Assembly (NCBI GenBank): GCA_944363045.1
Contig: CALVTT010000002.1
Span: 14,474-78,473, forward strand
DNA from: an uncultured Clostridia bacterium
Lineage (GTDB): Bacteria; Bacillota; Clostridia; Christensenellales; Borkfalkiaceae
Length of the DNA stretch: 64,000 nt
Reading direction: 5' to 3'
The notes under the pieces are model-generated. The model saw only the letters and a program-made list of their open reading frames with translations, was not told where the DNA came from and ran no database searches. Positions 1 through 64,000 of the stretch are shown here, piece after piece. How positions within the stretch are numbered: position 1 is the stretch's first letter; each line of letters starts with the position of its first letter. A program made the translations under genes and the position numbers.

Positions 1-48
1 TATGTATTTTTCGCTAAAATAAGGGGAACAACATTGAGGAGAAGAACG

Positions 49-1293
49 ATGGGGAAAGTCGTTGTCATCGGCGGGGGAGCCGCTGGGCTCATGGCGGCCT
101 ATGCCGCAGGCAGCGCAGGCGCCGAAGTAACTCTTTTGGAAAAAAACGAGAAGCTCGGCAAAAAGATATATATCACGGGAAAAGGCAGGTGCAATCTCAC
201 CAACGACTGCCCGCCCGATGAGTTTTTGCAAAACGTCGTCCGCGGCGGCAAATTTCTGACGGGCGCCGTGTGGTCCTTCCCGCCCGAGGACATGATCTCT
301 ATGTGCGAGCACTTTTCCATGCCCGTCAAAGTAGAGCGGGGGAACCGCGTCTTCCCCGTCTCCGATCACGCGAGCGATGTGACAAAAATGCTCGAACACG
401 CCTGCCTTTCGGTGGGAGTAGACATTCATTTGCACGAATATGTGCAGAAAATCGGCGATTTGCATAGTACTATGCGTGACATAATAACAGACAAATCGGT
501 CTATCCCTGCCATTCTGCCGTCATAGCGACGGGCGGGCTCTCCTATCCGTCTACGGGCTCCACGGGCGACGGGCTGCGGTTTGCCGAGGAACTCGGCCAC
601 AAAATCGTGCCCTGCGTGCCTTCGCTCGTCGGGATCAACTGCAAGGGCGATTTTAAGGAGCTTCAAGGCATCTCCTTAAAGAACGTCTGCCTGTTTGCAA
701 AGCGCGGCGGCAAAGTTATTTTTTCCGAGCAGGGGGAGATGCTTTTCACGCACTACGGCATCAGCGGGCCGCTCGTTCTGACGCTCTCCGCCCGCATCAA
801 CCGCCTTCCTCTCAACGAGATAACCCTTTTCCTCGATCTTAAGCCGGCTCTCAGTGCTCAAATGCTGGACGCCCGCCTCGTACGCGATCTTACGGAACGC
901 AAGAACGAACAGCTCAAAAACGTGATGCGCGGGCTCCTGCCCGCCGCCCTCTGCCTGCCCGTACTCTCCGCCGCCGAAATAAGCCCCGTCAAGCAAGCCA
1001 ACGCTTTGACAAAAGAGGAGCGTGCCGCCCTCGTCTTTGTCCTCAAAAATTTCCCCGTCCAGCCCGTCTCCCTGCGCGGCTTTGAAGAGGCCGTCGTCAC
1101 ATCGGGCGGGGTCGATCTCAAGGACATCTCATCCAAAACGATGATGAGCAAACTTGCCCGCGGCGTCTTCTTTGCAGGGGAAGTGCTCGACGTCGATGCC
1201 TACACGGGCGGCTTCAATCTGCAGATCGCTTTCTCGACGGGAAGAGCCGCCGGGCTCGCCGCCGCAGAATATGCGGGAAATTTTGCCGAATGA
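49..1293 (+). CDS. NAD(P)/FAD-dependent oxidoreductase, HI0933/BaiN-like flavoprotein
   Basis: ORF 34..1293. It has the dinucleotide-binding motif VVVIGGGAAGLMAA, GGLSYPSTGSTGDG, and the C-terminal GEVLDVDAYTGGFNLQ typical of the HI0933 family. ATG at 49 has GAGGAG 7 nt upstream; the track start at 34 is TTG. Repeat copy 461-486 lies in frame. Confidence 0.85.
   Translation: MGKVVVIGGGAAGLMAAYAAGSAGAEVTLLEKNEKLGKKIYITGKGRCNLTNDCPPDEFLQNVVRGGKFLTGAVWSFPPEDMISMCEHFSMPVKVERGNRVFPVSDHASDVTKMLEHACLSVGVDIHLHEYVQKIGDLHSTMRDIITDKSVYPCHSAVIATGGLSYPSTGSTGDGLRFAEELGHKIVPCVPSLVGINCKGDFKELQGISLKNVCLFAKRGGKVIFSEQGEMLFTHYGISGPLVLTLSARINRLPLNEITLFLDLKPALSAQMLDARLVRDLTERKNEQLKNVMRGLLPAALCLPVLSAAEISPVKQANALTKEERAALVFVLKNFPVQPVSLRGFEEAVVTSGGVDLKDISSKTMMSKLARGVFFAGEVLDVDAYTGGFNLQIAFSTGRAAGLAAAEYAGNFAE
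461..486 (+). repeat. Palindromic element copy 1 (TGCATAGTACTATG-CGTGA-CATAATA), in frame inside the flavoprotein CDS
   Basis: It is identical over 23 nt to the copy at 11211-11233. It contains the self-complementary 12-mer CATAGTACTATG. It is read as TTG CAT AGT ACT ATG CGT GAC ATA ATA = LHSTMRDII. Confidence 0.9.
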
Positions 1294-1294
1294 T

Positions 1295-1323
1295 TTGACT
1301 TTATGCGCACTTTCCGATATAAT
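1295..1323 (+). promoter_or_regulatory. Sigma-A type promoter for aroH-cmk (TTGACT-17-TATAAT)
   Basis: TTGACT at 1295-1300, a 17-nt spacer, and TATAAT at 1318-1323. The ATG at 1358 has a GAGGAA Shine-Dalgarno sequence. Confidence 0.55.
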
Positions 1324-1357
1324 AAAGCCATACGAATGATATAGTGAGGAACAGAAC

Positions 1358-2365
1358 ATGACGGTGATACGCGGCGCGACGACGATCGCAGAGGACAACC
1401 CGGAAGAGATCAGAAAGGCGGTCAAAGAACTCATCGACCAAACAGTGAGCCGCAACTTTCTGCACCGCGACGAAATTTTGAGCATCGTCTTTTCCAGCAC
1501 GTCCGATATCCACTCCTATTATCCCGCCAAAGCGGCACGGGAGGCGGGCTATGCATCGAGCCCGCTCTTCTCCGCCCAGGAACCGGACATCGAGGGGGGA
1601 CTGCCTCTCTGCATCCGCATCATGCTCTTTGTCGAAAAAAACATAGAGCCGCACCATGTATATCTCCGCGGGGCGCGCGCCCTCCGCAAGGACATCGCCA
1701 CCAAGATCAACATCGCCATCGACGGGCCTGCGGGAAGCGGCAAATCGACGATGGCAAAGGCGCTCGCCAAGAGCATGAATATCCTCTATCTCGATACGGG
1801 CGCCATGTACCGCGCCTGTGCGCTCAAAGCGCTCAAAGAGAACGCCGACATCGGAGACGAAACTGCGATCATCGACTGCCTCCGCGACCTCTCCCTGGAG
1901 ATCAGGTACGAGGAGGGCACGCAGCACACCATTCTCGACGGAGAGGACGTTTCGGAACGCATCCGCGAGCCCGAAGTCTCGATGGCGGCCTCCACGGTAT
2001 CGCAGTATCCCGCCGTGCGCCTCAAAATGGTGGAAAAACAGCGCGAGATCGCCGATAAAATGTCCTGCGTTTTGGACGGCAGGGATATCGGCACCTTTGT
2101 GCTGCCCGAAGCCGACTTCAAATTTTTCCTTACCGCCGATCCCAAAGTCCGCGCGCAGCGCCGCTATGACGAGCTCGTCGCCAAGGGCTATGCCGTCGAT
2201 AAAGCGGAACTCGAGAAGGAGATCGTCCGCCGTGACGAGCAAGACTCCTCCCGCGCTTTCGCGCCCTTGAAGCAGGCGGAGGACGCCGTGCTCATCGATA
2301 CTTCCCGCATGACGCCCGAAGAAGTGCTCGATGAGATCAAGCGGAAGATCCAGGAGAAGATCTGA
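1358..2365 (+). CDS. cmk: Fusion protein: AroH-type chorismate mutase (N-terminal ~115 aa) + cytidylate kinase
   Basis: N-terminus MTVIRGATTI...FPAKAAR...CIRIMLFV matches the monofunctional AroH fold of B. subtilis. From about residue 118, INIAIDGPAGSGKSTMAKALA..LDTGAMYRA is the Cmk P-loop and N-terminus. It is a single uninterrupted 335-aa ORF. Confidence 0.8.
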   Translation: MTVIRGATTIAEDNPEEIRKAVKELIDQTVSRNFLHRDEILSIVFSSTSDIHSYYPAKAAREAGYASSPLFSAQEPDIEGGLPLCIRIMLFVEKNIEPHHVYLRGARALRKDIATKINIAIDGPAGSGKSTMAKALAKSMNILYLDTGAMYRACALKALKENADIGDETAIIDCLRDLSLEIRYEEGTQHTILDGEDVSERIREPEVSMAASTVSQYPAVRLKMVEKQREIADKMSCVLDGRDIGTFVLPEADFKFFLTADPKVRAQRRYDELVAKGYAVDKAELEKEIVRRDEQDSSRAFAPLKQAEDAVLIDTSRMTPEEVLDEIKRKIQEKI

Positions 2366-3105
2366 TGAAAGAGAGCCCTGCGGCGGCACAGAAGAACGCC
2401 GCCAAAAAAAATCAAATCGATGTAAAAAAACAGGAACACGTCAGGCTCTTCCCCGCCAATAAAGAGGGGTACCATAAGATGCCCGTCATGGACTTTCTGC
2501 GCGCCGTTTTTTATCCCATCCACGCACTTTTGTACCCCTTCAAGCTGTACGGGTATAAAAAGGTCGGTCCCGGGCCATATATCTATGTCGGCAATCACTA
2601 CTGCCTGTGGGACGTATTTTTTCCCGCTCATACGACGAAGGACGGCATCCATTATCTCGCCAAAGAGTCTATCATGCGCGCGCCCATTCTCGGCAGCTGG
2701 GCAAAGAAGGTGGGGGCGATCGGCGCCATGCGCGACGGCACCGACGTGCATACCCTGATGGATTCCATGCGCGTCCTCAAAAACGGGGAAAAGCTCTCCA
2801 TGTTCCCCGAAGGCACGCGCAACAAGACGGGCGGAGACGAATTTCTGCCCTTTCACGGGGGAGCCGCGCTCCTTGCCGTCAAGACAAAGACGCCCGTCAT
2901 CCCTTTTGTCATTTGTGAACCGCCCAAACTCTTCCGTAGGACGCACGTCGTCTTCGGCGAACCTATAGAACTGACGCAATTTTACGACCGTAAACTCACG
3001 CCTGCCGACTACGAAGCGGCGGACGAACTGCTCAAAAACAAACTCTACGAACTGCGCAGCCAATTCCGCGCCGAACGGGCAGCCAAAAAGAAAGGAAAAA
3101 AATAA
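2365..3105 (+). CDS. plsC: 1-acyl-sn-glycerol-3-phosphate acyltransferase
   Basis: Acyltransferase motifs GNHYCLWD (NHxxxxD) and FPEGTRNK are present. The ATG overlaps the cmk stop (ATGA). Confidence 0.8.
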   Translation: MKESPAAAQKNAAKKNQIDVKKQEHVRLFPANKEGYHKMPVMDFLRAVFYPIHALLYPFKLYGYKKVGPGPYIYVGNHYCLWDVFFPAHTTKDGIHYLAKESIMRAPILGSWAKKVGAIGAMRDGTDVHTLMDSMRVLKNGEKLSMFPEGTRNKTGGDEFLPFHGGAALLAVKTKTPVIPFVICEPPKLFRRTHVVFGEPIELTQFYDRKLTPADYEAADELLKNKLYELRSQFRAERAAKKKGKK

Positions 3106-3106
3106 G

Positions 3107-5230
3107 ATGCAGGTGCTGCTCGGAAAATACTGCGGATTTTGCGCCGGCGTAAGGAAGGCGGTGGAGACGGCGCTTTCCGTCTATCCCGAAAACGCCTTTA
3201 TCTTGGGGGAGATCATCCATAACCCTGACGTCGTGGAGCGCATCCGTATGCGGGGCATACCCACCGTAGAGAGCGTCGCCGAAGTTCCCGACGGAGCGAC
3301 CCTCCTCATCCGTTCGCACGGTGTGGGCAAAGCCATTTACGAAGCCTGTGCCGCGCGCGGGATCGTCATCGTCGACTGTACCTGTACCTTCGTGCAGCGT
3401 TCACAGCGCATCGTCCATGAACAGAGCTCTTTGGGCAGGACGGTCGTCATCATCGGCCATCCCCGCCATCCCGAAACGATCGGGCTTCTGGGGTGGGTCG
3501 CGGAAGGGGGGGAGGCATATGTCTTCTCTTCCCCGGATGACGATTTTAGCATTTTACGCGATAAAAATATATCCGTTGTGGCACAAACGACCTTTTCGGA
3601 GCAAAGTTTTTCGCAAACGTGCGAAAATCTTCGCAAAGTGTGTCAAAAAACAGTTGAGATTTTCAAGACGATTTGTTATACTACTGTATGTCGGCAGCGT
3701 GAGGCTCAGGAGATCGCTCGCCGAGCGGACGCTGTCCTCGTCATCGGCGGGAAAAACAGCAGCAACACCGGGAAATTATACGAGATCGCATCCAAGAACT
3801 GTGCCCATGTCTATTGGCTGCAAAACACGGAAGCGTTCGAGTATGAAAAAATTAAATTTTTTAATAGGGTAGGCGTCATTGCGGGAGCAAGCACTCCCGA
3901 TTGGCAAACTCAGGAGGTTCTTTTTAAGATGGAAGAAAGCAACGCGGAAGTTCAGGCAACGACAATGCAGGATGTCGTTGAGGAGATGGGCAAAGAGGAG
4001 CGGTATAAGAGAGGGCAGATGATCACTGCCAAGATCGTATCCGCTACGGACGAAGGGGTCTATGTGTCCGCTTCGGGCAAACTGGAGATTTTGCTCCCGA
4101 AAGAAGAGCTTGACTGCGAAACATACAGCCGTGAAGAGTATGCGGCAAAAGTCGGTGAAGAGATCGAAGTCATCGTGATGGAGGTCACCCCTCGCGTGAA
4201 GCTGTCCCAGAAGATGGTGAAAAAGCTCCGTGAAGAGGAGGAGATGCTCAAAGAGATCGAGGACGGCAAGGAATTCTCCGTCATCTGCACGGGTTTCAAC
4301 AAGGGCGGGCTCACTGCAGAGCTCGGCACCTATCCCGTTTTCGTTCCCGCCAAAGAGATCCGCTCCGGTTATGTGCGCGATCTTGAAAAGTATGTCGGCA
4401 AGAAGCTTCGCTTAAAGATCCTTGAGATCAGAAAGGAACGCAGAAAGGAGATCATTGCTTCCCAGCGCGTCATTCTCGAAGCGGAAAAGGAGGCCCGTGA
4501 GGCAGCCAAAGCCGCCAAGGAAGAAGCTTTCTTTGATTCCATCCATGCCGGCGACGTCGTGGAAGGCAAAGTGGAGCGCGTGACCAACTTCGGCGCATTT
4601 GTCTCCGTCAACGGGTTCGACTGCCTCGCTCACATCTCCGATCTTGCATGGTCGGGCGTCAAGAACGTCACCGATGTGCTGGAGATCGGCAAGCGCTATC
4701 AGTTCAAAGTGCTCAGCGTCGACCGTGAGAAGAAGAAGGTATCCATCGGCTATAAGCAGCTGCAGCCCCAGCCTTGGGATCTTGCGGCAGAGAAATATCA
4801 CGAGGGCGACATCGTCCACGGCAAGGTCGTGCGCATCGTCTCCTACGGTGCATTTGTTGAGCTTGAAAAGGGCATCGACGGGCTCGTCCACGTTTCCCAG
4901 ATCTCTCACGAATGGCTCGACAATCCCACTTCCGCCCTCTCTATCGGGGAAGAAGTGGACGCAAAGATCCTTGCTTTCAATCCCGATGAAAAGCGCATCA
5001 CGCTCTCCATCAAGGCGCTTCAGCCCAAGCCCGAGCAGGAATACCGCACCGATCGTGCCGACCGCGGCGACCGTGAAAACGGGCGCGCCAAGGGCAAGAA
5101 GGGCGGCAGAAAGAACTTCAATGCTCCCGAAGGCGAAGAGGACGAGTACAGAGAGTGGAAGGAAGGCGGCTACGGCGGCGCTTCCATCGCGGAACTCCTT
5201 CACCGTGAGGGTGAGGACGAGGAAAACTGA
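3107..5230 (+). CDS. ispH: Bifunctional 4-hydroxy-3-methylbut-2-enyl diphosphate reductase (IspH/LytB) / ribosomal protein S1-like (four S1 domains)
   Basis: The N-terminal ~280 aa are IspH (GFCAGV, TICYTTVCRQ, GGKNSSNT). The remainder is repeated S1 OB-fold motifs (G..V.G.V..V..FGAFV). This is a known clostridial fusion architecture. Confidence 0.9.
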   Translation: MQVLLGKYCGFCAGVRKAVETALSVYPENAFILGEIIHNPDVVERIRMRGIPTVESVAEVPDGATLLIRSHGVGKAIYEACAARGIVIVDCTCTFVQRSQRIVHEQSSLGRTVVIIGHPRHPETIGLLGWVAEGGEAYVFSSPDDDFSILRDKNISVVAQTTFSEQSFSQTCENLRKVCQKTVEIFKTICYTTVCRQREAQEIARRADAVLVIGGKNSSNTGKLYEIASKNCAHVYWLQNTEAFEYEKIKFFNRVGVIAGASTPDWQTQEVLFKMEESNAEVQATTMQDVVEEMGKEERYKRGQMITAKIVSATDEGVYVSASGKLEILLPKEELDCETYSREEYAAKVGEEIEVIVMEVTPRVKLSQKMVKKLREEEEMLKEIEDGKEFSVICTGFNKGGLTAELGTYPVFVPAKEIRSGYVRDLEKYVGKKLRLKILEIRKERRKEIIASQRVILEAEKEAREAAKAAKEEAFFDSIHAGDVVEGKVERVTNFGAFVSVNGFDCLAHISDLAWSGVKNVTDVLEIGKRYQFKVLSVDREKKKVSIGYKQLQPQPWDLAAEKYHEGDIVHGKVVRIVSYGAFVELEKGIDGLVHVSQISHEWLDNPTSALSIGEEVDAKILAFNPDEKRITLSIKALQPKPEQEYRTDRADRGDRENGRAKGKKGGRKNFNAPEGEEDEYREWKEGGYGGASIAELLHREGEDEEN

Positions 5231-5247
5231 TCGTCATTTTGATCGTA

Positions 5248-5278
5248 AGCGCTGCGGCTTGATGCCGCAGCGCTTTTA
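5248..5278 (+). terminator. Rho-independent terminator after ispH-S1
   Basis: An 11-bp stem AGCGCTGCGGC / GCCGCAGCGCT with loop TTGAT is followed by TTTAT. Confidence 0.7.
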
Positions 5279-5388
5279 TGCTTTCCGTTTATGCACTTTT
5301 CCGCCTGCAAACGAGTTCCCGCGCACTTTGGAGCGAGTGAAAGGGGAGTGAATTTCTCGTGCGGTTTTGTTTCCCTCTTGTCAATCGG

Positions 5389-5417
5389 TTGATTTTTCGC
5401 CGCGTTTCCGATATAAT
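5389..5417 (+). promoter_or_regulatory. Sigma-A type promoter (TTGATT-17-TATAAT), -10 ends 6 nt before ATG 5424 (leaderless candidate)
   Basis: TTGATT at 5389-5394 and TATAAT at 5412-5417. Only ATCACT separates the -10 box from the ATG, and there is no SD. Confidence 0.5.
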
Positions 5418-5423
5418 ATCACT

Positions 5424-6113
5424 ATGAGCTATGTCATCCAACTTGCAGCAAGTTTCCTTGCCGTCGTCGTAGTGCTCACGCTTCATGAGTTTGCACATTC
5501 CTTTGTCGCCGTCAAGTGCGGCGATCCCACACCCAAATGGAACGGGCGGCTCACATTGAATCCCCTCAAGCATTTCGATCTCGTGGGGCTCATTTGCTTT
5601 GCCTTCGTCGGCTTTGGCTGGGCAAAGCCCGTCCCCATCAACCCCAATAACTTCAAAAATTACCGCACGGGGATGGCGCTCACGGCCTCGGCGGGCGTTC
5701 TCATGAACTATCTGACGGCGTTTCTCGTCTATCCCGTCTACATGGCCGTCAGCAGTTATCTCTATCACATCCTGCCGACCCCCGTCTATTCTATCCTCCT
5801 CTTCCTTTGCTATTTCATCTTTGCATACAGCCTCTCTTTCTGCGTCTTCAACCTGCTGCCGTTCTATCCGTTGGACGGCTTCCGCGTCGTCGATGCCCTC
5901 AACAAGCGCCGCGGCAAGGTGTTCCGCTTCCTGCGCCAATACGGGCACTATATCCTGCTCTTCCTCATTGCAGAGAGCTTTATCTGCAATCTCTTTGTCC
6001 GCTTCGGCGTCTATCAAATGGATTATTTTAACATCCTCGGTTGGGTGATGCAGTTTGCTACCGACATCCTCGGCTGGCCGATCACAAAGCTGTGGGGGCT
6101 CATTCCATGGTAA
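5424..6113 (+). CDS. Site-2 protease family (peptidase M50) membrane metalloprotease
   Basis: It has an HExxH motif (HEFAHSFV) in a multi-TM protein. ATG 5424 (MSYVIQLAASF) is preferred over the TTG at 5367, which lacks a correctly spaced SD. Confidence 0.75.
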   Translation: MSYVIQLAASFLAVVVVLTLHEFAHSFVAVKCGDPTPKWNGRLTLNPLKHFDLVGLICFAFVGFGWAKPVPINPNNFKNYRTGMALTASAGVLMNYLTAFLVYPVYMAVSSYLYHILPTPVYSILLFLCYFIFAYSLSFCVFNLLPFYPLDGFRVVDALNKRRGKVFRFLRQYGHYILLFLIAESFICNLFVRFGVYQMDYFNILGWVMQFATDILGWPITKLWGLIPW

Positions 6114-6901
6114 ACCGCGAAAATTTTGAATCGACGGTCGACTATACGACGGTTTTGAGCAATTTTGAAGGACCGCTCGACCTTCTCCTCTTTCTCATCA
6201 ATAAGGAAGAGATCGAGATCAAGGACGTCTTTGTCTCACAAGTCACGGAGCAATTTCTCACCTATATGCGGGGGCTTCCCTACCTCGACGTGGACAAGGT
6301 GAGCGACTACCTCAACATCGCCGCCACCATCCTCAAGATCAAGGCGCAGAGCCTCGTGCCCAACCTCGAAGAAGATCCCGAGATCGACATGGAGATCGAG
6401 GAGGACAAGGCGGAGCTCATCCGCGCGATCGAGGAATTCCGCCTCATCAAGGAGGAGACTAAAAAGCTCAAGGAGATGGAGACCATCGGCTACTTTTTTA
6501 AGGAGCCCGATAAGCACGTCGGCGAGACGCGCACCGTCTTCTCCCTCGACAATCTCACGTTGGACGGGCTGGTGAACGCCTTCTCCAAGCTGCTCATCAA
6601 ACAGGAATATGCAAAAGCGCAGGACGAGGTGCGTGAGATCCCGCGCGACGAATACACCGTCGAAGAAAAGATCCAATTTGTGATGGAAACGTTGGAAGGG
6701 GGCGGGAGCGTTCGCTTTGAGCAGCTCTTTACAAAGGATCATACCAAATCGGAGATCGTAACGACCTTCCAAGCCATTTTAGAACTTTTGAAATATCAAT
6801 TTCTGCGCGTCAGGCAGAACGAGACGTTCGGGGAGATCGTTCTCTCCGTCAACCCCGACCGCAAGGAGGAGCCAATTGGACAAATTGACCAATACGATTG
6901 A
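6107..6901 (+). CDS. scpA: Segregation and condensation protein A
   Basis: FEGPLDLLLFLI...EIEIKDV is the ScpA N-terminal signature, and scpB follows. The ATG at 6107 overlaps the M50 stop. Confidence 0.85.
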   Translation: MVNRENFESTVDYTTVLSNFEGPLDLLLFLINKEEIEIKDVFVSQVTEQFLTYMRGLPYLDVDKVSDYLNIAATILKIKAQSLVPNLEEDPEIDMEIEEDKAELIRAIEEFRLIKEETKKLKEMETIGYFFKEPDKHVGETRTVFSLDNLTLDGLVNAFSKLLIKQEYAKAQDEVREIPRDEYTVEEKIQFVMETLEGGGSVRFEQLFTKDHTKSEIVTTFQAILELLKYQFLRVRQNETFGEIVLSVNPDRKEEPIGQIDQYD

Positions 6902-7598
6902 GGCCGTGCTGTTTGCCTCCGGCAAAGCCGTGCCGCTTGCCGATATCGCGGAAAAACTCAATGCGACCAAAGGGGAAGTCAAGCAAGCCCTCGAAGAACT
7001 GAAAGAAAAATACGGCGAAGAGGGGGGCATCCAGCTGCTACTCTTTAACGGCAAGGCGCAGCTCGGTTCCAACCCGCTCTACAAAGAGAGCGTGGAGGCC
7101 GTCCTCAATCCCATCCGCGAAAAGGAACTCACGCGCACCATCTTGGAGTGCGCCGCGATCGTTGCCTACAAGCAGCCCATCACCAAGACGGAGATCGAGC
7201 TTTTACGCGGGCTCAACAGTGATTATGCCGTGCGCGTCCTCTTAGAGCTCAATCTCATCACACCCTGCGGCCGCAAAGATGCCGTGGGGAGGCCCATCCT
7301 CTATGCAACGACGGATGAATTCTTAAAACGCTTCAAACTGCACTCTCTCGAGGATTTGCCCGACTACGACGCCCTGATGGCAGCCATCGGGCGAAGCGAG
7401 GAACACGACAGCTACCTCTATGCGCGCGATGAGTACCACGATGAAACGGCTGCGGCCGATGCGGCTGCGGCAGCAGGGGAGACGCCGCCTGAAGATGCTC
7501 TCAATGCCGCCCCCCGCGAGGAAACGACGAGCGACGGCTATGAGATCCCCGACTTCTTGAAGGGGTTAGACGAGACGGATATCGTCAAAATTTCCTGA
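6876..7598 (+). CDS. scpB: Segregation and condensation protein B
   Basis: IEAVLFASGKAVPL...AYKQPITKTEIE..RG and GRPILYATT are ScpB motifs. The TTG start has AAGGAGGAG just upstream. Confidence 0.85.
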   Translation: MDKLTNTIEAVLFASGKAVPLADIAEKLNATKGEVKQALEELKEKYGEEGGIQLLLFNGKAQLGSNPLYKESVEAVLNPIREKELTRTILECAAIVAYKQPITKTEIELLRGLNSDYAVRVLLELNLITPCGRKDAVGRPILYATTDEFLKRFKLHSLEDLPDYDALMAAIGRSEEHDSYLYARDEYHDETAAADAAAAAGETPPEDALNAAPREETTSDGYEIPDFLKGLDETDIVKIS

Positions 7599-7611
7599 AT
7601 ACATCAAACAG

Positions 7612-7635
7612 CGCTCCCTCGGCGGGAGCGTTTTT
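7612..7635 (+). terminator. Rho-independent terminator after scpB
   Basis: Stem CGCTCCC / GGGAGCG with loop TCGGC is followed by TTTTT. Confidence 0.7.
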
Positions 7636-7721
7636 GCGTCCATAGGCTGCAAGAATATTTTCACCGTCCCGCTTGAGCTGTGCGGCCTCATAATTTTTAC
7701 GAACCGGTACATAATGAGGAT

Positions 7722-8270
7722 ATGGACGGGCCGACGATCTTTGCTCTGTCTGCGGGAATGTTGTTGCTGCTGTTTTGCCCGATCTCCGTGACGGCATATA
7801 TGCACCTTGACGGAAGGTCGCGGAAGCTGCAGTTTGCCGCACGGCTATATAACAGCCTCCTCCTTGCGGGAGGATATTCCGAGGCGAGAGCAGAGGGGAT
7901 CGCCGTACATCTGTCCCGCAAAAAGGCGCTCATCCTTCCCTACGGGCAGATGTTAAAAGCGCGGCCTGACTTCAACAAGCTGCGCGGATTTCATATCAGA
8001 GAGATCGGAGCGGTCGCCGAAACGGGCACAAGTACGGCAGGCATATTGCTTGCAGCTGTACTCCTGACGGCAGGAAGCGCAGTGGGAAAGATATTCCGGG
8101 CAAAAGGCCGCGCCTATCGCTGTGATGTGCTGCTCTCGTCGGCGCATCATTTGTCCTTCGCGGCACAGATCAAGATCGCATTCGATCTCATGACCGTGCT
8201 CGTCCTTGTTGTAAAACTCGCATTGGAGGCATTGATCGTATGGATAGAACACAAAAAGTCGACGACCTGA
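7722..8270 (+). CDS. Hypothetical membrane protein (possibly YtfI/DUF2953-like, by position upstream of the ytfJ/gerW homologue)
   Basis: ORF 7680..8270 has a hydrophobic N-terminus and no motif I recognise. The call rests on synteny with the B. subtilis ytfI-ytfJ pair. The start is uncertain (GTG 7680 or ATG 7722). Confidence 0.4.
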   Translation: MDGPTIFALSAGMLLLLFCPISVTAYMHLDGRSRKLQFAARLYNSLLLAGGYSEARAEGIAVHLSRKKALILPYGQMLKARPDFNKLRGFHIREIGAVAETGTSTAGILLAAVLLTAGSAVGKIFRAKGRAYRCDVLLSSAHHLSFAAQIKIAFDLMTVLVLVVKLALEALIVWIEHKKSTT

Positions 8271-8617
8271 TCGAAGGGGCGGCAGAGCGCCTTACAAAGC
8301 TCATTGACGTAGATACCGTCATCGGCAAACCCGTCTTTTCCACGAGCGGGGCGCAGATCATCCCGCTTACCAAAGTCACAATGGGATACCTCTCGGGAGG
8401 AGGAGAGTACGGGGAAGCAAAAGTACTCAAAGAGGATGAGAGCGCTCCCTTCGCAGGCGCCGCAGGCACAGTAGTCAGCATGAAGCCCGTCGGTTTTCTC
8501 ATCGACGACGGCACGACCTGCCGCCTCGTGCAAATAGGCGACGGCCCGCTCGACCGAGTCATTGAAAAAGCCGGAGAACTGATCGACCGCATCGCCCGCA
8601 AAAATGCTCAGACTTAA
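8240..8617 (+). CDS. ytfJ: Sporulation protein YtfJ / GerW family
   Basis: VDTVIGKPV...IIPLTKVTMGYLSGGGEYG is the GerW/YtfJ signature. Confidence 0.8.
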   Translation: MDRTQKVDDLIEGAAERLTKLIDVDTVIGKPVFSTSGAQIIPLTKVTMGYLSGGGEYGEAKVLKEDESAPFAGAAGTVVSMKPVGFLIDDGTTCRLVQIGDGPLDRVIEKAGELIDRIARKNAQT

Positions 8618-9455
8618 ACTGCGCCCGAGCGCCCTCATGCCGCTCGTCCTCCTGCTCTTCCTCCTGGCGAGCTGCATCTCCGTGCATCCGCAGCAGCTGT
8701 GGCAAGCGCGCGGAGCCTCCGCTCAGGCAGCCTTAAAACCAGCCGAAAGCCGAGGAGAATGCGTCATAGAAGTTTCTTCCCGTCTCTTTTTGCATGAAAA
8801 AAATGCCGATCTGCCCCTGCCTATGGCGAGCACGACAAAGATCTTGACGGCGCTCATCATCCTTGAAGATTGCGGCCTGCAAGAAAAAGTCACGATCCCC
8901 ACCGAAGCAGAACGCGCGGGCGGCTCCAGCGTTTATCTCAGAAAAGGGGAGTCTCACAGCGTAGAGGAGCTTCTCTACGGGCTGATGCTGCGTTCAGGCA
9001 ACGACTGCGCCGTTTCGCTCGCCGTTCACCGCAGCGGAAGCGTACAGAAATTTGCCGCGCTCATGAATGGCAGAGCTGCGGAACTTGGCGCAGAACACAG
9101 CCGCTTTTGCAATCCTCACGGACTGCCCGCGGAAGGGCACTATACAACGGCGCGCGATCTTGCGCTCATAACGGCGGCGGCAATGGAAAATGAGCATTTC
9201 AGAAAAATCGTCTCCTGCCGCTATTATCCCGCAAGCGGATGGAAAAATAAAAATAAATTTCTCTTTGATTACGAGGGCGCCTGCGGCGTCAAGACGGGTT
9301 ATACACAAAAGGCGGGACGCTGCCTCGTCGCCGCCGCAGAAAGGGGAGATACGCTGCTTATCTCCGTCGTTCTCAACTCGCCGCAAATGTACGAGCGGAG
9401 CCAAGAACTGATAGATGCAGCTTTTTCCCGCTACGAAGTTCCCGCACAACCCTGA
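8604..9455 (+). CDS. dacB: D-alanyl-D-alanine carboxypeptidase (serine-type, PBP5 family)
   Basis: SxxK (ASTTK), SxN (SGND) and KTG (KTGYT) motifs are present, plus a lipoprotein-like signal LLASC. The position after scpAB matches Bacillus dacB. Confidence 0.8.
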   Translation: MLRLKLRPSALMPLVLLLFLLASCISVHPQQLWQARGASAQAALKPAESRGECVIEVSSRLFLHEKNADLPLPMASTTKILTALIILEDCGLQEKVTIPTEAERAGGSSVYLRKGESHSVEELLYGLMLRSGNDCAVSLAVHRSGSVQKFAALMNGRAAELGAEHSRFCNPHGLPAEGHYTTARDLALITAAAMENEHFRKIVSCRYYPASGWKNKNKFLFDYEGACGVKTGYTQKAGRCLVAAAERGDTLLISVVLNSPQMYERSQELIDAAFSRYEVPAQP

Positions 9456-9519
9456 AAAGGGCTTGCTTTTTTTGCTGCTTTCGATTATCATAGAGATAAG
9501 AAAATCGGCGAGGCAGCAA

Positions 9520-10224
9520 ATGCGCATCAATAAATTTTTGGCGGAACAGGGGATCGCTTCGCGACGCGGGAGCGATACGCTCGTTAGCGACGGACGCGTC
9601 AAGATCAACGGACGCGTCGCCGTCGCGGGCGACAATGTTGAGCCCTCCGACGTCGTGGAGCTGGACGGCAAGATCCTTTCGCACAAGGTAAAGTATGAAT
9701 ACTATCTCCTCAACAAGCCCAAGGGATATGTCTGTACCGTCTCTGACGAAAAAGACCGCAAGACCGTGATGCAGCTCTTGCCTCAGGGGGCGGGCAGAGT
9801 GTATCCCGTCGGGCGCCTTGACTATGAAACGGAAGGGCTGCTGATCCTGACCAATGACGGAGACCTCGCCTATCGTTTGACTGCGCCTCAAAATGAGATC
9901 CCCAAGACCTATCTCGTGCGCATCGAAGGAAGCGTTACCGCTTCCGATCTCAATCGGCTGCGTGCGGGGGTTGAGATCGAGAAGGGCGTCATCACAAAAA
10001 AATGCAGGATCAACGTCATTGAAACGGATAAAAACTACACGAAACTTCATGTCGCCATCACCGAAGGCAAGAACCGTGAGATCAGGAAGATGTTCGAGGT
10101 CATCGGCAAGCACATCGACTTCTTAAAGCGGATCAAGATCGGGGAACTGACGCTGAGCGGGCTGGATCGAGGGAAAGTGCGCAAGCTGAGCCCGGAGGAA
10201 GTCTATTATCTGCAAAATCTTTAA
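9520..10224 (+). CDS. rluB: Pseudouridine synthase, RsuA/RluB family with S4 domain
   Basis: MRINKFLAEQGIASRR is an S4 domain, and GRLDYETEGLLILTNDG is the catalytic Asp motif. ATG at 9520 is preferred over the track start 9415. Confidence 0.8.
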   Translation: MRINKFLAEQGIASRRGSDTLVSDGRVKINGRVAVAGDNVEPSDVVELDGKILSHKVKYEYYLLNKPKGYVCTVSDEKDRKTVMQLLPQGAGRVYPVGRLDYETEGLLILTNDGDLAYRLTAPQNEIPKTYLVRIEGSVTASDLNRLRAGVEIEKGVITKKCRINVIETDKNYTKLHVAITEGKNREIRKMFEVIGKHIDFLKRIKIGELTLSGLDRGKVRKLSPEEVYYLQNL

Positions 10225-10227
10225 CAT

Positions 10228-10253
10228 GAAAGCGCCTCCGAAGAGGCGCTTTC
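10228..10253. terminator. Bidirectional hairpin between convergent rluB and lexA
   Basis: Stem GAAAGCGCCTC / GAGGCGCTTTC with loop CGAA. The T tracts are short on both sides. Confidence 0.55.
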
Positions 10254-10267
10254 CTTATTAATCAAGA

Positions 10268-10867
10268 TCAGGAAAAACTGCGAAGAAGGCCTATGACCTT
10301 GCCCAAGATCGTTACATTTTCAAGGACAAAATCGGTCATCGAACTATTTTCGGGGTGAAGGATATATTTACCGTCCCGCAAAAAGAAACGCTTGACGGTC
10401 GCCCCTTCCTCGACACCGTCATCAAAGAGGGCAACAACGATATCACCGTTCTCCGCCGTCTCTTGCTTGCGGACGACCACTTTGTCGCCATCGAAGATGC
10501 CCGCCTCGATCATACTCTCCCCGCGCACCCGCAGCAAAAAGAGCCCTTCGCCATGAAATTCCGCAGAGGGAAGTGTATAAAAACTTTCATAATTCTCGAC
10601 AGCCAAAATAGGCTGGCCGGCAGTTACCGTACCGATAAGAGGCACCTTGACGATATCCGAACCGACAAGAGAAACGGCACGTTTTTTCCTGTCCGCCTTA
10701 TTGAGGAGCCCCGCTTCCCGCAAACGGTTGATATAGCTATATGCCGTTGCGGTCGACTTGATGGAAAGCGCCGAACAAATATCGCGAACGGTAGGGGGGA
10801 ATCCGTTTTCTGCGTTATAACGGTTGACATAGGAAAGGACTTCGTTTAGTTTATTCTGATCGACCAT
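10268..10867 (-). CDS. lexA: LexA repressor
   Basis: It has a winged-helix N-terminus and the S24 peptidase motifs VRGESMIEAGI and ATVKRF. ATG at 10867 has AGAGGTGG 5 nt upstream; the track start 10876 is GTG. Confidence 0.9.
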   Translation of the reverse strand: MVDQNKLNEVLSYVNRYNAENGFPPTVRDICSALSIKSTATAYSYINRLREAGLLNKADRKKRAVSLVGSDIVKVPLIGTVTAGQPILAVENYESFYTLPSAEFHGEGLFLLRVRGESMIEAGIFDGDKVVVRKQETAENGDIVVALFDDGVEEGATVKRFFLRDGKYILHPENSSMTDFVLENVTILGKVIGLLRSFS

Positions 10868-10887
10868 ATTTACCACCTCTTACATAG

Positions 10888-10916
10888 AGTATAGCACATT
10901 TGAACGAAGATTGCAA
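10888..10916 (-). promoter_or_regulatory. lexA promoter (TTGCAA-17-TATACT)
   Basis: On the minus strand, TTGCAA (10916-10911), a 17-nt spacer, and TATACT (10893-10888). Confidence 0.55.
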
Positions 10917-10927
10917 ACAAATGTTCT
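10914..10927 (-). promoter_or_regulatory. Candidate SOS (Cheo) box AGAACATTTGTTTG overlapping the lexA -35
   Basis: The minus strand reads GAAC-ATTT-GTTT, one mismatch from the Gram-positive GAAC-N4-GTTC core. Its position suits autoregulation. Confidence 0.5.
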
Positions 10928-10954
10928 ATTGAAAAGAAAAAAATCAGAAAAAAG

Positions 10955-10983
10955 TTGTCATTTTTTTTGATAAGGGGTATAAT
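10955..10983 (+). promoter_or_regulatory. Sigma-A type promoter for the small Cys-rich ORF (TTGTCA-17-TATAAT)
   Basis: TTGTCA at 10955-10960, a 17-nt spacer, and TATAAT at 10978-10983. It is divergent from lexA. Confidence 0.55.
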
Positions 10984-11012
10984 AGAGGGAGAAAGATGAA
11001 AGAGGGAACAAC

Positions 11013-11198
11013 ATGGAAAGGATCAAATGTATCTTAGACGAAACGAAAGACTGCGACAACTGCATGGAATGTGAGATCTGCGACCTCGATCCCAATAAAA
11101 TATGTGATAACTGCGGAAAGTGCCTTGAGATCAAAGACTATGCCGCCATTAAGATCGATAGGGTCTTTACTGACCCCAAAGAGTACCATGAAAATTAA
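11013..11198 (+). CDS. Small Cys-rich hypothetical protein (61 aa, 8 Cys: CDNCMECEIC ... CDNCGKC)
   Basis: The ORF has a GAGGGA SD 6 nt upstream and its own consensus promoter. It has CxxCxxCxxC and CxxCxxC metal-binding-like spacing. I do not recognise the family. Confidence 0.5.
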   Translation: MERIKCILDETKDCDNCMECEICDLDPNKICDNCGKCLEIKDYAAIKIDRVFTDPKEYHEN

Positions 11199-11210
11199 AA
11201 TATGCCTTTT

Positions 11211-11236
11211 TGCATAGTACTATGCGTGACATACTA
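11211..11236 (+). repeat. Palindromic element copy 2 (TGCATAGTACTATG-CGTGA-CATACTA), intergenic
   Basis: It is identical over 23 nt to copy 1. It lies between convergent stops: the Cys-rich ORF stop at 11198 and the hflX stop at 11249. Confidence 0.9.
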
Positions 11237-11248
11237 TTGTGATTTACT

Positions 11249-12466
11249 TCAGCTTTTGCGGAATTTAAGCACTTTATCTGCATAAATAGCGGGAACGATC
11301 GCCTTGACCGACATCCCTTCATCCGTATAAGACACGCTCCTCTCCGTCAGCAGGGAACGGAGCGCTCCATATGCAGAAAAGTCTTTATAGGGGATATTTA
11401 GCTCGCAGCGTAAAAAATTGTCCTCTAATGCCTCGAAGATTTTTGCCCGCAAAGTGTCCAATCCCTGTCCGTATTTGGCTGAGATCGCAATACCGTCATG
11501 AGGAAGCGCATCAAGATCTTCGATCTTATCGCATTGATTGTAAACGATGAGGTAGGGCGCCGTAAAGCCCATGCCGCGCAATGTATTTAGCGTTGTTTGC
11601 TTTTCAAGCTCATATTCTCCCGCCGCATTGCAGACGATGAGCGCAAGATCGCACCAAAGAGCGCTCTCGAGCGTCGATTTGAACGCCTCGATGAGGTGAT
11701 GGGGAAGGCTTTGCAAAAAGCCGACGGTATCGATGAGAAGAAAAGGCACGTCTTCAACGGTAAAAGAACGGGAAGTCGGGTCGAGGGTCGCAAAGAGCGC
11801 ATCTTTAACCAGCACATCGGCGCCCGTCATGACATTTAAGAGCGTTGACTTACCCGTATTCGTATATCCGACAAGGGCAACCGTGAGCACCTTGTCTTTT
11901 TTTCTGCGCTCTGCAAGCATCGTCCGCCGCTGCTGCGTCTCGGCAAGTTTTCTCTCCAGCGCATCGATGCGCGAACGAATATGACGGCGATCGGTTTCCA
12001 GCTGAGTTTCTCCGGGGCCGCGCGTCCCGATCCCACCGCCAAGCCGCGAAAGCGCCTCGCCCTTGCCGCGAAGTCTGGGGTAGAGATATTTCAACTGAGC
12101 CAGCTCCACCTGGATCTTGCCTTCACTGCTCTCGGCACGCAAAGCAAAGATATCGAGGATGAGCGTCGTGCGGTCAATGACCTTGCGCCCCTCCAAAGCA
12201 GCGGAAAGATTGAGAGTCTGGGAAGGGGAGAGCTCACCGTTAAAGAGAACGGTCACATCCAATCCCTCCAACATCATGCGTATCTCTTCGGCCTTTCCTT
12301 CCCCGATATAAGTTGCGGGATTGACCTCGCGGATCCTCTGATAGACGGTACCGGCATAGTCGGCGTTGGCGCTCTCGATGAGCGCGACGGCTTCCTCCTG
12401 CAATACACGGTAATTATCACTCTCAATAGGTTGTATTACAAAAACACGTTCTTTTTCTTGATTCAT
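11249..12466 (-). CDS. hflX: GTPase HflX
   Basis: It has the HflX N-terminal domain plus G motifs GYTNTGKST and DTVGF. Its ATG overlaps the recombinase stop (ATGA). Confidence 0.9.
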   Translation of the reverse strand: MNQEKERVFVIQPIESDNYRVLQEEAVALIESANADYAGTVYQRIREVNPATYIGEGKAEEIRMMLEGLDVTVLFNGELSPSQTLNLSAALEGRKVIDRTTLILDIFALRAESSEGKIQVELAQLKYLYPRLRGKGEALSRLGGGIGTRGPGETQLETDRRHIRSRIDALERKLAETQQRRTMLAERRKKDKVLTVALVGYTNTGKSTLLNVMTGADVLVKDALFATLDPTSRSFTVEDVPFLLIDTVGFLQSLPHHLIEAFKSTLESALWCDLALIVCNAAGEYELEKQTTLNTLRGMGFTAPYLIVYNQCDKIEDLDALPHDGIAISAKYGQGLDTLRAKIFEALEDNFLRCELNIPYKDFSAYGALRSLLTERSVSYTDEGMSVKAIVPAIYADKVLKFRKS

Positions 12467-13518
12467 GTTTCATCCTTTTTATGATCTCTGAGGCGGATCG
12501 CATTGGCGACGGACTTTCGGTGATCTTCCGTGATGGCGGCATAGTGTTTTCGCGTCGTATTGACGTCCTTATGCCCAAGCACGTCGGCAACGATATAAAT
12601 ATCGCCCGTCTCACGGTAAAGGCTGGTCCCGTAGGTTGAGCGAAGCTTATGCGGCGTGATTTTTTTGAGAGGGGAGACGATTTTTGCGTACTTTTTGACC
12701 AAATTTTCCACGGCTCTTACCGTAATGCGCCTATATTGCATAGATAAAAAGAGGGCGTGTTCCTCGGGCGGAACGCGAGGGTCATCCTCCTTTTGGGCGA
12801 GATAGGCTCCCAAAGCGTCCCCGACTTCTTCCGAAAAATAGAGCACGGCTTGATTTCCGCCCTTGCGGGTCACCAAAAAAGAATTTGTTGAAAAATCAAT
12901 GCTCTCATTGTTGAGCCCGACAAGCTCAGAGATACGGATGCCTGTACCCAAAAACAAGGTCAGGATGGCCGTATCGCGGATCTTTGTCTTGGAATGGTAT
13001 CCCTCGGCGTGCGAAGAGAGGCCGTTCCCTTCCTCTGCAACGTCGAGGAGCGAACTTACCTCATCCTGTTCAAGGCGGATGATCTCCTTTTCATGCAATT
13101 TAGGGGTGGGGACTTTGGCGGTATTATTGACATCGATCAAACCCTTATTGAAAAAATACTTAAAAAGAGAACGTACGGCAGAGAGCTTGCGCGCTTTCGC
13201 GCGCTCATCGCAGGAGAGGCGCTTGCCGCGAAAAGAGTAGTTGGAAAGATAGCTTAAATAGATCTCAATGTCCGTATCTGTGACCCGTTCAAGATCTTCC
13301 AATGTAAGCTCTGAGACCTGCCTTCCGCGGAAACGCTTTTTGACGAGAAAATCAAAGAAGATGCGCAAATCATAGCAATAGTTAAGGCGCGTGAGAACGC
13401 TCGTACGCATCTCCACGCCGCGCAAAAAATCTTCGCAGAAAGAGGGGAGCTCCTGCAAAAGCCCCTCGATGCGATCCAAGTTTTTTAAGTTGCGCTCCTG
13501 ATAATAATCTTGCTTCAT
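12463..13518 (-). CDS. Site-specific tyrosine recombinase, XerC/XerD family
   Basis: It has an N-terminal SAM-like domain and the catalytic region GTGIRISE, HKLRSTYGT, LGHKDVNTTRKHY (R-H-R-Y). ATG 13518 is preferred over GTG 13596 because a consensus promoter lies inside the extension. Confidence 0.8.
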   Translation of the reverse strand: MKQDYYQERNLKNLDRIEGLLQELPSFCEDFLRGVEMRTSVLTRLNYCYDLRIFFDFLVKKRFRGRQVSELTLEDLERVTDTDIEIYLSYLSNYSFRGKRLSCDERAKARKLSAVRSLFKYFFNKGLIDVNNTAKVPTPKLHEKEIIRLEQDEVSSLLDVAEEGNGLSSHAEGYHSKTKIRDTAILTLFLGTGIRISELVGLNNESIDFSTNSFLVTRKGGNQAVLYFSEEVGDALGAYLAQKEDDPRVPPEEHALFLSMQYRRITVRAVENLVKKYAKIVSPLKKITPHKLRSTYGTSLYRETGDIYIVADVLGHKDVNTTRKHYAAITEDHRKSVANAIRLRDHKKDET

Positions 13519-13524
13519 GAACAC

Positions 13525-13553
13525 ATTATAGCACGGAATTTCGATCTCGTCAA
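13525..13553 (-). promoter_or_regulatory. Sigma-A type promoter (TTGACG-17-TATAAT), -10 ends 6 nt before ATG 13518 (leaderless candidate)
   Basis: The minus strand reads TTGACG (13553-13548), a 17-nt spacer, TATAAT (13530-13525), then GTGTTC and the ATG. Confidence 0.5.
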
Positions 13554-13643
13554 TCAAAGAGAAGATATTTTTACGAATAGTTAAGGGGGGCTGCACTACG
13601 GCTCCCCGCCATTCTATGAAAAAAACTTGCCGAGGGGAGAGAT

Positions 13644-13681
13644 ATAACTATTCGCAAAATGCCGATTTTAAGAATAGTTAT
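13644..13681. repeat. Perfect 10-bp inverted repeat ATAACTATTC-N18-GAATAGTTAT upstream of the recombinase gene
   Basis: The arms are 13644-13653 and 13672-13681. A third partial copy, CGAATAGTTAA, lies at 13574-13584. Confidence 0.8.
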
Positions 13682-13890
13682 GCTAAAAATTACAGAAAAG
13701 AGATGTTTTTGTCTCGTCGCAAAAGAAAATTTGGTAAAAGATTATCGTGCAGGTAAAATTGAATGCGGGAGAACGTCGGGTAACATACAGGCGTCTGTCT
13801 CATCGCATGAGAGCCATCGGTGCAGTTACGCTATATGATTTGTCGTATGGCATCGCTTTGCTCTGTGCCAAAATGAGCTTACTCAATTCA

Positions 13891-13925
13891 AAAAAGGATA
13901 CTATGCGTGACATAGTATCCTTTTT
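13891..13925. terminator. Bidirectional terminator formed by palindromic element copy 3 (AAAAA-GGATACTATG-CGTGA-CATAGTATCC-TTTTT)
   Basis: It has a perfect 10-bp stem and a 5-nt loop, flanked by A5 and T5. It begins 8 nt past the GH13 stop (13928). It shares the 16-mer TACTATGCGTGACATA with copies 1 and 2. Confidence 0.8.
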
Positions 13926-13927
13926 CT

Positions 13928-15754
13928 TTACTTGACACGGGCAATGATCCCGTATTCTCCTTTCTTGACGACGAGCTCGTCTTGAAACTTTACACCGCTC
14001 AGATATTCCTTATAGCTCCCATGAAACTTCAGGCGATATTGGCAAGAACCGCGGTTGACATAGATATAGACGCTTCCTGCCGCCGACTTTCTTTCATAGA
14101 GAAGAAACGTCTGATTTGCATAGACTTCCCGGTAAACACCGTCACGGAACACATCGATGAGTGAATTCCGCACTCTTCCCAACTGTTCGTAAAAACTTCT
14201 TAGCTGAAGATCGCCGTTCTCCCAATCGTAGCAGCCGCGGCAGAACGGATCGCTGTAACCCTGCATCCCGATCTCGTCGCCGTAATAGATACAAGGTACG
14301 CCGGGGAGCGTAAACTGCACGACGGCACCCATTTTCAGAAGCTCTTTTGCCGCAGCCAGCTCTTTTTCATTGAGTCTTGTTACAGCCATCTCATCCTTAC
14401 ATTGACAGCTCTTGCCGCCGAGAACGGTAAGGATGCGCGCTGTGTCGTGCGTCCCCAAATGGTTCATCAAGCAGTCGAGCGTCAATTTGGGATAATGGTC
14501 GATGAGCATGGCGATGGTCTCGCGCAGGCGACTCGTATTCCCCGAGAGAAGGAAATGGATCACGGCATCCTTGAGTGGATAGTTCATCACGCTGTCCAGC
14601 TCCTCGCCCTGAAAATACTCACGGCGCTCACCGTAGGCGATCTTATTGGAGGCGTCCTCCCAAACTTCACCGATGATGATGGCGTCGGGATCCTGCTCCT
14701 TCGCGGCTTTTCTGAGTTTCTTCAAAAAGAAGCCGGGGAGCTCATCGGCGACGTCGAGGCGGTAGCCGCCGATGCCGTGCCTGAGCCAAGTCTTGATGAC
14801 GCCGTCCTCGGAAAACATAAAGTTTTGGTAGCTTTCGGAACTCTCTTTGATGGCGGGAAGCGTCTCCATCCCCCACCAGCTGTCATAAGAATCGCGGGAG
14901 CCATGAAAGGTGTACCAATCATAGTAAGGCGATTTTTCCGACTGATATGCCCCGAGGCTCGGATAGTTGGAATAGCGGTTAAAATAGCGGCTGTCATCGC
15001 CCGTATGATTGAAGACCCCGTCCAGAATGACGCGCATCCCCCTTTTTTTTGCATCGGCAATGAGCGCATCGAGATCCTCTTTCGTTCCTAAATTGGGATC
15101 GATCTCCATATAGTCACCTGTATCGTAACGGTGATTGGAGTAGCACTCAAAGATGGGATTGAAGTAGATTATGGTCACACCGAGCATCTTCAGATAGCCA
15201 AGCTTTTCGTGTACGCCCTTGAGATCGCCGCCAAAAAAGTCATTGTTAAGGACTTTCCCTTCTCCGTTGGGGCGATAATATGGCTGTTCACCCCATTTGC
15301 GCATGACGCCGTGTTTGATCGGCTCATTCCCCGAGCGATAAAACCGATCGGGGAAAATCTGATACATGATGCCGCCCTTGAACCAATCCGGGGTCTTGTA
15401 GCTCTCGTCATAGACGGTGATCTCCCAATTGACGGGATTGCTGCTGAACATACGGCTCCTATGGAAGGTGCCGCTGCCGAGAAAGCGGCCGCCGACGGCA
15501 AAGTAATAGAAGAAGAGCCCCGGCTCGTTAAATTTCAAAGAGATCGTCCAGCCAAAATCTGTGCGGCTCATCTGGTAATAATGGTAATTCTGCCCATCAC
15601 GCCGCAGGACAAGATTACAAACTTCAGCGGAGAAATAATCTTCTCCGCCGGGGTACTTTTCTTTGTAGACGTTTAATCTTACAACAGTCTTTCTTGGAAT
15701 CGCGCCGACAATGCTCTTACACGCCCGATCCAACGGGTTATAATATAGATCCAT
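13928..15754 (-). CDS. GH13 alpha-glucan hydrolase (neopullulanase/amylopullulanase-like)
   Basis: GH13 conserved regions are present: DGVFNH, GYRLDVADE, GEVWED, NHLGTHD. ATG 15754 has GGAAAGAG upstream; the longer track start abuts the glgP stop. Confidence 0.8.
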   Translation of the reverse strand: MDLYYNPLDRACKSIVGAIPRKTVVRLNVYKEKYPGGEDYFSAEVCNLVLRRDGQNYHYYQMSRTDFGWTISLKFNEPGLFFYYFAVGGRFLGSGTFHRSRMFSSNPVNWEITVYDESYKTPDWFKGGIMYQIFPDRFYRSGNEPIKHGVMRKWGEQPYYRPNGEGKVLNNDFFGGDLKGVHEKLGYLKMLGVTIIYFNPIFECYSNHRYDTGDYMEIDPNLGTKEDLDALIADAKKRGMRVILDGVFNHTGDDSRYFNRYSNYPSLGAYQSEKSPYYDWYTFHGSRDSYDSWWGMETLPAIKESSESYQNFMFSEDGVIKTWLRHGIGGYRLDVADELPGFFLKKLRKAAKEQDPDAIIIGEVWEDASNKIAYGERREYFQGEELDSVMNYPLKDAVIHFLLSGNTSRLRETIAMLIDHYPKLTLDCLMNHLGTHDTARILTVLGGKSCQCKDEMAVTRLNEKELAAAKELLKMGAVVQFTLPGVPCIYYGDEIGMQGYSDPFCRGCYDWENGDLQLRSFYEQLGRVRNSLIDVFRDGVYREVYANQTFLLYERKSAAGSVYIYVNRGSCQYRLKFHGSYKEYLSGVKFQDELVVKKGEYGIIARVK

Positions 15755-15808
15755 ATTCTCTTTCCGGTTATTCCGATGCGGCCCGTTCGCCGCGCTGTGC
15801 GAAAGCAA

Positions 15809-18238
15809 TTATTTGTCGATCGACTTCAAATTCCAAATATTTCTTGCGTATTCGCGTACACTGCGGTCTGCGGAGAAATACCCCGCGGCAGCGATATTGT
15901 TGAGAGACTTCTTGTTCCAGCTCATCTTGTCCTTGCGATAGAGATCGGACATCGCATTCTGCGTCTGCAAATAGGACTCAAAATCGGCAAGACACATATA
16001 AGGGTCGGAAACAGGTGAACGGTGCAGCAGATAATTGGCGATCTCCGAGAAGGAGTTGCCGTTGAAGCCGACGATGAGCGACTCCACCACCTTGCGCATA
16101 TTCTGGTTCTTGTTGTAATAGGCGCTTGAAGAGTAGCCCTTGTTCCAAACATCGCTGACTTCATGCGCGTTGAGGCCGAAGATGAAGATGTTGTCGTCAC
16201 CGACGCGCTCGCGCATTTCCACATTGGCGCCGTCGAGCGTACCGATGGTGAGCGCTCCGTTGATCATGAACTTCATGTTGCCCGTACCGCTCGCCTCTTT
16301 GCCCGCAAGGGAGATCTGCTCGGAGATCTCGGAAGCCGGCATCAGCGTCTCGGACATCGTCACGTTATAGTTTTCAAGGAAGACGACATTGAGCTTCTCG
16401 CGGATCCTCGGCTGCTTTCTGATCTCCTCGGCGAGGAAGCAGATGAGCTTGATGATCTCCTTCGCCATGTCGTAACCTGCCGCCGCTTTGGCAGCGAAGA
16501 TGTAAGTCTTGGGCACGAGATCGAGATCGGGATTGGCGCGCAGGGCGTTATAATCGGAGATGATGTGCAGCACGTTGAGCAGCTGGCGCTTATACTCGTG
16601 AAGGCGCTTTGCCTGTACGTCGAAGATGGTCTCGGGATCGATGTCGACGCCCTGCACCTTCTTGACGCGCTCTGCAAGCTGCATCTTCTTGATATGCTTG
16701 ATCTCACCGAGGCGCTTTAAGACACTTTCGTCGTTCTCGAACTTCTTGAATTCGGCAAGTTTTTCCGCATCCTTTGCATACCCCTCCCCGATCGTGTCGT
16801 TGAGCAGCGCGCAGAGCTCAGGATTGGACTGGTTGAGCCAACGGCGGTGCGCGATGCCGTTCGTCACGTTCTTGAACTTCTCGGGCGTGTAATCATAGAA
16901 GTCGCGGAAGATGCTCTCCTTGATGATGTTGCTGTGCAGTTCGGAAACACCGTTGACGCAATGCGACCCCATGACACAGAGGTTTGCCATGCGCACGGTG
17001 TTGTGCGAGAGCACAGACATACGGGAGATCTTGTTCCAATCGCCGGGATACTTCTGCCAAAGATCCTCGCAGAAGCGGCGGTTGATCTCCTTTAAGATGT
17101 TATAGATACGCGGCAGCCTGCGCGCGATGAGGTCTTCGGGCCACGTCTCGAGCGCCTCCGAAAGCACGGTGTGATTGGTATAGGCACACGTCGCGGTGGT
17201 GATGTTCCATGCCGTCGTCCACTCGAAGAAATTCTCGTCGACGAGGACGCGCATGAGCTCGGGGATGGCGAGCGCAGGATGCGTATCGTTGATATGGATG
17301 GCCGACAGATGCGGCAGCAGCGCAAGCGAGCCGAAGCGGCGCTTGTGGTCGGAGACGATGCACTGGATGGAGGCAGAGACGAGGAAATACTGCTGCTTCA
17401 GGCGCAGCGTCTTGCCTTCGTAGTGATTGTCGGAAGGATAGAGCACTTTGGAGATGAGTTCGGCCTCGCTGTCCTCACGCATGACTTCATCGTAGTTGCC
17501 CTGCGAAAAGAGCTTCATGTTGAAGTCCTGCTTGGCGCGGGAACGCCACAGCCGGAGCACGCTCACAGCCTGGGAATCCGCACCGGACACCATCATGTCA
17601 TAGGCGATCGCCTCCACTTCCTTGGCATTGCGGTAGATGGTCTCCATGCCGTGGTCCGTCCAGCGCTCCTCGATCTCTCCGTCAAATTTGACGGTGAACT
17701 GCTTATCGCTGCGCTGGGTGAGCCAGCACTCGCCGCCCGGGAGCCACACATCGGGAAGCTCGATCTGCCAGCCGTCCACGATCTTCTGCTTAAAGAGGCC
17801 GTACTGATAGAGGATGGAAAAACCCATGGCGGGATAGTTCTGCGTCGCGAGGCCGTCCAAGAAACAGGCGGCAAGGCGGCCAAGTCCCCCATTTCCGAGT
17901 CCGGCGTCGGGCTCCTCCTCATAGAGGTCTTCAAGCGTCAGCTTATACTGATCTTTCAAAGCCCCTTCGATGGCATCACGGATGCCGAGATTGTAGACGC
18001 TGTTCTTGAGGGAACGGCCCATCAAGAATTCCATGCAAAGATAATACACCCTCTTTGCGCGGGCGGCTTTCATCTTCAGATGGAATTGCAGGCGCTTTTC
18101 GAGCATGATATCTCTTACGCTCATGACGACTGCTTTGTAGACCTGTTCCCGAGTTGCCTCGGCGGCGCTCACGCCGAAATAACGAGTGAGCTTGCCGCCG
18201 ATCAACTGTTGTGCTTCCTGTTGTGTTAAATTACCCAT
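15809..18238 (-). CDS. glgP: Glycogen/alpha-glucan phosphorylase (GT35)
   Basis: It carries the PLP-lysine region EASGTGNMKFMINGALTIGTLDGANVE and is full length at 809 aa. Confidence 0.9.
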   Translation of the reverse strand: MGNLTQQEAQQLIGGKLTRYFGVSAAEATREQVYKAVVMSVRDIMLEKRLQFHLKMKAARAKRVYYLCMEFLMGRSLKNSVYNLGIRDAIEGALKDQYKLTLEDLYEEEPDAGLGNGGLGRLAACFLDGLATQNYPAMGFSILYQYGLFKQKIVDGWQIELPDVWLPGGECWLTQRSDKQFTVKFDGEIEERWTDHGMETIYRNAKEVEAIAYDMMVSGADSQAVSVLRLWRSRAKQDFNMKLFSQGNYDEVMREDSEAELISKVLYPSDNHYEGKTLRLKQQYFLVSASIQCIVSDHKRRFGSLALLPHLSAIHINDTHPALAIPELMRVLVDENFFEWTTAWNITTATCAYTNHTVLSEALETWPEDLIARRLPRIYNILKEINRRFCEDLWQKYPGDWNKISRMSVLSHNTVRMANLCVMGSHCVNGVSELHSNIIKESIFRDFYDYTPEKFKNVTNGIAHRRWLNQSNPELCALLNDTIGEGYAKDAEKLAEFKKFENDESVLKRLGEIKHIKKMQLAERVKKVQGVDIDPETIFDVQAKRLHEYKRQLLNVLHIISDYNALRANPDLDLVPKTYIFAAKAAAGYDMAKEIIKLICFLAEEIRKQPRIREKLNVVFLENYNVTMSETLMPASEISEQISLAGKEASGTGNMKFMINGALTIGTLDGANVEMRERVGDDNIFIFGLNAHEVSDVWNKGYSSSAYYNKNQNMRKVVESLIVGFNGNSFSEIANYLLHRSPVSDPYMCLADFESYLQTQNAMSDLYRKDKMSWNKKSLNNIAAAGYFSADRSVREYARNIWNLKSIDK

Positions 18239-18275
18239 TGTGCCTAAATGTTATCTCCAAAAATTTGATCGTTGA

Positions 18276-19994
18276 TCAGTGCATCAACATTCCGAGGTAA
18301 AGCCCTTCGTAATACTTTGCGGACTTTGCCCAAGTGAAATCAGTCGTCATCGCCTTGTGCATCAGCTTCTTCCATTCGTCCTTGTTGTGGTAGACGCCGA
18401 TGGCCTCGTTGATGACATAGAGCATATCGTATGCGTTATAATCGTGGAAGGTGAACCCGTTGCCGCCCGCGCCGTAAGGCGTGATGCTGTCGCGCAGGCC
18501 GCCCGTCTCGCGCACGATGGCGATGGTGCCGTAGCGGGAGGCGATCATCTGCGAAAGGCCGCAGGGCTCGCTCTTGGATGGCATCAGGAAGATATCCGCG
18601 CCCGAGTAGATCTTTCTCGAGAGGTCGGAGTTGAAGGAGATGATGGACACCACCTTGCCCTGATACCTTCTTGCAAGATCGGAGAAGTAGTTCTCGTACA
18701 TGGAATCGCCCGTGCCGAGGAGAACGAATTGGATATCCTGGCGGAGCGCCTGTTCGATGACTTCCTTGACGAGATCGAGACCCTTGTGCGAGACGAGGCG
18801 CGTGATCATGGCGATGATGGGCGTTTCGGGCTTGACGGGCAGGTTGAGCATACGCTGCAGCTCTTCCTTGCAGACTGCCTTGCCCGCCGTGTCCTCCGCA
18901 TTATAGTTGGCGAACAGCGCGCGGTCGGTCTCGGGGTTGTAATAGTCGGGATCGATGCCGTTGAGGATACCGCACAGCTTGAACTCGTTGCGGCGCACGA
19001 TGGGATCGAGGCCGTGCGAATAGTACGGATCCTTGATCTCGCCCGCATAGGTCGGGCTGACCGTCGTGAACTGCTCGCAGCACTCGATCGCACCCTTCAT
19101 CAGATTGATGCAGCGGTCGTACTCCACAAGATACTGATAGCGGTAGGAAATGCCGAACAGGTCTTCGAGGATATCGAGCGAGTACTGCCCCTGATACTCG
19201 ATGTTGTGGATGGTGAACACCGCACGGATGAATTGGTACTCGGGGCGGAAGCAGTAGATGGTCTTGAGGTAGATGGCCGCAAGCGCCGCCTGCCAATCGT
19301 GGCAGTGCAGGATATCGGGATAGAAATTGAGGAAGGAGAGGATCTCCATCACGCTGCGGCAGAAGAAGGCGAAGCGCTCGCCGTCGTCATAGTAGCCGTA
19401 GCAGCCGGGACGCTTGAAGTAATACTCGTTATCCACGAAGTAGAACGTCACATTGTCTTTGACATACTCAAAGATGCCGCAGTATTGGTTTCGCCAGGAG
19501 AGCGGAACAAAGATGTTGCCGATGAAGCGGAAATCTTTCCGGTATTCCTTCTTGATGTCCTGATAGAGCGGAACGATGACGCGGACATCGTATCTGTCCT
19601 CCTTGGCAAGCGCTTTGGAAAGAGAGCCGATGACCTCGGCAAGGCCGCCCGTCGCGATAAAGGGCGCTGCCTCGGAAGCAACAAAGAGGATCTTCTTTTT
19701 CTCCTCGACCTTGACCTCGGGAGCGGGCTCCTCTGCGGGCGCTTCCGTTTCGGGCGTTACGACCTCGATGGGTGCGGCGGGCTGTTCTTCCGCCTTGACT
19801 TCGGCAGCCGCCTCTTCGGGAGCAGCCACGGGAGCAGCTTCGGGAGCGGGAGCCTCGGGAGCTGCAGACGCCGCCGCAGCCTCCTCAAGGACTTTTTCTT
19901 CCTTCACAAGCTCTTCCGCGGGAGCGGGCTTTACGGCCTTTGCCGCGGTCTTTTTGTTCTTGGATGCATTGGATGTACTTTTCGTATTAGCCAT
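18276..19994 (-). CDS. glgA: Glycogen synthase (GT5) with a 100-aa Ala/Pro/Glu/Lys-rich N-terminal extension
   Basis: The canonical start KILFVASEAAPFIATGGLAEV begins only at residue 101. The upstream 100 aa are low complexity. There is no alternative start near residue 100. Confidence 0.9.
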   Translation of the reverse strand: MANTKSTSNASKNKKTAAKAVKPAPAEELVKEEKVLEEAAAASAAPEAPAPEAAPVAAPEEAAAEVKAEEQPAAPIEVVTPETEAPAEEPAPEVKVEEKKKILFVASEAAPFIATGGLAEVIGSLSKALAKEDRYDVRVIVPLYQDIKKEYRKDFRFIGNIFVPLSWRNQYCGIFEYVKDNVTFYFVDNEYYFKRPGCYGYYDDGERFAFFCRSVMEILSFLNFYPDILHCHDWQAALAAIYLKTIYCFRPEYQFIRAVFTIHNIEYQGQYSLDILEDLFGISYRYQYLVEYDRCINLMKGAIECCEQFTTVSPTYAGEIKDPYYSHGLDPIVRRNEFKLCGILNGIDPDYYNPETDRALFANYNAEDTAGKAVCKEELQRMLNLPVKPETPIIAMITRLVSHKGLDLVKEVIEQALRQDIQFVLLGTGDSMYENYFSDLARRYQGKVVSIISFNSDLSRKIYSGADIFLMPSKSEPCGLSQMIASRYGTIAIVRETGGLRDSITPYGAGGNGFTFHDYNAYDMLYVINEAIGVYHNKDEWKKLMHKAMTTDFTWAKSAKYYEGLYLGMLMH

Positions 19995-20037
19995 AGTTCA
20001 ACTGATCCCCCTTGTCTCATTATGTGCCGTGCGGCGC

Positions 20038-21147
20038 TTACAACATTCTGCCTTTGGAAATAAAGTAGGGAAGTTCCTCGCAGCCGGAGAGATGACGCCT
20101 GTCGCGGATGACGACGTTCTTATCCGTGATCACGCAGTCGAGCTGCACCGCAGACTCGATGACCGTATCCTGCATGATGATGGAATTTTTCACGACGCTC
20201 CCCTTCCCGACCTTGACGCCGCGGAACAGGATGCTGTTTTCCACCGTACCCTCGATCGTGCAGCCGTCGGAGATGAGCGAATTCTTCACCACGGCGCCGT
20301 CGATATACTTGGAGGGAGCGGAATCGCGCACCTTCGTATAGATATCGCGGTTGGCAAAGAGTTCGCTGCGCACATTCTTATTAAGCAGCTCCATGCTGCG
20401 ACGGAAGTAGTTCTGCAGCGAATCGATGCTTGCATAGTATCCGTCAAATTTATACCCGTAGATGCGGAGCGTATCCGTGCTCTTGGCGAGGATATCCTTG
20501 CCGAAACTCGTAAGGCCGCGGGTGACGGCGTTGCCGATGAGGTCGATGAGGAACTCACGGTTGAGCACCATGACGTTGACATACATATTTGCTCTTCCCG
20601 TCAGCTTAGGGCTGATCTGCACGCCCTGCACGCGGCCCGTCTCGTCGGGATCGAGCGTGATATAGTAAGAGCTTTCGACCTCGTCCGTCTGGGTATAGAC
20701 CATCGTGATGTCCGCCTGGTTGGCAACGTGGCTGCGCACGATGTCGGCGATGTCGAGGCGGGCGACGCCGTCGCAGTCGGAGATGACGACGTAGTCCTCC
20801 TTGCGGTGGTTCAAAAAGCCCGTGATGCCCTTGAGCGCTTCGAGGCGCGAGCTGTAAGGCGCATCCGTTTCATCAGAGTAAGGAGGGAGCAGGATGATAC
20901 CGCCGTCCTTCCTTGCAAGATCCCAATCTTTGCCGCTGCCGAGATGGTCGATGAGCGACTGATAGTTGTTTTTCGTGACGATGCCCACCGTCGTGATGCC
21001 CGAGTTGACCATGTTGGACAACGGGAAATCGATGAGGCGGTATCTTCCGCCGAACGGGATAGAAGCCATCGTTCTGTGGCGGGAGAGCTCGGGGATGTTC
21101 TCGTCATGCACATTGGAGAAAATTACTCCTACCGTCGAATAAGCCAT
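20038..21147 (-). CDS. glgD: Glucose-1-phosphate adenylyltransferase, GlgD subunit
   Basis: It is an ADP-Glc pyrophosphorylase paralogue lacking the GGxGxRL loop (SIPFGGRYRLIDFPLSN). Its position between glgC and glgA matches Bacillus. Confidence 0.85.
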   Translation of the reverse strand: MAYSTVGVIFSNVHDENIPELSRHRTMASIPFGGRYRLIDFPLSNMVNSGITTVGIVTKNNYQSLIDHLGSGKDWDLARKDGGIILLPPYSDETDAPYSSRLEALKGITGFLNHRKEDYVVISDCDGVARLDIADIVRSHVANQADITMVYTQTDEVESSYYITLDPDETGRVQGVQISPKLTGRANMYVNVMVLNREFLIDLIGNAVTRGLTSFGKDILAKSTDTLRIYGYKFDGYYASIDSLQNYFRRSMELLNKNVRSELFANRDIYTKVRDSAPSKYIDGAVVKNSLISDGCTIEGTVENSILFRGVKVGKGSVVKNSIIMQDTVIESAVQLDCVITDKNVVIRDRRHLSGCEELPYFISKGRML

Positions 21148-21152
21148 TCTAT

Positions 21153-22349
21153 TTATTCCCCCTTATAATCCTGATCCAAAATTTTGCCGCCCTCGACCTT
21201 GGCGTTCTTGCCGATGGTGATCTGTCTGCCGAGCACGGCGATGCCCTTGCCTGCATCCTGAGGATCGCCGACAACGGCGCCCTCTTCCACGGTCACATCC
21301 TCATCGATGATGGAATAGACGACCTTTGCGCCCTTTTTGACGACGGTACCCGCCATCAGAACGCTGTCTCTGACTTCCGCCCCCTCTTCGACGACGACGT
21401 TGCTTGCAAGCACGGAGTGCTCCACGACACCGTCGATCTCGCAGCCGAGCGCGATCATGGAATTGCCGACCTGCGCCTTCTCGCCGATGTACTCGGGCGG
21501 AGCGAGCGGGTTGCGCGAATGGATCTTCCAATCGGGATCGGCGACGTCAAAGACGGGCTCTTCCCCGAGCAGTTCCATGTTGGCTTCCCACAGCGAAGAA
21601 ATGGTGCCGACATCCTTCCAGTACCCTTCAAACCGGTACGAGAACATCTTCTCGCCCGCGTTCAGCATGGCGGGAAGCACGTCTTTGCCGAAGTCCTTGC
21701 TCGAATCGGGATTCTGTTCGTCCGCTTCGAGATAGTCAAAGAGCTTCTGCGCCGTGAAGATGTAGATACCCATCGAAGCCAGGTTGCTCTTGGGCTGCTT
21801 GGGCTTTTCCTCGAACTGATAGATGGACCCGTCGGGATTGGTATTGAGGATGCCGAAACGGGAAGCCTCCTTCAGGGGAACTTCGATCGCCGCGATCGTG
21901 CAGTCCGCGCCCGTCTCGATGTGCGCCTTGAGCATCTTCGCATAGTCCATCTTGTAGATGTGATCGCCCGAGAGGATGAGCACATAGTCGGGATTGTACT
22001 TCTTCATGAAGTGCATATTCTGGTAAATGGCATTCGCGGTGCCCTCATACCAGGAAGACTTGACCTTCGCCTGATAGGGCGAGAGGATGTGTACACCGCC
22101 GTATGCACGGTCGAGATCCCACGGCTGGCCGTTGCCGATGTACTCGTTGAGCTCGAGCGGCTCATATTGGGTGAGCACGCCCACCGTGTCGATGCCCGAG
22201 TTGATGCAGTTGCTGAGCGGGAAGTCGATGATGCGATACTTCGCGCCGAAGGCGACTGCGGGTTTTGCAATCTTGTTCGTGAGGGCGTACAGTCTGCTAC
22301 CCTGTCCGCCTGCGAGCAACATTGCGACGCATTCTTTCTTTCTTTGCAT
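21153..22349 (-). CDS. glgC: Glucose-1-phosphate adenylyltransferase
   Basis: [25 protein letters not shown] and a left-handed beta-helix C-terminus are present. ATG 22349 has GGGGG 10 nt upstream. Confidence 0.9.
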
Positions 22350-22380
22350 AATGCCTATGCCCCCTTTCAAATTTCCTTGA

Positions 22381-24477
22381 TTATTTCAAATCCGGCTTTT
22401 TTGCCGTCTTCGCCTTGCTCTTTGCGGGAGCAGCCTTAGCCGCCTCCGCCTTGGGGGCAGTCTTTCCCGTCCCCTTTGCCGCCGTTCCCTTCACCGATGC
22501 CGCCGCAGCCTTTTTCCTGCCGCCTGCCGCGGGGAGCTTCTCTGCCTTGGGCGGATCGGGCTCCTTCACAAAGTAGAGGCAGGTGAGCTTGGGCACGTCG
22601 ATGACGATGGAATACATCTTACCGTGGCTGGGCTTCTTGGTCGCCGTAAAGACGTTCTTCTTGATCTTGCCGTCGCCGCCGTATTTCTTGTCGTCGCTGT
22701 TGAAGACGATACGGTATTTCCCGCGCTTATTGACGCCCATCCAATAGCCCGGATTGTCCGCCCCCGAGAAACTGATGAGGGCGAGGATCTCGTTCCCCGC
22801 TTTATCGCGGCGGATAAAGGAGACGATATTCTTATCCGCATCGTTGGCGGCGAGCCACTCGAATCCGTCCCACGAATCTTCCACCTCGTAGAAGGCGGGC
22901 GTCGAATCGTAGAAGTGATTGAGCTCCTTCACATATCCCTGCAAGTCTTTATGCATCTCATACTCGTCCACGAGGAAGAAGTCGAGCTGCTTGTGATAGT
23001 CCCACTCGTTGAACTGGCCGAATTCATAGCCCATGAAGCCGAGCTTCTTGCCGGGATGCGCCATCATATAGCCGAGGAAGGAGCGTACGCCCGCAAACTT
23101 TTCCTCGTAGGTGCCGGGCATCTTGTTGATGAGCGAGCACTTGCCGTACACCACCTCGTCGTGCGAGATGGGAAGCACATAATTCTCGGAGAAGGCGTAC
23201 ATCATCGAGAAGGTGAGCTTGTTGTGGTTGTTCATGCGGAAGAAGGGATTGAGGCTGATATAGGAGAGCATATCGTTCATCCAGCCCATGTTCCACTTGT
23301 AGTTGAAGCCGAGGCCGCCCACAGAACCGGGCTTGGTGACGAGCCCCCAGGCGGTAGATTCTTCCGCGATCATCAAGGCGTGCGGATAGCGCAGGAACAC
23401 CGCCTCGTTGAGCTTGCGCAAAAAGGCGATGGCTTCGAGGTTCTTGTTCTCGCCATAGATATTGGGCACCCACTCCCCTTCCCGCTTATCGTAGTCGAGA
23501 TAGAGCATGGAGGCAACGGCATCTACACGCAGGCCGTCGCAATGGAATTTATCGAAGAGGAAGCAGGCGGAGGAGATGAGGAAGGAGAGCACCTCGTTCC
23601 TGCCGTAGTCGAAGCGGCGGGTACCCCAGCTCTTGTGCTCCATCCTGTCCCACTGGCTGCTCTCATAAAGCGGCTGGCCGTCAAACTCATAGAGGCCGTG
23701 CGCGTCCTTGGGGAAGTGCGCGGGCACCCAATCGAGGATGACGCCGATGCCCGCCTGATGGAAGGCGTCGACGAGAGCCATGAAGTCCTTGGGCGTGCCG
23801 AGGCGGGAGGTCACGGCAAAATAGCCCGTCACCTGATACCCCCACGAACCGTCGTAAGGAAATTCCGTTACGGGCATGAATTCGACGTGCGTATAGCCCA
23901 TCTCCTTGACATAGGGCACGAGCTCGCGCGCGAGGTCGAGATAGGAATAATAGTTCCCGTCGTCATGCTTCTTCCAGGAGAGGAGATTGACCTCGTAGAT
24001 GTTCATCGGCGAGGCATAGACGTTCTTTTGATAGAGCGCTTCGAGATAATCGCGGTCCTTCCACTCATACCCTTCGAGGTCATAGAGCTTGGAAGCGGTC
24101 GCGGGAGGCGTCTCGGTATGGAAGCCGATGGGATCCGCCTTCATGAGCTGCCTGCCGTCCGCCGCCGTGACGCAGTACTTATAGACGTCGTATTCTTTGA
24201 GGCCGGGGATGAAGAGTTCAAAGGTCTCCCCGTCCACCATGCGCTGCATGACGTTGACCGAAGCGTCCCAGCCGTTGAAATCGCCGACAACGGCGACATT
24301 TTTGGCGTGCGGCGCCCAAACGCGGAACATATATCCTTCCTCGCCGTCTACGGTCTTCCTGTGCGCACCGAAAACTTCGTAAATACGGTCGTTCTTGCCG
24401 TGGTGGTAGAGATAGAGCGGGAAATCTGTCTCTTGTTCGAGTCTCTGCTCTTTGCTCATTTGTTGCTCTTTGCTCAT
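22381..24477 (-). CDS. glgB: 1,4-alpha-glucan branching enzyme (GH13_9) with Lys/Ala-rich C-terminal tail
   Basis: [28 protein letters not shown] and SHDEV are present. The last ~60 aa are a K/A/P-rich low-complexity tail. Confidence 0.9.
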
Positions 24478-24550
24478 TGGGCCCCCTTCGTTCGCAAAAA
24501 GATGCGAAGATACTGCATATTGTGGTGCTCATATTGCACCGTACAAGCTT

Positions 24551-24579
24551 ATTATACTATATCTCTCCCCGAATTTCAA
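24551..24579 (-). promoter_or_regulatory. glg operon promoter (TTGAAA-17-TATAAT)
   Basis: The minus strand reads TTGAAA (24579-24574), a 17-nt spacer, and TATAAT (24556-24551). The leader to ATG 24477 is about 67 nt. Confidence 0.55.
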
Positions 24580-24725
24580 TACCCAAAAGCGAATTATTCT
24601 GCTTTTTTTGCAAAAATTTTGCCCTTCGTTGCATTTCCTGAAAAAAATTCGGCATTTTTTACGGCAAAGAGTGCCCGCTCCTTCCGTTTTTTGAAGATCT
24701 GAGCAAATTTTTCCGCACGGCGCAC

Positions 24726-24760
24726 AAAAAAACATCCCGGAAGGATGACCTGCCGGGATG
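24726..24760 (-). terminator. Rho-independent terminator after ilvC
   Basis: On the minus strand, stem CATCCCGG / CCGGGATG is followed by TTTTTTT. Confidence 0.7.
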
Positions 24761-24771
24761 CCCCTTTGCCG

Positions 24772-25824
<1,053 letters not shown>

Positions 25825-25852
25825 TTACCTCCGAAACTTGCTTTTTGCGTAT

Positions 25853-25881
25853 ATTATACGCCCTCCGCCGCCATTCGTCAA
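25853..25881 (-). promoter_or_regulatory. ilvC promoter (TTGACG-17-TATAAT)
   Basis: The minus strand reads TTGACG (25881-25876), a 17-nt spacer, and TATAAT (25858-25853). Confidence 0.55.
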
Positions 25882-25910
25882 GCAAACGGCGAATAATTTG
25901 CGCCTTTTTG

Positions 25911-25939
25911 TTGCATTTTTTACACAGCTGCTTTATAAT
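25911..25939 (+). promoter_or_regulatory. Promoter for the DUF815-like ATPase gene (TTGCAT-17-TATAAT)
   Basis: TTGCAT at 25911-25916, a 17-nt spacer, and TATAAT at 25934-25939. Confidence 0.5.
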
Positions 25940-25973
25940 ATTCTCCGAGAAATCAGACAGACAGGGACCACCT

Positions 25974-27137
25974 ATGAACGATCAGTCAAGCTATTTGGAA
26001 CTCACCGTACTTTCGGGGATCTTGAAAGATCCCGTCCTCGCCGCCTACCGCGCCTACCGCAACGGCGACCTCTCCTTCCGCGCTCAATTTCTGCACGAAC
26101 TCTTCGAGCACCGCGCGGAAAACAATTTTGCGGAATATGTGAAAGAGCTCGTCATCCACGACGAAAATGCTTTCTCCCGCGCCTGCGCGGCGGGCGGGAA
26201 CATCTCGCCCTATCTCAAGCGCGCCTACATCTGCGACCTTGCGGAGATCGGGCGTGCCCTTGAATTTTCCACGCCCGACTTCAATATGGGCAAGCCCTCC
26301 GCCCCCCTCATGAGCTGGGACGAAAAGGCCGCCAACCTCCTCTATTCCTTCTATCAGAGCTCGGGCTACGGTCAATTCATCTCGACGGCGGAATTTTGCT
26401 GGACGGCGGAGGATGAGCTCGTCCCCGTGCGCTCCCCCTCCGCGATCTCTCTTTCCGACCTCAAAGGCTATGAGCATGAAAAGGCACAGGTCTACGATAA
26501 CCTTGAAAACTTCGTGCGCGGGCTCCCCTTCTCGGATATGCTCCTCTACGGCGACCGCGGCACGGGCAAGTCCTCCACCATCCATGCGATGGTGAAGAAC
26601 TTCTTCCCGCAGAAGCTCCGCCTCGTGGAGATCGCCAAGGAGAACGTCGGGCATCTTCCCAAACTCAAATCTTATCTCGCTGCCGTGCCCCTGCGCTTTA
26701 TCGTCTTCATCGACGACTTTTCTTTGAGCGAGCACGACGACCGCATCTCCTCCTTAAAGACCGCTCTTCAAGGCAGCGCCGAGGGCCATGCCGACAACGT
26801 GATGATCGCAGCGACCTCCAACCGCCGCCACATCGTCGAAGAGAGCGTATCCGCCCGCGAGAACAGTATGCACCGCGAGGAGAACGAGCAGGAACTTCTC
26901 TCCCTTTCCGACCGCTTCGGCATCACCGTGCTCTTTTCCGCCACCAACAAGGAGGAATACCTCAAGATCGTGCGCGCGCTCGCCGCGGAGGAGGGCGTTC
27001 TCATCTCGGGGGATGCGCTGGATGCCGTTGCCGAACGCTGGGCGCTCGTCCGCGGAGGCCGTTCCCCCCGCCGCGCACGCCAGCTCGTCGACTATATCAT
27101 CGCCCGCGAGAAGAAGGAAAAGCCCATCGAAATATAA
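25974..27137 (+). CDS. AAA-type ATP-binding protein (DUF815-like)
   Basis: Walker A is LLYGDRGTGKSS and Walker B is RFIVFIDDF. ATG 25974 is preferred because the upstream part of the track ORF covers the promoter. Confidence 0.65.
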   Translation: MNDQSSYLELTVLSGILKDPVLAAYRAYRNGDLSFRAQFLHELFEHRAENNFAEYVKELVIHDENAFSRACAAGGNISPYLKRAYICDLAEIGRALEFSTPDFNMGKPSAPLMSWDEKAANLLYSFYQSSGYGQFISTAEFCWTAEDELVPVRSPSAISLSDLKGYEHEKAQVYDNLENFVRGLPFSDMLLYGDRGTGKSSTIHAMVKNFFPQKLRLVEIAKENVGHLPKLKSYLAAVPLRFIVFIDDFSLSEHDDRISSLKTALQGSAEGHADNVMIAATSNRRHIVEESVSARENSMHREENEQELLSLSDRFGITVLFSATNKEEYLKIVRALAAEEGVLISGDALDAVAERWALVRGGRSPRRARQLVDYIIAREKKEKPIEI

Positions 27138-27167
27138 CGCTGCAAAAAATATAGCGGCTGAAAACGT

Positions 27168-27204
27168 ACGCCCCCTCGGCAGGCTGCCGGGAGGGCGTTT
27201 TTTA
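27168..27204 (+). terminator. Rho-independent terminator after the ATPase gene
   Basis: An imperfect 14-bp stem CGCCCCCTCGGCAG / CTGCCGGGAGGGCG is followed by TTTTTT. Confidence 0.6.
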
Positions 27205-28515
27205 TTGCAGGATGCTCCGTGCGACGGCGTCGATGTCACCCGCGCCGAGCACGAGGATGAGATCGCGGGGCCCTATAAGATGCAGGAGCACCCGCCTCAG
27301 CTGCTCTTTTGTCTGCACATAGACGGCTTCGGGAAGGCGAGCCGCCAGCATGACGGCGCTGCCCGCAAGCCCGAAGCGTTCCCGCGCCGCATAGGTACGG
27401 TAGATGACGGGGTTCTCCGCCCCTTTCAGCACTTCCACGAAATCTTCCATCAGATCGCGCGTGCGGGTGTAGGTGTGCGGCTGAAAGACGACGTGCACCG
27501 TGCCCTCCGTGAGCGCCTCTGCCGTCTTGAGGGCGGCGGCGATCTCCCGCGGGTGATGGGCGTAGTCGGAGATGACGGGAACGCCGCGGAAGGTGCCGAT
27601 GCGCTCGAAACGGCGCTTTACGCCGCGGAAGGAGGCAAGGCCGTCGGCGATGCTCTGCGGCGAAATGCCCAAGAGACGGGCGGCGGCAAAGGCGGCAAGG
27701 GCGTTATAGACGTGCACTTTCCCCACGGCGGCAAGGCGCACGCGCACGAGCGGCACGCCCCGCTCCGTCACCGTGAAGGACGGGCGCTCCCCACAGCTTT
27801 GAAGCCCCTCGGCGCGGATATCGCCCGAGAGAAGCCCGTAGGAGAGCGCGTGCGGGACAGAGCGCGCCCGCATATCGTCGGCATTGACGATCACCCGCTC
27901 TGCCCGCTGCGCGAAGGCACGGTAGGCATCAAAGAGCACCTTTTCCGAGGGATAGCAGTCGGTGTGGTCGCGCTCGATATTGAGGATGACGGCAATGCTG
28001 CTTTTGAGCGCAAGAAAGCTGCGCTGAAACTCGCACGCCTCCGTCACAAAGACCTCATCCCCGTCCGCAAAATAGTTGGAAAGGTCAAGATCCTCGCCGC
28101 CGATATGGCAGGCAAAGGGCACCCTTCCGCACAGGACGCGCGAGAGCATGGCGGTCGCTGTCGTCTTGCCGTGGCAGCCCGCGACGGAGACCGTCCGCGC
28201 AAACTGCGCGGCGATAAGCCCGAGCAGTTCTGCACGCGGCAGCAGGCGTTTTCCCGCCCTCTTTGCCGCTGCGATCTGCGGATGCGTCTCCTCCACGGCT
28301 CCCGTATAGACGACGGTGTCTTCCGAAACAGCTTCCTCCGCGCCGATGTGTACATGGATGCCCGCCCGCCGCACTTTCAGCGTGAACGCACCCTCGGCGG
28401 CGTCGCTCCCGCGCACGGGAATGCCGTGCTCTTTGAGAAGGCAGGCCAAAGCACTCATGCTCACCCCGCCGATGCCCACAAAATACACCCCGCCCGCGAA
28501 CAGTTCGGAAAACAT
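27202..28515 (-). CDS. murC: UDP-N-acetylmuramate--L-alanine ligase
   Basis: GIGGVSMSALA and the Mur ligase P-loop VAGCHGKTTATAM are present. Confidence 0.9.
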   Translation of the reverse strand: MFSELFAGGVYFVGIGGVSMSALACLLKEHGIPVRGSDAAEGAFTLKVRRAGIHVHIGAEEAVSEDTVVYTGAVEETHPQIAAAKRAGKRLLPRAELLGLIAAQFARTVSVAGCHGKTTATAMLSRVLCGRVPFACHIGGEDLDLSNYFADGDEVFVTEACEFQRSFLALKSSIAVILNIERDHTDCYPSEKVLFDAYRAFAQRAERVIVNADDMRARSVPHALSYGLLSGDIRAEGLQSCGERPSFTVTERGVPLVRVRLAAVGKVHVYNALAAFAAARLLGISPQSIADGLASFRGVKRRFERIGTFRGVPVISDYAHHPREIAAALKTAEALTEGTVHVVFQPHTYTRTRDLMEDFVEVLKGAENPVIYRTYAARERFGLAGSAVMLAARLPEAVYVQTKEQLRRVLLHLIGPRDLILVLGAGDIDAVARSILQ

Positions 28516-28584
28516 ACCCCATCTTATGCGGAAGCCGCCCTCAATGGTGCAAGAGGCGAAGGGCGCGCCCGTTCACAAGACGGC

Positions 28585-28614
28585 ATGAAAAAACACGGCT
28601 TTTCCGCCGTGTTT
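28585..28614 (-). terminator. Rho-independent terminator after csp
   Basis: On the minus strand, AAACACGGC-GGAAAA-GCCGTGTTT is followed by TTTCAT. Confidence 0.6.
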
Positions 28615-28661
28615 CTCCGCAGTAGAAATTCAATTTTTCTTGAAAATGCCGCCGCGTCTGT

Positions 28662-28874
28662 TTAGGAAAGGGGCAGGACGTTGACCGCACGGAGCTTGCC
28701 GCTGTCCTTGGGATCGGGTTCCGTCTCAAACGAGACTTTCTGCCCTTCCTTCAGGGTACGGAAGCCCTCCGTCTGGATGGCGGAGAAGTGGACGAAGATG
28801 TCGTCCCCTCCCTCGTCATTGGAAATGAACCCATAACCTTTCCCGTCGTTGAACCATTTTACAGTTCCGTTCAC
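28662..28874 (-). CDS. Cold-shock protein (CspA family)
   Basis: [15 protein letters not shown] (RNP1) and VHFSAI (RNP2) are present. A GTG start at 28874 has AGGAGG 7 nt upstream, giving 70 aa. The longer track ORF has no ATG near the domain. Confidence 0.9.
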
Positions 28875-28976
28875 AAAAATACCTCCTGTGGCGCCGCCGT
28901 GAAAAAACCTTTTCTGCGTCGCGCTGACGATCACGCTTCGTGTTCGATCAGGAATCAACCTTAAGTGCCGTTTCTT

Positions 28977-29005
28977 ATTATATCAATTTACTGTTTGAAT
29001 GTCAA
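28977..29005 (-). promoter_or_regulatory. csp promoter (TTGACA-17-TATAAT) with ~100-nt leader
   Basis: It is a perfect consensus on the minus strand: TTGACA (29005-29000), a 17-nt spacer, and TATAAT (28982-28977). Confidence 0.65.
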
Positions 29006-29024
29006 TAGGCTAACAGAAATTTTT

Positions 29025-30887
29025 TTAATTCTGCAAGTACTTTTTGATGAGCTCGCTCTGATTGCGCGTATATTCGGCAAGTTCGTCGGGCGAAAGCTGC
29101 TTATAGGCGAGCATGGCAAGATAATACATCTGCAAAGCGGAGAGCTTCTGCGCCTCCTCGCCCGCACCTTTGAGTGCCTGCACCGCCGCGCTGTTGAGAT
29201 TGACGACGAGCGTCACGTCCGCCGCGCTCTCCCCCATCATGTAGAACGAATTCATCTCGGACATCCTGCGCATGAATTCGGAGACATTGACGACGGCGGG
29301 CACGTCGGCATCCTTGAGCCGCTCCGTCGTCACTTTGACGTGCTTGCCCTCAAGCGCCTTTTCAAAGATGCCCTGAATTTCTTTGGCCTCGTCGGCATTC
29401 TCCTCGCCCGCCTCTTTGAGCGCGCCCGCAATGTCGGCATCGATGCGCAAAAAGCGCACGCGGGTGGGGTTTTTGTACTCGATGTAGCTGATAAAATGAG
29501 GATCGATGTAGGTATCGCAGACGATGGCGTTGAGGCCGGCGTCCTTGAACATCTTGATGTACTGCGCCTGCTTCTTTTCATCGGAGACGTAGTAGACCGC
29601 CTGCGGTTCCTTGCCGTTTTTGGCGTCCTCTTCGGAGACTTCCTCCCCGAACATCGACTTGAGGGGCACATACTTGCCGTCAAGGTCTTTATAGATGACG
29701 ATATCTTTGACCTGCTCGTAAAACCTGTCGTCCTTGACGCAGCCGAACTTGATGAAGTTGGCGATGTCGCTCCAGCAGTTCTCGTAGCGCTCCTTGTCGT
29801 CGCGGTAGAGCTCCTTGAGCTTATCCGCCACCTTCTTGGTGATGTGCCTTGCGATCTTCTGCACCTCAGCGTCATTTTGCAGGAAGGAACGCGAGACGTT
29901 GAGCGGGATATCGGGGCAGTCGATGACGCCGTTCAAAAGCATCAGGTACTCGGGGATGACTTCCTTGATGTTATCGGCGATATACACCTGGTTGCAGTAC
30001 AGCTTGACCTGCCCGCGCTCGAGCGTCACCTGCTTGCGCACCTTCGGGAAATAGAGGATGCCCTTCAGGCGGAAGGGATATTCCATGTTGAGGTGGATCC
30101 AGAAGAGCGGCTCGTTGAAGTCGGCAAATGTATGGCGATAAAAGTCCTTATACTCCTCCTCCGTGCAGTCCTTGGGCTGCTTCAGATAGAGCGGCTCCGT
30201 CGTATTGACGGGCGTATTCTTCTTCGGCTCCTCCCCCTCTTTGAGATCTTTATTGAGCTCCTCCTCCGGTTTCGGGTCGAGGTAGATCTCATAGGGCATG
30301 AAGGAGCAGTACTTATTGAGGAGCTTTCTCACTTCGCTCTCTCTTGCAAACTCCTTCTCCCCCTCGGCAAGGTGCATGACGATCTTGGTGCCGCGCGTCT
30401 CTTTATCGCACTCGCCGATGGTATAGGTGCTGTTGCCGTCCGACTGCCAATGCACGCCCTTGCTGCCTTCGCGGTAGGACTTCGTAAAGATCTCGATGTC
30501 GTCCGAGACCATATAGGCGGAATAAAAGCCGAGGCCGAAGTGACCGATGATGCCCTCTCCGCCCGCTTTTTCGTACTTTTCGAGGAAGTCGGCAGCGCCC
30601 GAAAAGGCGATCTGCGTGATGTATTTTTCCACTTCCTCCTCGGTCATGCCGATGCCGTTGTCCTCGACGGTGAGCGTGCCTGCCTTGTCGTCCGTGGTGA
30701 CGACGATCTTGTAGCTTTCATCCTCGGTTGCCTCGCCGAGGGTGACGAGCTTTTTATATTTCGTGATGGCGTCCGATGCGTTGGAGACGATCTCCCTTAA
30801 AAAGATGTCCTTATCCGAATACAGCCACTTTTTGATGATGGGCATCATGTTTTCGCTGGCGATCTTGATATTGCCCTGTCTTTCCAT
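29025..30887 (-). CDS. htpG: Molecular chaperone HtpG (Hsp90)
   Basis: EIVSNASDA and GHFGLGFYSAYMV are present, and it is full length at 620 aa. Confidence 0.95.
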   Translation of the reverse strand: MERQGNIKIASENMMPIIKKWLYSDKDIFLREIVSNASDAITKYKKLVTLGEATEDESYKIVVTTDDKAGTLTVEDNGIGMTEEEVEKYITQIAFSGAADFLEKYEKAGGEGIIGHFGLGFYSAYMVSDDIEIFTKSYREGSKGVHWQSDGNSTYTIGECDKETRGTKIVMHLAEGEKEFARESEVRKLLNKYCSFMPYEIYLDPKPEEELNKDLKEGEEPKKNTPVNTTEPLYLKQPKDCTEEEYKDFYRHTFADFNEPLFWIHLNMEYPFRLKGILYFPKVRKQVTLERGQVKLYCNQVYIADNIKEVIPEYLMLLNGVIDCPDIPLNVSRSFLQNDAEVQKIARHITKKVADKLKELYRDDKERYENCWSDIANFIKFGCVKDDRFYEQVKDIVIYKDLDGKYVPLKSMFGEEVSEEDAKNGKEPQAVYYVSDEKKQAQYIKMFKDAGLNAIVCDTYIDPHFISYIEYKNPTRVRFLRIDADIAGALKEAGEENADEAKEIQGIFEKALEGKHVKVTTERLKDADVPAVVNVSEFMRRMSEMNSFYMMGESAADVTLVVNLNSAAVQALKGAGEEAQKLSALQMYYLAMLAYKQLSPDELAEYTRNQSELIKKYLQN

Positions 30888-30961
30888 AACCGATGTTCTC
30901 CTTGCTCCTGCCGCGCATTAAAAAGCGCGGAGCTTTCAAATTTGTCAACGTATTTATAAAC

Positions 30962-30989
30962 ACAAAAAGCCCGCATTCAAACGGGCTTT
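30962..30989 (-). terminator. Rho-independent terminator after lysA
   Basis: On the minus strand, stem AGCCCG / CGGGCT is followed by TTTTTGTG. Confidence 0.65.
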
Positions 30990-31025
30990 GGAGAATGTGA
31001 TGCAAATATTTTTTCGCTGCCTCAA

Positions 31026-32354
31026 TCATGCGCCGAGATCGTCGGGCAGGACGTCGTTGCGCACGATGTCCTCGTAGGTCTGCGGTTTAATGATGTAACG
31101 CGCCTTTCCGTCCTTGACGAGCACGGCGGGCGGCACCGCGTTGCGGTTATAGTTGCTTGCCATCGAATAGTTGTAGGCGCCCGTCGAGAGCACGGCGATA
31201 AGATCGCCCTCTTTTGCTTTGGGGAGATTGAAATCGATGCCGATGAGATCACCGCTCTCGCAGCACTTGCCCGCGATGGCGACGCGCTCGGTCGGCTGTT
31301 CCGCCGCACGGTTACAAAGGAGCGCCGTGTATTTGGACTGATAGAGGCAGTATCTGGGGTTGTCGAACATACCGCCGTCCACCGCAAGATATTTGCGGAT
31401 GCCTGGGATCTCCTTGATGGCTCCCACGGTATAGAGGGTGATGCCCGCCTCCCCCACGATGGAGCGGCCGGGCTCGATGAGGAGGAAGGGAGGACGCAGC
31501 CCGCGCGCCGCGCATTCACCCTTCACCGCCCCGATGAGCGCCGAAAGATAGCCTTTATACCCTTCCACGGGGAGCTTGGCGTCCTCGTCCGTGTACCAGA
31601 TGCCGAAGCCGCCGCCCAGATTGAGGGTGTCTGCCTCAAAACCCGTCTCTTTCTTGACGTTCTCGATGAAAGCGCACATCTTCTCGGCGGCGAGAACGAA
31701 GGACTGCTTTTCAAAGATCTGCGAGCCGATGTGGCAGTGGAACCCGCGCAGGCGCAGATGCTTTTTGGCAAGGACGTGACGGGTCATGGCGAGCGCCGCG
31801 CCGTCGGCGGCGGAGAAACCGAACTTGCTGTCGGGCGTCGCCGTCTGCACATAGGCGTGCGTGTGCGCCTCCACGCCGGGATTGACGCGGATAAGGACGT
31901 CCTGCACCATCCCGCGCTCCTGTGCCTCCCCGTCGAGCGCGTCCGCCTCCGTATAGGCATCGACGATGATGCCGCCGATGCGGGCATCCAGCGCCTCCGC
32001 GCGCTCATGCGGCAGCTTATTGTTGCCGTGCAGATAAATTTTATCGGCGGGGAAGCCTGCGGAGAGCGCCGTATAGAGCTCGCCGCCCGAAACGACATCC
32101 ACGCCGATGCCCTCCTGTTTTGCGATCGCATACATCGCCTTGCAGGAAAAGGCCTTGCTGGCATACAGCACGAGGCCGCGGCCCTCATATTCTTCGTTGA
32201 TGGTATCCTGATAGAGGCGCATCATCCGGCGGATATATGCCTCATCAAAGACGTAGAGCGGCGTGCCGAACTCCTTTGCAAGATCGCAGCAGTCCGCACC
32301 GCCGACCATAAGGTGCCCCGCCTGGTTGACGTATAAAGTATCTCTCGTGTTCAT
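31026..32354 (-). CDS. lysA: Diaminopimelate decarboxylase
   Basis: It has the PLP-lysine region YASKAFSC, plus GGGFGI and CESGD. Confidence 0.9.
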   Translation of the reverse strand: MNTRDTLYVNQAGHLMVGGADCCDLAKEFGTPLYVFDEAYIRRMMRLYQDTINEEYEGRGLVLYASKAFSCKAMYAIAKQEGIGVDVVSGGELYTALSAGFPADKIYLHGNNKLPHERAEALDARIGGIIVDAYTEADALDGEAQERGMVQDVLIRVNPGVEAHTHAYVQTATPDSKFGFSAADGAALAMTRHVLAKKHLRLRGFHCHIGSQIFEKQSFVLAAEKMCAFIENVKKETGFEADTLNLGGGFGIWYTDEDAKLPVEGYKGYLSALIGAVKGECAARGLRPPFLLIEPGRSIVGEAGITLYTVGAIKEIPGIRKYLAVDGGMFDNPRYCLYQSKYTALLCNRAAEQPTERVAIAGKCCESGDLIGIDFNLPKAKEGDLIAVLSTGAYNYSMASNYNRNAVPPAVLVKDGKARYIIKPQTYEDIVRNDVLPDDLGA

Positions 32355-32383
32355 TCTTCTTCCTTCCTTTGTTCTTTGCGGAG

Positions 32384-32413
32384 ATTATAGCACGAAAAAC
32401 GGCGTTCCGTCAA
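32384..32413 (-). promoter_or_regulatory. lysA promoter (TTGACG-18-TATAAT)
   Basis: The minus strand reads TTGACG (32413-32408), an 18-nt spacer, and TATAAT (32389-32384). The leader is only about 25-30 nt. Confidence 0.5.
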
Positions 32414-32441
32414 GGAAAACCCGCAGGTGTTTCCCGCGGGC
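32414..32441 (-). terminator. Rho-independent terminator after the second DD-carboxypeptidase gene
   Basis: On the minus strand, stem CCCGCGGG / CCTGCGGG (8 bp including one G-U) with loop AAACA is followed by TTTTCC. Confidence 0.6.
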
Positions 32442-32481
32442 TTTCTCTCACTTTTTCTGCAATTTTGAGCATGTCATCGAT

Positions 32482-32506
32482 ATTATGCCTGACATAGTAC
32501 TCTGCA
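32482..32506 (-). repeat. Palindromic element copy 6 (minus strand TGCAGAGTACTATG-TCAGG-CATAAT), 7 nt past the dac stop
   Basis: It differs at 2 positions from copy 5 over 25 nt. It is preceded by an extra inverted repeat, ATGTCA (32471-32476) / TGACAT (32490-32495). Confidence 0.85.
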
Positions 32507-32512
32507 AAATAC

Positions 32513-33649
32513 TCAATTCCAATATTTCGCTCCCTCCCGGAAGGCCTCTCCGTAGGAAAAAGGCGCCGCATCCTGCAAACTTAAAAGCGCGCAGCGGTCG
32601 ATCTCCACGCCGTCCTTCATAAGAACGATCTCCCCCACGATATCGCCCTTTTGAACGGGCGCGCGCAGGGAGACGGGCAAAACAGGCTCACAGCGCACTT
32701 CCGCTCTCTTGTCCTTTGGCACAAAGACGCCGAGAGAGCGTTCGGGCGTGACCGCCGCCTCCTTCACAGAGCTCCCTTTGACCGCGACGAGTTCTCCAAA
32801 CGGCTCCCCCGCCGCCGCTGCGACGCGCCTTTCATAGCCCGCGAACGTCTCGTTCATGAGGCGGGAAACCGTCTCAAAGCGCCCATCCGAGCTCTTGGCG
32901 CCGATGACGACGCAGATAAGGCGCGTATCACCCCGCTTGGCCGTCGCCGCAAGGCAGAAGCCCGCCTCCTGCGTATAGCCCGTCTTGCCGCCGTCGCACC
33001 CGTCGAGCCCGCGCAACAGTTTATTGGTGTTGGTCATCGTCGTCACGCGGCCGTCGGGGTGATGAAAATCTTCGAGGCGCACGCCCGCATAGGCATAGAA
33101 CTGTTCGTGCTTCAAAAGCTCGCGCAGCATGAGGGCGACGTCCCTCGCACAGGAGTACTGAGGCTCGCGCGGAAGGCCGGTGCAGTTGGCAAAGAGGGTA
33201 TCGCCCGCCCCCAGCTCGCGGGCGCGTTCGTTCATGCGCGCCACGAAAGCTTCCTCGCTGCCCGCTAAACGTTCGGAGACCGCCACGCAGGAATCATTGG
33301 CGGAGCACACCACAATGCTCTTCAACAGCTCGCCCGCAGGATAGGAGAGCCCCGCATCCAGAAACACCTGCGAGCCGCCCATGCCCGCCCCACGTTCGCT
33401 CACCGCGATCTCCTCCGTGAGGGTGAGTTCCCCCGCTTCCACCGCCTCAAAGGCGAGGAGCAGCGTCATCACCTTGCACATACTTGCAATGGGCAGATGC
33501 GTCCTCTCGTTCTGCGCGGTGACCACGGTCCCGCTCTCCGCCTCGCACACATAGGCGGCCTTGACATCCTCTTGCGGGGAGGCCGCGTTCCCCAAGCAGA
33601 CGAACAGCGTCAAAAGGAGCGCCGCCGCGATCGATATTGTTTTCTTCAT
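32513..33649 (-). CDS. D-alanyl-D-alanine carboxypeptidase (serine-type, PBP5 family)
   Basis: ASMCK (SxxK), SAND (SxN), KTGYT, a signal peptide MKKTISIAAALLL and a C-terminal PBP5-C-like domain are present. The start is ATG 33649 or TTG 33676. Confidence 0.8.
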   Translation of the reverse strand: MKKTISIAAALLLTLFVCLGNAASPQEDVKAAYVCEAESGTVVTAQNERTHLPIASMCKVMTLLLAFEAVEAGELTLTEEIAVSERGAGMGGSQVFLDAGLSYPAGELLKSIVVCSANDSCVAVSERLAGSEEAFVARMNERARELGAGDTLFANCTGLPREPQYSCARDVALMLRELLKHEQFYAYAGVRLEDFHHPDGRVTTMTNTNKLLRGLDGCDGGKTGYTQEAGFCLAATAKRGDTRLICVVIGAKSSDGRFETVSRLMNETFAGYERRVAAAAGEPFGELVAVKGSSVKEAAVTPERSLGVFVPKDKRAEVRCEPVLPVSLRAPVQKGDIVGEIVLMKDGVEIDRCALLSLQDAAPFSYGEAFREGAKYWN

Positions 33650-33684
33650 GCCGTTAGCTTGTGAAGAGAGCCGCAAATTATACC

Positions 33685-34725
33685 CTATCCGCGCTCACGC
33701 GCGCCTGCCATCATGCGCTCGATGGAGATGCCGTACCCCCGCGTGGGATCGTTCAAAAAGACGTGCGTCACCGCACCGATGAGCTTGCCGTTCTGAACGA
33801 TGGGACTGCCGCTCATCCCCTGCACGATGCCTCCCGTCGCCGCAATGAGCGCTTCGTCCGTCACCTTGATGACGAAATTTTTATTTTCCCGATCGTTCGC
33901 ATCCACTTTGGCAATGGCGATCTCATAGGGCTTGGGCTCGGACCCGTCCACCGTCGAATAGATCACCGCCTTGCCGATCGTCGCCTCCGAAATGCAGGCG
34001 AGCTCCGCCGTCTCGCATTCCGAAAGATCGTACCCCCCTTCAAAGGTACCGAAAAGCCCCGTGCCGCAGAAGAGCTCGGCGCGGGCGATCGCCTTGTCGC
34101 CGAGAAAGAGCCCCTTGAGCTCCCCCGCCTTGCCGCGCATCCCCTTGTTGACGCCGATGATGCTGCAAGAAAACACTTTCGCCTTCGAAACGTCGGGGAG
34201 CCGCCCCTCGCTCACGCTATGCCCGAGCGCCCCGAAGCGGAGACTGCCCTTTTCAATGTAGGTGATCGTGCCGATGCCCGAGAGCATATCGCGGATGAGC
34301 ACGCCGATCTTCCACTTTCCCGTCTTCTTGTCCTTTGCGGGCAGTACGGAAAGTTCCATACGCTGCCCGCCGCGGAGAAGGACGAGCGTCATCTTCTTCC
34401 CCCCGCTGCGCGCCAAAGCCGCGGAGAGATCATCCATGCTGCCGACGGCAATGCCGTCCGCCGCGCAGATGAGATCGCCCGCTTTAAGCCCCGCCTCCTC
34501 CGCAGGCCGCCGCACCCCGTCCTCACCCGAAACCGAACTCAGCTCTACGATCTCCGCTCCGCCTGCGGGCAGGGAAAATCCCGCTGCCATGCCCCCGATA
34601 TAGTATTCAGCCGCCGCGTCTGCCCGCATGGGATGCCCCGCCGACGCCATTATCATAAGCGCCGCTGCGCACACCCCCAGCGCGCTCCGCCACGGATATT
34701 TCTCAAAAAAATTTAGCCTGCGCAC
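33685..34725 (-). CDS. spoIVB: SpoIVB peptidase (S55) with PDZ domain
   Basis: The C-terminal GMSGSPIVQNGKLIGAVTHVF..DPTRGYGI is the SpoIVB catalytic region. It has a PDZ-like GLKAGDLI segment and a GTG start. Confidence 0.85.
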   Translation of the reverse strand: MRRLNFFEKYPWRSALGVCAAALMIMASAGHPMRADAAAEYYIGGMAAGFSLPAGGAEIVELSSVSGEDGVRRPAEEAGLKAGDLICAADGIAVGSMDDLSAALARSGGKKMTLVLLRGGQRMELSVLPAKDKKTGKWKIGVLIRDMLSGIGTITYIEKGSLRFGALGHSVSEGRLPDVSKAKVFSCSIIGVNKGMRGKAGELKGLFLGDKAIARAELFCGTGLFGTFEGGYDLSECETAELACISEATIGKAVIYSTVDGSEPKPYEIAIAKVDANDRENKNFVIKVTDEALIAATGGIVQGMSGSPIVQNGKLIGAVTHVFLNDPTRGYGISIERMMAGARERG

Positions 34726-34795
34726 AAGTCCTCCCCGAGGATTGATCCTCCCATGAGGTTACTTTGCGCAGGCCGTTGCCGTAATATTCTTTTCC

Positions 34796-36481
34796 CTATG
34801 CGTTTTCCCGTTTATAGACCCGGGCATTTTCAAGAAGCTCGTCGGCATGCATGAGCGCAGAGCCGCCCGGCTCGCCGCCCAAAAGCCGCACGAGCTCCTC
34901 CCGCCGTTCCCCCTCTTCGAGGGCACGGATGCGCGAATACGTCCTGCCGCCCTCCTCTCTCTTTTCGATGAGGAACTCCCGGTCGGCAAAGGCCGCGATC
35001 TGCGCGAGATGCGAGACGGCAATGATCTGCGTGTTCTTGGCGATGGAGCAGAACTTTTCCGCCACCACGCGCGCCGTCTTGCCGCCGATGCCCGCGTCGA
35101 TCTCGTCGAAGATGTAGGTACCGATGGTGCCGAGGGAGGAGAGCTGCGCCTTGACCGCCAGCATGAAGCGGCTCATCTCGCCGCCGCTGATGATCTTGCC
35201 CAGCTCCTTAACGGGCTCGCCCGCATTGGCGGAAAAGAGAAAGCGCACGCGGTCCAGCCCCTCCGCATTGGCGCGGGGAAGATCCTCCTCCGTATAGGGG
35301 TCGAAAGCAACTTCAAAGCGGGCGGAGGGGATATTGAGCGTTTTAAGCTCCTCCGTGACGCGCCTCGTAAAGCCGTCCGCCCCCTCTTTGCGCTTCTTCG
35401 TGAGCGCCGTACACGCCGAATAGAGCGCTTTTGCATTGCTCTCCAGAAGGCCTTTGAGCTTTTCGCACTCCTCGGCGCTGTTTTCGAGCAAAGTAAGCTC
35501 CTCTTGGGCGCGGGCGAGAAAGGCGAGCGCCTCTTTGACCGAGCCGCCGTACTTCTTTTTGAGCGACTTTATCTCGTCGAGGCGGTTTTCCACGCGCTCC
35601 GCCTCCCGCTCGTCCATATCGAGCTCCTCGGCAAGCGATGCGGCCGTCTCGCCGATGTCCTCAAGCTCTGCGAGCACATTTTCGAGGCGTTCGGAAAGGG
35701 CGTCATAGTCGCCGTACTTTATGACGGAGAGCAGCCCGCGATGGGCGGTATTGACGGCATCCGCCGCGCCGCCGTCCGAGAGCAGAGCGTCGCGCACCGT
35801 CTTGAGCCCGCCCAAAATTTTCTCGGCGTTCTGGAATTTGGTGCGGAGCGCGGTGAGCTCCTCCTCTTCCCCCTCCTTGAGGGCGGCCGTCTGCAGCTCG
35901 TCGATCTGAAAGCGCAGGATATCGGCGCGCCGCTCGCGCTCTCCTTCATCGCCGCCGAGGGAGGCAAGTTTCTTCTCCAGCGCGCGCCGCTCTTTCAGGA
36001 GGGAAGCAACCGCTTCCCGCTCCTGCTGCGTGCCCGCGATCTGATCGAGAAGGCGCAGCTGGTTGGCCTCTTTCAATAAAAAGAAATGCTCGCTCTGCCC
36101 GTGGACGTCCACGAGCTGCGAGGTGAGCCTTCTCAGCAAAGTCGCCGTCACGGGGCAGCCGTTGATCTTGAGCGAGCCCCTGCCGTCAACATTGAGGCGG
36201 CGGACGATGAGGAGGGTATCACTCTCCTCCAGATCGAGCTCCTCGAAGACGGGACGCAGAAGGACAGGATCGCAGGTAAACTCCGCCCGCACCGAGCACT
36301 CGCTCTGCCCCGAGCGGATCATGCCCTTATCGGCCTTGGCGCCGAGAACGAAGTCGATGCTGTCGAGGATGACCGACTTGCCCGCGCCCGTCTCGCCCGA
36401 AAGCACGTTGAGCCCCTCCGCAAAGGCGATCTCCGCCTCGTCGACAAGGGCAATATTTTTGAGATAGAGCGTCTTTAACAT
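34796..36481 (-). CDS. recN: DNA repair protein RecN
   Basis: Walker A is LSGETGAGKSVILD. It has a long coiled-coil and the C-terminal SGGEMSRFMLA signature. Confidence 0.9.
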   Translation of the reverse strand: MLKTLYLKNIALVDEAEIAFAEGLNVLSGETGAGKSVILDSIDFVLGAKADKGMIRSGQSECSVRAEFTCDPVLLRPVFEELDLEESDTLLIVRRLNVDGRGSLKINGCPVTATLLRRLTSQLVDVHGQSEHFFLLKEANQLRLLDQIAGTQQEREAVASLLKERRALEKKLASLGGDEGERERRADILRFQIDELQTAALKEGEEEELTALRTKFQNAEKILGGLKTVRDALLSDGGAADAVNTAHRGLLSVIKYGDYDALSERLENVLAELEDIGETAASLAEELDMDEREAERVENRLDEIKSLKKKYGGSVKEALAFLARAQEELTLLENSAEECEKLKGLLESNAKALYSACTALTKKRKEGADGFTRRVTEELKTLNIPSARFEVAFDPYTEEDLPRANAEGLDRVRFLFSANAGEPVKELGKIISGGEMSRFMLAVKAQLSSLGTIGTYIFDEIDAGIGGKTARVVAEKFCSIAKNTQIIAVSHLAQIAAFADREFLIEKREEGGRTYSRIRALEEGERREELVRLLGGEPGGSALMHADELLENARVYKRENA

Positions 36482-36484
36482 CGT

Positions 36485-36940
36485 TCAGTTCCCCGCGAGC
36501 CGCTCCAGCCTGCCGCGCACCGCCTCGGCATCCTCCGCCGTGCGACAGAGAGAAAAGACGGTGTCGTCGCCCGCGATGCTGCCCACGATCTCCTGATATT
36601 TGAGCATATCGATGATGACGCCCGCATTGGCGCCGTTGCCGTTGAGCGTCTTGGTGACGACGATGTTGCCCACCGCCTGGATGCTCTCGATACAGGCCTG
36701 AAAGAGAGAGCGCATCTTATCGGAGAGTTCCTCCTCCCCCTTGCCGATGGCGGCATAGCGGTAACGCTTCTTGGTGCCCGCCACCTTGAAGAGGCGCAGC
36801 TCCCTGACATCGCGCGAGACGGTCGCCTGCGTGACGGCAAAGTTGGCATCGGCAAGCTCCTTGCACAGCTCCTCCTGCGTTTCGATCTCCTTCTCCTCGA
36901 TGAGCTCCAAAATTTTGTTGTGTCTGGCGTTTCGCAGCAT
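36485..36940 (-). CDS. argR: Arginine repressor
   Basis: It has the ArgR N-terminal winged helix (RHNKILELI...TQATVSRD) and C-terminal GTIAGDDT-like GSIAGDDT. Confidence 0.9.
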   Translation of the reverse strand: MLRNARHNKILELIEEKEIETQEELCKELADANFAVTQATVSRDVRELRLFKVAGTKKRYRYAAIGKGEEELSDKMRSLFQACIESIQAVGNIVVTKTLNGNGANAGVIIDMLKYQEIVGSIAGDDTVFSLCRTAEDAEAVRGRLERLAGN

Positions 36941-36952
36941 TTTCCCCCTCCT

Positions 36953-37750
36953 TTATCCGTTGATGATCTCGGTCAAGCGGCGGAAAGTATCCCCTTCGTC
37001 CTTGACCCAAAATGTGGCGACGCGGGCGGAGCGCCTGACGATGAGCTCGTCCTCCCGTTCCAGCTCGCCCAAAAAGACGCCGTCGCCATACAAAAGCAGC
37101 CCTCCGCCGTGGCCTTCCGCCGTAAAACGCAGCGTACTGCCGTCCGAACAGACGATGGGACGGCTGCGGAGCGAAAAGGCGCAGATGGGCGTCAGCTCAA
37201 AGGTGCGGCAGTCGGGCGACATCACGCTGCCCCCCGCCGAAAGTGAATAGGCAGTCGAGCCCGTCGGCGTGGAGAGGATGAGCCCGTCCGCCGAAAACAC
37301 GCCCGCCTCCTTCCCGTCGATGCGCACGCAGATCTTGACGAGGCGGCTGTCCGCCTCGGGCGAAACGGGCCGCGACAAGACGAGTTCGTTGAGGCAATGC
37401 GTGCTCTTGCCGCGAAAGATGACTTCGAGCATGGTGCGCTTTAACACGGCGTGCTCCCCCGAGAGGATGAAGTCCACCGCCGCATCCAGCTCTCCCCGCT
37501 TAAATTCCGTTAAAAAACCAAGCGTGCCGTAATTGACGGCAACGATGGGGATATCGTAGAGAGAGGCGGGCTTGCTCGCGCGCAGCACGGTGCCGTCACC
37601 GCCCAAAATGAGCAGGCAGTCGACATCCTTGATCTCCTCGGGCGAGGAAAAGAGCACGCACTCCCCGCCCCCGCGCGCAAAGCGCTCGGCAACGGCAGGG
37701 AAGGAGCCCTCGCTCACGCGATCCCGATTGTATAAAATACCGATCTTCAT
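36953..37750 (-). CDS. nadK: NAD kinase
   Basis: It has the GGDGT motif (LILGGDGTVLRA) and the NAD kinase C-terminal pattern. Confidence 0.85.
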   Translation of the reverse strand: MKIGILYNRDRVSEGSFPAVAERFARGGGECVLFSSPEEIKDVDCLLILGGDGTVLRASKPASLYDIPIVAVNYGTLGFLTEFKRGELDAAVDFILSGEHAVLKRTMLEVIFRGKSTHCLNELVLSRPVSPEADSRLVKICVRIDGKEAGVFSADGLILSTPTGSTAYSLSAGGSVMSPDCRTFELTPICAFSLRSRPIVCSDGSTLRFTAEGHGGGLLLYGDGVFLGELEREDELIVRRSARVATFWVKDEGDTFRRLTEIING

Positions 37751-37759
37751 TTCCCCGAT

Positions 37760-37788
37760 ATTATACAGGAAAAAACTTATAATTGCAA
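37760..37788 (-). promoter_or_regulatory. nadK-argR-recN promoter (TTGCAA-17-TATAAT), -10 ends 9 nt before the ATG
   Basis: The minus strand reads TTGCAA (37788-37783), a 17-nt spacer, TATAAT (37765-37760), then ATCGGGGAA and the ATG. Confidence 0.5.
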
Positions 37789-37886
37789 GGGGTTACGGGA
37801 AATTTGCCAATGTTTTTACATTTTTTACGCATTTTTGACAGCCTGCAGAAAATGAGACGCATAAAGGCCGTCCCTATTCGGCTCTC

Positions 37887-37917
37887 AAAAAAGAAAAAGC
37901 GCCCTCACACGAGGCGC
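37887..37917 (-). terminator. Rho-independent terminator overlapping the tlyA stop
   Basis: On the minus strand, GCGCCTC-GTGT-GAGGGCGC is followed by TTTTTCTTTTTT. Confidence 0.65.
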
Positions 37918-38666
37918 GCGGCTTGAGCTAAGAACCGATATTTGGGGATGGCCTCGCCCTCCTTTTCGAGGAAGACGACGTATTCCACATTTTTTTGCGG
38001 GCGGACAGGCGCATTGACGATGCCGCGCGGCATGAGTGCGAGCGCCTGCGCGGTATCATAAAACGCATCGAGGAGCGCCGCATGGTGGGAAACGGGCAGG
38101 ATGCCGCGCTTGGAAAGCCCCCTGCCGCCGCACTCGAACTGCGGCTTGAAGAGGACGAACGCTTTCCCGTGCGCGGGCAAAATATCGCGGACGGCGGGCA
38201 GGACGAGCTCCAACGAGATAAAGCTGAGGTCGGAGACAACGCCGTCCACCGGGAAGGGAAGCATCTCTTTTTTGAGATAGCGCGCATTGGTGCCGTCCAT
38301 CACGGCAATGCGTGGATCGGCCGCAAGCGAGGGGGCGAGCTGGCTCTCCCCTACATCCACACAGACGACCGCCCTTGCGCCGCGCTGCAAAAGGCAGTCG
38401 GTGAAGCCGCCCGTGCTGGCACCGAGATCGCAGTATCTCTTACCCGAAACGTCCTCCTCGAAAGCGTCCAGCCCGCGTGCAAGTTTATAGCCGCCGTTAC
38501 TGACGAACTGCTCTTTGGGCGCGGGAAAGGTAAAGACATCGTCATCTTTCACCTCGTCATCGGGAGAGAGCGGCCTCCCCGAACGCAGCACGAGCCCCTT
38601 TTTGAGCGCCTCAGCCGCTTTGGTGCGCGAGCCGAAGCGCTCTGCAAAATACTTATCGGCGCGCAT
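37905..38666 (-). CDS. tlyA: TlyA-family rRNA (cytidine-2'-O)-methyltransferase
   Basis: MRADKYFAERF is an S4-like N-terminus, and LGASTGGFTDCLL is the FtsJ SAM motif. ATG 38666 overlaps the dxs stop; the longer track ORF is an antisense extension into dxs. Confidence 0.8.
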   Translation of the reverse strand: MRADKYFAERFGSRTKAAEALKKGLVLRSGRPLSPDDEVKDDDVFTFPAPKEQFVSNGGYKLARGLDAFEEDVSGKRYCDLGASTGGFTDCLLQRGARAVVCVDVGESQLAPSLAADPRIAVMDGTNARYLKKEMLPFPVDGVVSDLSFISLELVLPAVRDILPAHGKAFVLFKPQFECGGRGLSKRGILPVSHHAALLDAFYDTAQALALMPRGIVNAPVRPQKNVEYVVFLEKEGEAIPKYRFLAQAARLV

Positions 38667-40431
38667 AATGCTCCCTGATGCAGGCGAGGACGGCGTCCTC
38701 ATCGAGGCCGTACTCCCGCATGAGATCGCCCACCGCACCGTGCGGAATGAAAGCATCGGGATAGCCGAAGGAGAAGATCTTTTTCCCGCTGCTGCGGTAA
38801 AAACGGGAGACGGCATCTCCCAGCCCGCCGATGAGGACGTTGTCCTCCAACGTGATGACGGTATGCGCCCCGATCGCCGAAAGCAGACCTTCGTCGAGCG
38901 GTTTCAAAAAACGTGCATTGATGAGCGTCGCATCCAAGCCCTCGCGCCGCGCGCGCCAAAGGACGCGGCGGGCGATATGCAGGCATCGCTCCCCTGCCGC
39001 AAGCAGTACTATGTCTGACATAGTACTATGTAAAACTTCAAATTTCCCCATTTCGAGGCTGCTTTCAGGCTGTTCCGCCCCTTCCGTGCTCTCTCTCGGG
39101 TAACGGATAGCGAGCGGGCCGTCCATATGGATGCTCATGCGCAGCATGGCGCGAAATTCAGCGATATCCTTGGGGATGGCGATGGTAAGGTTGGGGATGA
39201 GAGAAAGATAGGAAAGATCGAACACTCCCTGATGCGTCTCCCCGTCTCTCCCCGTTATGCCCGCGCGGTCGATGCAGAAGACGACGGGCAGAGCCTGCGC
39301 GCAGACGTCATGAATGATCTCATCATAGGCGCGCTGCAAAAAGGTGGAATAGATGGCGTAATACGGCCGCATCCCCGCCGCCGCCAGCGACGCACAGAGG
39401 ATGGAGGCGTGCTCCTCGCAGATGCCCACATCGAAGGCGCGCCCCGGGAATTTTTCAAAGAAGCCGCGAAGGCCCAAGCTGTCCGTCATGGCAGCCGTCA
39501 CGGCGATGACGCGCTTGTCCTTTTCCGCCAGACGCGCGAGCTCCTCGCCGAGGGCCGCGGAGTATTCCGTTCCGCCGCCGCTGCCCACGCCGTGCGTTTC
39601 GGTGGGCGCATTCTCGCAGAAGGCGTGCCCGAAGCCCTTGCGCGTATGGACGTGGAGCAATACGCTCCCCTCTTTGAGGGCGGCTTTCGCCTGTTCCAAA
39701 GAAGCAAGGAGCTCGCCCATGTCGTGCCCGTTGACGACGCCCATATACCGAAGGCCGAAGTGCTCAAAGAGGCGCACATCCTCTGCGGGGATGGCATCCG
39801 CGCGGCCGCTAAGCTCACAGCAGGAGCCGCGAAGTTCCTCTCCTCCGCATCCCTCTCCCGCCGAGCGCATCTCTTTGAGAACGGCCGCCATGCTCCCCAC
39901 CGTCTCCGAGATGGACATCCCGTTGTCGTTGAGCACGATGAGGACGTTGGTCTTTAATATCTTTAAGCTGTTGAGCGCCTCATAGATGAGGCCGTTGTTG
40001 AAGGAGCCGTCGCCGACAAGAGCGATGACCGCATGATCCTCCCCTTTGAGATCGCGCGCCTTGGCAAAACCGAGCGCCGCCGAAATGGCCGTGCCCGCAT
40101 GGCCCGTGCCGTAGCAGTCGTACTCGCTCTCGCCGCGCTTGGGGAAGCCCGAGAGCCCTCCTTCCTGCCGAAGGGTGCGAAAGGCTCCCACCCTGCCCGA
40201 GAGCAGTTTGTGCGCATAGCACTGATGCCCGACGTCGAAGACGATCTTATCGCGCGGGAAATCAAAGACACGGTGCAGGGCAACGGTGAGCTCCACCGCT
40301 CCCAGATTGGAAGAAAGGTGCCCGCCGCAGACGGAGACAGCCGAAAGGATCTCCTCCCTGATCTCCCCGCAAATGTCCTTTAATTGAGAAGGGGAAGCAC
40401 GCTTGAGCTCCCCGCTTACGATCTCTCTCAT
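38653..40431 (-). CDS. dxs: 1-deoxy-D-xylulose-5-phosphate synthase
   Basis: GGHLSSNLG and the TPP motif GDGSFNNG are present, with transketolase-like middle and C-terminal domains. It carries repeat copy 4 in frame (EVL-HSTMS-DIVLL). Confidence 0.9.
   Translation of the reverse strand: MREIVSGELKRASPSQLKDICGEIREEILSAVSVCGGHLSSNLGAVELTVALHRVFDFPRDKIVFDVGHQCYAHKLLSGRVGAFRTLRQEGGLSGFPKRGESEYDCYGTGHAGTAISAALGFAKARDLKGEDHAVIALVGDGSFNNGLIYEALNSLKILKTNVLIVLNDNGMSISETVGSMAAVLKEMRSAGEGCGGEELRGSCCELSGRADAIPAEDVRLFEHFGLRYMGVVNGHDMGELLASLEQAKAALKEGSVLLHVHTRKGFGHAFCENAPTETHGVGSGGGTEYSAALGEELARLAEKDKRVIAVTAAMTDSLGLRGFFEKFPGRAFDVGICEEHASILCASLAAAGMRPYYAIYSTFLQRAYDEIIHDVCAQALPVVFCIDRAGITGRDGETHQGVFDLSYLSLIPNLTIAIPKDIAEFRAMLRMSIHMDGPLAIRYPRESTEGAEQPESSLEMGKFEVLHSTMSDIVLLAAGERCLHIARRVLWRARREGLDATLINARFLKPLDEGLLSAIGAHTVITLEDNVLIGGLGDAVSRFYRSSGKKIFSFGYPDAFIPHGAVGDLMREYGLDEDAVLACIREHYARR
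39005..39032 (-). repeat. Palindromic element copy 4 (plus strand AGTACTATG-TCTGA-CATAGTACTATGTA), in frame inside dxs
   Basis: It has a perfect 9-bp inverted repeat with a 5-nt loop. It shares a 21-mer with copy 5. On the gene strand it reads TTA CAT AGT ACT ATG TCA GAC ATA GTA = LHSTMSDIV. Confidence 0.9.
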
Positions 40432-40449
40432 ATCCTTGCAGCCCTTATA

Positions 40450-41319
40450 TCAGCGATCCCTCTCACGGACGTAGGTGACGAGCTCCGCAAAGAACTTCGT
40501 CTCCCCTTCCACATAGGTCAAGCTCTCGCGGCAGCGCCGAGCAAGCTCGTCCGCGCGCCGCTCCGCTTCCGCAAGCCCATAGATGCGCACGCAGGTGAGC
40601 TTGTTTTCCTCCTCGTCCTTGCCCAAAGTCTTGCCCATCTTAACGCTCTCCCCCTTGACGTCGAGGATGTCGTCCGTCATCTGGAAGAGCACGCCGAGAG
40701 CGGTGCCGAATTCCTTCATCGGCGCCTCATCTTTGCCCGCAATGGCGGATGCCATCATGAGAGGCGCGCGGATGAGCTGCGCCGTCTTATTCTCATAGAT
40801 AAAGGCAAGCTCTCCTTCGCCCGCAGCGCGGTCGTTTTCGCAGGCAAGGTCCATGAACTGCCCCGCGACCATGCCCTCCGCGCCTGCCGCCCGTGACAAA
40901 ATTTCCCCGGCGCGGCGGTGCGGCTCATCCTTTGCCGCTGTCATAGCGAGCGTGAACGCCTCGCTCAACAGCGCATCTCCCGCCAAAATGGCGTTGCCCT
41001 CGCCAAACTTCTTGTGATTGGAGGGCTTGCCGCGCCGCAGATCGTCGTTATCCATGGCAGGAAGATCGTCGTGGATGAGGGAGTAGGTGTGGATGCACTC
41101 GAGCGCCAGCGCGAGCTCCCGCTCCTCCCCCCAACGGCAGCCGAAGGCATCGAGCGCCGCAAAGAAGAGCACGGGCCTTATGCGCTTTCCGCCCGCGAGC
41201 AGGGAATAGCGCATCCCCTCCGCAAGCCCAAGAGGGCTGCCCATCCCCGCGCAGTAATTTGCAAGGATGCGTTCAAAGGCCGCAAGATAGGTATCGTATT
41301 TGGCGGGAAGCGCGCTCAT
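40450..41319 (-). CDS. ispA: Polyprenyl (farnesyl/geranyl) diphosphate synthase
   Basis: FARM is LIHDDLPAMDNDDLRRG and SARM is FQMTDDILD. Confidence 0.85.
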   Translation of the reverse strand: MSALPAKYDTYLAAFERILANYCAGMGSPLGLAEGMRYSLLAGGKRIRPVLFFAALDAFGCRWGEERELALALECIHTYSLIHDDLPAMDNDDLRRGKPSNHKKFGEGNAILAGDALLSEAFTLAMTAAKDEPHRRAGEILSRAAGAEGMVAGQFMDLACENDRAAGEGELAFIYENKTAQLIRAPLMMASAIAGKDEAPMKEFGTALGVLFQMTDDILDVKGESVKMGKTLGKDEEENKLTCVRIYGLAEAERRADELARRCRESLTYVEGETKFFAELVTYVRERDR

Positions 41320-42185
41320 TCTGCCGCCCGCTCCGCACGTTCCATCGCCCGTTCCGCCGCATCGCAGGTATTTTTGAGCAGCATGGCGATGGTCATCGGC
41401 CCCACGCCGCCCGGCACGGGGGTGATGGCGGAAGCCTTCTCCTTAACGTTTTCAAAGTCCACGTCACCGCAGAGCTTGCCGTTCTCGTCGCGGTCCATGC
41501 CCACGTCGATGACGACGGCGCCCTCTTTTATCATGTCTGCCGTGATAAATTTGGGCTTACCGATGGCCGCGACCAAAATATCTGCACGGCGGCATTCCGC
41601 GGCAAGGTCCTGCGTCTTGCTGTGACAGATAGTGACCGTCGCGTCGGCGTTCAAAAGGAGCAGCGCCATCGGCCGCCCCACGATATTGCTGCGCCCCACC
41701 ACGACGGCGCGCTTGCCGGCGGCGGAAATGCCGCTGCGGGAGAGCATCTCCATCACCCCAAGCGGCGTGCAGGCGACCGTGCCCTCCTCTTTGAGGGCAA
41801 GCCTGCCGATGTTTTCCGCCAAAAATCCGTCCACATCCTTAGAGGACGGAATGAGAGATAAGAGCCGCTTTTCATCGAGCCCCTTCGGGAGGGGCAGCTG
41901 CACCAAAATGCCGTGGATGTTCTCGTCCTCGGCAAGCGCCAGAACGAGCTCCTCCGCCTGTTTTTGCGTGGTCTCCTCGGGCAGATCGTGGCGGAAAGAG
42001 CGGATGCCCGCCTCCTCACACGCCTTCACTTTGTTGCGCACATATACCTGCGAGGCAGGATCGCTGCCGATGAGCACGACCGCCAGCCCGATCTTTTTGC
42101 CGTATTTTTCCTCAAAGGCCTGCGTCCGAAGTTTGAGTTCCGCACGGATCTCTGCCGCAATGGCCTTTCCGTCAATGAGTTTCAT
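41316..42185 (-). CDS. folD: Bifunctional methylenetetrahydrofolate dehydrogenase/methenyl-THF cyclohydrolase
   Basis: VVGRSNIVGRPMA and PVPGGVGPMTIAML are present. Confidence 0.95.
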   Translation of the reverse strand: MKLIDGKAIAAEIRAELKLRTQAFEEKYGKKIGLAVVLIGSDPASQVYVRNKVKACEEAGIRSFRHDLPEETTQKQAEELVLALAEDENIHGILVQLPLPKGLDEKRLLSLIPSSKDVDGFLAENIGRLALKEEGTVACTPLGVMEMLSRSGISAAGKRAVVVGRSNIVGRPMALLLLNADATVTICHSKTQDLAAECRRADILVAAIGKPKFITADMIKEGAVVIDVGMDRDENGKLCGDVDFENVKEKASAITPVPGGVGPMTIAMLLKNTCDAAERAMERAERAAE

Positions 42186-42574
42186 TGGTTGATGACTCCT
42201 CCCAACACGCCGTTGACAAACCCGGCGGAGTTTTCCGTCGAATACTTGCGCGCCAGCCCCGCCGCTTCACTCACCGAGACCACGGGCGGAACATCGTCCA
42301 TGTATTTGATCTCTGCGAGCGCCAACAAAAGAATGGCTCTGTCGGCGGTATAGATGCGGTACTGCGCAAAGCGCTCGACCTTTTCGTCGAGCACAGCGAT
42401 CAATTCTTCCCTATGTTCGTTCACGAGCCCGACCAACTTGTGGGCAAAGGCGCGCTCCTCTTCGTTCAATCCTTCCTTGTGATAGATGTTCGCCTCAAAC
42501 CTGCCGTCGCAGTCGCCGCCGAACTCCCGCGCAAAGACGATCTTGAACGCCGCCTCTCTCGCTTGGCTTCTCAT
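42182..42574 (-). CDS. nusB: Transcription antitermination factor NusB
   Basis: MRSQAREAAFKIVF matches NusB starts, and ATG 42574 has AGAGGAG upstream. The position before folD matches Bacillus. Confidence 0.85.
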   Translation of the reverse strand: MRSQAREAAFKIVFAREFGGDCDGRFEANIYHKEGLNEEERAFAHKLVGLVNEHREELIAVLDEKVERFAQYRIYTADRAILLLALAEIKYMDDVPPVVSVSEAAGLARKYSTENSAGFVNGVLGGVINQ

Positions 42575-42627
42575 CTTTCTCCTCTGCAAAGGGAATTTCC
42601 CCGTCCGCACGGCGGACGGGGTCTCCC

Positions 42628-43008
42628 TCACGATCTTTCTTTTTCGTTTTGTTCCGCATTCTCGCCGATGGGCGGGACGGGAGGCGTCACTTCGGGAAAG
42701 ACGACGCTCTGGATATGCACATCCACCTTGGCGATGCGGTACTTCGTCATCGATTCGACCATCTGTTTGACGGTCTGCTGGATGGCGAACGCAAGCTCGG
42801 GCACGCTGTAACCATAGTGGGCAATGACGGAGATATCCGCAAAGATGCCCTCCTTTTCAAAGTTGACTTTGATGCCCTTGCTCTTGGAAGGGACGAGCTC
42901 GATGCCCTCCGTCTCCTGCAGGCTGAGCGCGATGATGCCGCTCACGATGTCCGCATTGTAAGAGATGCGCCCCTTTTGTCCGTTGGGATTATACCTGATG
43001 CTTGCCAT
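42628..43008 (-). CDS. Asp23/Gls24 family envelope stress protein
   Basis: It shows the Asp23 pattern (ISYNADIVSGIIALSLQETEGI ... VDVHIQSV). This is the same position as Bacillus yqhY. Confidence 0.85.
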   Translation of the reverse strand: MASIRYNPNGQKGRISYNADIVSGIIALSLQETEGIELVPSKSKGIKVNFEKEGIFADISVIAHYGYSVPELAFAIQQTVKQMVESMTKYRIAKVDVHIQSVVFPEVTPPVPPIGENAEQNEKERS

Positions 43009-43045
43009 AATACGACCTCCTTGGAGGTATGATCTCTTTTTAGGT

Positions 43046-43051
43046 ATTATA
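43046..43051 (-). promoter_or_regulatory. TATAAT -10 box upstream of asp23-nusB-folD, without a good -35
   Basis: The minus strand has TATAAT at 43051-43046. The -35 region is occupied by the proximal direct repeat (see 43056-43091). Confidence 0.35.
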
Positions 43052-43055
43052 GCAC

Positions 43056-43091
43056 ATCTTTCCGTATTTTACCACTATCTTTCCGTATTTT
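43056..43091. repeat. Two perfect 15-nt direct repeats ATCTTTCCGTATTTT, period 21 nt
   Basis: The copies are at 43056-43070 and 43077-43091. They lie immediately upstream of the TATAAT box of the asp23 operon and downstream of spoIIIAH. Confidence 0.85.
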
Positions 43092-43105
43092 TACGGCGAT
43101 TTTTT

Positions 43106-43591
43106 TCAGCTTTCCGCATAAATGGGCATGATGACGATGTTTCCGTTGCGGACGCCCAGCTCATCTTCGATGATGGAGAAGATCTGCGTCACGTTTTCCG
43201 TCGAAAGTTCGCTCGAATTGACGAAGATGTTGATGTTCTCCGACTCGGCGCCGATGGCAACGACGGCATCGGTAAAGCCCAGGGTCTTGATCATCGTTTC
43301 GATGACAAGCTCCGTCTCCATCACCTCGACCATGCGCTGCTTTTGCTCGACGGCTTCCGCATACTCGGCGGAATCGGAGGCATATGCCGCAATGATGCTG
43401 TCGAGCTGTAAAAATTCCTCGCTGCGCGTCGTCACGCGCTCGGTGCGGAAGCTCGTGAAATAATCGCCCTGCGCCGCGCCATCGGCAGCCGCATCGGCGG
43501 GCGTGCCCGCGAGCACGAAGTTGAAGACGGCCGTCACGGCAAGCAGCAGCACGAGCGTGGACATGATCGCGATCTTTTTAGTGTTTGACAT
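43106..43591 (-). CDS. spoIIIAH: Stage III sporulation protein AH
   Basis: It has an N-terminal TM segment and a C-terminal ring-building region (IKTLGFTDAVVAI...INIFV). It is the last gene of the spoIIIA operon order. Confidence 0.7.
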   Translation of the reverse strand: MSNTKKIAIMSTLVLLLAVTAVFNFVLAGTPADAAADGAAQGDYFTSFRTERVTTRSEEFLQLDSIIAAYASDSAEYAEAVEQKQRMVEVMETELVIETMIKTLGFTDAVVAIGAESENINIFVNSSELSTENVTQIFSIIEDELGVRNGNIVIMPIYAES

Positions 43592-43621
43592 TTTCTATCT
43601 CCTTCAAAATGATTTCCAAAA

Positions 43622-43969
43622 TTATGAAAGATACACCTGCACTCTTTCTTTGGGGAGCCCGAGGGCGGAGGAGGCGATATCGAGGATGCGAATGCGCGAG
43701 AGGATGCTGTCCTCCCCGCGGAAGACGACGATGCAGGAGACCGCTTCCCCCTCCTCCTCGACGACCATCACCGAGGCCTCCTCGATGCCTTCCACGCGCT
43801 CGAGCAGCGCCGAGATGCGCGCCTCCGCCTCCGTTTCGTCATAGGAGGCCGCCTCTCCGCTTCCGGCAAAGAACACCCGCCAGACGGCAAAGAGCAGCAA
43901 CAGCGCCACGAGACAGAACAGCACGGCACGCATCGTTTTGTTTTCAAACAGCTTTTTGAAGTCTTTCAT
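43622..43969 (-). CDS. spoIIIAG: Stage III sporulation protein AG (short form, 115 aa)
   Basis: It has an N-terminal TM segment plus a C-terminal motif (LERVEGIEEASVMV ... IVVF). Its position is between AF and AH. It is much shorter than B. subtilis AG. Confidence 0.55.
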   Translation of the reverse strand: MKDFKKLFENKTMRAVLFCLVALLLLFAVWRVFFAGSGEAASYDETEAEARISALLERVEGIEEASVMVVEEEGEAVSCIVVFRGEDSILSRIRILDIASSALGLPKERVQVYLS

Positions 43970-44424
43970 GAGAGGATCTCCGCCTCGCATCCGAATTTGT
44001 TTTCGAGTGCCGCCTCGATCTGCAACGATATATCTATATGCGCCTCCCCTGCGTATATTCCGAAGTCAGAGATACGGACGCTGACGCTTTTTGCCGAATA
44101 GCTGCCGTCTTCCCAAAGGTCGACCTCCGATTCCGCCGCAATGCCGTATTCCGCTTGCAGCCACTCCTCAAGGGCGAGCTCTTCCTCGCGTTCGGCGCGC
44201 TGCGTACAGGCGGAAAGAAAGGCGGCGTCTTCCGAAAATGAGGGCAGTTCCGCCGAAAACGCCGTGCCCCGCAAAAGAGAAATGACGGGCGATATGAGCA
44301 GGATGAGCGTGATAAGTTTTGCCATGCCGCGGATGAGCGGAGCAAGCCTGCCGTCCGGCAAGACAGCGGAAAGGACAGCGGAGAGCAAGACCGCCCCGGA
44401 GAGGGAGAGGATATACGCCTGCAT
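43966..44424 (-). CDS. spoIIIAF: Stage III sporulation protein AF
   Basis: It has two N-terminal TM helices (ILSLSGAVLLSAVLSAVLPDG) and sits in the expected operon position. The ATG overlaps the AE stop (TGATG). Confidence 0.6.
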   Translation of the reverse strand: MQAYILSLSGAVLLSAVLSAVLPDGRLAPLIRGMAKLITLILLISPVISLLRGTAFSAELPSFSEDAAFLSACTQRAEREEELALEEWLQAEYGIAAESEVDLWEDGSYSAKSVSVRISDFGIYAGEAHIDISLQIEAALENKFGCEAEILS

Positions 44425-45614
44425 CAGAGCACCCCCGAACTGCAAACAAGAAGGAGCAGCGTCAAAAAATAGAGAAAGGCAACAGAAAGAAGAGAGGCCG
44501 TGAAATAGCCAATATCGCCGGCAAGACGGGACAAAAGCGCGGGGATCTTGCCGCCGACGGGCTCCGTAGCTGCCGCCGAGATGCGCAGAAAGAGCTGCAT
44601 CGCCCCGAGGAGCAACAGGGGCTTCAGGACGACCGCGGCAAGGAGCAGCACGGAAAAAGAGCCGAGCGCGTTCTTGATAAGGGCGCTGCCTGCAAGCACG
44701 AGATCGACGCTGCCCGAGAGAAACCCGCCGACGACGGGCACCGACCCCGAAACGACGTATTTGACAGTACGAAGGGAAATGCCGTCGTACTGTGCGGCAG
44801 CAATGCCCTGCACGGTGAGAAAGAGCCCGAAAAGCCCCAAAGAGAGCCCGATGAGCCAGCGGCAGATGCTCTTGAAAAAATCGCCGAGTTTTTCCGTGCG
44901 CACCTCGCTTGAAAGATCCCCCACAAAACCGAGAACGAGCACAGCCACCGAAACGGGCAGGACGACCGCCGTAAACAAATTCAATATACCACCGCTCAAA
45001 AAAGCAACAGCAGGTCGAAAGATCGCCGCAGAGACGTTGCCGCCGGACGCCGCCATCAGCGTGAGAAGAACGGGATAGACGAGCTCCATCTGCACGCCCA
45101 GCGCCTCTATGGCGGAAAGGCAGGAGGACAGCACCGCAAGCAGACAGGACAGCACGACCGCCCCCACCGCAAGATAGGCTATAAAGCCAATTATGTCTGA
45201 CATAGTACTATGCAAAAAGCCGCTTTTCGCAGAGTTTAGAATGCCGCAGAGCAGGCTCGCCGCCAGAATGATGGCAAAAGCGGGTAAAAGTACGGAGATT
45301 TCATCCAAAAAAGTGTGCAGGACACTTTCCGCCAGAGAGCCGTAATCGAGGGAAAGATCGCCGTCGATGAGCGCTTTCAACCTGTCTTTGAGGGAAATAC
45401 CATGAAATTCGCTCAGCGTATCGAGGTACGCCTGCAACTCGGCAAGATCAAGTTCGTCCAATAAATCGGAAATATTTTCTTGAAGTTCTTCCTCTGCACT
45501 CTGTTCAGCCTCTCCCATCTCCTCCGCCCCTGCGTGATAAATTTCTCCGCCCGCAAAGAGAAGTATCAAAGGTATGAAAAGTAAGAAAAGTAAGATACAT
45601 TTTTTCATATTCAT
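44424..45614 (-). CDS. spoIIIAE: Stage III sporulation protein AE
   Basis: It is a signal peptide plus polytopic membrane protein of about 396 aa in the AE position. It carries repeat copy 5 in frame (GF-LHSTMSDII-GF). Confidence 0.8.
   Translation of the reverse strand: MNMKKCILLFLLFIPLILLFAGGEIYHAGAEEMGEAEQSAEEELQENISDLLDELDLAELQAYLDTLSEFHGISLKDRLKALIDGDLSLDYGSLAESVLHTFLDEISVLLPAFAIILAASLLCGILNSAKSGFLHSTMSDIIGFIAYLAVGAVVLSCLLAVLSSCLSAIEALGVQMELVYPVLLTLMAASGGNVSAAIFRPAVAFLSGGILNLFTAVVLPVSVAVLVLGFVGDLSSEVRTEKLGDFFKSICRWLIGLSLGLFGLFLTVQGIAAAQYDGISLRTVKYVVSGSVPVVGGFLSGSVDLVLAGSALIKNALGSFSVLLLAAVVLKPLLLLGAMQLFLRISAAATEPVGGKIPALLSRLAGDIGYFTASLLSVAFLYFLTLLLLVCSSGVL
45190..45214 (-). repeat. Palindromic element copy 5 (minus strand TGCATAGTACTATG-TCAGA-CATAAT), in frame inside spoIIIAE
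   Basis: On the gene strand it reads TTG CAT AGT ACT ATG TCA GAC ATA ATT = LHSTMSDII. It is flanked by direct GGCTTT (Gly-Phe) repeats 33 nt apart. Confidence 0.9.
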
Positions 45615-46003
45615 ATGAGTCGGATAAGCGATGTGATGAGGTTAAACACGCTCTCTAAAATGGGGACTGCCAGCACGAGAACGATGATCTTGCCCGCAAA
45701 GATGAGTTTGTCCGCCAACGAATTTTGCCCGAAATCATTCAGGATCCCTGCGCTGAACTCGACGAGATAGCCGATACCGACCATCTTGAGAAGCGTTTTG
45801 ATGAGGGCGGCGTCGATGCCCGTGCTATCTGCGAGCTCTCCGAAGAGGGAGAAGCTGTCCTTGACGATATCGAGAACAAAGAGCAACAGGATGATACATC
45901 CTGCCACGGTGATGGCAAAGGAGAGCTCCGGGCGAGTAGATTTCAAGAGGATCGCCGTGACCGCCGTCACAAAGGCGATGCCGATGAGCTGAAAGAGCTG
46001 CAC
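45611..46003 (-). CDS. spoIIIAD: Stage III sporulation protein AD
   Basis: It aligns by eye with B. subtilis SpoIIIAD (IGIGYLVEFSAGIL ... AGKIIVLVLAVPIL). Confidence 0.8.
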   Translation of the reverse strand: MQLFQLIGIAFVTAVTAILLKSTRPELSFAITVAGCIILLLFVLDIVKDSFSLFGELADSTGIDAALIKTLLKMVGIGYLVEFSAGILNDFGQNSLADKLIFAGKIIVLVLAVPILESVFNLITSLIRLI

Positions 46004-46201
46004 TCAGCTCACCCCGAAGATCTCTTGGATCGCAGTAAAGAGATCCCCGATCATGGTGACGGCGACGGTGAGCACGATGACGAGCCCCACGATGGAGACG
46101 ACGGTGGCGATGTCGTCGCGGTCAGATTTTTTCAGCACCTGGCAGACGACGGTGATGACGATGCCGATGGCTGCCAGCTTAAAAATGACGGAAATATCCA
46201 T
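46004..46201 (-). CDS. spoIIIAC: Stage III sporulation protein AC
   Basis: It is a 65-aa two-TM protein. MDISVIFKLAAIGIV resembles B. subtilis SpoIIIAC. Confidence 0.8.
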   Translation of the reverse strand: MDISVIFKLAAIGIVITVVCQVLKKSDRDDIATVVSIVGLVIVLTVAVTMIGDLFTAIQEIFGVS

Positions 46202-46203
46202 GT

Positions 46204-46674
46204 TCAGATGATGAGCACGACGAGCGCGAGCCCCGCCAAGAGGCCGAGTTTGAGATAGAGCTCCGTCCGTGCCTTTGCCTCCCGTTCACTTTGCAACTTC
46301 AACTCCTCAAGTCTCTTTGACTGTGCCGCATAAAACGCCGTCTGCGTATGCGCGTCTCCCCTGCCCAGCCGACGGAAGTAATTTTCACTGTCCGTCCGCT
46401 CCTCCGCGGCAAGGAAGGGAAGATCGAACGAAACCGTTCGCTCTTTACAAAATTTTTCCACCGCTTTGCCAAATTCGCCCTCATAAGTTTCCTCCTGCAA
46501 AAAGCGCATGAGCTGCCGCCTTTCATAGGAAAGTTCGGCAAGATAGCGCTCGTTGAAGCGGGAAAACTCTGCAAAATAGCGCTTCCGCACGCGGTATTTC
46601 CCCGCCAGGAAGTAGCCGAGAAAAGTCGTAAATGCGACGAGAAGCACCGCGACCAGGACTTTAATCAAGATCAT
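46204..46674 (-). CDS. spoIIIAB: Stage III sporulation protein AB
   Basis: MILIKVLVAVLLV..FLGYFLAGKY resembles the AB N-terminus. There is an alternative ATG at 46686. Confidence 0.7.
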   Translation of the reverse strand: MILIKVLVAVLLVAFTTFLGYFLAGKYRVRKRYFAEFSRFNERYLAELSYERRQLMRFLQEETYEGEFGKAVEKFCKERTVSFDLPFLAAEERTDSENYFRRLGRGDAHTQTAFYAAQSKRLEELKLQSEREAKARTELYLKLGLLAGLALVVLII

Positions 46675-47500
46675 TCCCCGCCTCATCCAATACGGCCTTT
46701 ATCCGCCCCAGCCCCGATAGCAGCACATAGCGCGAAAAGAGCTTTTCCCGCACATCCTCATAGCGCGTGAGATGCGCCGAGGCGAACACCGCAACGCCGC
46801 CCGCGATCGCCCGCCGCACCGCTTCGAAGTCTTCTGGAAGGAGCTCGTCCGTGACGATAAGATCGGGCCGCATGGCGCGGATGCCCGCCGTAAATGCCGT
46901 CAGTTTCCCCGCAAAGCGAATAACATCGCTCGTCTCCCCCGTCTCCCCCGCCGAAAGCTCTCCCCGTTCATCACTGACGAGCACATTCGCCCGCAAGCGC
47001 TCGCAGGCGAGACGGGATAGATCGCGCAGGAGCGTCGTCTTCCCCCACCCCGGCGGCGATAAGAGGAGGAGGGAGCAGAGCCCGCCCGCAAGGCATCTTT
47101 TATAAATTTCCTCGGCGCAGCCTTTGACCTCATGCGGCACGCGGATGCAGAGGGAAGTGACGCTGTGTACGGACAGCACGCCCTTGCCCTCATAGACATA
47201 GGTGCCCGCGATGCCCACGCGCTCGCCCTCCGCCGCCGTCACAAAGCCCTGGCGGAGTTCGTTCTCCACGGCGTGTACGGAATAGCCGCACGCCCCATAG
47301 AAGGTCTCCTCCACCTCCTCCTGCGTAGGATGCAGCGCGCTTTTCTTGTTTTGTACGCGCCCGCAGCGGCCGAGCGGCACCGAGCTGCCCTTTATGTTGG
47401 CATACAGCGGCCTTCCCGCACGCACGCGAAGTTCATAGAGCTGCATGAGATCGACGTGCGACACGGCCTCTTTGAGCCGCGGTGAAAGAAATTCCAGCAT
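46661..47500 (-). CDS. spoIIIAA: Stage III sporulation protein AA (ATPase)
   Basis: Walker A is SPPGWGKTTLLRD. The N-terminus MLEFLSPRLKEAV..LYELRVRAGRPL parallels B. subtilis AA. ATG 47500 is preferred because the upstream part of the track ORF covers the terminators and promoter. Confidence 0.8.
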   Translation of the reverse strand: MLEFLSPRLKEAVSHVDLMQLYELRVRAGRPLYANIKGSSVPLGRCGRVQNKKSALHPTQEEVEETFYGACGYSVHAVENELRQGFVTAAEGERVGIAGTYVYEGKGVLSVHSVTSLCIRVPHEVKGCAEEIYKRCLAGGLCSLLLLSPPGWGKTTLLRDLSRLACERLRANVLVSDERGELSAGETGETSDVIRFAGKLTAFTAGIRAMRPDLIVTDELLPEDFEAVRRAIAGGVAVFASAHLTRYEDVREKLFSRYVLLSGLGRIKAVLDEAGNDLD

Positions 47501-47506
47501 CGCTCT

Positions 47507-47535
47507 ATTGTATGGGACGGGCCGCCGCAATATGA
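47507..47535 (-). promoter_or_regulatory. Sigma-E-type promoter for spoIIIA (TCATATT-14-CATACAAT), -10 ends 6 nt before the ATG
   Basis: The minus strand reads TCATATT (47535-47529), a 14-nt spacer, and CATACAAT (47514-47507). This matches the B. subtilis sigma-E consensus (ATATT-N14-CATACA-T, as I recall it). spoIIIA is a classical sigma-E operon. Confidence 0.55.
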
Positions 47536-47537
47536 AA

Positions 47538-47564
47538 GGGGCTGCCCCGAGAAAGGGCAGCCCC
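47538..47564 (-). terminator. Second (distal) hairpin after the GH51-like gene
   Basis: Stem GGGGCTGCCC / GGGCAGCCCC (10 bp) is followed on the minus strand by TTTCATATT. Confidence 0.5.
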
Positions 47565-47584
47565 AAGAAAAAATTTTGTCGAAA

Positions 47585-47612
47585 AAGGCTCCCCGCCTGA
47601 GCGGAGAGCCTT
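47585..47612 (-). terminator. Rho-independent terminator after the GH51-like gene
   Basis: On the minus strand, AAGGCTCTCCGC-TCAG-GCGGGGAGCCTT (one G-U) is followed by TTTC. Confidence 0.6.
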
Positions 47613-47622
47613 ACAAATGCGA

Positions 47623-50226
47623 TCATTCGATGACGAACACGTTGACGGAATTGTTCTTGACAGTCGCCTTCAGAACGTTGCCCTCGAGCACATATTCCGT
47701 GACGGTGGGCTCGATGTTATGCGTCTTGCCCGCCTTCATCTTGATCTCGTTGATGACGGTGGGATCCTCGTGCCAAAGCGTCGTCTGCGTGACTTTGCTC
47801 TTGGGACCGAAGTGCACAAGGTCTGCCTGCATCTCCTCATCCTGACCGGAGACGTTGACGACCTTGAGATAGATCTTGCCGTCGTCGCCGACTGTGACGC
47901 TGTTGAAGATGCGCTCGTTGACCTTCCAGATGTTCTTGAAGAGGATCTCGTGCCAATGGCCGTCCTTCTGCAAGTAGGCGTTGAAGGTCTTCTGCGTGTA
48001 GATGAGCTTCATCTTGTTGCCTTCGGGGCTGTAACCGATGAACTTATCCTTGCCCATCATCTCGCAGACGGTGCGGATGAAGTCCACGCGCTTATCGAAG
48101 GAGACGTCGTAGCCCTTGTGGTTCTTGCCGTATTGGCAGCAGATGGAGAAGCCTGCGCAGTCCATCGTGCCCGCGTCGCGCACGTCCTTGACGCCCACTC
48201 CCGCAATGAAGCTCTGCTCGCCCGAAAGGCGGCGGAAGTCGATCTCCACTTCGCAGTCGGAGAAGTCCTGCGCGTCGTAGTAGAAGCCGTTGAAAGCGTC
48301 GCTCTCCTCGATGATGAGCTTGCCGTCCTCGATGTGGCCGCCGCGGCAGTTGGGGTAGATCTTCCAGCCGCCGAGGCCGTCCTTGAAGTCATGGAAGTAG
48401 ACGACGTTGCCCGTCTTGATGTCCTTGACCTTGACGGAGGTGACGGCGCTCGCCGTTCTGTGACCGCCGATGAGGAGGCCGCCCGCGTTGTCCTCGTTGA
48501 CGGGCGCGACGTCGGTGAGGGTGTAGCTGCCCGTGTTGCCTGCAAACATCTGCTGCACATAGTAGTTGGGGGTGAACATGATGTCGCGCGCGTTGAACCA
48601 GATCATGTTGGGGGTCCAGCGGTAGTTGTAGGTGGAGGCAAACAGGGGCGCATAGCAGGTCATCTTGACGACGTCGGAGTTGCGCTCGCAGCCCGTGAGG
48701 AAGGCGGCTTCGGAGAGGGCGGAGCGCAGGTTATTGTCGCCGTTGAGGCGGCCCCTGCCGTCTGCCATCGTGTGCATGGCGTACTCGCCCATGAACACCT
48801 TGGCACCGTCGCGGTCGTAACAGTCATAGCGCTTGGTATTGTCGATGAACCACTGATAGGAGTTGTAGACGTGCTCGTCGACGATCATGTCGCGGTACTT
48901 CTCGTTGATGACCTTCCAGGAATCGTTGGAATCGGAGGGACGGATATCGACGCCCGCCGTCGTCACCACGGTGATATGGAAGAGGTCGAGAAGGTCGGTC
49001 TGCCTCCCCTTATACATATACTGGCGCACGCCGATGAGGCACGCCTGGAAGTTATCAAAGTACTCGAAGCCCCAATTCTCGTTGCCGATGCCGATGTATT
49101 CGAGCTCAAAGGGCTCGGGATGCCCCATATCCGCACGCACCTTCGCCCAATAGGACTCATTGGCGTCCGAGGAGGCAATGTCGCCCTTCGCAAAGAAGAT
49201 GAGGTCGGCGACGTTGTCGATGACTTCCGTCTGGAACTCATGCGTGCCGGGCAGGATGCGCTGATAGCCCGTCTTGCGCTGCTCGCCCATGCGGATCTGG
49301 CACAGAAGGCCGCAGTGGAGCACGGGGAGAGGCGCCATCTTCAGATCCTCGCAGAGGCAGAAGTACTCGTAAAAGCCGATGCCGTACGACTGCATATAGC
49401 GCCAGACGTTGGGCACCTGCTTGCGCTGCTCGAGGGGTCCCACCGTGTTTCTCCACTTATACTGATATTGGAAAGCGACGTCGCCTTCGACGACGCAGCC
49501 GCCGGGGAAACGCAGGAAGGAGGGATGGCAGTCCTTCAGGACCTCGACGAAGCGGGGGGAGAACTTGCCGTTGCGGTACTTATCGGGATCGCCCCAGCTC
49601 GAGGCGGGCAGCAGGGAGACATAGTCGATGCCGATCTTGCCGTTGCCCTCGAGGATGATGCAAAGGCGCCCCATCGTGTCCTTCTCGGCGACGACGGAGG
49701 TCGAGACCTTGATCCAATCGCCCTCATTGCCTTCGGGGATGGCGATCTCGCCGATGGTGGTATGGCGGCCGTGCGCGCCCTTGATGAACACCTTGGCGGT
49801 GCCCTTGAAGCCGAGGCGCTTGATGAACATGGAGAAGTTGTACGTCTCGCCGTTCTTGACGGGCATGCCGTACATATCATAGCTGCCGACCGTGTAGTAA
49901 CCGGGGTTTTCGAGGTGATAGATGCCGCCCACGCTCAAATGCAAAAAGCTTGGGTTGTTCGCGTTCATGCCGCCGACCGTCATGATCTTCTTGGGGCCTG
50001 CGCCATAGAGATCCCAAGCGTAATAGCTCTGCTTGCGCGCCTCGACGGGGCTCTCTGCATTGTAGTCGTCGTAGGTGAAGTACTCGAACTCGAACGAGTT
50101 GTTGATCACCATCTCGGCATTCATGCCGCCGTCCGCCGACTGGTTGATGTCTTCGAAGAACAGGCCGTAGAGGTGTTTAGAGACATCGACGCCCTTCTTG
50201 TTCGCATCCAAAGTGTAATTGAGCAT
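47623..50226 (-). CDS. Large GH51-like alpha-L-arabinofuranosidase with N-terminal CBM-like and extra C-terminal domains
   Basis: LYGLFFEDINQSADGG..AE, LRFPGGC and IGIGNENWG (acid/base Glu region) are GH51 signatures. ATG 50226 has AAGGAG upstream. There is no signal peptide. Confidence 0.7.
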   Translation of the reverse strand: MLNYTLDANKKGVDVSKHLYGLFFEDINQSADGGMNAEMVINNSFEFEYFTYDDYNAESPVEARKQSYYAWDLYGAGPKKIMTVGGMNANNPSFLHLSVGGIYHLENPGYYTVGSYDMYGMPVKNGETYNFSMFIKRLGFKGTAKVFIKGAHGRHTTIGEIAIPEGNEGDWIKVSTSVVAEKDTMGRLCIILEGNGKIGIDYVSLLPASSWGDPDKYRNGKFSPRFVEVLKDCHPSFLRFPGGCVVEGDVAFQYQYKWRNTVGPLEQRKQVPNVWRYMQSYGIGFYEYFCLCEDLKMAPLPVLHCGLLCQIRMGEQRKTGYQRILPGTHEFQTEVIDNVADLIFFAKGDIASSDANESYWAKVRADMGHPEPFELEYIGIGNENWGFEYFDNFQACLIGVRQYMYKGRQTDLLDLFHITVVTTAGVDIRPSDSNDSWKVINEKYRDMIVDEHVYNSYQWFIDNTKRYDCYDRDGAKVFMGEYAMHTMADGRGRLNGDNNLRSALSEAAFLTGCERNSDVVKMTCYAPLFASTYNYRWTPNMIWFNARDIMFTPNYYVQQMFAGNTGSYTLTDVAPVNEDNAGGLLIGGHRTASAVTSVKVKDIKTGNVVYFHDFKDGLGGWKIYPNCRGGHIEDGKLIIEESDAFNGFYYDAQDFSDCEVEIDFRRLSGEQSFIAGVGVKDVRDAGTMDCAGFSICCQYGKNHKGYDVSFDKRVDFIRTVCEMMGKDKFIGYSPEGNKMKLIYTQKTFNAYLQKDGHWHEILFKNIWKVNERIFNSVTVGDDGKIYLKVVNVSGQDEEMQADLVHFGPKSKVTQTTLWHEDPTVINEIKMKAGKTHNIEPTVTEYVLEGNVLKATVKNNSVNVFVIE

Positions 50227-50293
50227 AGAGAGAAAAACTCCTTGCGTGTTTCGCGCTGTCTGCGCACGGGTCCGCCACCCGATTTGCGCCCCT

Positions 50294-50322
50294 ATTATAA
50301 CAGGCAAAATCGATTTCGTCAA
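50294..50322 (-). promoter_or_regulatory. Promoter for the GH51-like gene (TTGACG-17-TATAAT)
   Basis: The minus strand reads TTGACG (50322-50317), a 17-nt spacer, and TATAAT (50299-50294). Confidence 0.55.
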
Positions 50323-50371
50323 CGTTTTGATGAAACATTTTACCTTTTCTTAAAAGAAAAATTCGTGAAAA

Positions 50372-51964
50372 TCAGGAGCCCGTATTTTTATCACCGCTCT
50401 CCCCTTCCTTCCCCTCGGAATAACGCAGTTTTTTGAGGAAAACAGTGAGCTTTCTGCCCAGCGGGCCGAGGTGGGCGCGGAAGTTTTTATCGAGCGCCGT
50501 CACAAGGGCGATGGGAACGAGCGCCAGCCCCACGGCGATGAAGCCGTTGGCAAAGAAGGTCGCAACAGGGCTTGAAAGCTCCACGCGGCAGAAGTGCAGG
50601 ATACAGAGCATACCCACAAAGAGAGCGATGAGGGCATAGTTTTTGAGATAATATTTGCCTGCCTTGCACTCGAAGACATACTTATGCAGCACATGGGGCT
50701 CGACGATATGGCAGATAAAGAGATTGGTAATGATGGTCGCCACGATGACCCCCACGACGCCGCTCTCTTCCGAGCCAAAGAGAAGCACGAGGGCGATAGA
50801 GAGAATGACGTTGAGAATGCCCTCGATAAGGGGCTTCCAGCGGTCATAATAAAAAGTGCCCGTCGCATCGCGGAAGAGGAGCACCGCCTGCCGCATGAAT
50901 TGGATGAAGTAGTTGACGGTGATGACGAAGGAGACCGAGCGCGCCATCTCCAGCTCCCCGCCTCCGCCGAAGCAGAAGGTGACGAGCTCGTCGATGACGG
51001 CATAATATCCGAGGAAAAAGAGGACGCCAAGGGCGAAGTTGAAGGTGTGGAAGAAATCGAAATAGGGCTTGACCGCCTCCTTCTCCTCCACGCATAGGTG
51101 CCCGATGACGGAAGTGAGCGGCGTAAAGAAGAGGGAGATGACGCTGACCATTGCCACCATGATGGTGGTATAGTTGGAGTACTTGCCCACCACCACGATG
51201 CCAATGAAGGCAGAGATGATGACGGAGTCCGCCGTATTGACGAGCACGCTGCCCACCTTGTGCATAAAGATCGCCCTGACGTTCCTGGAGACCTCGCGCT
51301 TTGTCGCAGCGTCTGCGCGCGCCTTGCTCCTTAAAATGGCGGAGTATTCCCTGCGCGTCACGATCTCCGTCACCGCCCACTGAAAGAGCGTGGAGGCGAT
51401 GGTGCAGGCGAGAAAGACTTCGAAGGAGCGAAAGGTAAAGAGCACGGCGATCTGCAGCCCCTGCTGGAGCAGCATCCCCAGCGAAGTGATGGTCGTCGTG
51501 ACGTAATTATTTTTATAGGCGTTGATGAGCGAGCTCTTGGCGCTAAAGGCGTAAGAGATGAGGATGGAGGCGAGCATCAGCGCGAAGGAAAGGTACAAAT
51601 TGACGCCCGCTTCCGCATAGCCCTTGGCAAGATAGGGCAAAAACGCCATAAAGACGGCGCCCAAAACGAGGATGACGCCGCCGATGATGAGATAGAGCCG
51701 CGAAAAAAGGCGGTACAGCGCCGCCACTTTTTCATCGTCCCCCTCCACGATGGGACGGTACATACAATAGGTGATCACGCTCCCCACGCCGAGCTCGGCC
51801 ACAGACATGGAGCCGATGACCGTCGTATAGAGAGAGTTGAGCCCGTTGACCGCATCGCCGAGTTCGGATATGAGCAGCCGCCTGACGAGCAGCGTCCCCA
51901 AGAGGATGAGGATCTTGAAGACGATGGAGACGGCGACATTTTTTATGCCTCTTTTTTTATCCAC
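50372..51964 (-). CDS. Polysaccharide flippase (MOP/Wzx family)
   Basis: It is a 530-aa polytopic protein with the typical Wzx-like N-terminus (VSIVFKILILLGTLLVRRLL). It sits in a glycosyltransferase cluster. Confidence 0.75.
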   Translation of the reverse strand: MDKKRGIKNVAVSIVFKILILLGTLLVRRLLISELGDAVNGLNSLYTTVIGSMSVAELGVGSVITYCMYRPIVEGDDEKVAALYRLFSRLYLIIGGVILVLGAVFMAFLPYLAKGYAEAGVNLYLSFALMLASILISYAFSAKSSLINAYKNNYVTTTITSLGMLLQQGLQIAVLFTFRSFEVFLACTIASTLFQWAVTEIVTRREYSAILRSKARADAATKREVSRNVRAIFMHKVGSVLVNTADSVIISAFIGIVVVGKYSNYTTIMVAMVSVISLFFTPLTSVIGHLCVEEKEAVKPYFDFFHTFNFALGVLFFLGYYAVIDELVTFCFGGGGELEMARSVSFVITVNYFIQFMRQAVLLFRDATGTFYYDRWKPLIEGILNVILSIALVLLFGSEESGVVGVIVATIITNLFICHIVEPHVLHKYVFECKAGKYYLKNYALIALFVGMLCILHFCRVELSSPVATFFANGFIAVGLALVPIALVTALDKNFRAHLGPLGRKLTVFLKKLRYSEGKEGESGDKNTGS

Positions 51965-52977
51965 CTCGTTACCTCATAGCGCGCAACGCGCAGTACATCC
52001 TTCCCCTTCCGCAAAATACGGTAGAGGGAAAAGAGCCGATGCCTGAGGAGGTATGCCTTGACGCCCTTCCCGTACTTTTCGAGCAGGCGGCGGAACTTGG
52101 GCTCGCTCAAGATACGCTTTGCGAGCTCATCGTTCTTAAAGCGGACCGCCTCCCCCATCACCGACTGATGATAAAAATAATAGTAATATTCGAGCGTCTC
52201 TTCGGGGAAGCCGAACCGCTCCTTCTTGTCCTCAAAAAAGGCGTTGAGATTTTTACAGTCCACAAGATAGCGCGGCAGCTTTTCGGGAGAATTGCAGATA
52301 GATCCTACAACGTCGCAGCGGTGGTAATAGAGATGATCGGAGAGGAAGTACATCGATTTTATCTGCGAAAGATAGGGCCTTGAGATGCTGTCGTCCTCAT
52401 ACATGGAGATATCCTCCATCGTATCGGGGAGGATCTCCCTGAGGAGCGCCGTGCGAAACACCTTTGCCCAGCGCAGGACGGGGATCTCATGTTCGTGCTG
52501 CCCCTTAAAAAAAAGATATTTCTCTTTGATGCGCTCAAGCTCCTCGCCGAGATACCCTCCCTGCGGGATATCGAGCGAACCGCACGTCTTTTTCTGCGAC
52601 TTGGCATAGACCTCCACCCAACCGTGCTGGATGAGGTCGTACTCCCTGAGGCGCAGAAGGCTCTCCACTGTCTCAAAGAGGGCAGGCGAGACATAATCGT
52701 CGGCATCGACAAAGATGATATACTCCCCCGCGGCTCGCTCCACGCCGAACTTCCAGGTGCGGAAAACGCCCTCGTTGCGCTTGGAGAACACTTTGATGCG
52801 GGGATCTTTGTACATCATGAGGATCTCGAGTGAGCGGTCGGCAGAGCCGTCGTCCACGGCGATGACTTCGATGTCCTCCAAAGGTGAGGCAAGGATACTG
52901 TCGATACACTGAGTAAGATAACCCTCTGCATTGTAGACGGGAACGATGACGCTGATCTTCTTTTCATATTCTCTCAT
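51943..52977 (-). CDS. Glycosyltransferase family 2
   Basis: ISVIVPVYNAE, VIAVDDGSAD and FVDADD (DxD) are present. Confidence 0.8.
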   Translation of the reverse strand: MREYEKKISVIVPVYNAEGYLTQCIDSILASPLEDIEVIAVDDGSADRSLEILMMYKDPRIKVFSKRNEGVFRTWKFGVERAAGEYIIFVDADDYVSPALFETVESLLRLREYDLIQHGWVEVYAKSQKKTCGSLDIPQGGYLGEELERIKEKYLFFKGQHEHEIPVLRWAKVFRTALLREILPDTMEDISMYEDDSISRPYLSQIKSMYFLSDHLYYHRCDVVGSICNSPEKLPRYLVDCKNLNAFFEDKKERFGFPEETLEYYYYFYHQSVMGEAVRFKNDELAKRILSEPKFRRLLEKYGKGVKAYLLRHRLFSLYRILRKGKDVLRVARYEVTRWIKKEA

Positions 52978-54253
52978 TGGTATCCTCCGCGGAAGGCTGA
53001 TCCTCTTTCTGCTGCTTACCTGTCTGTTCTTTCAAACCGCCCCATAGAACGCCGAAGCACATCCAGTGATATAAACGCAAATAACCCTGATTGATCTGCA
53101 AGACGATCGTAAACAAGACGAGAGCAACGGCAAAGGCAACAAGAAGAAAGGCGCCCTCCGTGTGTTCACGGTGATAGTGGATGACCGTACGGATGACGAG
53201 CGACGCCGAGAGGCCGTAAAAGGCGACGAATCCGCCGATGCCGAGCGTTGCCAAAAGTTCCAACGAAACATTGGTAGGCATATAACCCGCCTCCTGCCCC
53301 AGATAGAGCCCGTAATTTCCCGGTCCAACGCCAAAAAACGGATTTTCAAGGAATACCTTCCACGTCTCTGACCAACCTTCGATCCTGCCGCCCGAAGCAT
53401 CGTCAAGGGAGGAGCCGAACAACCTGCCGACAAACACTTCAAACATGGACGAAAATGCGAGCGCAAGAATAAAAACAAATACCAAAAGCAGCACGGGAAA
53501 GAGAAGTTTCTTGGCGGTGACACCCTGTGCGATCCAAATACAATAGGCAGTAACAACGGCAAGGGCGATCCCGATAAAGCCCGAAGTCGAAGTGGAGATC
53601 AAAAACATTGCAAGCCCCATCAAGAGATCGACGATATACTCCTTCCTTTGCTTGAGCAGAAACTGCATCAAGGAAAAAGTAAACCACAAAACAAGATAGG
53701 TCGCCAGATAGCTGGGCTCGTAAAACCAGAGCTGAAAACGATAGATGCCCATATATTCCCCGTAGGACGGGAGAAAAGGAAATTCATAGCCTGCAATATG
53801 TTTCAGGGCAAATTGAAGGAGCAAAATGAAGAACTGCACCTTCATCGTCAGCCGAAAAATGCGGAGAAACATATCAAACCCATAATGTTTCACATAGGAA
53901 GCCAACCCGTAAAACAAGATCGCGGTATTATAGATGATGGAACAGAAAAAGAGCACTCCGCGAAAAATGCTGACAGCAAATACCGTAGAGATGAGCGAAA
54001 AGAACAAGAAGGCGGCGATCCAACCGTTGAACGTAAGGCGATATGTGCCATTGACTATGAGCAACAGGGCAAAAACACATAAAAAGAGCTGATCGACGCG
54101 AAAGTTGACGCCGAAAAGATCGACGCCCCAACGATCGGCTCCGATAAACAACAGGGAGATAAAACAAAATAAATGCGTAAAAAAGTCAAGATCGAGACGC
54201 GTCTTGCCGATCGGACGGTGTTGTTTCCCGAATGATGCCGCCAAATTTTTCAT
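52964..54253 (-). CDS. O-antigen polymerase/ligase-like membrane protein (Wzy family)
   Basis: It has about 10-12 TM segments with a large loop near the C-terminal third. It is visibly more AT-rich than its neighbours and sits in a Wzx/GT context. Confidence 0.65.
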   Translation of the reverse strand: MKNLAASFGKQHRPIGKTRLDLDFFTHLFCFISLLFIGADRWGVDLFGVNFRVDQLFLCVFALLLIVNGTYRLTFNGWIAAFLFFSLISTVFAVSIFRGVLFFCSIIYNTAILFYGLASYVKHYGFDMFLRIFRLTMKVQFFILLLQFALKHIAGYEFPFLPSYGEYMGIYRFQLWFYEPSYLATYLVLWFTFSLMQFLLKQRKEYIVDLLMGLAMFLISTSTSGFIGIALAVVTAYCIWIAQGVTAKKLLFPVLLLVFVFILALAFSSMFEVFVGRLFGSSLDDASGGRIEGWSETWKVFLENPFFGVGPGNYGLYLGQEAGYMPTNVSLELLATLGIGGFVAFYGLSASLVIRTVIHYHREHTEGAFLLVAFAVALVLFTIVLQINQGYLRLYHWMCFGVLWGGLKEQTGKQQKEDQPSAEDTNERI

Positions 54254-55263
54254 GCCTTTATATGCTCCAAGATGGTCTCCGCGCAGCGCGCATAGCTGTA
54301 GCGGGCGAGCACCTCCTTCCGGCAGGCGATCTTCTCGGGCGGGCGGGAGAGCGCCTCTTCGAGCTCCTCCTCCCCGCGGAAGTAGACGACGGGAAGACCC
54401 GCGTAGACTTCGCGGAAGACGGGGATGTCCGAAACGATGGGCTGCGTGCCGAGCGCAAGCGCTTCGAGGGGCGGCAAGCCAAAGCCCTCGTAAACGGAGG
54501 GCAGCACAAGATACTTGGCGCGGGCGATGGCGGGCAGCAGCTCCTCATCCGAGAGCCTGCCCGTGAACTCCACGTTGCGGTAGGCAGACTCGTCGAGAGC
54601 GAGCCCCGTCAGAAAGTGCTCCTTCTCGCCGATGATCTTGAGCTTTGTCTCCCCTTCCGTCCGGGAAAAGGCGGCAAGCAGCGTCTTCAAGCCCTTGTGC
54701 GGCTTGACGTTGCCCACATAGACGATCTCATCCGCCTTCTCGGCAGGGGCGTGCGTCTCCGCATAGTTGATGACGCTCTCGGAAAGCCCGTTATAGTTGA
54801 CAAAACACTTTTTGGCAAGTTTGCCGTAGTAATGCTCTGTGCGCTCCCGGGTGAAGGCGGAGACGCAGGAAATTTCCTTCGCTCTCTTCATGCAGCGCTT
54901 CAGGAGCGTCCGCTTGACGAAGCGGTCGAAGGCGCCCTTCGTCGTCTCTTTGACGTCGAGGAAGGCGAGGTCGTGCATGATGGCAAAGACGGGCAGGCGG
55001 ATGCCGAAGGGCACCAAAAAGTTGGGGAGAAAGACGGCATCGCAGAGCTTGTTGAGCTCCCGAGGAAAGGAAAACAGGCCGCGTACGGAATAGGGGTCGC
55101 TGCCGTCCTCGACGATATGCGCCCCCTCGTACTTTGCAAGGCTCTCCCTTTTGCCGATGAGCCAATATTCATCTTTTGAAAAGTCGAGGTTTTCGAGGAT
55201 GCCTTCCGTCACCCTGCCGATGCCCGACTTCCCCAAATACCTGCAATCGATGGCGATCTTCAT
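54250..55263 (-). CDS. Glycosyltransferase family 4 (GT-B)
   Basis: MKIAIDCRYLGKSGIGR is the N-terminus, and the C-terminus has the EGFGLPPLEA (E-x7-E) motif. Confidence 0.8.
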   Translation of the reverse strand: MKIAIDCRYLGKSGIGRVTEGILENLDFSKDEYWLIGKRESLAKYEGAHIVEDGSDPYSVRGLFSFPRELNKLCDAVFLPNFLVPFGIRLPVFAIMHDLAFLDVKETTKGAFDRFVKRTLLKRCMKRAKEISCVSAFTRERTEHYYGKLAKKCFVNYNGLSESVINYAETHAPAEKADEIVYVGNVKPHKGLKTLLAAFSRTEGETKLKIIGEKEHFLTGLALDESAYRNVEFTGRLSDEELLPAIARAKYLVLPSVYEGFGLPPLEALALGTQPIVSDIPVFREVYAGLPVVYFRGEEELEEALSRPPEKIACRKEVLARYSYARCAETILEHIKA

Positions 55264-55282
55264 GAAGATCCGATGCCTCCTT

Positions 55283-56236
55283 TCAAATAGCAACGAACAA
55301 TATCTTACACTTTCCGGAAACGCGTGTCGCCCTGCCGCGCATCATCCATGTTTCGCCCTTTTGGAACTTTTCTTCGGACTCTGCCCCGTACAGCATGCCG
55401 CTGCCGTCGAGAACGAGCGCAAACGTGAGATGAGAGACGGGCAGAAGGATGGTGAGATCGCCCTCCGCCTCATACTTCAAGAGCGTACATTTGCCGTTGC
55501 GCCCGAACATACCGCCGATGTACTGTTCCATGCTCATCGTATCCCGCCGCTTGAGGTCGGCGATCTGCGTCCTGTGATAATTGAGGACGTCAAGCGCCTT
55601 CTTGATATGCAGTTCGCGCCCCCTGCCGTTCTCATCCACGCGCCCGTAGTCATAGATACGATAGGTGACGTTGGAGGTCTGCTGTACCTCGCAGATGAGG
55701 CAGCCGGCGCCGATGGCGTGTACCGTGCCGGCGGGGATATAGTATGCCTCGTTGGCCTTGACCTCCACGCGGTTCAAAACTTCTTCGAGCGTATTGTCGG
55801 CGATGCGGCGCTTGACCTCTTCCTTTGTCACATCCCGCTTGAAACCGAGATAGATGAATGCCCCCTCGTCGGCGGACAATACGAACCACATCTCGTTCTT
55901 GCCGTTGTCGTTCTCGTGCTTTTTGGCGTATTTGTCGCCCGGATGCACCTGGATGGAGAGATTTTCCTTAGCATCGATATATTTGATAAGAATGGGCAGC
56001 TGGCGGTTGCGGGCGGCATATCTTCCCGCTTTATCCCAACCGGTCTTATCAAAGTATTCGTTGAGCGTCTTCCCGCGGAACTCTCCGCTGTCGACGATGC
56101 TCCTGCCTGCCGGGTGAGTAGAGACTTCCCAGCTCTCCGCAACGCGGGGCAGCGCCCCTGTATCCTTTTGGAGCAGGTCGCGGATCTTGGTCCCGCCCCA
56201 AATATATTCCTGATAGACAGATTTTAACTTGATCAC
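55283..56236 (-). CDS. manA: Mannose-6-phosphate isomerase, class I
   Basis: YIWGG, LSIQVHP, NEMWFV and AGTVHAIG are present (cupin metal ligands). Confidence 0.8.
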   Translation of the reverse strand: MIKLKSVYQEYIWGGTKIRDLLQKDTGALPRVAESWEVSTHPAGRSIVDSGEFRGKTLNEYFDKTGWDKAGRYAARNRQLPILIKYIDAKENLSIQVHPGDKYAKKHENDNGKNEMWFVLSADEGAFIYLGFKRDVTKEEVKRRIADNTLEEVLNRVEVKANEAYYIPAGTVHAIGAGCLICEVQQTSNVTYRIYDYGRVDENGRGRELHIKKALDVLNYHRTQIADLKRRDTMSMEQYIGGMFGRNGKCTLLKYEAEGDLTILLPVSHLTFALVLDGSGMLYGAESEEKFQKGETWMMRGRATRVSGKCKILFVAI

Positions 56237-56254
56237 AAATTTTTCCTCACCGCG

Positions 56255-58018
56255 TCACGCTTCGAGCAATGCCGAGGCGCCGCGCAAGATCTCTTCGGTA
56301 TTTTTCCGTGCGCTCAGGGGGGAATGCCCCTTGGCGCCAAAGTAAAGTTTCATCTTAGGTTCCGTGCCCGAGGGGCGCACGCAGCACCAGCCCTCCCCTT
56401 CGAGCTCAAAGTAGAGCACATTGCTCTTGGGCAGGGTGAGAGCGCTCTCCTCCCCCGCCGTAAGATCGCGGCGGATGCCGCAGAGATAGTCGCGCACGGC
56501 GAGCACGCGCACGCTGCCGAGGCACCCGGGCGGCGCCTCCCTGAGCTGCTGCATACGGGCCTCCATGCGTTCCTTGCCGTCCGCCCCCGGGAAGGAGAGG
56601 CTGCTTTGCCCCTCTTCGAAGTACCCGAGACGGGCGTAGAGATCGTCCATCGCCTCCGCAAGCGTCATGCCCTTGCTGCGGTAGTAGCACGCCGCCTCGG
56701 CAAGCGCCGCCGCCGCGGAGACGGCGTCCTTGTCGCGCGCATAGCTGCCCGTGAGGCATCCGTAGCTCTCCTCAAAGCCGAAGAGATATTCGTATGCCCC
56801 CTTTTTAGCGTCCGTTTTACCGCCGTTCTGCGCTTTGGCCGCTTCAAAGCGGCCGATCGCTTCGCCGATATACTTAAAGCCCGTCAGCGTCTCTATCTCG
56901 GTGATGCCGTAGTATGCGGCAAGCGCCTTTGCCATGTCCGTCGAGACGATGGTGGTGACGAGCGCGCCGTCCGCCCTGTTCTCGGGCAGAAGGCCGAGCT
57001 CCGCCCTGCGGCGGAGGAGATATTCGGCAATGAGGATGCCGCTCATGTTGCCCGTGAAGCGGCGGTACTCCCCGTTCCTCTCGCGCACATACGCACCGAG
57101 ACGGTCGGCGTCGGGGTCGGTGGCGAGCACGAGGTCGGCGCCCTTCTCCCCTGCAAGTTTGAGCGCGAGCGCGAAGGCGGCAGGGTCCTCAGGGTTGGGA
57201 TATTTGAGCGTGGGGAAATCGCCGTCGGGCGCCTCCTGTTCGGGCACGACGAAGACGTTTGAAAAGCCCAGCTCCTTTAAGATACGCGGCACGAACACGC
57301 TGCCCGTGCCGTTGAGGGGGGTATAGACGATCTTGATGTGTTTTGCCTCGCTTGCAAGCGCTTCGGGGGAAAGAACGAGCGCTTTGACGGCCTCAAGATA
57401 GGCGGCGTCAACTTGCCCGCCGACCGTCTCGATAAGGCCGCGCGCTTTGCCCTCTTCCAAAGAGATACGCTTGACGCCCTCATAAGAGACGGCGTTGACG
57501 CAGGCGATGATGCGCTTGTCGTAGGGCGGCACCACCTGACAGCCGTCCGCAAAGTACACCTTATAGCCGTTGTATGCGGGCGGATTGTGGCTCGCCGTGA
57601 TGACGACGCCCGCCGCCGCTTTCAAATACCTGACGGCAAAGGAGAGCACGGGCGTGGGGCGCAGGCTCTCGAAGAGATAGGCCTTCACGCCGTTGGCGGC
57701 GAGGATGCGCGCCGTATCACACGCGAATTCCTCGGAGCGGTGACGGCTGTCATAGGCGATGACGACGCCCCCCTCCATGCCTTCCTTGCGCAGAAAATCG
57801 GCAAGCCCCTGGCTCGCCCTGCCCACGGTATAGCTGTTCATGCGGTTGCTGCCCGCGCCCAAGACGCCGCGCAGGCCTCCCGTGCCGAAGGCGAGGTCCT
57901 GATAGAAACGGTCCTCGATCTCCTTCTCGTCGGAAAGCGCCCGAAGTTCGCGCTTGGTATCTTCGTCAAAGACGGCAGAGGTGAGCCATCTTTGGTATTC
58001 TTCCAGATAGTGTTTCAA
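56255..58018 (-). CDS. Phosphoglucomutase/phosphomannomutase family phospho-sugar mutase
   Basis: It has the active-site ITASHNPPAYNGYK and the Mg loop TDPDADR. There is no in-frame ATG near the N-terminus. A TTG at 58018 with AGAGGA 6 nt upstream overlaps the manC stop (TTGA). Confidence 0.85.
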   Translation of the reverse strand: MKHYLEEYQRWLTSAVFDEDTKRELRALSDEKEIEDRFYQDLAFGTGGLRGVLGAGSNRMNSYTVGRASQGLADFLRKEGMEGGVVIAYDSRHRSEEFACDTARILAANGVKAYLFESLRPTPVLSFAVRYLKAAAGVVITASHNPPAYNGYKVYFADGCQVVPPYDKRIIACVNAVSYEGVKRISLEEGKARGLIETVGGQVDAAYLEAVKALVLSPEALASEAKHIKIVYTPLNGTGSVFVPRILKELGFSNVFVVPEQEAPDGDFPTLKYPNPEDPAAFALALKLAGEKGADLVLATDPDADRLGAYVRERNGEYRRFTGNMSGILIAEYLLRRRAELGLLPENRADGALVTTIVSTDMAKALAAYYGITEIETLTGFKYIGEAIGRFEAAKAQNGGKTDAKKGAYEYLFGFEESYGCLTGSYARDKDAVSAAAALAEAACYYRSKGMTLAEAMDDLYARLGYFEEGQSSLSFPGADGKERMEARMQQLREAPPGCLGSVRVLAVRDYLCGIRRDLTAGEESALTLPKSNVLYFELEGEGWCCVRPSGTEPKMKLYFGAKGHSPLSARKNTEEILRGASALLEA

Positions 58019-59076
58019 AGCAATTCCTCTTTTCCCTTGGCACGGAGCTCCTCGACGATCTTCTTGACGTCCTGTGCGCGCTCTTTGGAGCACACGAGAA
58101 GGACGTCGGGCATATCAACGATGATGAGATCGTCCACGCCCACCGTGCAGACGGGCTTGCCGCCCGTGTAAATGATGGTATGATGCGTTTCGAGAGGATA
58201 GGCCTCCCCCACGGTGACGTTGCCGTCGCCGTCCGAGGGACGCACCGCCTCCAGCATATCGAGGCTGCCCACGTCGCTCCAACCGAGGTCGGCGGGCACC
58301 ACAAAGATGCCGTCCGTCTTTTCGAGCACGCCGTAATCGACGGAGACGGAGGGCATTTCCGGATAGACGCTGTCGATGACCGACTCCTCCCGTTCGGTAC
58401 CCACCGAATCGCCGATGCAAAGGAGCTCCTTGTAGAGCTCGGGCAGATATTTTTCTATTTTTTGCAGGATGAGCGACGCCTTCCAGATGAACATCCCGCT
58501 GTTCCAGACGAACTCGCCGCTTGCGATATACTCTTCGGCACGCGCACGGTCGGGCTTTTCCACGAACTGTTTGACGGGTTTGACGGGCGAAGGCACGTCC
58601 TCATAGCGGATATAGCCGTAGCCCGTGGCGGGGAAGGTAGGTTTGATGCCGATGGTGACGATGGCGTCCTGTTCTGCCGCCCGCTCCACGGCAAGGGAAA
58701 GCGCCTCGGTAAATGCCTCGGCGTTCTTGATGTAGCTGTCCGAAGGGATGACGACGAGCACGCCGTCGCCGTACCGCCTGACGATCTCGATGGCGGCGTA
58801 GCCGATGCAGGCCGCCGTGTTGCGCGCTGCGGGCTCTAAGAGGATGTGATCTTTCGGGATGCTCTTGTCGAGCACCTGAAAGAGCCCCTCGCGCTGGCTC
58901 TTGCTCGAGACGATAAAGATGCCGTCCTTCGCAACGGGTCTGAGGCGGGCGACCGCTTCGTTGATCATCGCATCGCCGCCCGTAAGATTGAGAAACTGCT
59001 TGGGACGCTGCTGCCTGGAGAGCGGCCAGAAGCGCGTGCCGCTGCCGCCCGCCATGACGACGCCGTACACCTTCAT
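58015..59076 (-). CDS. manC: Mannose-1-phosphate guanylyltransferase
   Basis: It has the MAGGSGTRFWPLS nucleotidyltransferase loop and lacks the C-terminal PMI domain. Confidence 0.85.
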   Translation of the reverse strand: MKVYGVVMAGGSGTRFWPLSRQQRPKQFLNLTGGDAMINEAVARLRPVAKDGIFIVSSKSQREGLFQVLDKSIPKDHILLEPAARNTAACIGYAAIEIVRRYGDGVLVVIPSDSYIKNAEAFTEALSLAVERAAEQDAIVTIGIKPTFPATGYGYIRYEDVPSPVKPVKQFVEKPDRARAEEYIASGEFVWNSGMFIWKASLILQKIEKYLPELYKELLCIGDSVGTEREESVIDSVYPEMPSVSVDYGVLEKTDGIFVVPADLGWSDVGSLDMLEAVRPSDGDGNVTVGEAYPLETHHTIIYTGGKPVCTVGVDDLIIVDMPDVLLVCSKERAQDVKKIVEELRAKGKEELL

Positions 59077-60206
59077 GCGCGCACCTCCTTAAACCTTAAG
59101 AGCGAGCGCACATTGCGGCGGAAAACTTCCTCGCTGAAGAGCTGCTGTTCGCGCTCCCGCGCAGCTTTTCCGTACTTTTCGCAAAGAGCCCTGTCCTCTT
59201 TGAGTTGAAGAATGGCGGCGGCATAGGCCTTGACGTCGCCGTTTTTCACTTCGATGCCCGTCACGCCGTTCAAGGAGACATAGTTGACGCCCGAGCCCGC
59301 GATCGTAAAGGTGACGGAGGGCTTAGAAAAGGCCATCGCTTCCGCAAGGGCGATGCCGAACGCTTCGTTCTTGGTGACGGAGGGAAAGCAGAAGATATCG
59401 CACGCCAAGAGATAGGCCTTGAGCTCGCCGTCGGGGATGCGGCCGAGAAAATCTACTTTCTCATCGCCCGCCGCCAGCTCTTTCAAAGAAGGCGTCAGCT
59501 CCCCCTCGCCGCCGATGCATACAGCGCAGTCCTCGGGGAGCAGTTTGCTTGCCCGCACGAGGTACTCCATGCCCTTATAGGGAACGTGCCTGCCGACCGC
59601 AAAGAGCAGACACTTGCCCGCATATCGGCGTTTGAGTTCTTCGGCGCGCTGTTTTTCCTCATCGGATAACGTCACGCGGCTGTCCGCAGCGCAGTTGGGG
59701 ATGACGGCGCACTTTTCACGGAAGGCGGGCAAAAACTCGCTGCCGTCGATGTAATTGGGGCTGGTGGCGACCACTTTCTCTGCCCGGCGAAGGAGACGCA
59801 GCGTCTGCCCGCGGAAGAGCTTTTTCAAAAGTTTCTGTTTGATGATGTCGAGATGCCACCAGAGGATGAGCTTCGCCCTACTCCCTTTGAGGCACTTCAA
59901 AAGATAGTGCGCCGCAAAGGGGTTGGGAAAGTGGAAGATGACGATATCGGGGTCGAACTCTCTCATCTCCCGCCTTAAAAGCTTCCCGTAAGAGAACGAG
60001 AGCGACTGCGAGGCGACCTTTACAAAGGAGCCCGCACGGACGACTTCCACGCCGTCCACCATATCGCGGCGGTCGCCCCTTTCGGAATGAAAACAGAAGA
60101 CGCGCTGTTCGGCATCCTCCCCGACCGCGGAGACGCAGTCCCGTGCGACCTGTTCGATCCCGCCGATATGCGGATGGTAATAGTTGCTGATGTGCAAAAT
60201 CTTCAT
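59073..60206 (-). CDS. Glycosyltransferase family 4 (GT-B)
   Basis: MKILHISNYYHPHIGGIE is the N-terminus, and the C-terminus has EAFGIALAEA. ATG 60206 is preferred over the track start. Confidence 0.8.
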   Translation of the reverse strand: MKILHISNYYHPHIGGIEQVARDCVSAVGEDAEQRVFCFHSERGDRRDMVDGVEVVRAGSFVKVASQSLSFSYGKLLRREMREFDPDIVIFHFPNPFAAHYLLKCLKGSRAKLILWWHLDIIKQKLLKKLFRGQTLRLLRRAEKVVATSPNYIDGSEFLPAFREKCAVIPNCAADSRVTLSDEEKQRAEELKRRYAGKCLLFAVGRHVPYKGMEYLVRASKLLPEDCAVCIGGEGELTPSLKELAAGDEKVDFLGRIPDGELKAYLLACDIFCFPSVTKNEAFGIALAEAMAFSKPSVTFTIAGSGVNYVSLNGVTGIEVKNGDVKAYAAAILQLKEDRALCEKYGKAAREREQQLFSEEVFRRNVRSLLRFKEVRA

Positions 60207-60226
60207 ATGAAATAACCGATCTCTCT

Positions 60227-60895
60227 TTACTGTGCGCCGTCGCCGCGAAGGACGGTGCCGATCGTCTTGAAGATGATCTTGATGTCGAACCAAGCGGAGC
60301 AATGGTCAACGTAGTAGAGTTCAAGCCGCTGCCGCTCGCCGCTCTCATAGGTGCAGTTGCTCCTGCCGTTCGCCGCCCACCAGCCGATGAGCCCCGGCTT
60401 GACGGAAAGCAGCTTTTCTGCCTCATCCCCGTATTTTTCCTTCAACTCGTCACGCATGAGGGGACGGGGACCGACGACGGAAAGATCGCCCTTGAAGATG
60501 GACCAAAGCTGCGGCAGCTCATCGAGGCTCGTTTTGCGCAAAAAATGCCCCACCCCAGTGACGCGGGGATCGTTGTCGATCTTATACTCTCTGCGGTACT
60601 GTTCGAGCTGCTCGGGCGTGAGCATATCTTCGAGCTTGTCCGCATCGCGCTTCATGCTGCGAAATTTGGGGATAAAGATATCCTTCCCGCCCTTGCCCAC
60701 GCGCGGATGACGATAGAAGACAGAACCGCCGTCGCTGCATTTGACGGCGATCGCCAAGATCAGGAAGAGCCAGCTCAAAAGCAAAAGCATAAAGCCCGAC
60801 GATACAATGTCGAACGCGCGTTTGAAAAACAGATAGCACTTATATTTTGCTCCGCTGCGGGAAGCAGCGGTACATTCTTTGGTGTAGTCGCTCAT
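60227..60895 (-). CDS. Initiating sugar-phosphate transferase (bacterial sugar transferase, WbaP/EpsL-like)
   Basis: FKRAFDIV, ELPQLWSIFKGDLSVVGPRP and the C-terminal motif are present. The start is uncertain (ATG 60895, ATG 60928 or TTG 60940). Confidence 0.8.
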   Translation of the reverse strand: MSDYTKECTAASRSGAKYKCYLFFKRAFDIVSSGFMLLLLSWLFLILAIAVKCSDGGSVFYRHPRVGKGGKDIFIPKFRSMKRDADKLEDMLTPEQLEQYRREYKIDNDPRVTGVGHFLRKTSLDELPQLWSIFKGDLSVVGPRPLMRDELKEKYGDEAEKLLSVKPGLIGWWAANGRSNCTYESGERQRLELYYVDHCSAWFDIKIIFKTIGTVLRGDGAQ

Positions 60896-60986
60896 AGATG
60901 AATGATGTCCGCAAACGAGGCAGTCCATACCTTCCCGCAAGCCTGCGGCGGAGAGTCAGCTTGCCCTGCGGTTTTCTTACACCCCA

Positions 60987-61015
60987 ATTATACACGCAGT
61001 ACATGGAGAAGTCAA
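60987..61015 (-). promoter_or_regulatory. Promoter of the polysaccharide locus (TTGACT-17-TATAAT)
   Basis: The minus strand reads TTGACT (61015-61010), a 17-nt spacer, and TATAAT (60992-60987). Confidence 0.55.
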
Positions 61016-61144
61016 ACCTTTGAACGCTCTTTAAGAAGGAAGTTTTTACACTTTTGTGACCATTGCATGACAAATTGGTGGATAGTTCACAAGCTGAACG
61101 AAGTATTCGCCTGAATTGAAAAAAACCAACAAACAGATAAAGGA

Positions 61145-61166
61145 GCCTTCGCCATTCGGCGAAGGC
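61145..61166 (-). terminator. Hairpin downstream of tRNA-Leu
   Basis: Stem GCCTTCGCC / GGCGAAGGC (9 bp) with a 4-nt loop is followed on the minus strand by a T-rich stretch. Confidence 0.5.
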
Positions 61167-61194
61167 CCACAAAAGACGTCGTGTCCCGACGCGG

Positions 61195-61281
61195 TGGTGC
61201 CGCTGATCGGGGTCGAACCGATACGGTATCACTACCATCGGATTTTGAGTCCGACGCGTCTGCCAATTCCACCACAGCGGC
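61195..61281 (-). tRNA. tRNA-Leu (anticodon CAA), class II with long variable arm, CCA encoded
   Basis: The minus strand reads GCCGCTG...GGACTCAAAATCC...GGTTCGACCCC..CAGCGGCACCA. It has a 7-bp acceptor stem, anticodon loop CT-CAA-AA and a T-loop GGTTCGA. Confidence 0.9.
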
Positions 61282-61294
61282 ATATTACTCGCAC

Positions 61295-61323
61295 ATTATA
61301 TCCTACCGAAGCTTAAAAATCAA
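61295..61323 (-). promoter_or_regulatory. tRNA-Leu promoter (TTGATT-17-TATAAT)
   Basis: The minus strand reads TTGATT (61323-61318), a 17-nt spacer, and TATAAT (61300-61295). The -10 box is 13 nt upstream of the mature 5' end. Confidence 0.55.
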
Positions 61324-61341
61324 GCGATTTCCGCCTTTTTC

Positions 61342-61370
61342 TTGCAAAATTTCTTCTTCCGTGTTACAAT
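61342..61370 (+). promoter_or_regulatory. polA promoter (TTGCAA-17-TACAAT), -10 ends 6 nt before the ATG (leaderless candidate)
   Basis: TTGCAA at 61342-61347, a 17-nt spacer, TACAAT at 61365-61370, then AAGAAT and ATG 61377. There is no SD. Confidence 0.5.
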
Positions 61371-61376
61371 AAGAAT

Positions 61377-63908
61377 ATGGAAAAGAATACTTTCGTTCTC
61401 ATCGACGGCAACAGTCTCATGAACCGCGCATTTTACGCCATCAACGGGTTCACCACGAAGGACGGCTTCCCCACCAACGCCATCTACGGCTTCATCAAGT
61501 TCCTCTTCAAGATCCTTGAGGAGGAAAGCCCGGCTTATCTCGGGGTCGCCTTTGACCTTCACGCCCCCACCTTCCGCCATAAGCTGTATAAAGACTATAA
61601 GGGCACGCGCAACCCCACTCCCGAGGAGCTCGTCGTGCAGTTCCCCGTGCTCAAAGAAGTGCTCTCCGCCATGCGCATCCGCTATGTCGAAATGGAGGGC
61701 TACGAGGCGGACGACCTCATCGGCACTCTCTCGCGCGCTTACGGGAACGTCGAAAGCGTCATTTACACGGGGGACCGCGATGCCTATCAGCTCGTGAACG
61801 AACACGTCTCGGTGTGTTTCACCAAGCGCGGCGTCAGCGATACCGACCGCCTCACAAACGAGAATTTCTATGAAAAGGTCGGGCTCACCCCCTCGCAGAT
61901 CATCGAAGAAAAGGCGCTGATGGGCGACTCGTCCGACAATATCCCCGGCGTTTCCGGCATCGGCCCCAAGACGGCGCTCTCCCTGCTGCAAAAGTACGGC
62001 ACGGCAGAAGGCGTCTACGGGCATCTCGACGAGCTCGCGGCAGGCCTCAAAAACCGTCTCATTGCGGGGAGGGAGGACGCCAAACTTTCCCATCGGCTCG
62101 CAGCCATCGATACGAACGTTCCCCTCTCCCTCTCCCTCGAAGAATTTTCCGTACACATCCCCTTCTCTGCCGAGGCGCGCGCGGCGCTCGATAAGCTGGA
62201 GTTCCGCACCCTCGTGCACTCCGCCCTCTTTGACGAATACGAAAAGGCGGGCGCGGAATGCGTCGTCCTGCCCGAGCGCAAAACTCTCGAAGAAGCGCTC
62301 GCAGGCGCAGATGTCTTCGCCTTCGCCGAAAACGGCGGCGGTGCGCACCTGTGCGTCGGCGCTACGGAATATCTCTTTCCCTACAAAAAGACGCTGCTCG
62401 ATCCGGGCTGTTTCCCCGAAGACGCCGCCGCGATGTTTGCTCCCTTCTTTCAAACGGACAAGCGGGCGGTCGTCGCCGACTACAAGGCCCTCTTGCACCG
62501 CTTCGCGCCGGCTCCCGTCACCTGTCCCGTGGAGGACGCAGGGCTTTTGTCTTATCTTCTCAATTCGGGCAGAAAGGCGGCCGCCGCCGAGGACTTTGCC
62601 CGTGATTATGCCCTGCCCGATTCCAACCTCGCCTATGCCCTCATGCGAGGATTCAAGGATGCGGAGCGCAATGCGGATGAGGACTGCATCCGCCTCTACC
62701 GCGAACTCGAACTGCCCCTCTCGCGCGTGCTCTATGAGATGGAGAGGACGGGCGTGCGCGTGGACGAGGATAAATTCCCCGAACTTTCCGCCCGCTATGC
62801 CGCCGAGATGGACTCCCTCACCGAACGCATCTATAAGCTGGCAGGCTGCGAGTTTAACCTCAATTCCACCGCCAAACTTTCGGAGGTCCTCTTCGACCGC
62901 CTCGGATACAGCGTGAAGGGCGTCAAAAAGACGGCGCGCGGCGGCTATTCCACCAATGCCGAAGTGCTCGAACAGCTGGCGGGCGAGCACGAGATCTGCC
63001 GCCTCATCCTGCGCTACCGCGAGATCCAAAAACTCCGCTCCACCTACATCGACGGCATCCGTCCGCTCATCAGAGACGGCATCGTGCATACGACTTACAA
63101 CCAGACGATGACGACGACGGGGCGGCTCTCGAGCGCCAACCCCAACTTACAGAATATCCCCGTCCGCCGCGAGGAAGGCAGGGAGCTGAGAAAACTCTTT
63201 ATCGCCCGCGAGGGGAACGTGCTCATCGATGCCGACTATTCGCAGATCGAGCTGCGGCTTCTGGCGCATTTCAGCGGTGCAAAACTGCTGCGCAGCGCCT
63301 ATCACGAGGGAAAAGACATCCATGCCGCCACGGCTTCTCTCATCTTCAAAGTTCCCCTCTCCGCCGTCACGCCCGAGCTGAGGCGGCGTGCCAAAGCCGT
63401 CAACTTCGGCATCATCTACGGCATCTCCGCCTTCGGGCTCGCCAAGGACGTCGGCTGTTCCACCGCGGAAGCGCAGGGTTACATCGACGGGTATTTTGCG
63501 ACCTATCCCGAAGTCAAAGCCTATATGGAGGAGAACGTGCGCCGCGCCAAAGAGGACGGCTATGTGACGACCATCCTCGGCCGCAAGCGCTATATGCCCG
63601 AACTCAGATCGACAAGCTACACGACGCGCTCCTTCGGCGAACGCGCCGCCATGAATATGCCTCTGCAGGGCAGCTCTGCCGACATCATCAAACTCGCCAT
63701 GCTGGGCGTCGACCGCCGCCTCAAAGCGGAAGGCCTCGGCGCCAAGCTCGTCTTGCAGGTGCACGACGAACTCCTCCTCGACACCCCGAAGGAGGAGGCG
63801 GAAGAGACGGCGGCCGTCCTCAAAGAGGAAATGGAAAAGGCCGTGAAGCTGAAGGTGCCGCTCATCGCCGACGTCTCTATGGGAAGGAGCTGGTACGATG
63901 CCAAGTAA
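61377..63908 (+). CDS. polA: DNA polymerase I
   Basis: It has a 5'-3' exonuclease N-terminus (LIDGNSLMNRAFYA), motif A DYSQIELR, motif B RRRAKAVNFGIIYG and motif C QVHDELLLD. Confidence 0.95.
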   Translation: MEKNTFVLIDGNSLMNRAFYAINGFTTKDGFPTNAIYGFIKFLFKILEEESPAYLGVAFDLHAPTFRHKLYKDYKGTRNPTPEELVVQFPVLKEVLSAMRIRYVEMEGYEADDLIGTLSRAYGNVESVIYTGDRDAYQLVNEHVSVCFTKRGVSDTDRLTNENFYEKVGLTPSQIIEEKALMGDSSDNIPGVSGIGPKTALSLLQKYGTAEGVYGHLDELAAGLKNRLIAGREDAKLSHRLAAIDTNVPLSLSLEEFSVHIPFSAEARAALDKLEFRTLVHSALFDEYEKAGAECVVLPERKTLEEALAGADVFAFAENGGGAHLCVGATEYLFPYKKTLLDPGCFPEDAAAMFAPFFQTDKRAVVADYKALLHRFAPAPVTCPVEDAGLLSYLLNSGRKAAAAEDFARDYALPDSNLAYALMRGFKDAERNADEDCIRLYRELELPLSRVLYEMERTGVRVDEDKFPELSARYAAEMDSLTERIYKLAGCEFNLNSTAKLSEVLFDRLGYSVKGVKKTARGGYSTNAEVLEQLAGEHEICRLILRYREIQKLRSTYIDGIRPLIRDGIVHTTYNQTMTTTGRLSSANPNLQNIPVRREEGRELRKLFIAREGNVLIDADYSQIELRLLAHFSGAKLLRSAYHEGKDIHAATASLIFKVPLSAVTPELRRRAKAVNFGIIYGISAFGLAKDVGCSTAEAQGYIDGYFATYPEVKAYMEENVRRAKEDGYVTTILGRKRYMPELRSTSYTTRSFGERAAMNMPLQGSSADIIKLAMLGVDRRLKAEGLGAKLVLQVHDELLLDTPKEEAEETAAVLKEEMEKAVKLKVPLIADVSMGRSWYDAK

Positions 63909-64000
63909 GTTTGCGGTCACGGGCGGCATCGGCAGCGGCAAGAGCGCCCTCTGCCATATATTGAAGGAGCGGGGCCATCCCGTCTTTTCCTGCGACAAGA
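63898..64000 (+). CDS. coaE: Dephospho-CoA kinase (5' partial, runs off the window)
   Basis: MPSKFAVTGGIGSGKSALCHILKERGHPVFSCDK carries the CoaE P-loop. The ATG overlaps the end of polA, and polA-coaE adjacency is common. Confidence 0.7.
   Translation, partial: MPSKFAVTGGIGSGKSALCHILKERGHPVFSCDK

Follow-up and report, generated by a model that had tools for sequence, protein, structure and literature searches.

A short AT-rich palindromic motif recurs six times, inside genes and just past stop codons, in a 64,000-nucleotide stretch (the window) of a contig from an uncultured Clostridia bacterium. We asked what this motif is: a mobile element, the site of a dimeric DNA-binding protein or an RNA hairpin acting on 3' ends, as the first-pass annotation had proposed, or a site of some other kind.

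Six copies in the window and the wider family

All six copies were located where the first-pass annotation had placed them and on the same strands. In the window, CATAGTACTATG occurred four times exactly and once with 1 mismatch (0.02 expected), and TACTATG-N5-CATA with up to 2 mismatches gave 23 matches (3.8 expected). These results confirm that the six-copy family is real and far above chance, as had been claimed. A position-weight scan of the whole window and the 10 kb to its left found no additional copies. The window contains 47–62% GC and is therefore only moderately GC-rich, less so than first described. The 16-mer TACTATGCGTGACATA is common to copies 1–3, as reported, and copies 1 and 2 are indeed identical, over 25 nt instead of 23. 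The shared 21-mer had been assigned to copies 4 and 5, which have only 13 nt in common; it belongs to copies 5 and 6. At least 6 contigs of independent metagenomic origin encode an identical DXS protein, with the motif-encoded peptide unchanged, and 19 encode the flavoprotein of copy 1, which indicates that the copies are not an assembly artefact.

Copies 1, 2, 4 and 6 are supported by the position-weight scan and orthologues, copy 5 by the scan and homologue alignment, and copy 3 by folding and orthologues. The three coding copies are in frame, as first noted, and share an identical frame and sense (3/3). Copy 1 (ATTTG-CATAGTACTATG-CGT-GACATAATA; 458–486, + strand) encodes LHSTMRDII within an HI0933-like/aminoacetone-oxidase-family flavoprotein gene (49–1293); its phased A/T flanks run from about 397 to about 538, and orthologous copies were found at loci L024, L038, L056 and L057. 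Copy 5 (TTTTA-CATAGTACTATG-TCA-GACATAGTA; 39007–39035, − strand) encodes LHSTMSDIV within dxs (38653–40431), and its right arm has the symmetric form. Copy 6 (TTTTG-CATAGTACTATG-TCA-GACATAATT; 45189–45217, − strand) encodes LHSTMSDII within spoIIIAE (44424–45614) and has orthologous copies at L018, L055, L059, L068, L091, L113 and L123–L125.

The other three copies lie just past stop codons as described, at 6–12 nt rather than 7–13 nt. Copy 2 (core 11208–11236, + strand) occupies a convergent spacer, 12 nt past the stop codons of both a conserved 61-aa Cys-rich ORF (11013–11198, + strand) and hflX (11249–12466, − strand); the orthologous site in L039, L130 and L131 has the symmetric form. Copy 3 (13891–13925) is itself symmetric, AAAAAGGATACTATG-CGTGA-CATAGTATCCTTTTT, and has no assigned strand. 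It lies 7 nt past the stop codon of a GH13 amylase gene, is the sole window copy that forms a strong hairpin or bidirectional terminator (z = −9.8), and has symmetric counterparts in L039, L130, L131 and L132. Copy 4 (TTTTG-CAGAGTACTATG-TCA-GGCATAATA; 32481–32509, − strand) lies 6 nt past the stop codon of a D-Ala-D-Ala carboxypeptidase gene (32513–33676), upstream of the sigma-70-like promoter of lysA (32413–32384) and of a terminator-like hairpin recognised by eye; it is kept in the equivalent spacer of L123, L124, L125 and L132, where the flanks diverge.

Copies beyond the window are to be expected of a dispersed family, and the family is widely dispersed there: we counted at least 119 loci, spread over about 60 genomes from a single clade of uncultured, Christensenellales-like gut Clostridia. 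The core consensus is TTTTG-CATAGTACTATG-YSW-GACATAAT, with the near-palindrome TAYTATGTC-W-GACATARTA as its general form and AGTACTATG-N3-GACATAAT as its most conserved part. Tandem partial units occur at L010, L036, L048 and L086, and full 33–39-nt palindromes at some loci (L066, L112). Copy density is about 1 per 10–60 kb, and we estimate tens of copies per genome, over several large contigs.

A logo of 128 unique copies gave a core of about 27–29 bp with 0% G/C at −13/−12. A/T content peaked upstream at −64, −54.5, −44, −33.5, −22, −12.5 and −3 and downstream at 20.5, 30.5, 41, 51.5, 61.5 and 72.5. The A/T-tract period was 10.5 bp on both sides and the signal was gone past about −70/+80, so that the phased region around the core spans about 140 bp, with about 55–65 bp per side. 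The phasing was equally present in non-redundant coding copies, and the peak-trough contrast was positive in 27/27 copies; the A/T-content profiles of intergenic and coding copies correlated near the core (r = 0.79 for the near flanks) but hardly at all farther out (r = 0.10 for the far flanks). The phased coding copies span at least 7 unrelated protein families, and phasing kept within so many unrelated coding sequences indicates selection on duplex DNA shape.

Origin in place, placement and convergence on the terminus

Comparison of the coding copies with PDB homologues revealed no indel at the motif. Among DXS homologues, the motif column changes from LHSTMSDI to LHKGNSSV/LHKADSNV, and most of 120 homologues, with identities as low as 63%, have the dxs motif at that same place in the alignment. 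The dxs, spoIIIAE and dacB-lysA spacer copies keep orthologous positions across genomes whose DXS proteins are 66–81% identical; L123, L124 and L125 carry the motif at these three sites, apart from one that L125 has lost. In the dacB-lysA spacer, the motif block is conserved and the flanks are not alignable. These results show that the motif arose in place, even inside essential genes, and that its positions are conserved across genera.

A copy was present in 24/92 convergent regions versus 1/94 divergent regions (Fisher p = 1e-7). Intergenic copies were co-oriented with the upstream gene in 75 cases versus 6, and sense copies lie a median of about 21 nt past stop codons. Some copies, such as one before thrS, precede a ribosome-binding site and start codon by 4–30 nt, and terminator-like hairpins stand upstream of the motif at 13 loci and downstream at 18. 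The neighbouring genes form a functionally mixed housekeeping set; the 119 loci showed no link to rRNA genes or to other genes with high expression, and the motif was absent from viral contigs. Among 123 cases, copy orientation agreed with the adjacent gene in 112, with the GC-skew strand in 109 and with the majority gene strand in 111, and adjacent copies had like orientation in 20/22 pairs. Polarity relative to replication is not cleanly separable from co-orientation with transcription; where genes and skew conflict (skew above 0.03), the motif sides with the skew 5 times versus 1.

The window contains a XerS-like tyrosine recombinase gene (12466–13518, − strand), assigned by NCBIfam, orthologues and synteny. 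XerS was its best NCBIfam match, at 200 bits, below the 267-bit cutoff. Orthologues 82–86% identical occur in many species, and the glg operon–xerS–hflX synteny is conserved at a gene-orientation switch. A difSL-like site, ACTATTCGCAAAA-TGCCGA-TTTTAAGAATAGT, with 13-bp inverted arms and a 6-bp centre, lies at 13647–13678 (no strand assigned), about 220 bp from copy 3. The same architecture stands upstream of the recombinase gene in L039, L130, L131 and L132, and L066 has two full dif-like sites farther upstream of that gene.

The window copies are on the + strand left of the dif-like site, with copy 2 the innermost polar copy on that side, and on the − strand right of it. CANRHB010000001.1 has xerS at about 108 kb, two + copies at 11 and 15 kb and a − copy at about 170 kb; on CANROE010000001.1, with xerS at about 42 kb, a copy at about 172 kb is −. 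The copies thus converge on the dif-like site and XerS-like gene in the window and on two other contigs. Symmetric copies lie 85–260 bp from the dif-like site in 5 genomes and bracket dif-xerS-hflX. The terminus region of the window is syntenic with 21/119 seed loci; the enrichment near the terminus is at most suggestive because the window was picked for its many copies.

A candidate polar site and the alternatives

We propose, with a probability of roughly 0.45, that the motif is a polar, wrapped protein-binding site for chromosome replication, segregation or topology. It would be a cis-acting chromosomal site kept by selection on double-stranded DNA. A sequence-specific protein, probably dimeric, would read TAYTATGTC-W-GACATARTA, and another dimer may occupy the overlapping CATAGTACTATG palindrome; TTTTGCATAG extends the core on its 5' side only. 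We infer that the flanks are bent or wrapped round the complex to give a particle of about 140–150 bp, whose polarity would come from the one-sided extension and the C/T asymmetry between half-sites. Copies would be placed co-directionally with replication and most genes, mostly at the least constrained spots (3' ends, convergent spacers) and within genes where a spacer is absent, and on both chromosome arms would point towards the XerS/dif terminus. Because the polar copies point to the terminus, we suggest that the complex acts directionally on something moving along DNA towards the terminus; candidates are a replication fork, a motor of the FtsK/SpoIIIE or SMC type, and the supercoils that these push. 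Such a site would join the logic of Ter/KOPS sites to a gyrase- or nucleosome-like wrap. The dimeric-protein proposal of the first-pass annotation survives in this general form, with the 140-bp phased flank, polarity and terminus convergence added; a promoter-type operator does not, given the single copy among divergent regions.

The main specific rival, which we regard as unlikely, is that each copy is a strong DNA gyrase site built into the chromosome, comparable to REP/BIME-2 or the SGS of phage Mu. On this view, the core would serve as an optimised G-segment with phased flanks for wrapping the GyrA C-terminal domains, and copies at 3' ends and in convergent spacers would clear positive supercoils. 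The convergent-over-divergent bias is the twin-domain expectation and a direct prediction of a supercoiling role, whereas the polar-site model needs an added assumption of promoter avoidance. The E. coli gyrase motif spans 130 bp (a 36-bp centre and two 47-bp arms) with a 10.75-bp GC/AT periodicity, and S. pneumoniae gyrase sites show a like phased pattern and a GxxC overhang. The centre of the 12-mer here is GTAC, whose TA step is reportedly the most deformable, and the weak/strong pattern SSWWW-NNNN-WWWSS agrees with the centre of the E. coli consensus. Measured from the GTAC dyad, the upstream-arm A/T peaks lie at 3.5, 18, 27.5, 39, 49.5 and 60 bp, compared with 3.5, 19, 29.5, 38.5, 49.5 and 61 bp in the E. 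coli consensus. Strong gyrase sites are also functionally asymmetric, and the Mu site requires its right arm. However, CATA-GTAC-TATG carries disfavoured bases at −4, −2 and −1 relative to GTAT-NNNN-ATAC, which S. pneumoniae gyrase prefers and the E. coli consensus contains, and topo IV no longer cleaves after the equivalent changes. The flanks show little mirror symmetry about the GTAC dyad (r = −0.11 at 5.5), in contrast to good symmetry about 4.0, 9.0 and 14–14.5, and the downstream arm is displaced from register by about 4 bp. Distant relatives retain AGTACTATG-N3-GACATAAT, but their 12-mer palindrome has decayed to GCAAAG/GCGAAG. An invariant asymmetric core of about 27 bp would be unprecedented for gyrase, a reader of DNA shape rather than sequence. 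The missing link to rRNA and highly expressed genes at the 119 loci also argues against gyrase, which leaves polarity and convergence on dif unexplained.

An improbable alternative is a Xer-related site like the B. subtilis XDS, which a XerS-like protein would bind without recombining, for example in SMC unloading or terminus organisation. The left end and flank of the motif (AAWTT-TGSCG-TTTTGC-ATAGT) resemble the dif-like AAAAT-GCCGA-TTTTAAGAATAGT, ACTAT-GCAAAA is the dif arm ACTATTCGCAAAA less 2 bp, and the symmetric copies near dif and the syntenic seed loci suit this reading. Given the 2-bp gap, however, arm contacts would be out of register, and nothing in the dif-like site corresponds to AGTACTATG-N3-GACATAAT. 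The dif centres vary by species (TGCCGA, CTGAGG, GCTGCA, GTGTAG) and the flank consensus of the motif does not follow them; copies also lie 65–130 kb from xerS and on many other contigs.

Quite improbable, too, is the site of a global transcription factor, acting as a roadblock or regulator, despite a near-palindromic core typical of dimeric regulators and the copies shortly before start codons. Divergent regions hold almost no copies, 24 copies face the 3' end of a convergent gene, and lysA has a promoter of its own downstream of copy 4. Motif conservation is much tighter than that of regulons, the neighbours are mixed housekeeping genes, and the 140-bp flank phasing is left unexplained.

We consider it very improbable that the motif is selfish, without cellular function and spread like a DNA uptake sequence or by gene conversion. 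Origin in place without length change is uptake-like, and coding copies in a preferred frame together with an inverted pair or terminator (copy 3) are in keeping with drive; the density is far below the approximately 1 copy per kb of uptake sequences, polarity is strong, positions are conserved across genera, and 140-bp phased flanks could not be spread by a 27-bp drive.

An RNA-level element (3'-UTR hairpin, processing site or stabiliser), the third of the earlier proposals, is highly improbable. Sense orientation shortly past stop codons and good folding of copies 3 and 5 would fit it, but copies 1, 2, 4 and 6 fold no better than shuffles (z +0.6 to −1.0), stem pair 7:21 is a C-A mismatch in 77% of copies, and Rfam gave no match even at E = 1. 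Terminator-like hairpins stand on either side of the motif, and phased flanks within coding sequence are a property of DNA.

A miniature mobile element (REP/RAYT-type, RPE-like in-frame inserter or MITE), the earlier suggestion that fares worst, is scarcely credible: the dispersed palindromic family, the full palindromes and the tandem partial units recall one, but the copies are not insertions relative to homologues, orthologous positions are kept down to 66–69% DXS identity, typical hairpins are no better than random, target-site duplications and terminal repeats are absent, the annotated genes adjoining each window copy included no recognisable transposase, and viral contigs lack the motif.

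Comparison with known systems

The polar site proposed here can be compared with Tus-Ter of E. coli and RTP-Ter of B. subtilis, which likewise have a conserved core of about 23–30 bp, may lie inside genes, and are polar, with two opposed groups converging on the terminus. The B. subtilis Ter consists of two overlapping imperfect inverted repeats, like the motif here. No similarity in sequence was established. Three differences count against the model: Ter sites are few (about 10) compared with the estimated tens of motif copies per genome on many contigs; Tus-Ter, RTP-Ter and KOPS are not known to have 140-bp phased A/T flanks; and symmetric copies on both sides of dif misfit a simple fork trap.

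With the gyrase motif, Mu SGS and REP/BIME-2, the motif shares a footprint of about 130–140 bp, arms phased at 10.5–10.75 bp around a central segment of about 35 bp, GxxC/GTAC at the palindrome centre, 3'-end/convergent location and the functional asymmetry of strong sites. It differs in its disfavoured core bases, a phasing dyad off GTAC, an invariant asymmetric core, replication polarity and the absence of a link to highly expressed genes and, unlike REP, it is non-mobile.

Like matS/MatP sites, KOPS/SRS and XDS, the copies are dispersed chromosomal cis-sites that arise in place, also within genes. KOPS/SRS are polar towards dif, as the motif is, but are 8-mers at far higher density. Both matS and XDS cluster around dif; matS is a non-polar 13-mer, unlike the motif, and XDS resemble a dif half-site, whereas the motif has only a gapped 11-nt stretch in common with the local dif arm. 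None of these sites is known to have wrapped flanks.

REP and Rickettsia palindromic elements are likewise short palindromic families past stop codons, and RPE also lie in frame within genes. The motif differs from both in that its copies are positionally conserved rather than inserted, mostly form no stable hairpin and have no RAYT gene in sight, and in that its host flanks are under shape constraint too.

Copies of the motif and their anatomy

We recovered all six copies of the palindromic element at the places assigned to them in the first-pass annotation. Copy 1 (458-486, + strand) lies in a flavoprotein gene, copy 2 (11208-11236, +) in the spacer between hflX and a 61-aa ORF, copy 4 (32481-32509, -) in the dacB-lysA spacer, copy 5 (39007-39035, -) in dxs, and copy 6 (45189-45217, -) in spoIIIAE; copy 3 (13891-13925) is symmetric. 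Three copies are, as claimed, in frame in unrelated coding sequences; they are in sense there and encode LHSTMRDII (HI0933-like flavoprotein), LHSTMSDIV (DXS), and LHSTMSDII (SpoIIIAE), and the three reported just 3' of stop codons were measured at distances of 6-12 nt. The 21-mer attributed to copies 4 and 5 is actually common to copies 5 and 6. The 12-mer CATAGTACTATG had four exact matches and one with a single mismatch in the window (0.02 expected), and the looser pattern TACTATG-N5-CATA gave 23 matches against 3.8 expected. A planted sequence or an assembly artefact was rejected, with the identical DXS present on 6 and the flavoprotein on 19 independent metagenome contigs. The window itself falls on an 81-kb contig, BRZ_BS NODE_278.

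From 128 unique copies, the sequence logo yielded the consensus TTTT-G-CATAGTACTATG-YSW-GACATAAT-A. The core contains two overlapping palindromes, CATAGT-ACTATG (centre 5.5) and TACTATGTC-W-GACATAGTA (centre 14). The right arm of the second is usually CATAATA, with A at position 21 in 77% of the copies, which makes the asymmetry of the site systematic. Full symmetry does occur, for example at the motif-bearing loci L066 and L112 on other Clostridia contigs and in window copies 3 and 5. The left arm is GCAAAG, GCGAAG, or ACGAAG in distant relatives while AGTACTATG-N3-GACATAAT is kept, which indicates that the universal unit is the near-palindrome TAYTATGTC-W-GACATARTA. Both upstream and downstream of the core, A/T peaks are spaced 10.5 bp apart, from about -64 to +73/+82 (phasing over about -66 to +75/82), beyond which the signal is lost; positions -13/-12 are 100% A/T. 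The flank pattern is mirror-symmetric about 4.0, 9.0, or 14-14.5, centres that are indistinguishable because of the periodicity. At L010, L036, L048, L026, L064, L086, and L131 (9587-9623 in the last), copies have further half-units (ACTATG-N3-GACATAAT) in tandem behind them, spaced ~18-45 bp, which suggests cooperative arrays at some sites.

The first-pass annotation had made the existence of a dispersed family depend on further copies outside the window or on polymorphism at these sites in relatives. Scanning a single genome of each species for exact matches to CATAGTACTATGNNNGACATA gave at least 119 stretches in ~60 genomes of uncultured Clostridia, which bear the names Gallimonas, Coproplasma, Borkfalkia, or Christensenella(ceae), and ~18% of these seed loci are syntenic with the 64-kb window. 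The loci of the relatives were examined as contig pieces of 8-20 kb. No match was obtained in the viral contigs searched, and an exact-string literature search returned no relevant paper with the motif sequence. The genes upstream of the copies are ordinary housekeeping genes with no evident functional enrichment; 13 universal marker genes, origin-proximal or highly expressed, were all absent from the 119 loci listed, as was rRNA, and tRNA-Trp was within 400 bp of only five copies. There is a weak hint, from a window chosen as copy-rich and from loci that are the matches listed, of tens of copies per genome enriched towards the terminus.

Selection on duplex DNA in coding and intergenic copies

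Selection acts on the duplex DNA, in place. By our own gene calls, 42 of the 129 copies lie within coding sequence (a few are boundary miscalls), spanning at least seven unrelated families: DXS, SpoIIIAE, the flavoprotein, and MiaA-, MurB-, U32-peptidase-, and MutL-like proteins. The A/T profiles of coding and intergenic copies were correlated with r = 0.79 in the near flanks and 0.71 in the distal flanks, against 0.10 beyond, and the 10.5-bp amplitude was 0.12/0.095 in the near flanks versus 0.018/0.005 further out. The peak-trough contrast was positive in 27/27 non-redundant coding copies.

Alignment to solved structures gave no extra residues at the motif in DXS or the HI0933-family flavoprotein. 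In 120 homologues of DXS, with identities as low as 63%, the motif column read LHSTMSDI, LHSTTSDI, or LHSSMSDI with no indel; a few homologues carried LHKGNSSV or LHKADSNV, which come near to L-x-x-G-x-D-V, the usual DXS pattern. At three syntenic loci (DXS 81%, 69%, and 66% identical), the copies in spoIIIAE, dxs, and the dacB-lysA spacer occupy unchanged positions, except that at one of these loci the dxs copy was lost through point changes. The motif block in the dacB-lysA spacer is conserved and the remainder is unalignable. The copies showed neither terminal repeats nor target duplications, and the window genes examined included no recognisable transposase. The absence of indels and the conserved orthologous positions rule out a mobile element of the REP, RPE, or MITE type, the first of three options that had been proposed. 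REP/BIME elements are strictly extragenic, form stable imperfect hairpins, and turn over by insertion with an associated RAYT (IS200/IS605-like) transposase; the motif lies inside protein-coding genes, its copies 1, 2, 4, and 6 have folding z values of +0.57 to -1.03 with A21 breaking the stem, and its orthologous positions contradict such turnover. RPE-like inserts and MITEs fail in that the host proteins are not lengthened. DNA uptake sequences (DUS/USS) occur at ~1 copy per kb and are orientation-neutral, whereas the motif occurs at ~1 per 10-60 kb and is ~90% polar. We estimate a probability of about 0.85 that the motif is a DNA-level, non-mobile protein site.

In regard to gene context, 24 of 92 convergent spacers were occupied versus 1 of 94 divergent spacers (own gene calls, all loci; Fisher p = 1e-7). 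Tandem spacers had a motif density of 0.91 per kb, compared with 0.05 per kb for coding sequence. Between genes, the copies ran in the direction of the upstream gene in 75 cases and against it in 6, at a median of ~21 nt past the stop. These occupancies exclude a sigma-70 promoter or operator, for which the TTGCAT-14-CATAAT spacing is also too short. Copy 4 follows the dacB stop and precedes a terminator-like hairpin (by eye), and the lysA promoter is separate and further on. Sigma-E/F/G/K and T7/SP6-like promoters misfit in their spacings and are excluded by the location statistics. The second option of the first-pass annotation, a site for a dimeric protein, is supported in general terms as a recognition site, which fits a polar nucleoprotein site, and falls as a promoter operator on the near-absence from divergent spacers. 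The motif-internal ATG (positions 9-11) is predicted to start a downstream ORF at ~4 loci, including L079, and the motif at L014 and L045 lies 10-15 nt before the thrS start codon, within the expected thrS leader. The dxs and tlyA frames overlap at 38653-38666, and tlyA in its longest ORF would extend over ~160 nt of dxs; the dxs-internal copy is ~340 nt upstream of the shorter tlyA start (own gene calls) and ~190 nt from the longest-ORF start.

The third option, an RNA hairpin acting on 3' ends, is contradicted by folding, since only the symmetric copies 3 and 5 fold better than shuffled sequence, and copies 1, 2, 4, and 6 do not. The Rfam 15 covariance models gave no match to the motif at the gathering threshold in the whole window, nor at E ≤1 in 10900-14100; the only Rfam match in the window was a tRNA gene (61198-61281, -). 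Terminator-like hairpins were found on either side of the motif, upstream at 13 loci and downstream at 18, and often use its phased A/T tracts as A- or U-runs. An intrinsic terminator was rejected, with a G+C-rich hairpin and U-tract coinciding with the motif only in copy 3 and separate from it elsewhere. At loci with intergenic copies, the intrinsic-terminator hairpins near the motif are in phase with it, their stems beginning at +29 to +36 or finishing at -33 to -39 and -21 to -27, which indicates that their A-/T-runs double as the phased tracts.

Polarity of the motif and the terminus region

The orientation of the motif matched that of the adjacent gene in 112/123 cases, the G-rich strand in 109/123, and the locus majority strand in 111/123, and neighbouring copies were co-oriented in 20 of 22 pairs. 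In cases of conflict between the gene and a clear skew, the motif sided with the skew 5 to 1 (a small sample), a separation of replication from transcription polarity that is suggestive only.

The window contains a XerS-like recombinase gene (12466-13518, -), whose best NCBIfam match is XerS, below the cutoff. A difSL-like site, ACTATTCGCAAAA-TGCCGA-TTTTAAGAATAGT (13647-13678), lies ~130 nt upstream of it, and a lone dif-like arm, ACTATTCGTAAAA (13569-13581), beside the promoter of the gene may be an autoregulatory site. The order glg operon-dif-xerS-hflX, with 13-bp arms and a 6-bp centre, recurs at the related loci L039, L130, L131, and L132; L066 has two full dif-like sites. Gene orientation switches from + to - at ~10.9-14 kb, converging at the junction of hflX and the 61-aa ORF, and this switch, together with dif and xerS, makes the region the probable replication terminus. 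The GC skew of the window is weak, without a clean switch.

On the left of the terminus, copies 1 and 2 are on the + strand; on its right, copies 4-6 are on the - strand. The symmetric copy 3 lies 220 bp from the dif-like site, and a symmetric copy was found 85-260 bp from a dif-like site in 5/5 genomes; with the second copy at the hflX convergence, the dif-xerS-hflX segment is bracketed. On CANRHB010000001.1 (388 kb), with xerS at ~108 kb, the copies at 11 and 15 kb are + and that at ~170 kb is -; on CANROE010000001.1, with xerS at ~42 kb, the copy at ~172 kb is -. These orientations, taken with those in the window, indicate that all oriented copies point to the terminus, from at least 130 kb out. 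Two opposed groups thus converge on the terminus, as expected of Ter-type sites, a pattern that is confounded with gene orientation. A block running from an M50 peptidase gene through scpA and scpB to a pseudouridine synthase gene (window 5.3-10.2 kb) is on the opposite side of the terminus relative to L124, L125, and L130-L132, in which it follows lysA, and this looks like a rearrangement about the terminus.

The Cys-rich 61-aa ORF (MERIKCILDETKDCDNCMECEICDL...; 11013-11198, +) beside copy 2 had no NCBIfam match and has no Pfam match on record in the related loci. It is conserved in L039 and L130-L132, where it lies between hflX and lexA, and its product is a candidate partner of the motif.

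We considered whether the motif might instead be a strong DNA gyrase site. The E. coli gyrase motif covers 130 bp, comprising a 36-bp centre flanked by 47-bp arms with 10.75-bp phasing; pneumococcal gyrase sites are likewise phased and have a GxxC overhang, strong gyrase sites are known to be asymmetric, and the most deformable step lies within GTAC. The motif resembles these in its footprint of ~130-140 bp with ~10.5-bp phased arms on both sides. GTAC lies at the palindrome centre and the weak/strong base pattern agrees, and the bias for convergent over divergent spacers is that predicted by twin-domain supercoiling. With the GTAC dyad aligned, the upstream arm is in register with the E. coli consensus, but the downstream arm is ~4 bp off, the overall agreement is r ≤0.23, and the flank symmetry is poor about the dyad, its centre lying at least 1.5 bp away. 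Moreover, CATA-GTAC-TATG has disfavoured bases at -4, -2, and -1 relative to the preferred GTAT-NNNN-ATAC, the 12-mer palindrome is not conserved in distant relatives, no tie to highly expressed genes emerged (no rRNA, EF-Tu, RpoB, RpsL, or SecY among the 119 loci listed), and the polarity and convergence on dif are left unexplained. Judged from these sequence comparisons, a gyrase site is unlikely; if the motif were one, it would represent the first family of strong gyrase sites that is hard-wired into chromosomes and not mobile. A Xer-related (XDS-like) site is more improbable still: a gapped 11-nt likeness to the dif arm and the proximity to dif speak for it. A dif/Xer recombination site, which has two inverted recombinase arms of 11-13 bp about a 6-8-bp centre, occurs once per chromosome, and for difSL adjoins xerS, was rejected: the genuine dif-like site is separate, and the motif fits only one of its arms, with a 2-bp gap.

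Proposed role and comparison with known sites

For the protein site preferred here, we propose that a sequence-specific protein, probably dimeric, binds the near-palindromic core, with the phased DNA on either side, ~60 bp each, wrapped or bent. The sites, co-directional with replication and converging on dif, would then act directionally on replication forks, on a DNA translocase or condensin, or on the supercoils that these generate. That the motif is a polar nucleoprotein site acting directionally on something that tracks to the terminus has, in our judgement, slightly less than an even chance.

A broader proposal is more tentative. Tens of polar ~150-bp nucleoprotein sites in Christensenellales-like gut Clostridia might constitute a new chromosome-organisation code, read by a putative sequence-specific protein. 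Each site would consist of a 27-bp core with nucleosome- or gyrase-like wrapped flanks, at positions conserved for the age of the clade and written into dxs, spoIIIAE, mutL, murB, and miaA, and the sites would converge at XerS/dif, the terminus being bracketed by symmetric copies. If such a code exists, the HSTMSDI peptide is forced into unrelated proteins. A DNA constraint (the 27-bp core plus ~120 bp of helical phasing) shapes the protein sequence of essential enzymes, a caution that conserved peptides need not be protein-level features. The motif would also be a practical marker of replichore orientation and terminus position in the fragmented MAGs of the clade. As an explicit, high-information, direction-sensitive signal in a widespread and mostly uncultured gut order, it could be used as bait for the protein.

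To our knowledge, almost nothing is known of replication termination, terminus organisation, and supercoil management in chromosomes outside the relatives of E. coli and Bacillus. The system proposed here would be a high-density one of polarity or termination, unrelated to Tus, RTP, KOPS, and MatP. The sites known to us (parS, NBS, SlmA SBS, matS, the CodY box, Fur 9-1-9, NarL, PadR, LexA, and B. subtilis Ter) have only short strings in common with the motif: presumably AGTACT for the SlmA SBS, which we take to be GTGAGTACTCAC, TC-W-GA for the CodY box, and CTATGT for the B. subtilis Ter consensus. The motif belongs with the dispersed chromosomal cis-acting architectural sites, and as far as we know it is alone among them in combining a high-information polar core, a putatively wrapped flank of ~140 bp, positional conservation, and embedding in essential coding sequences.
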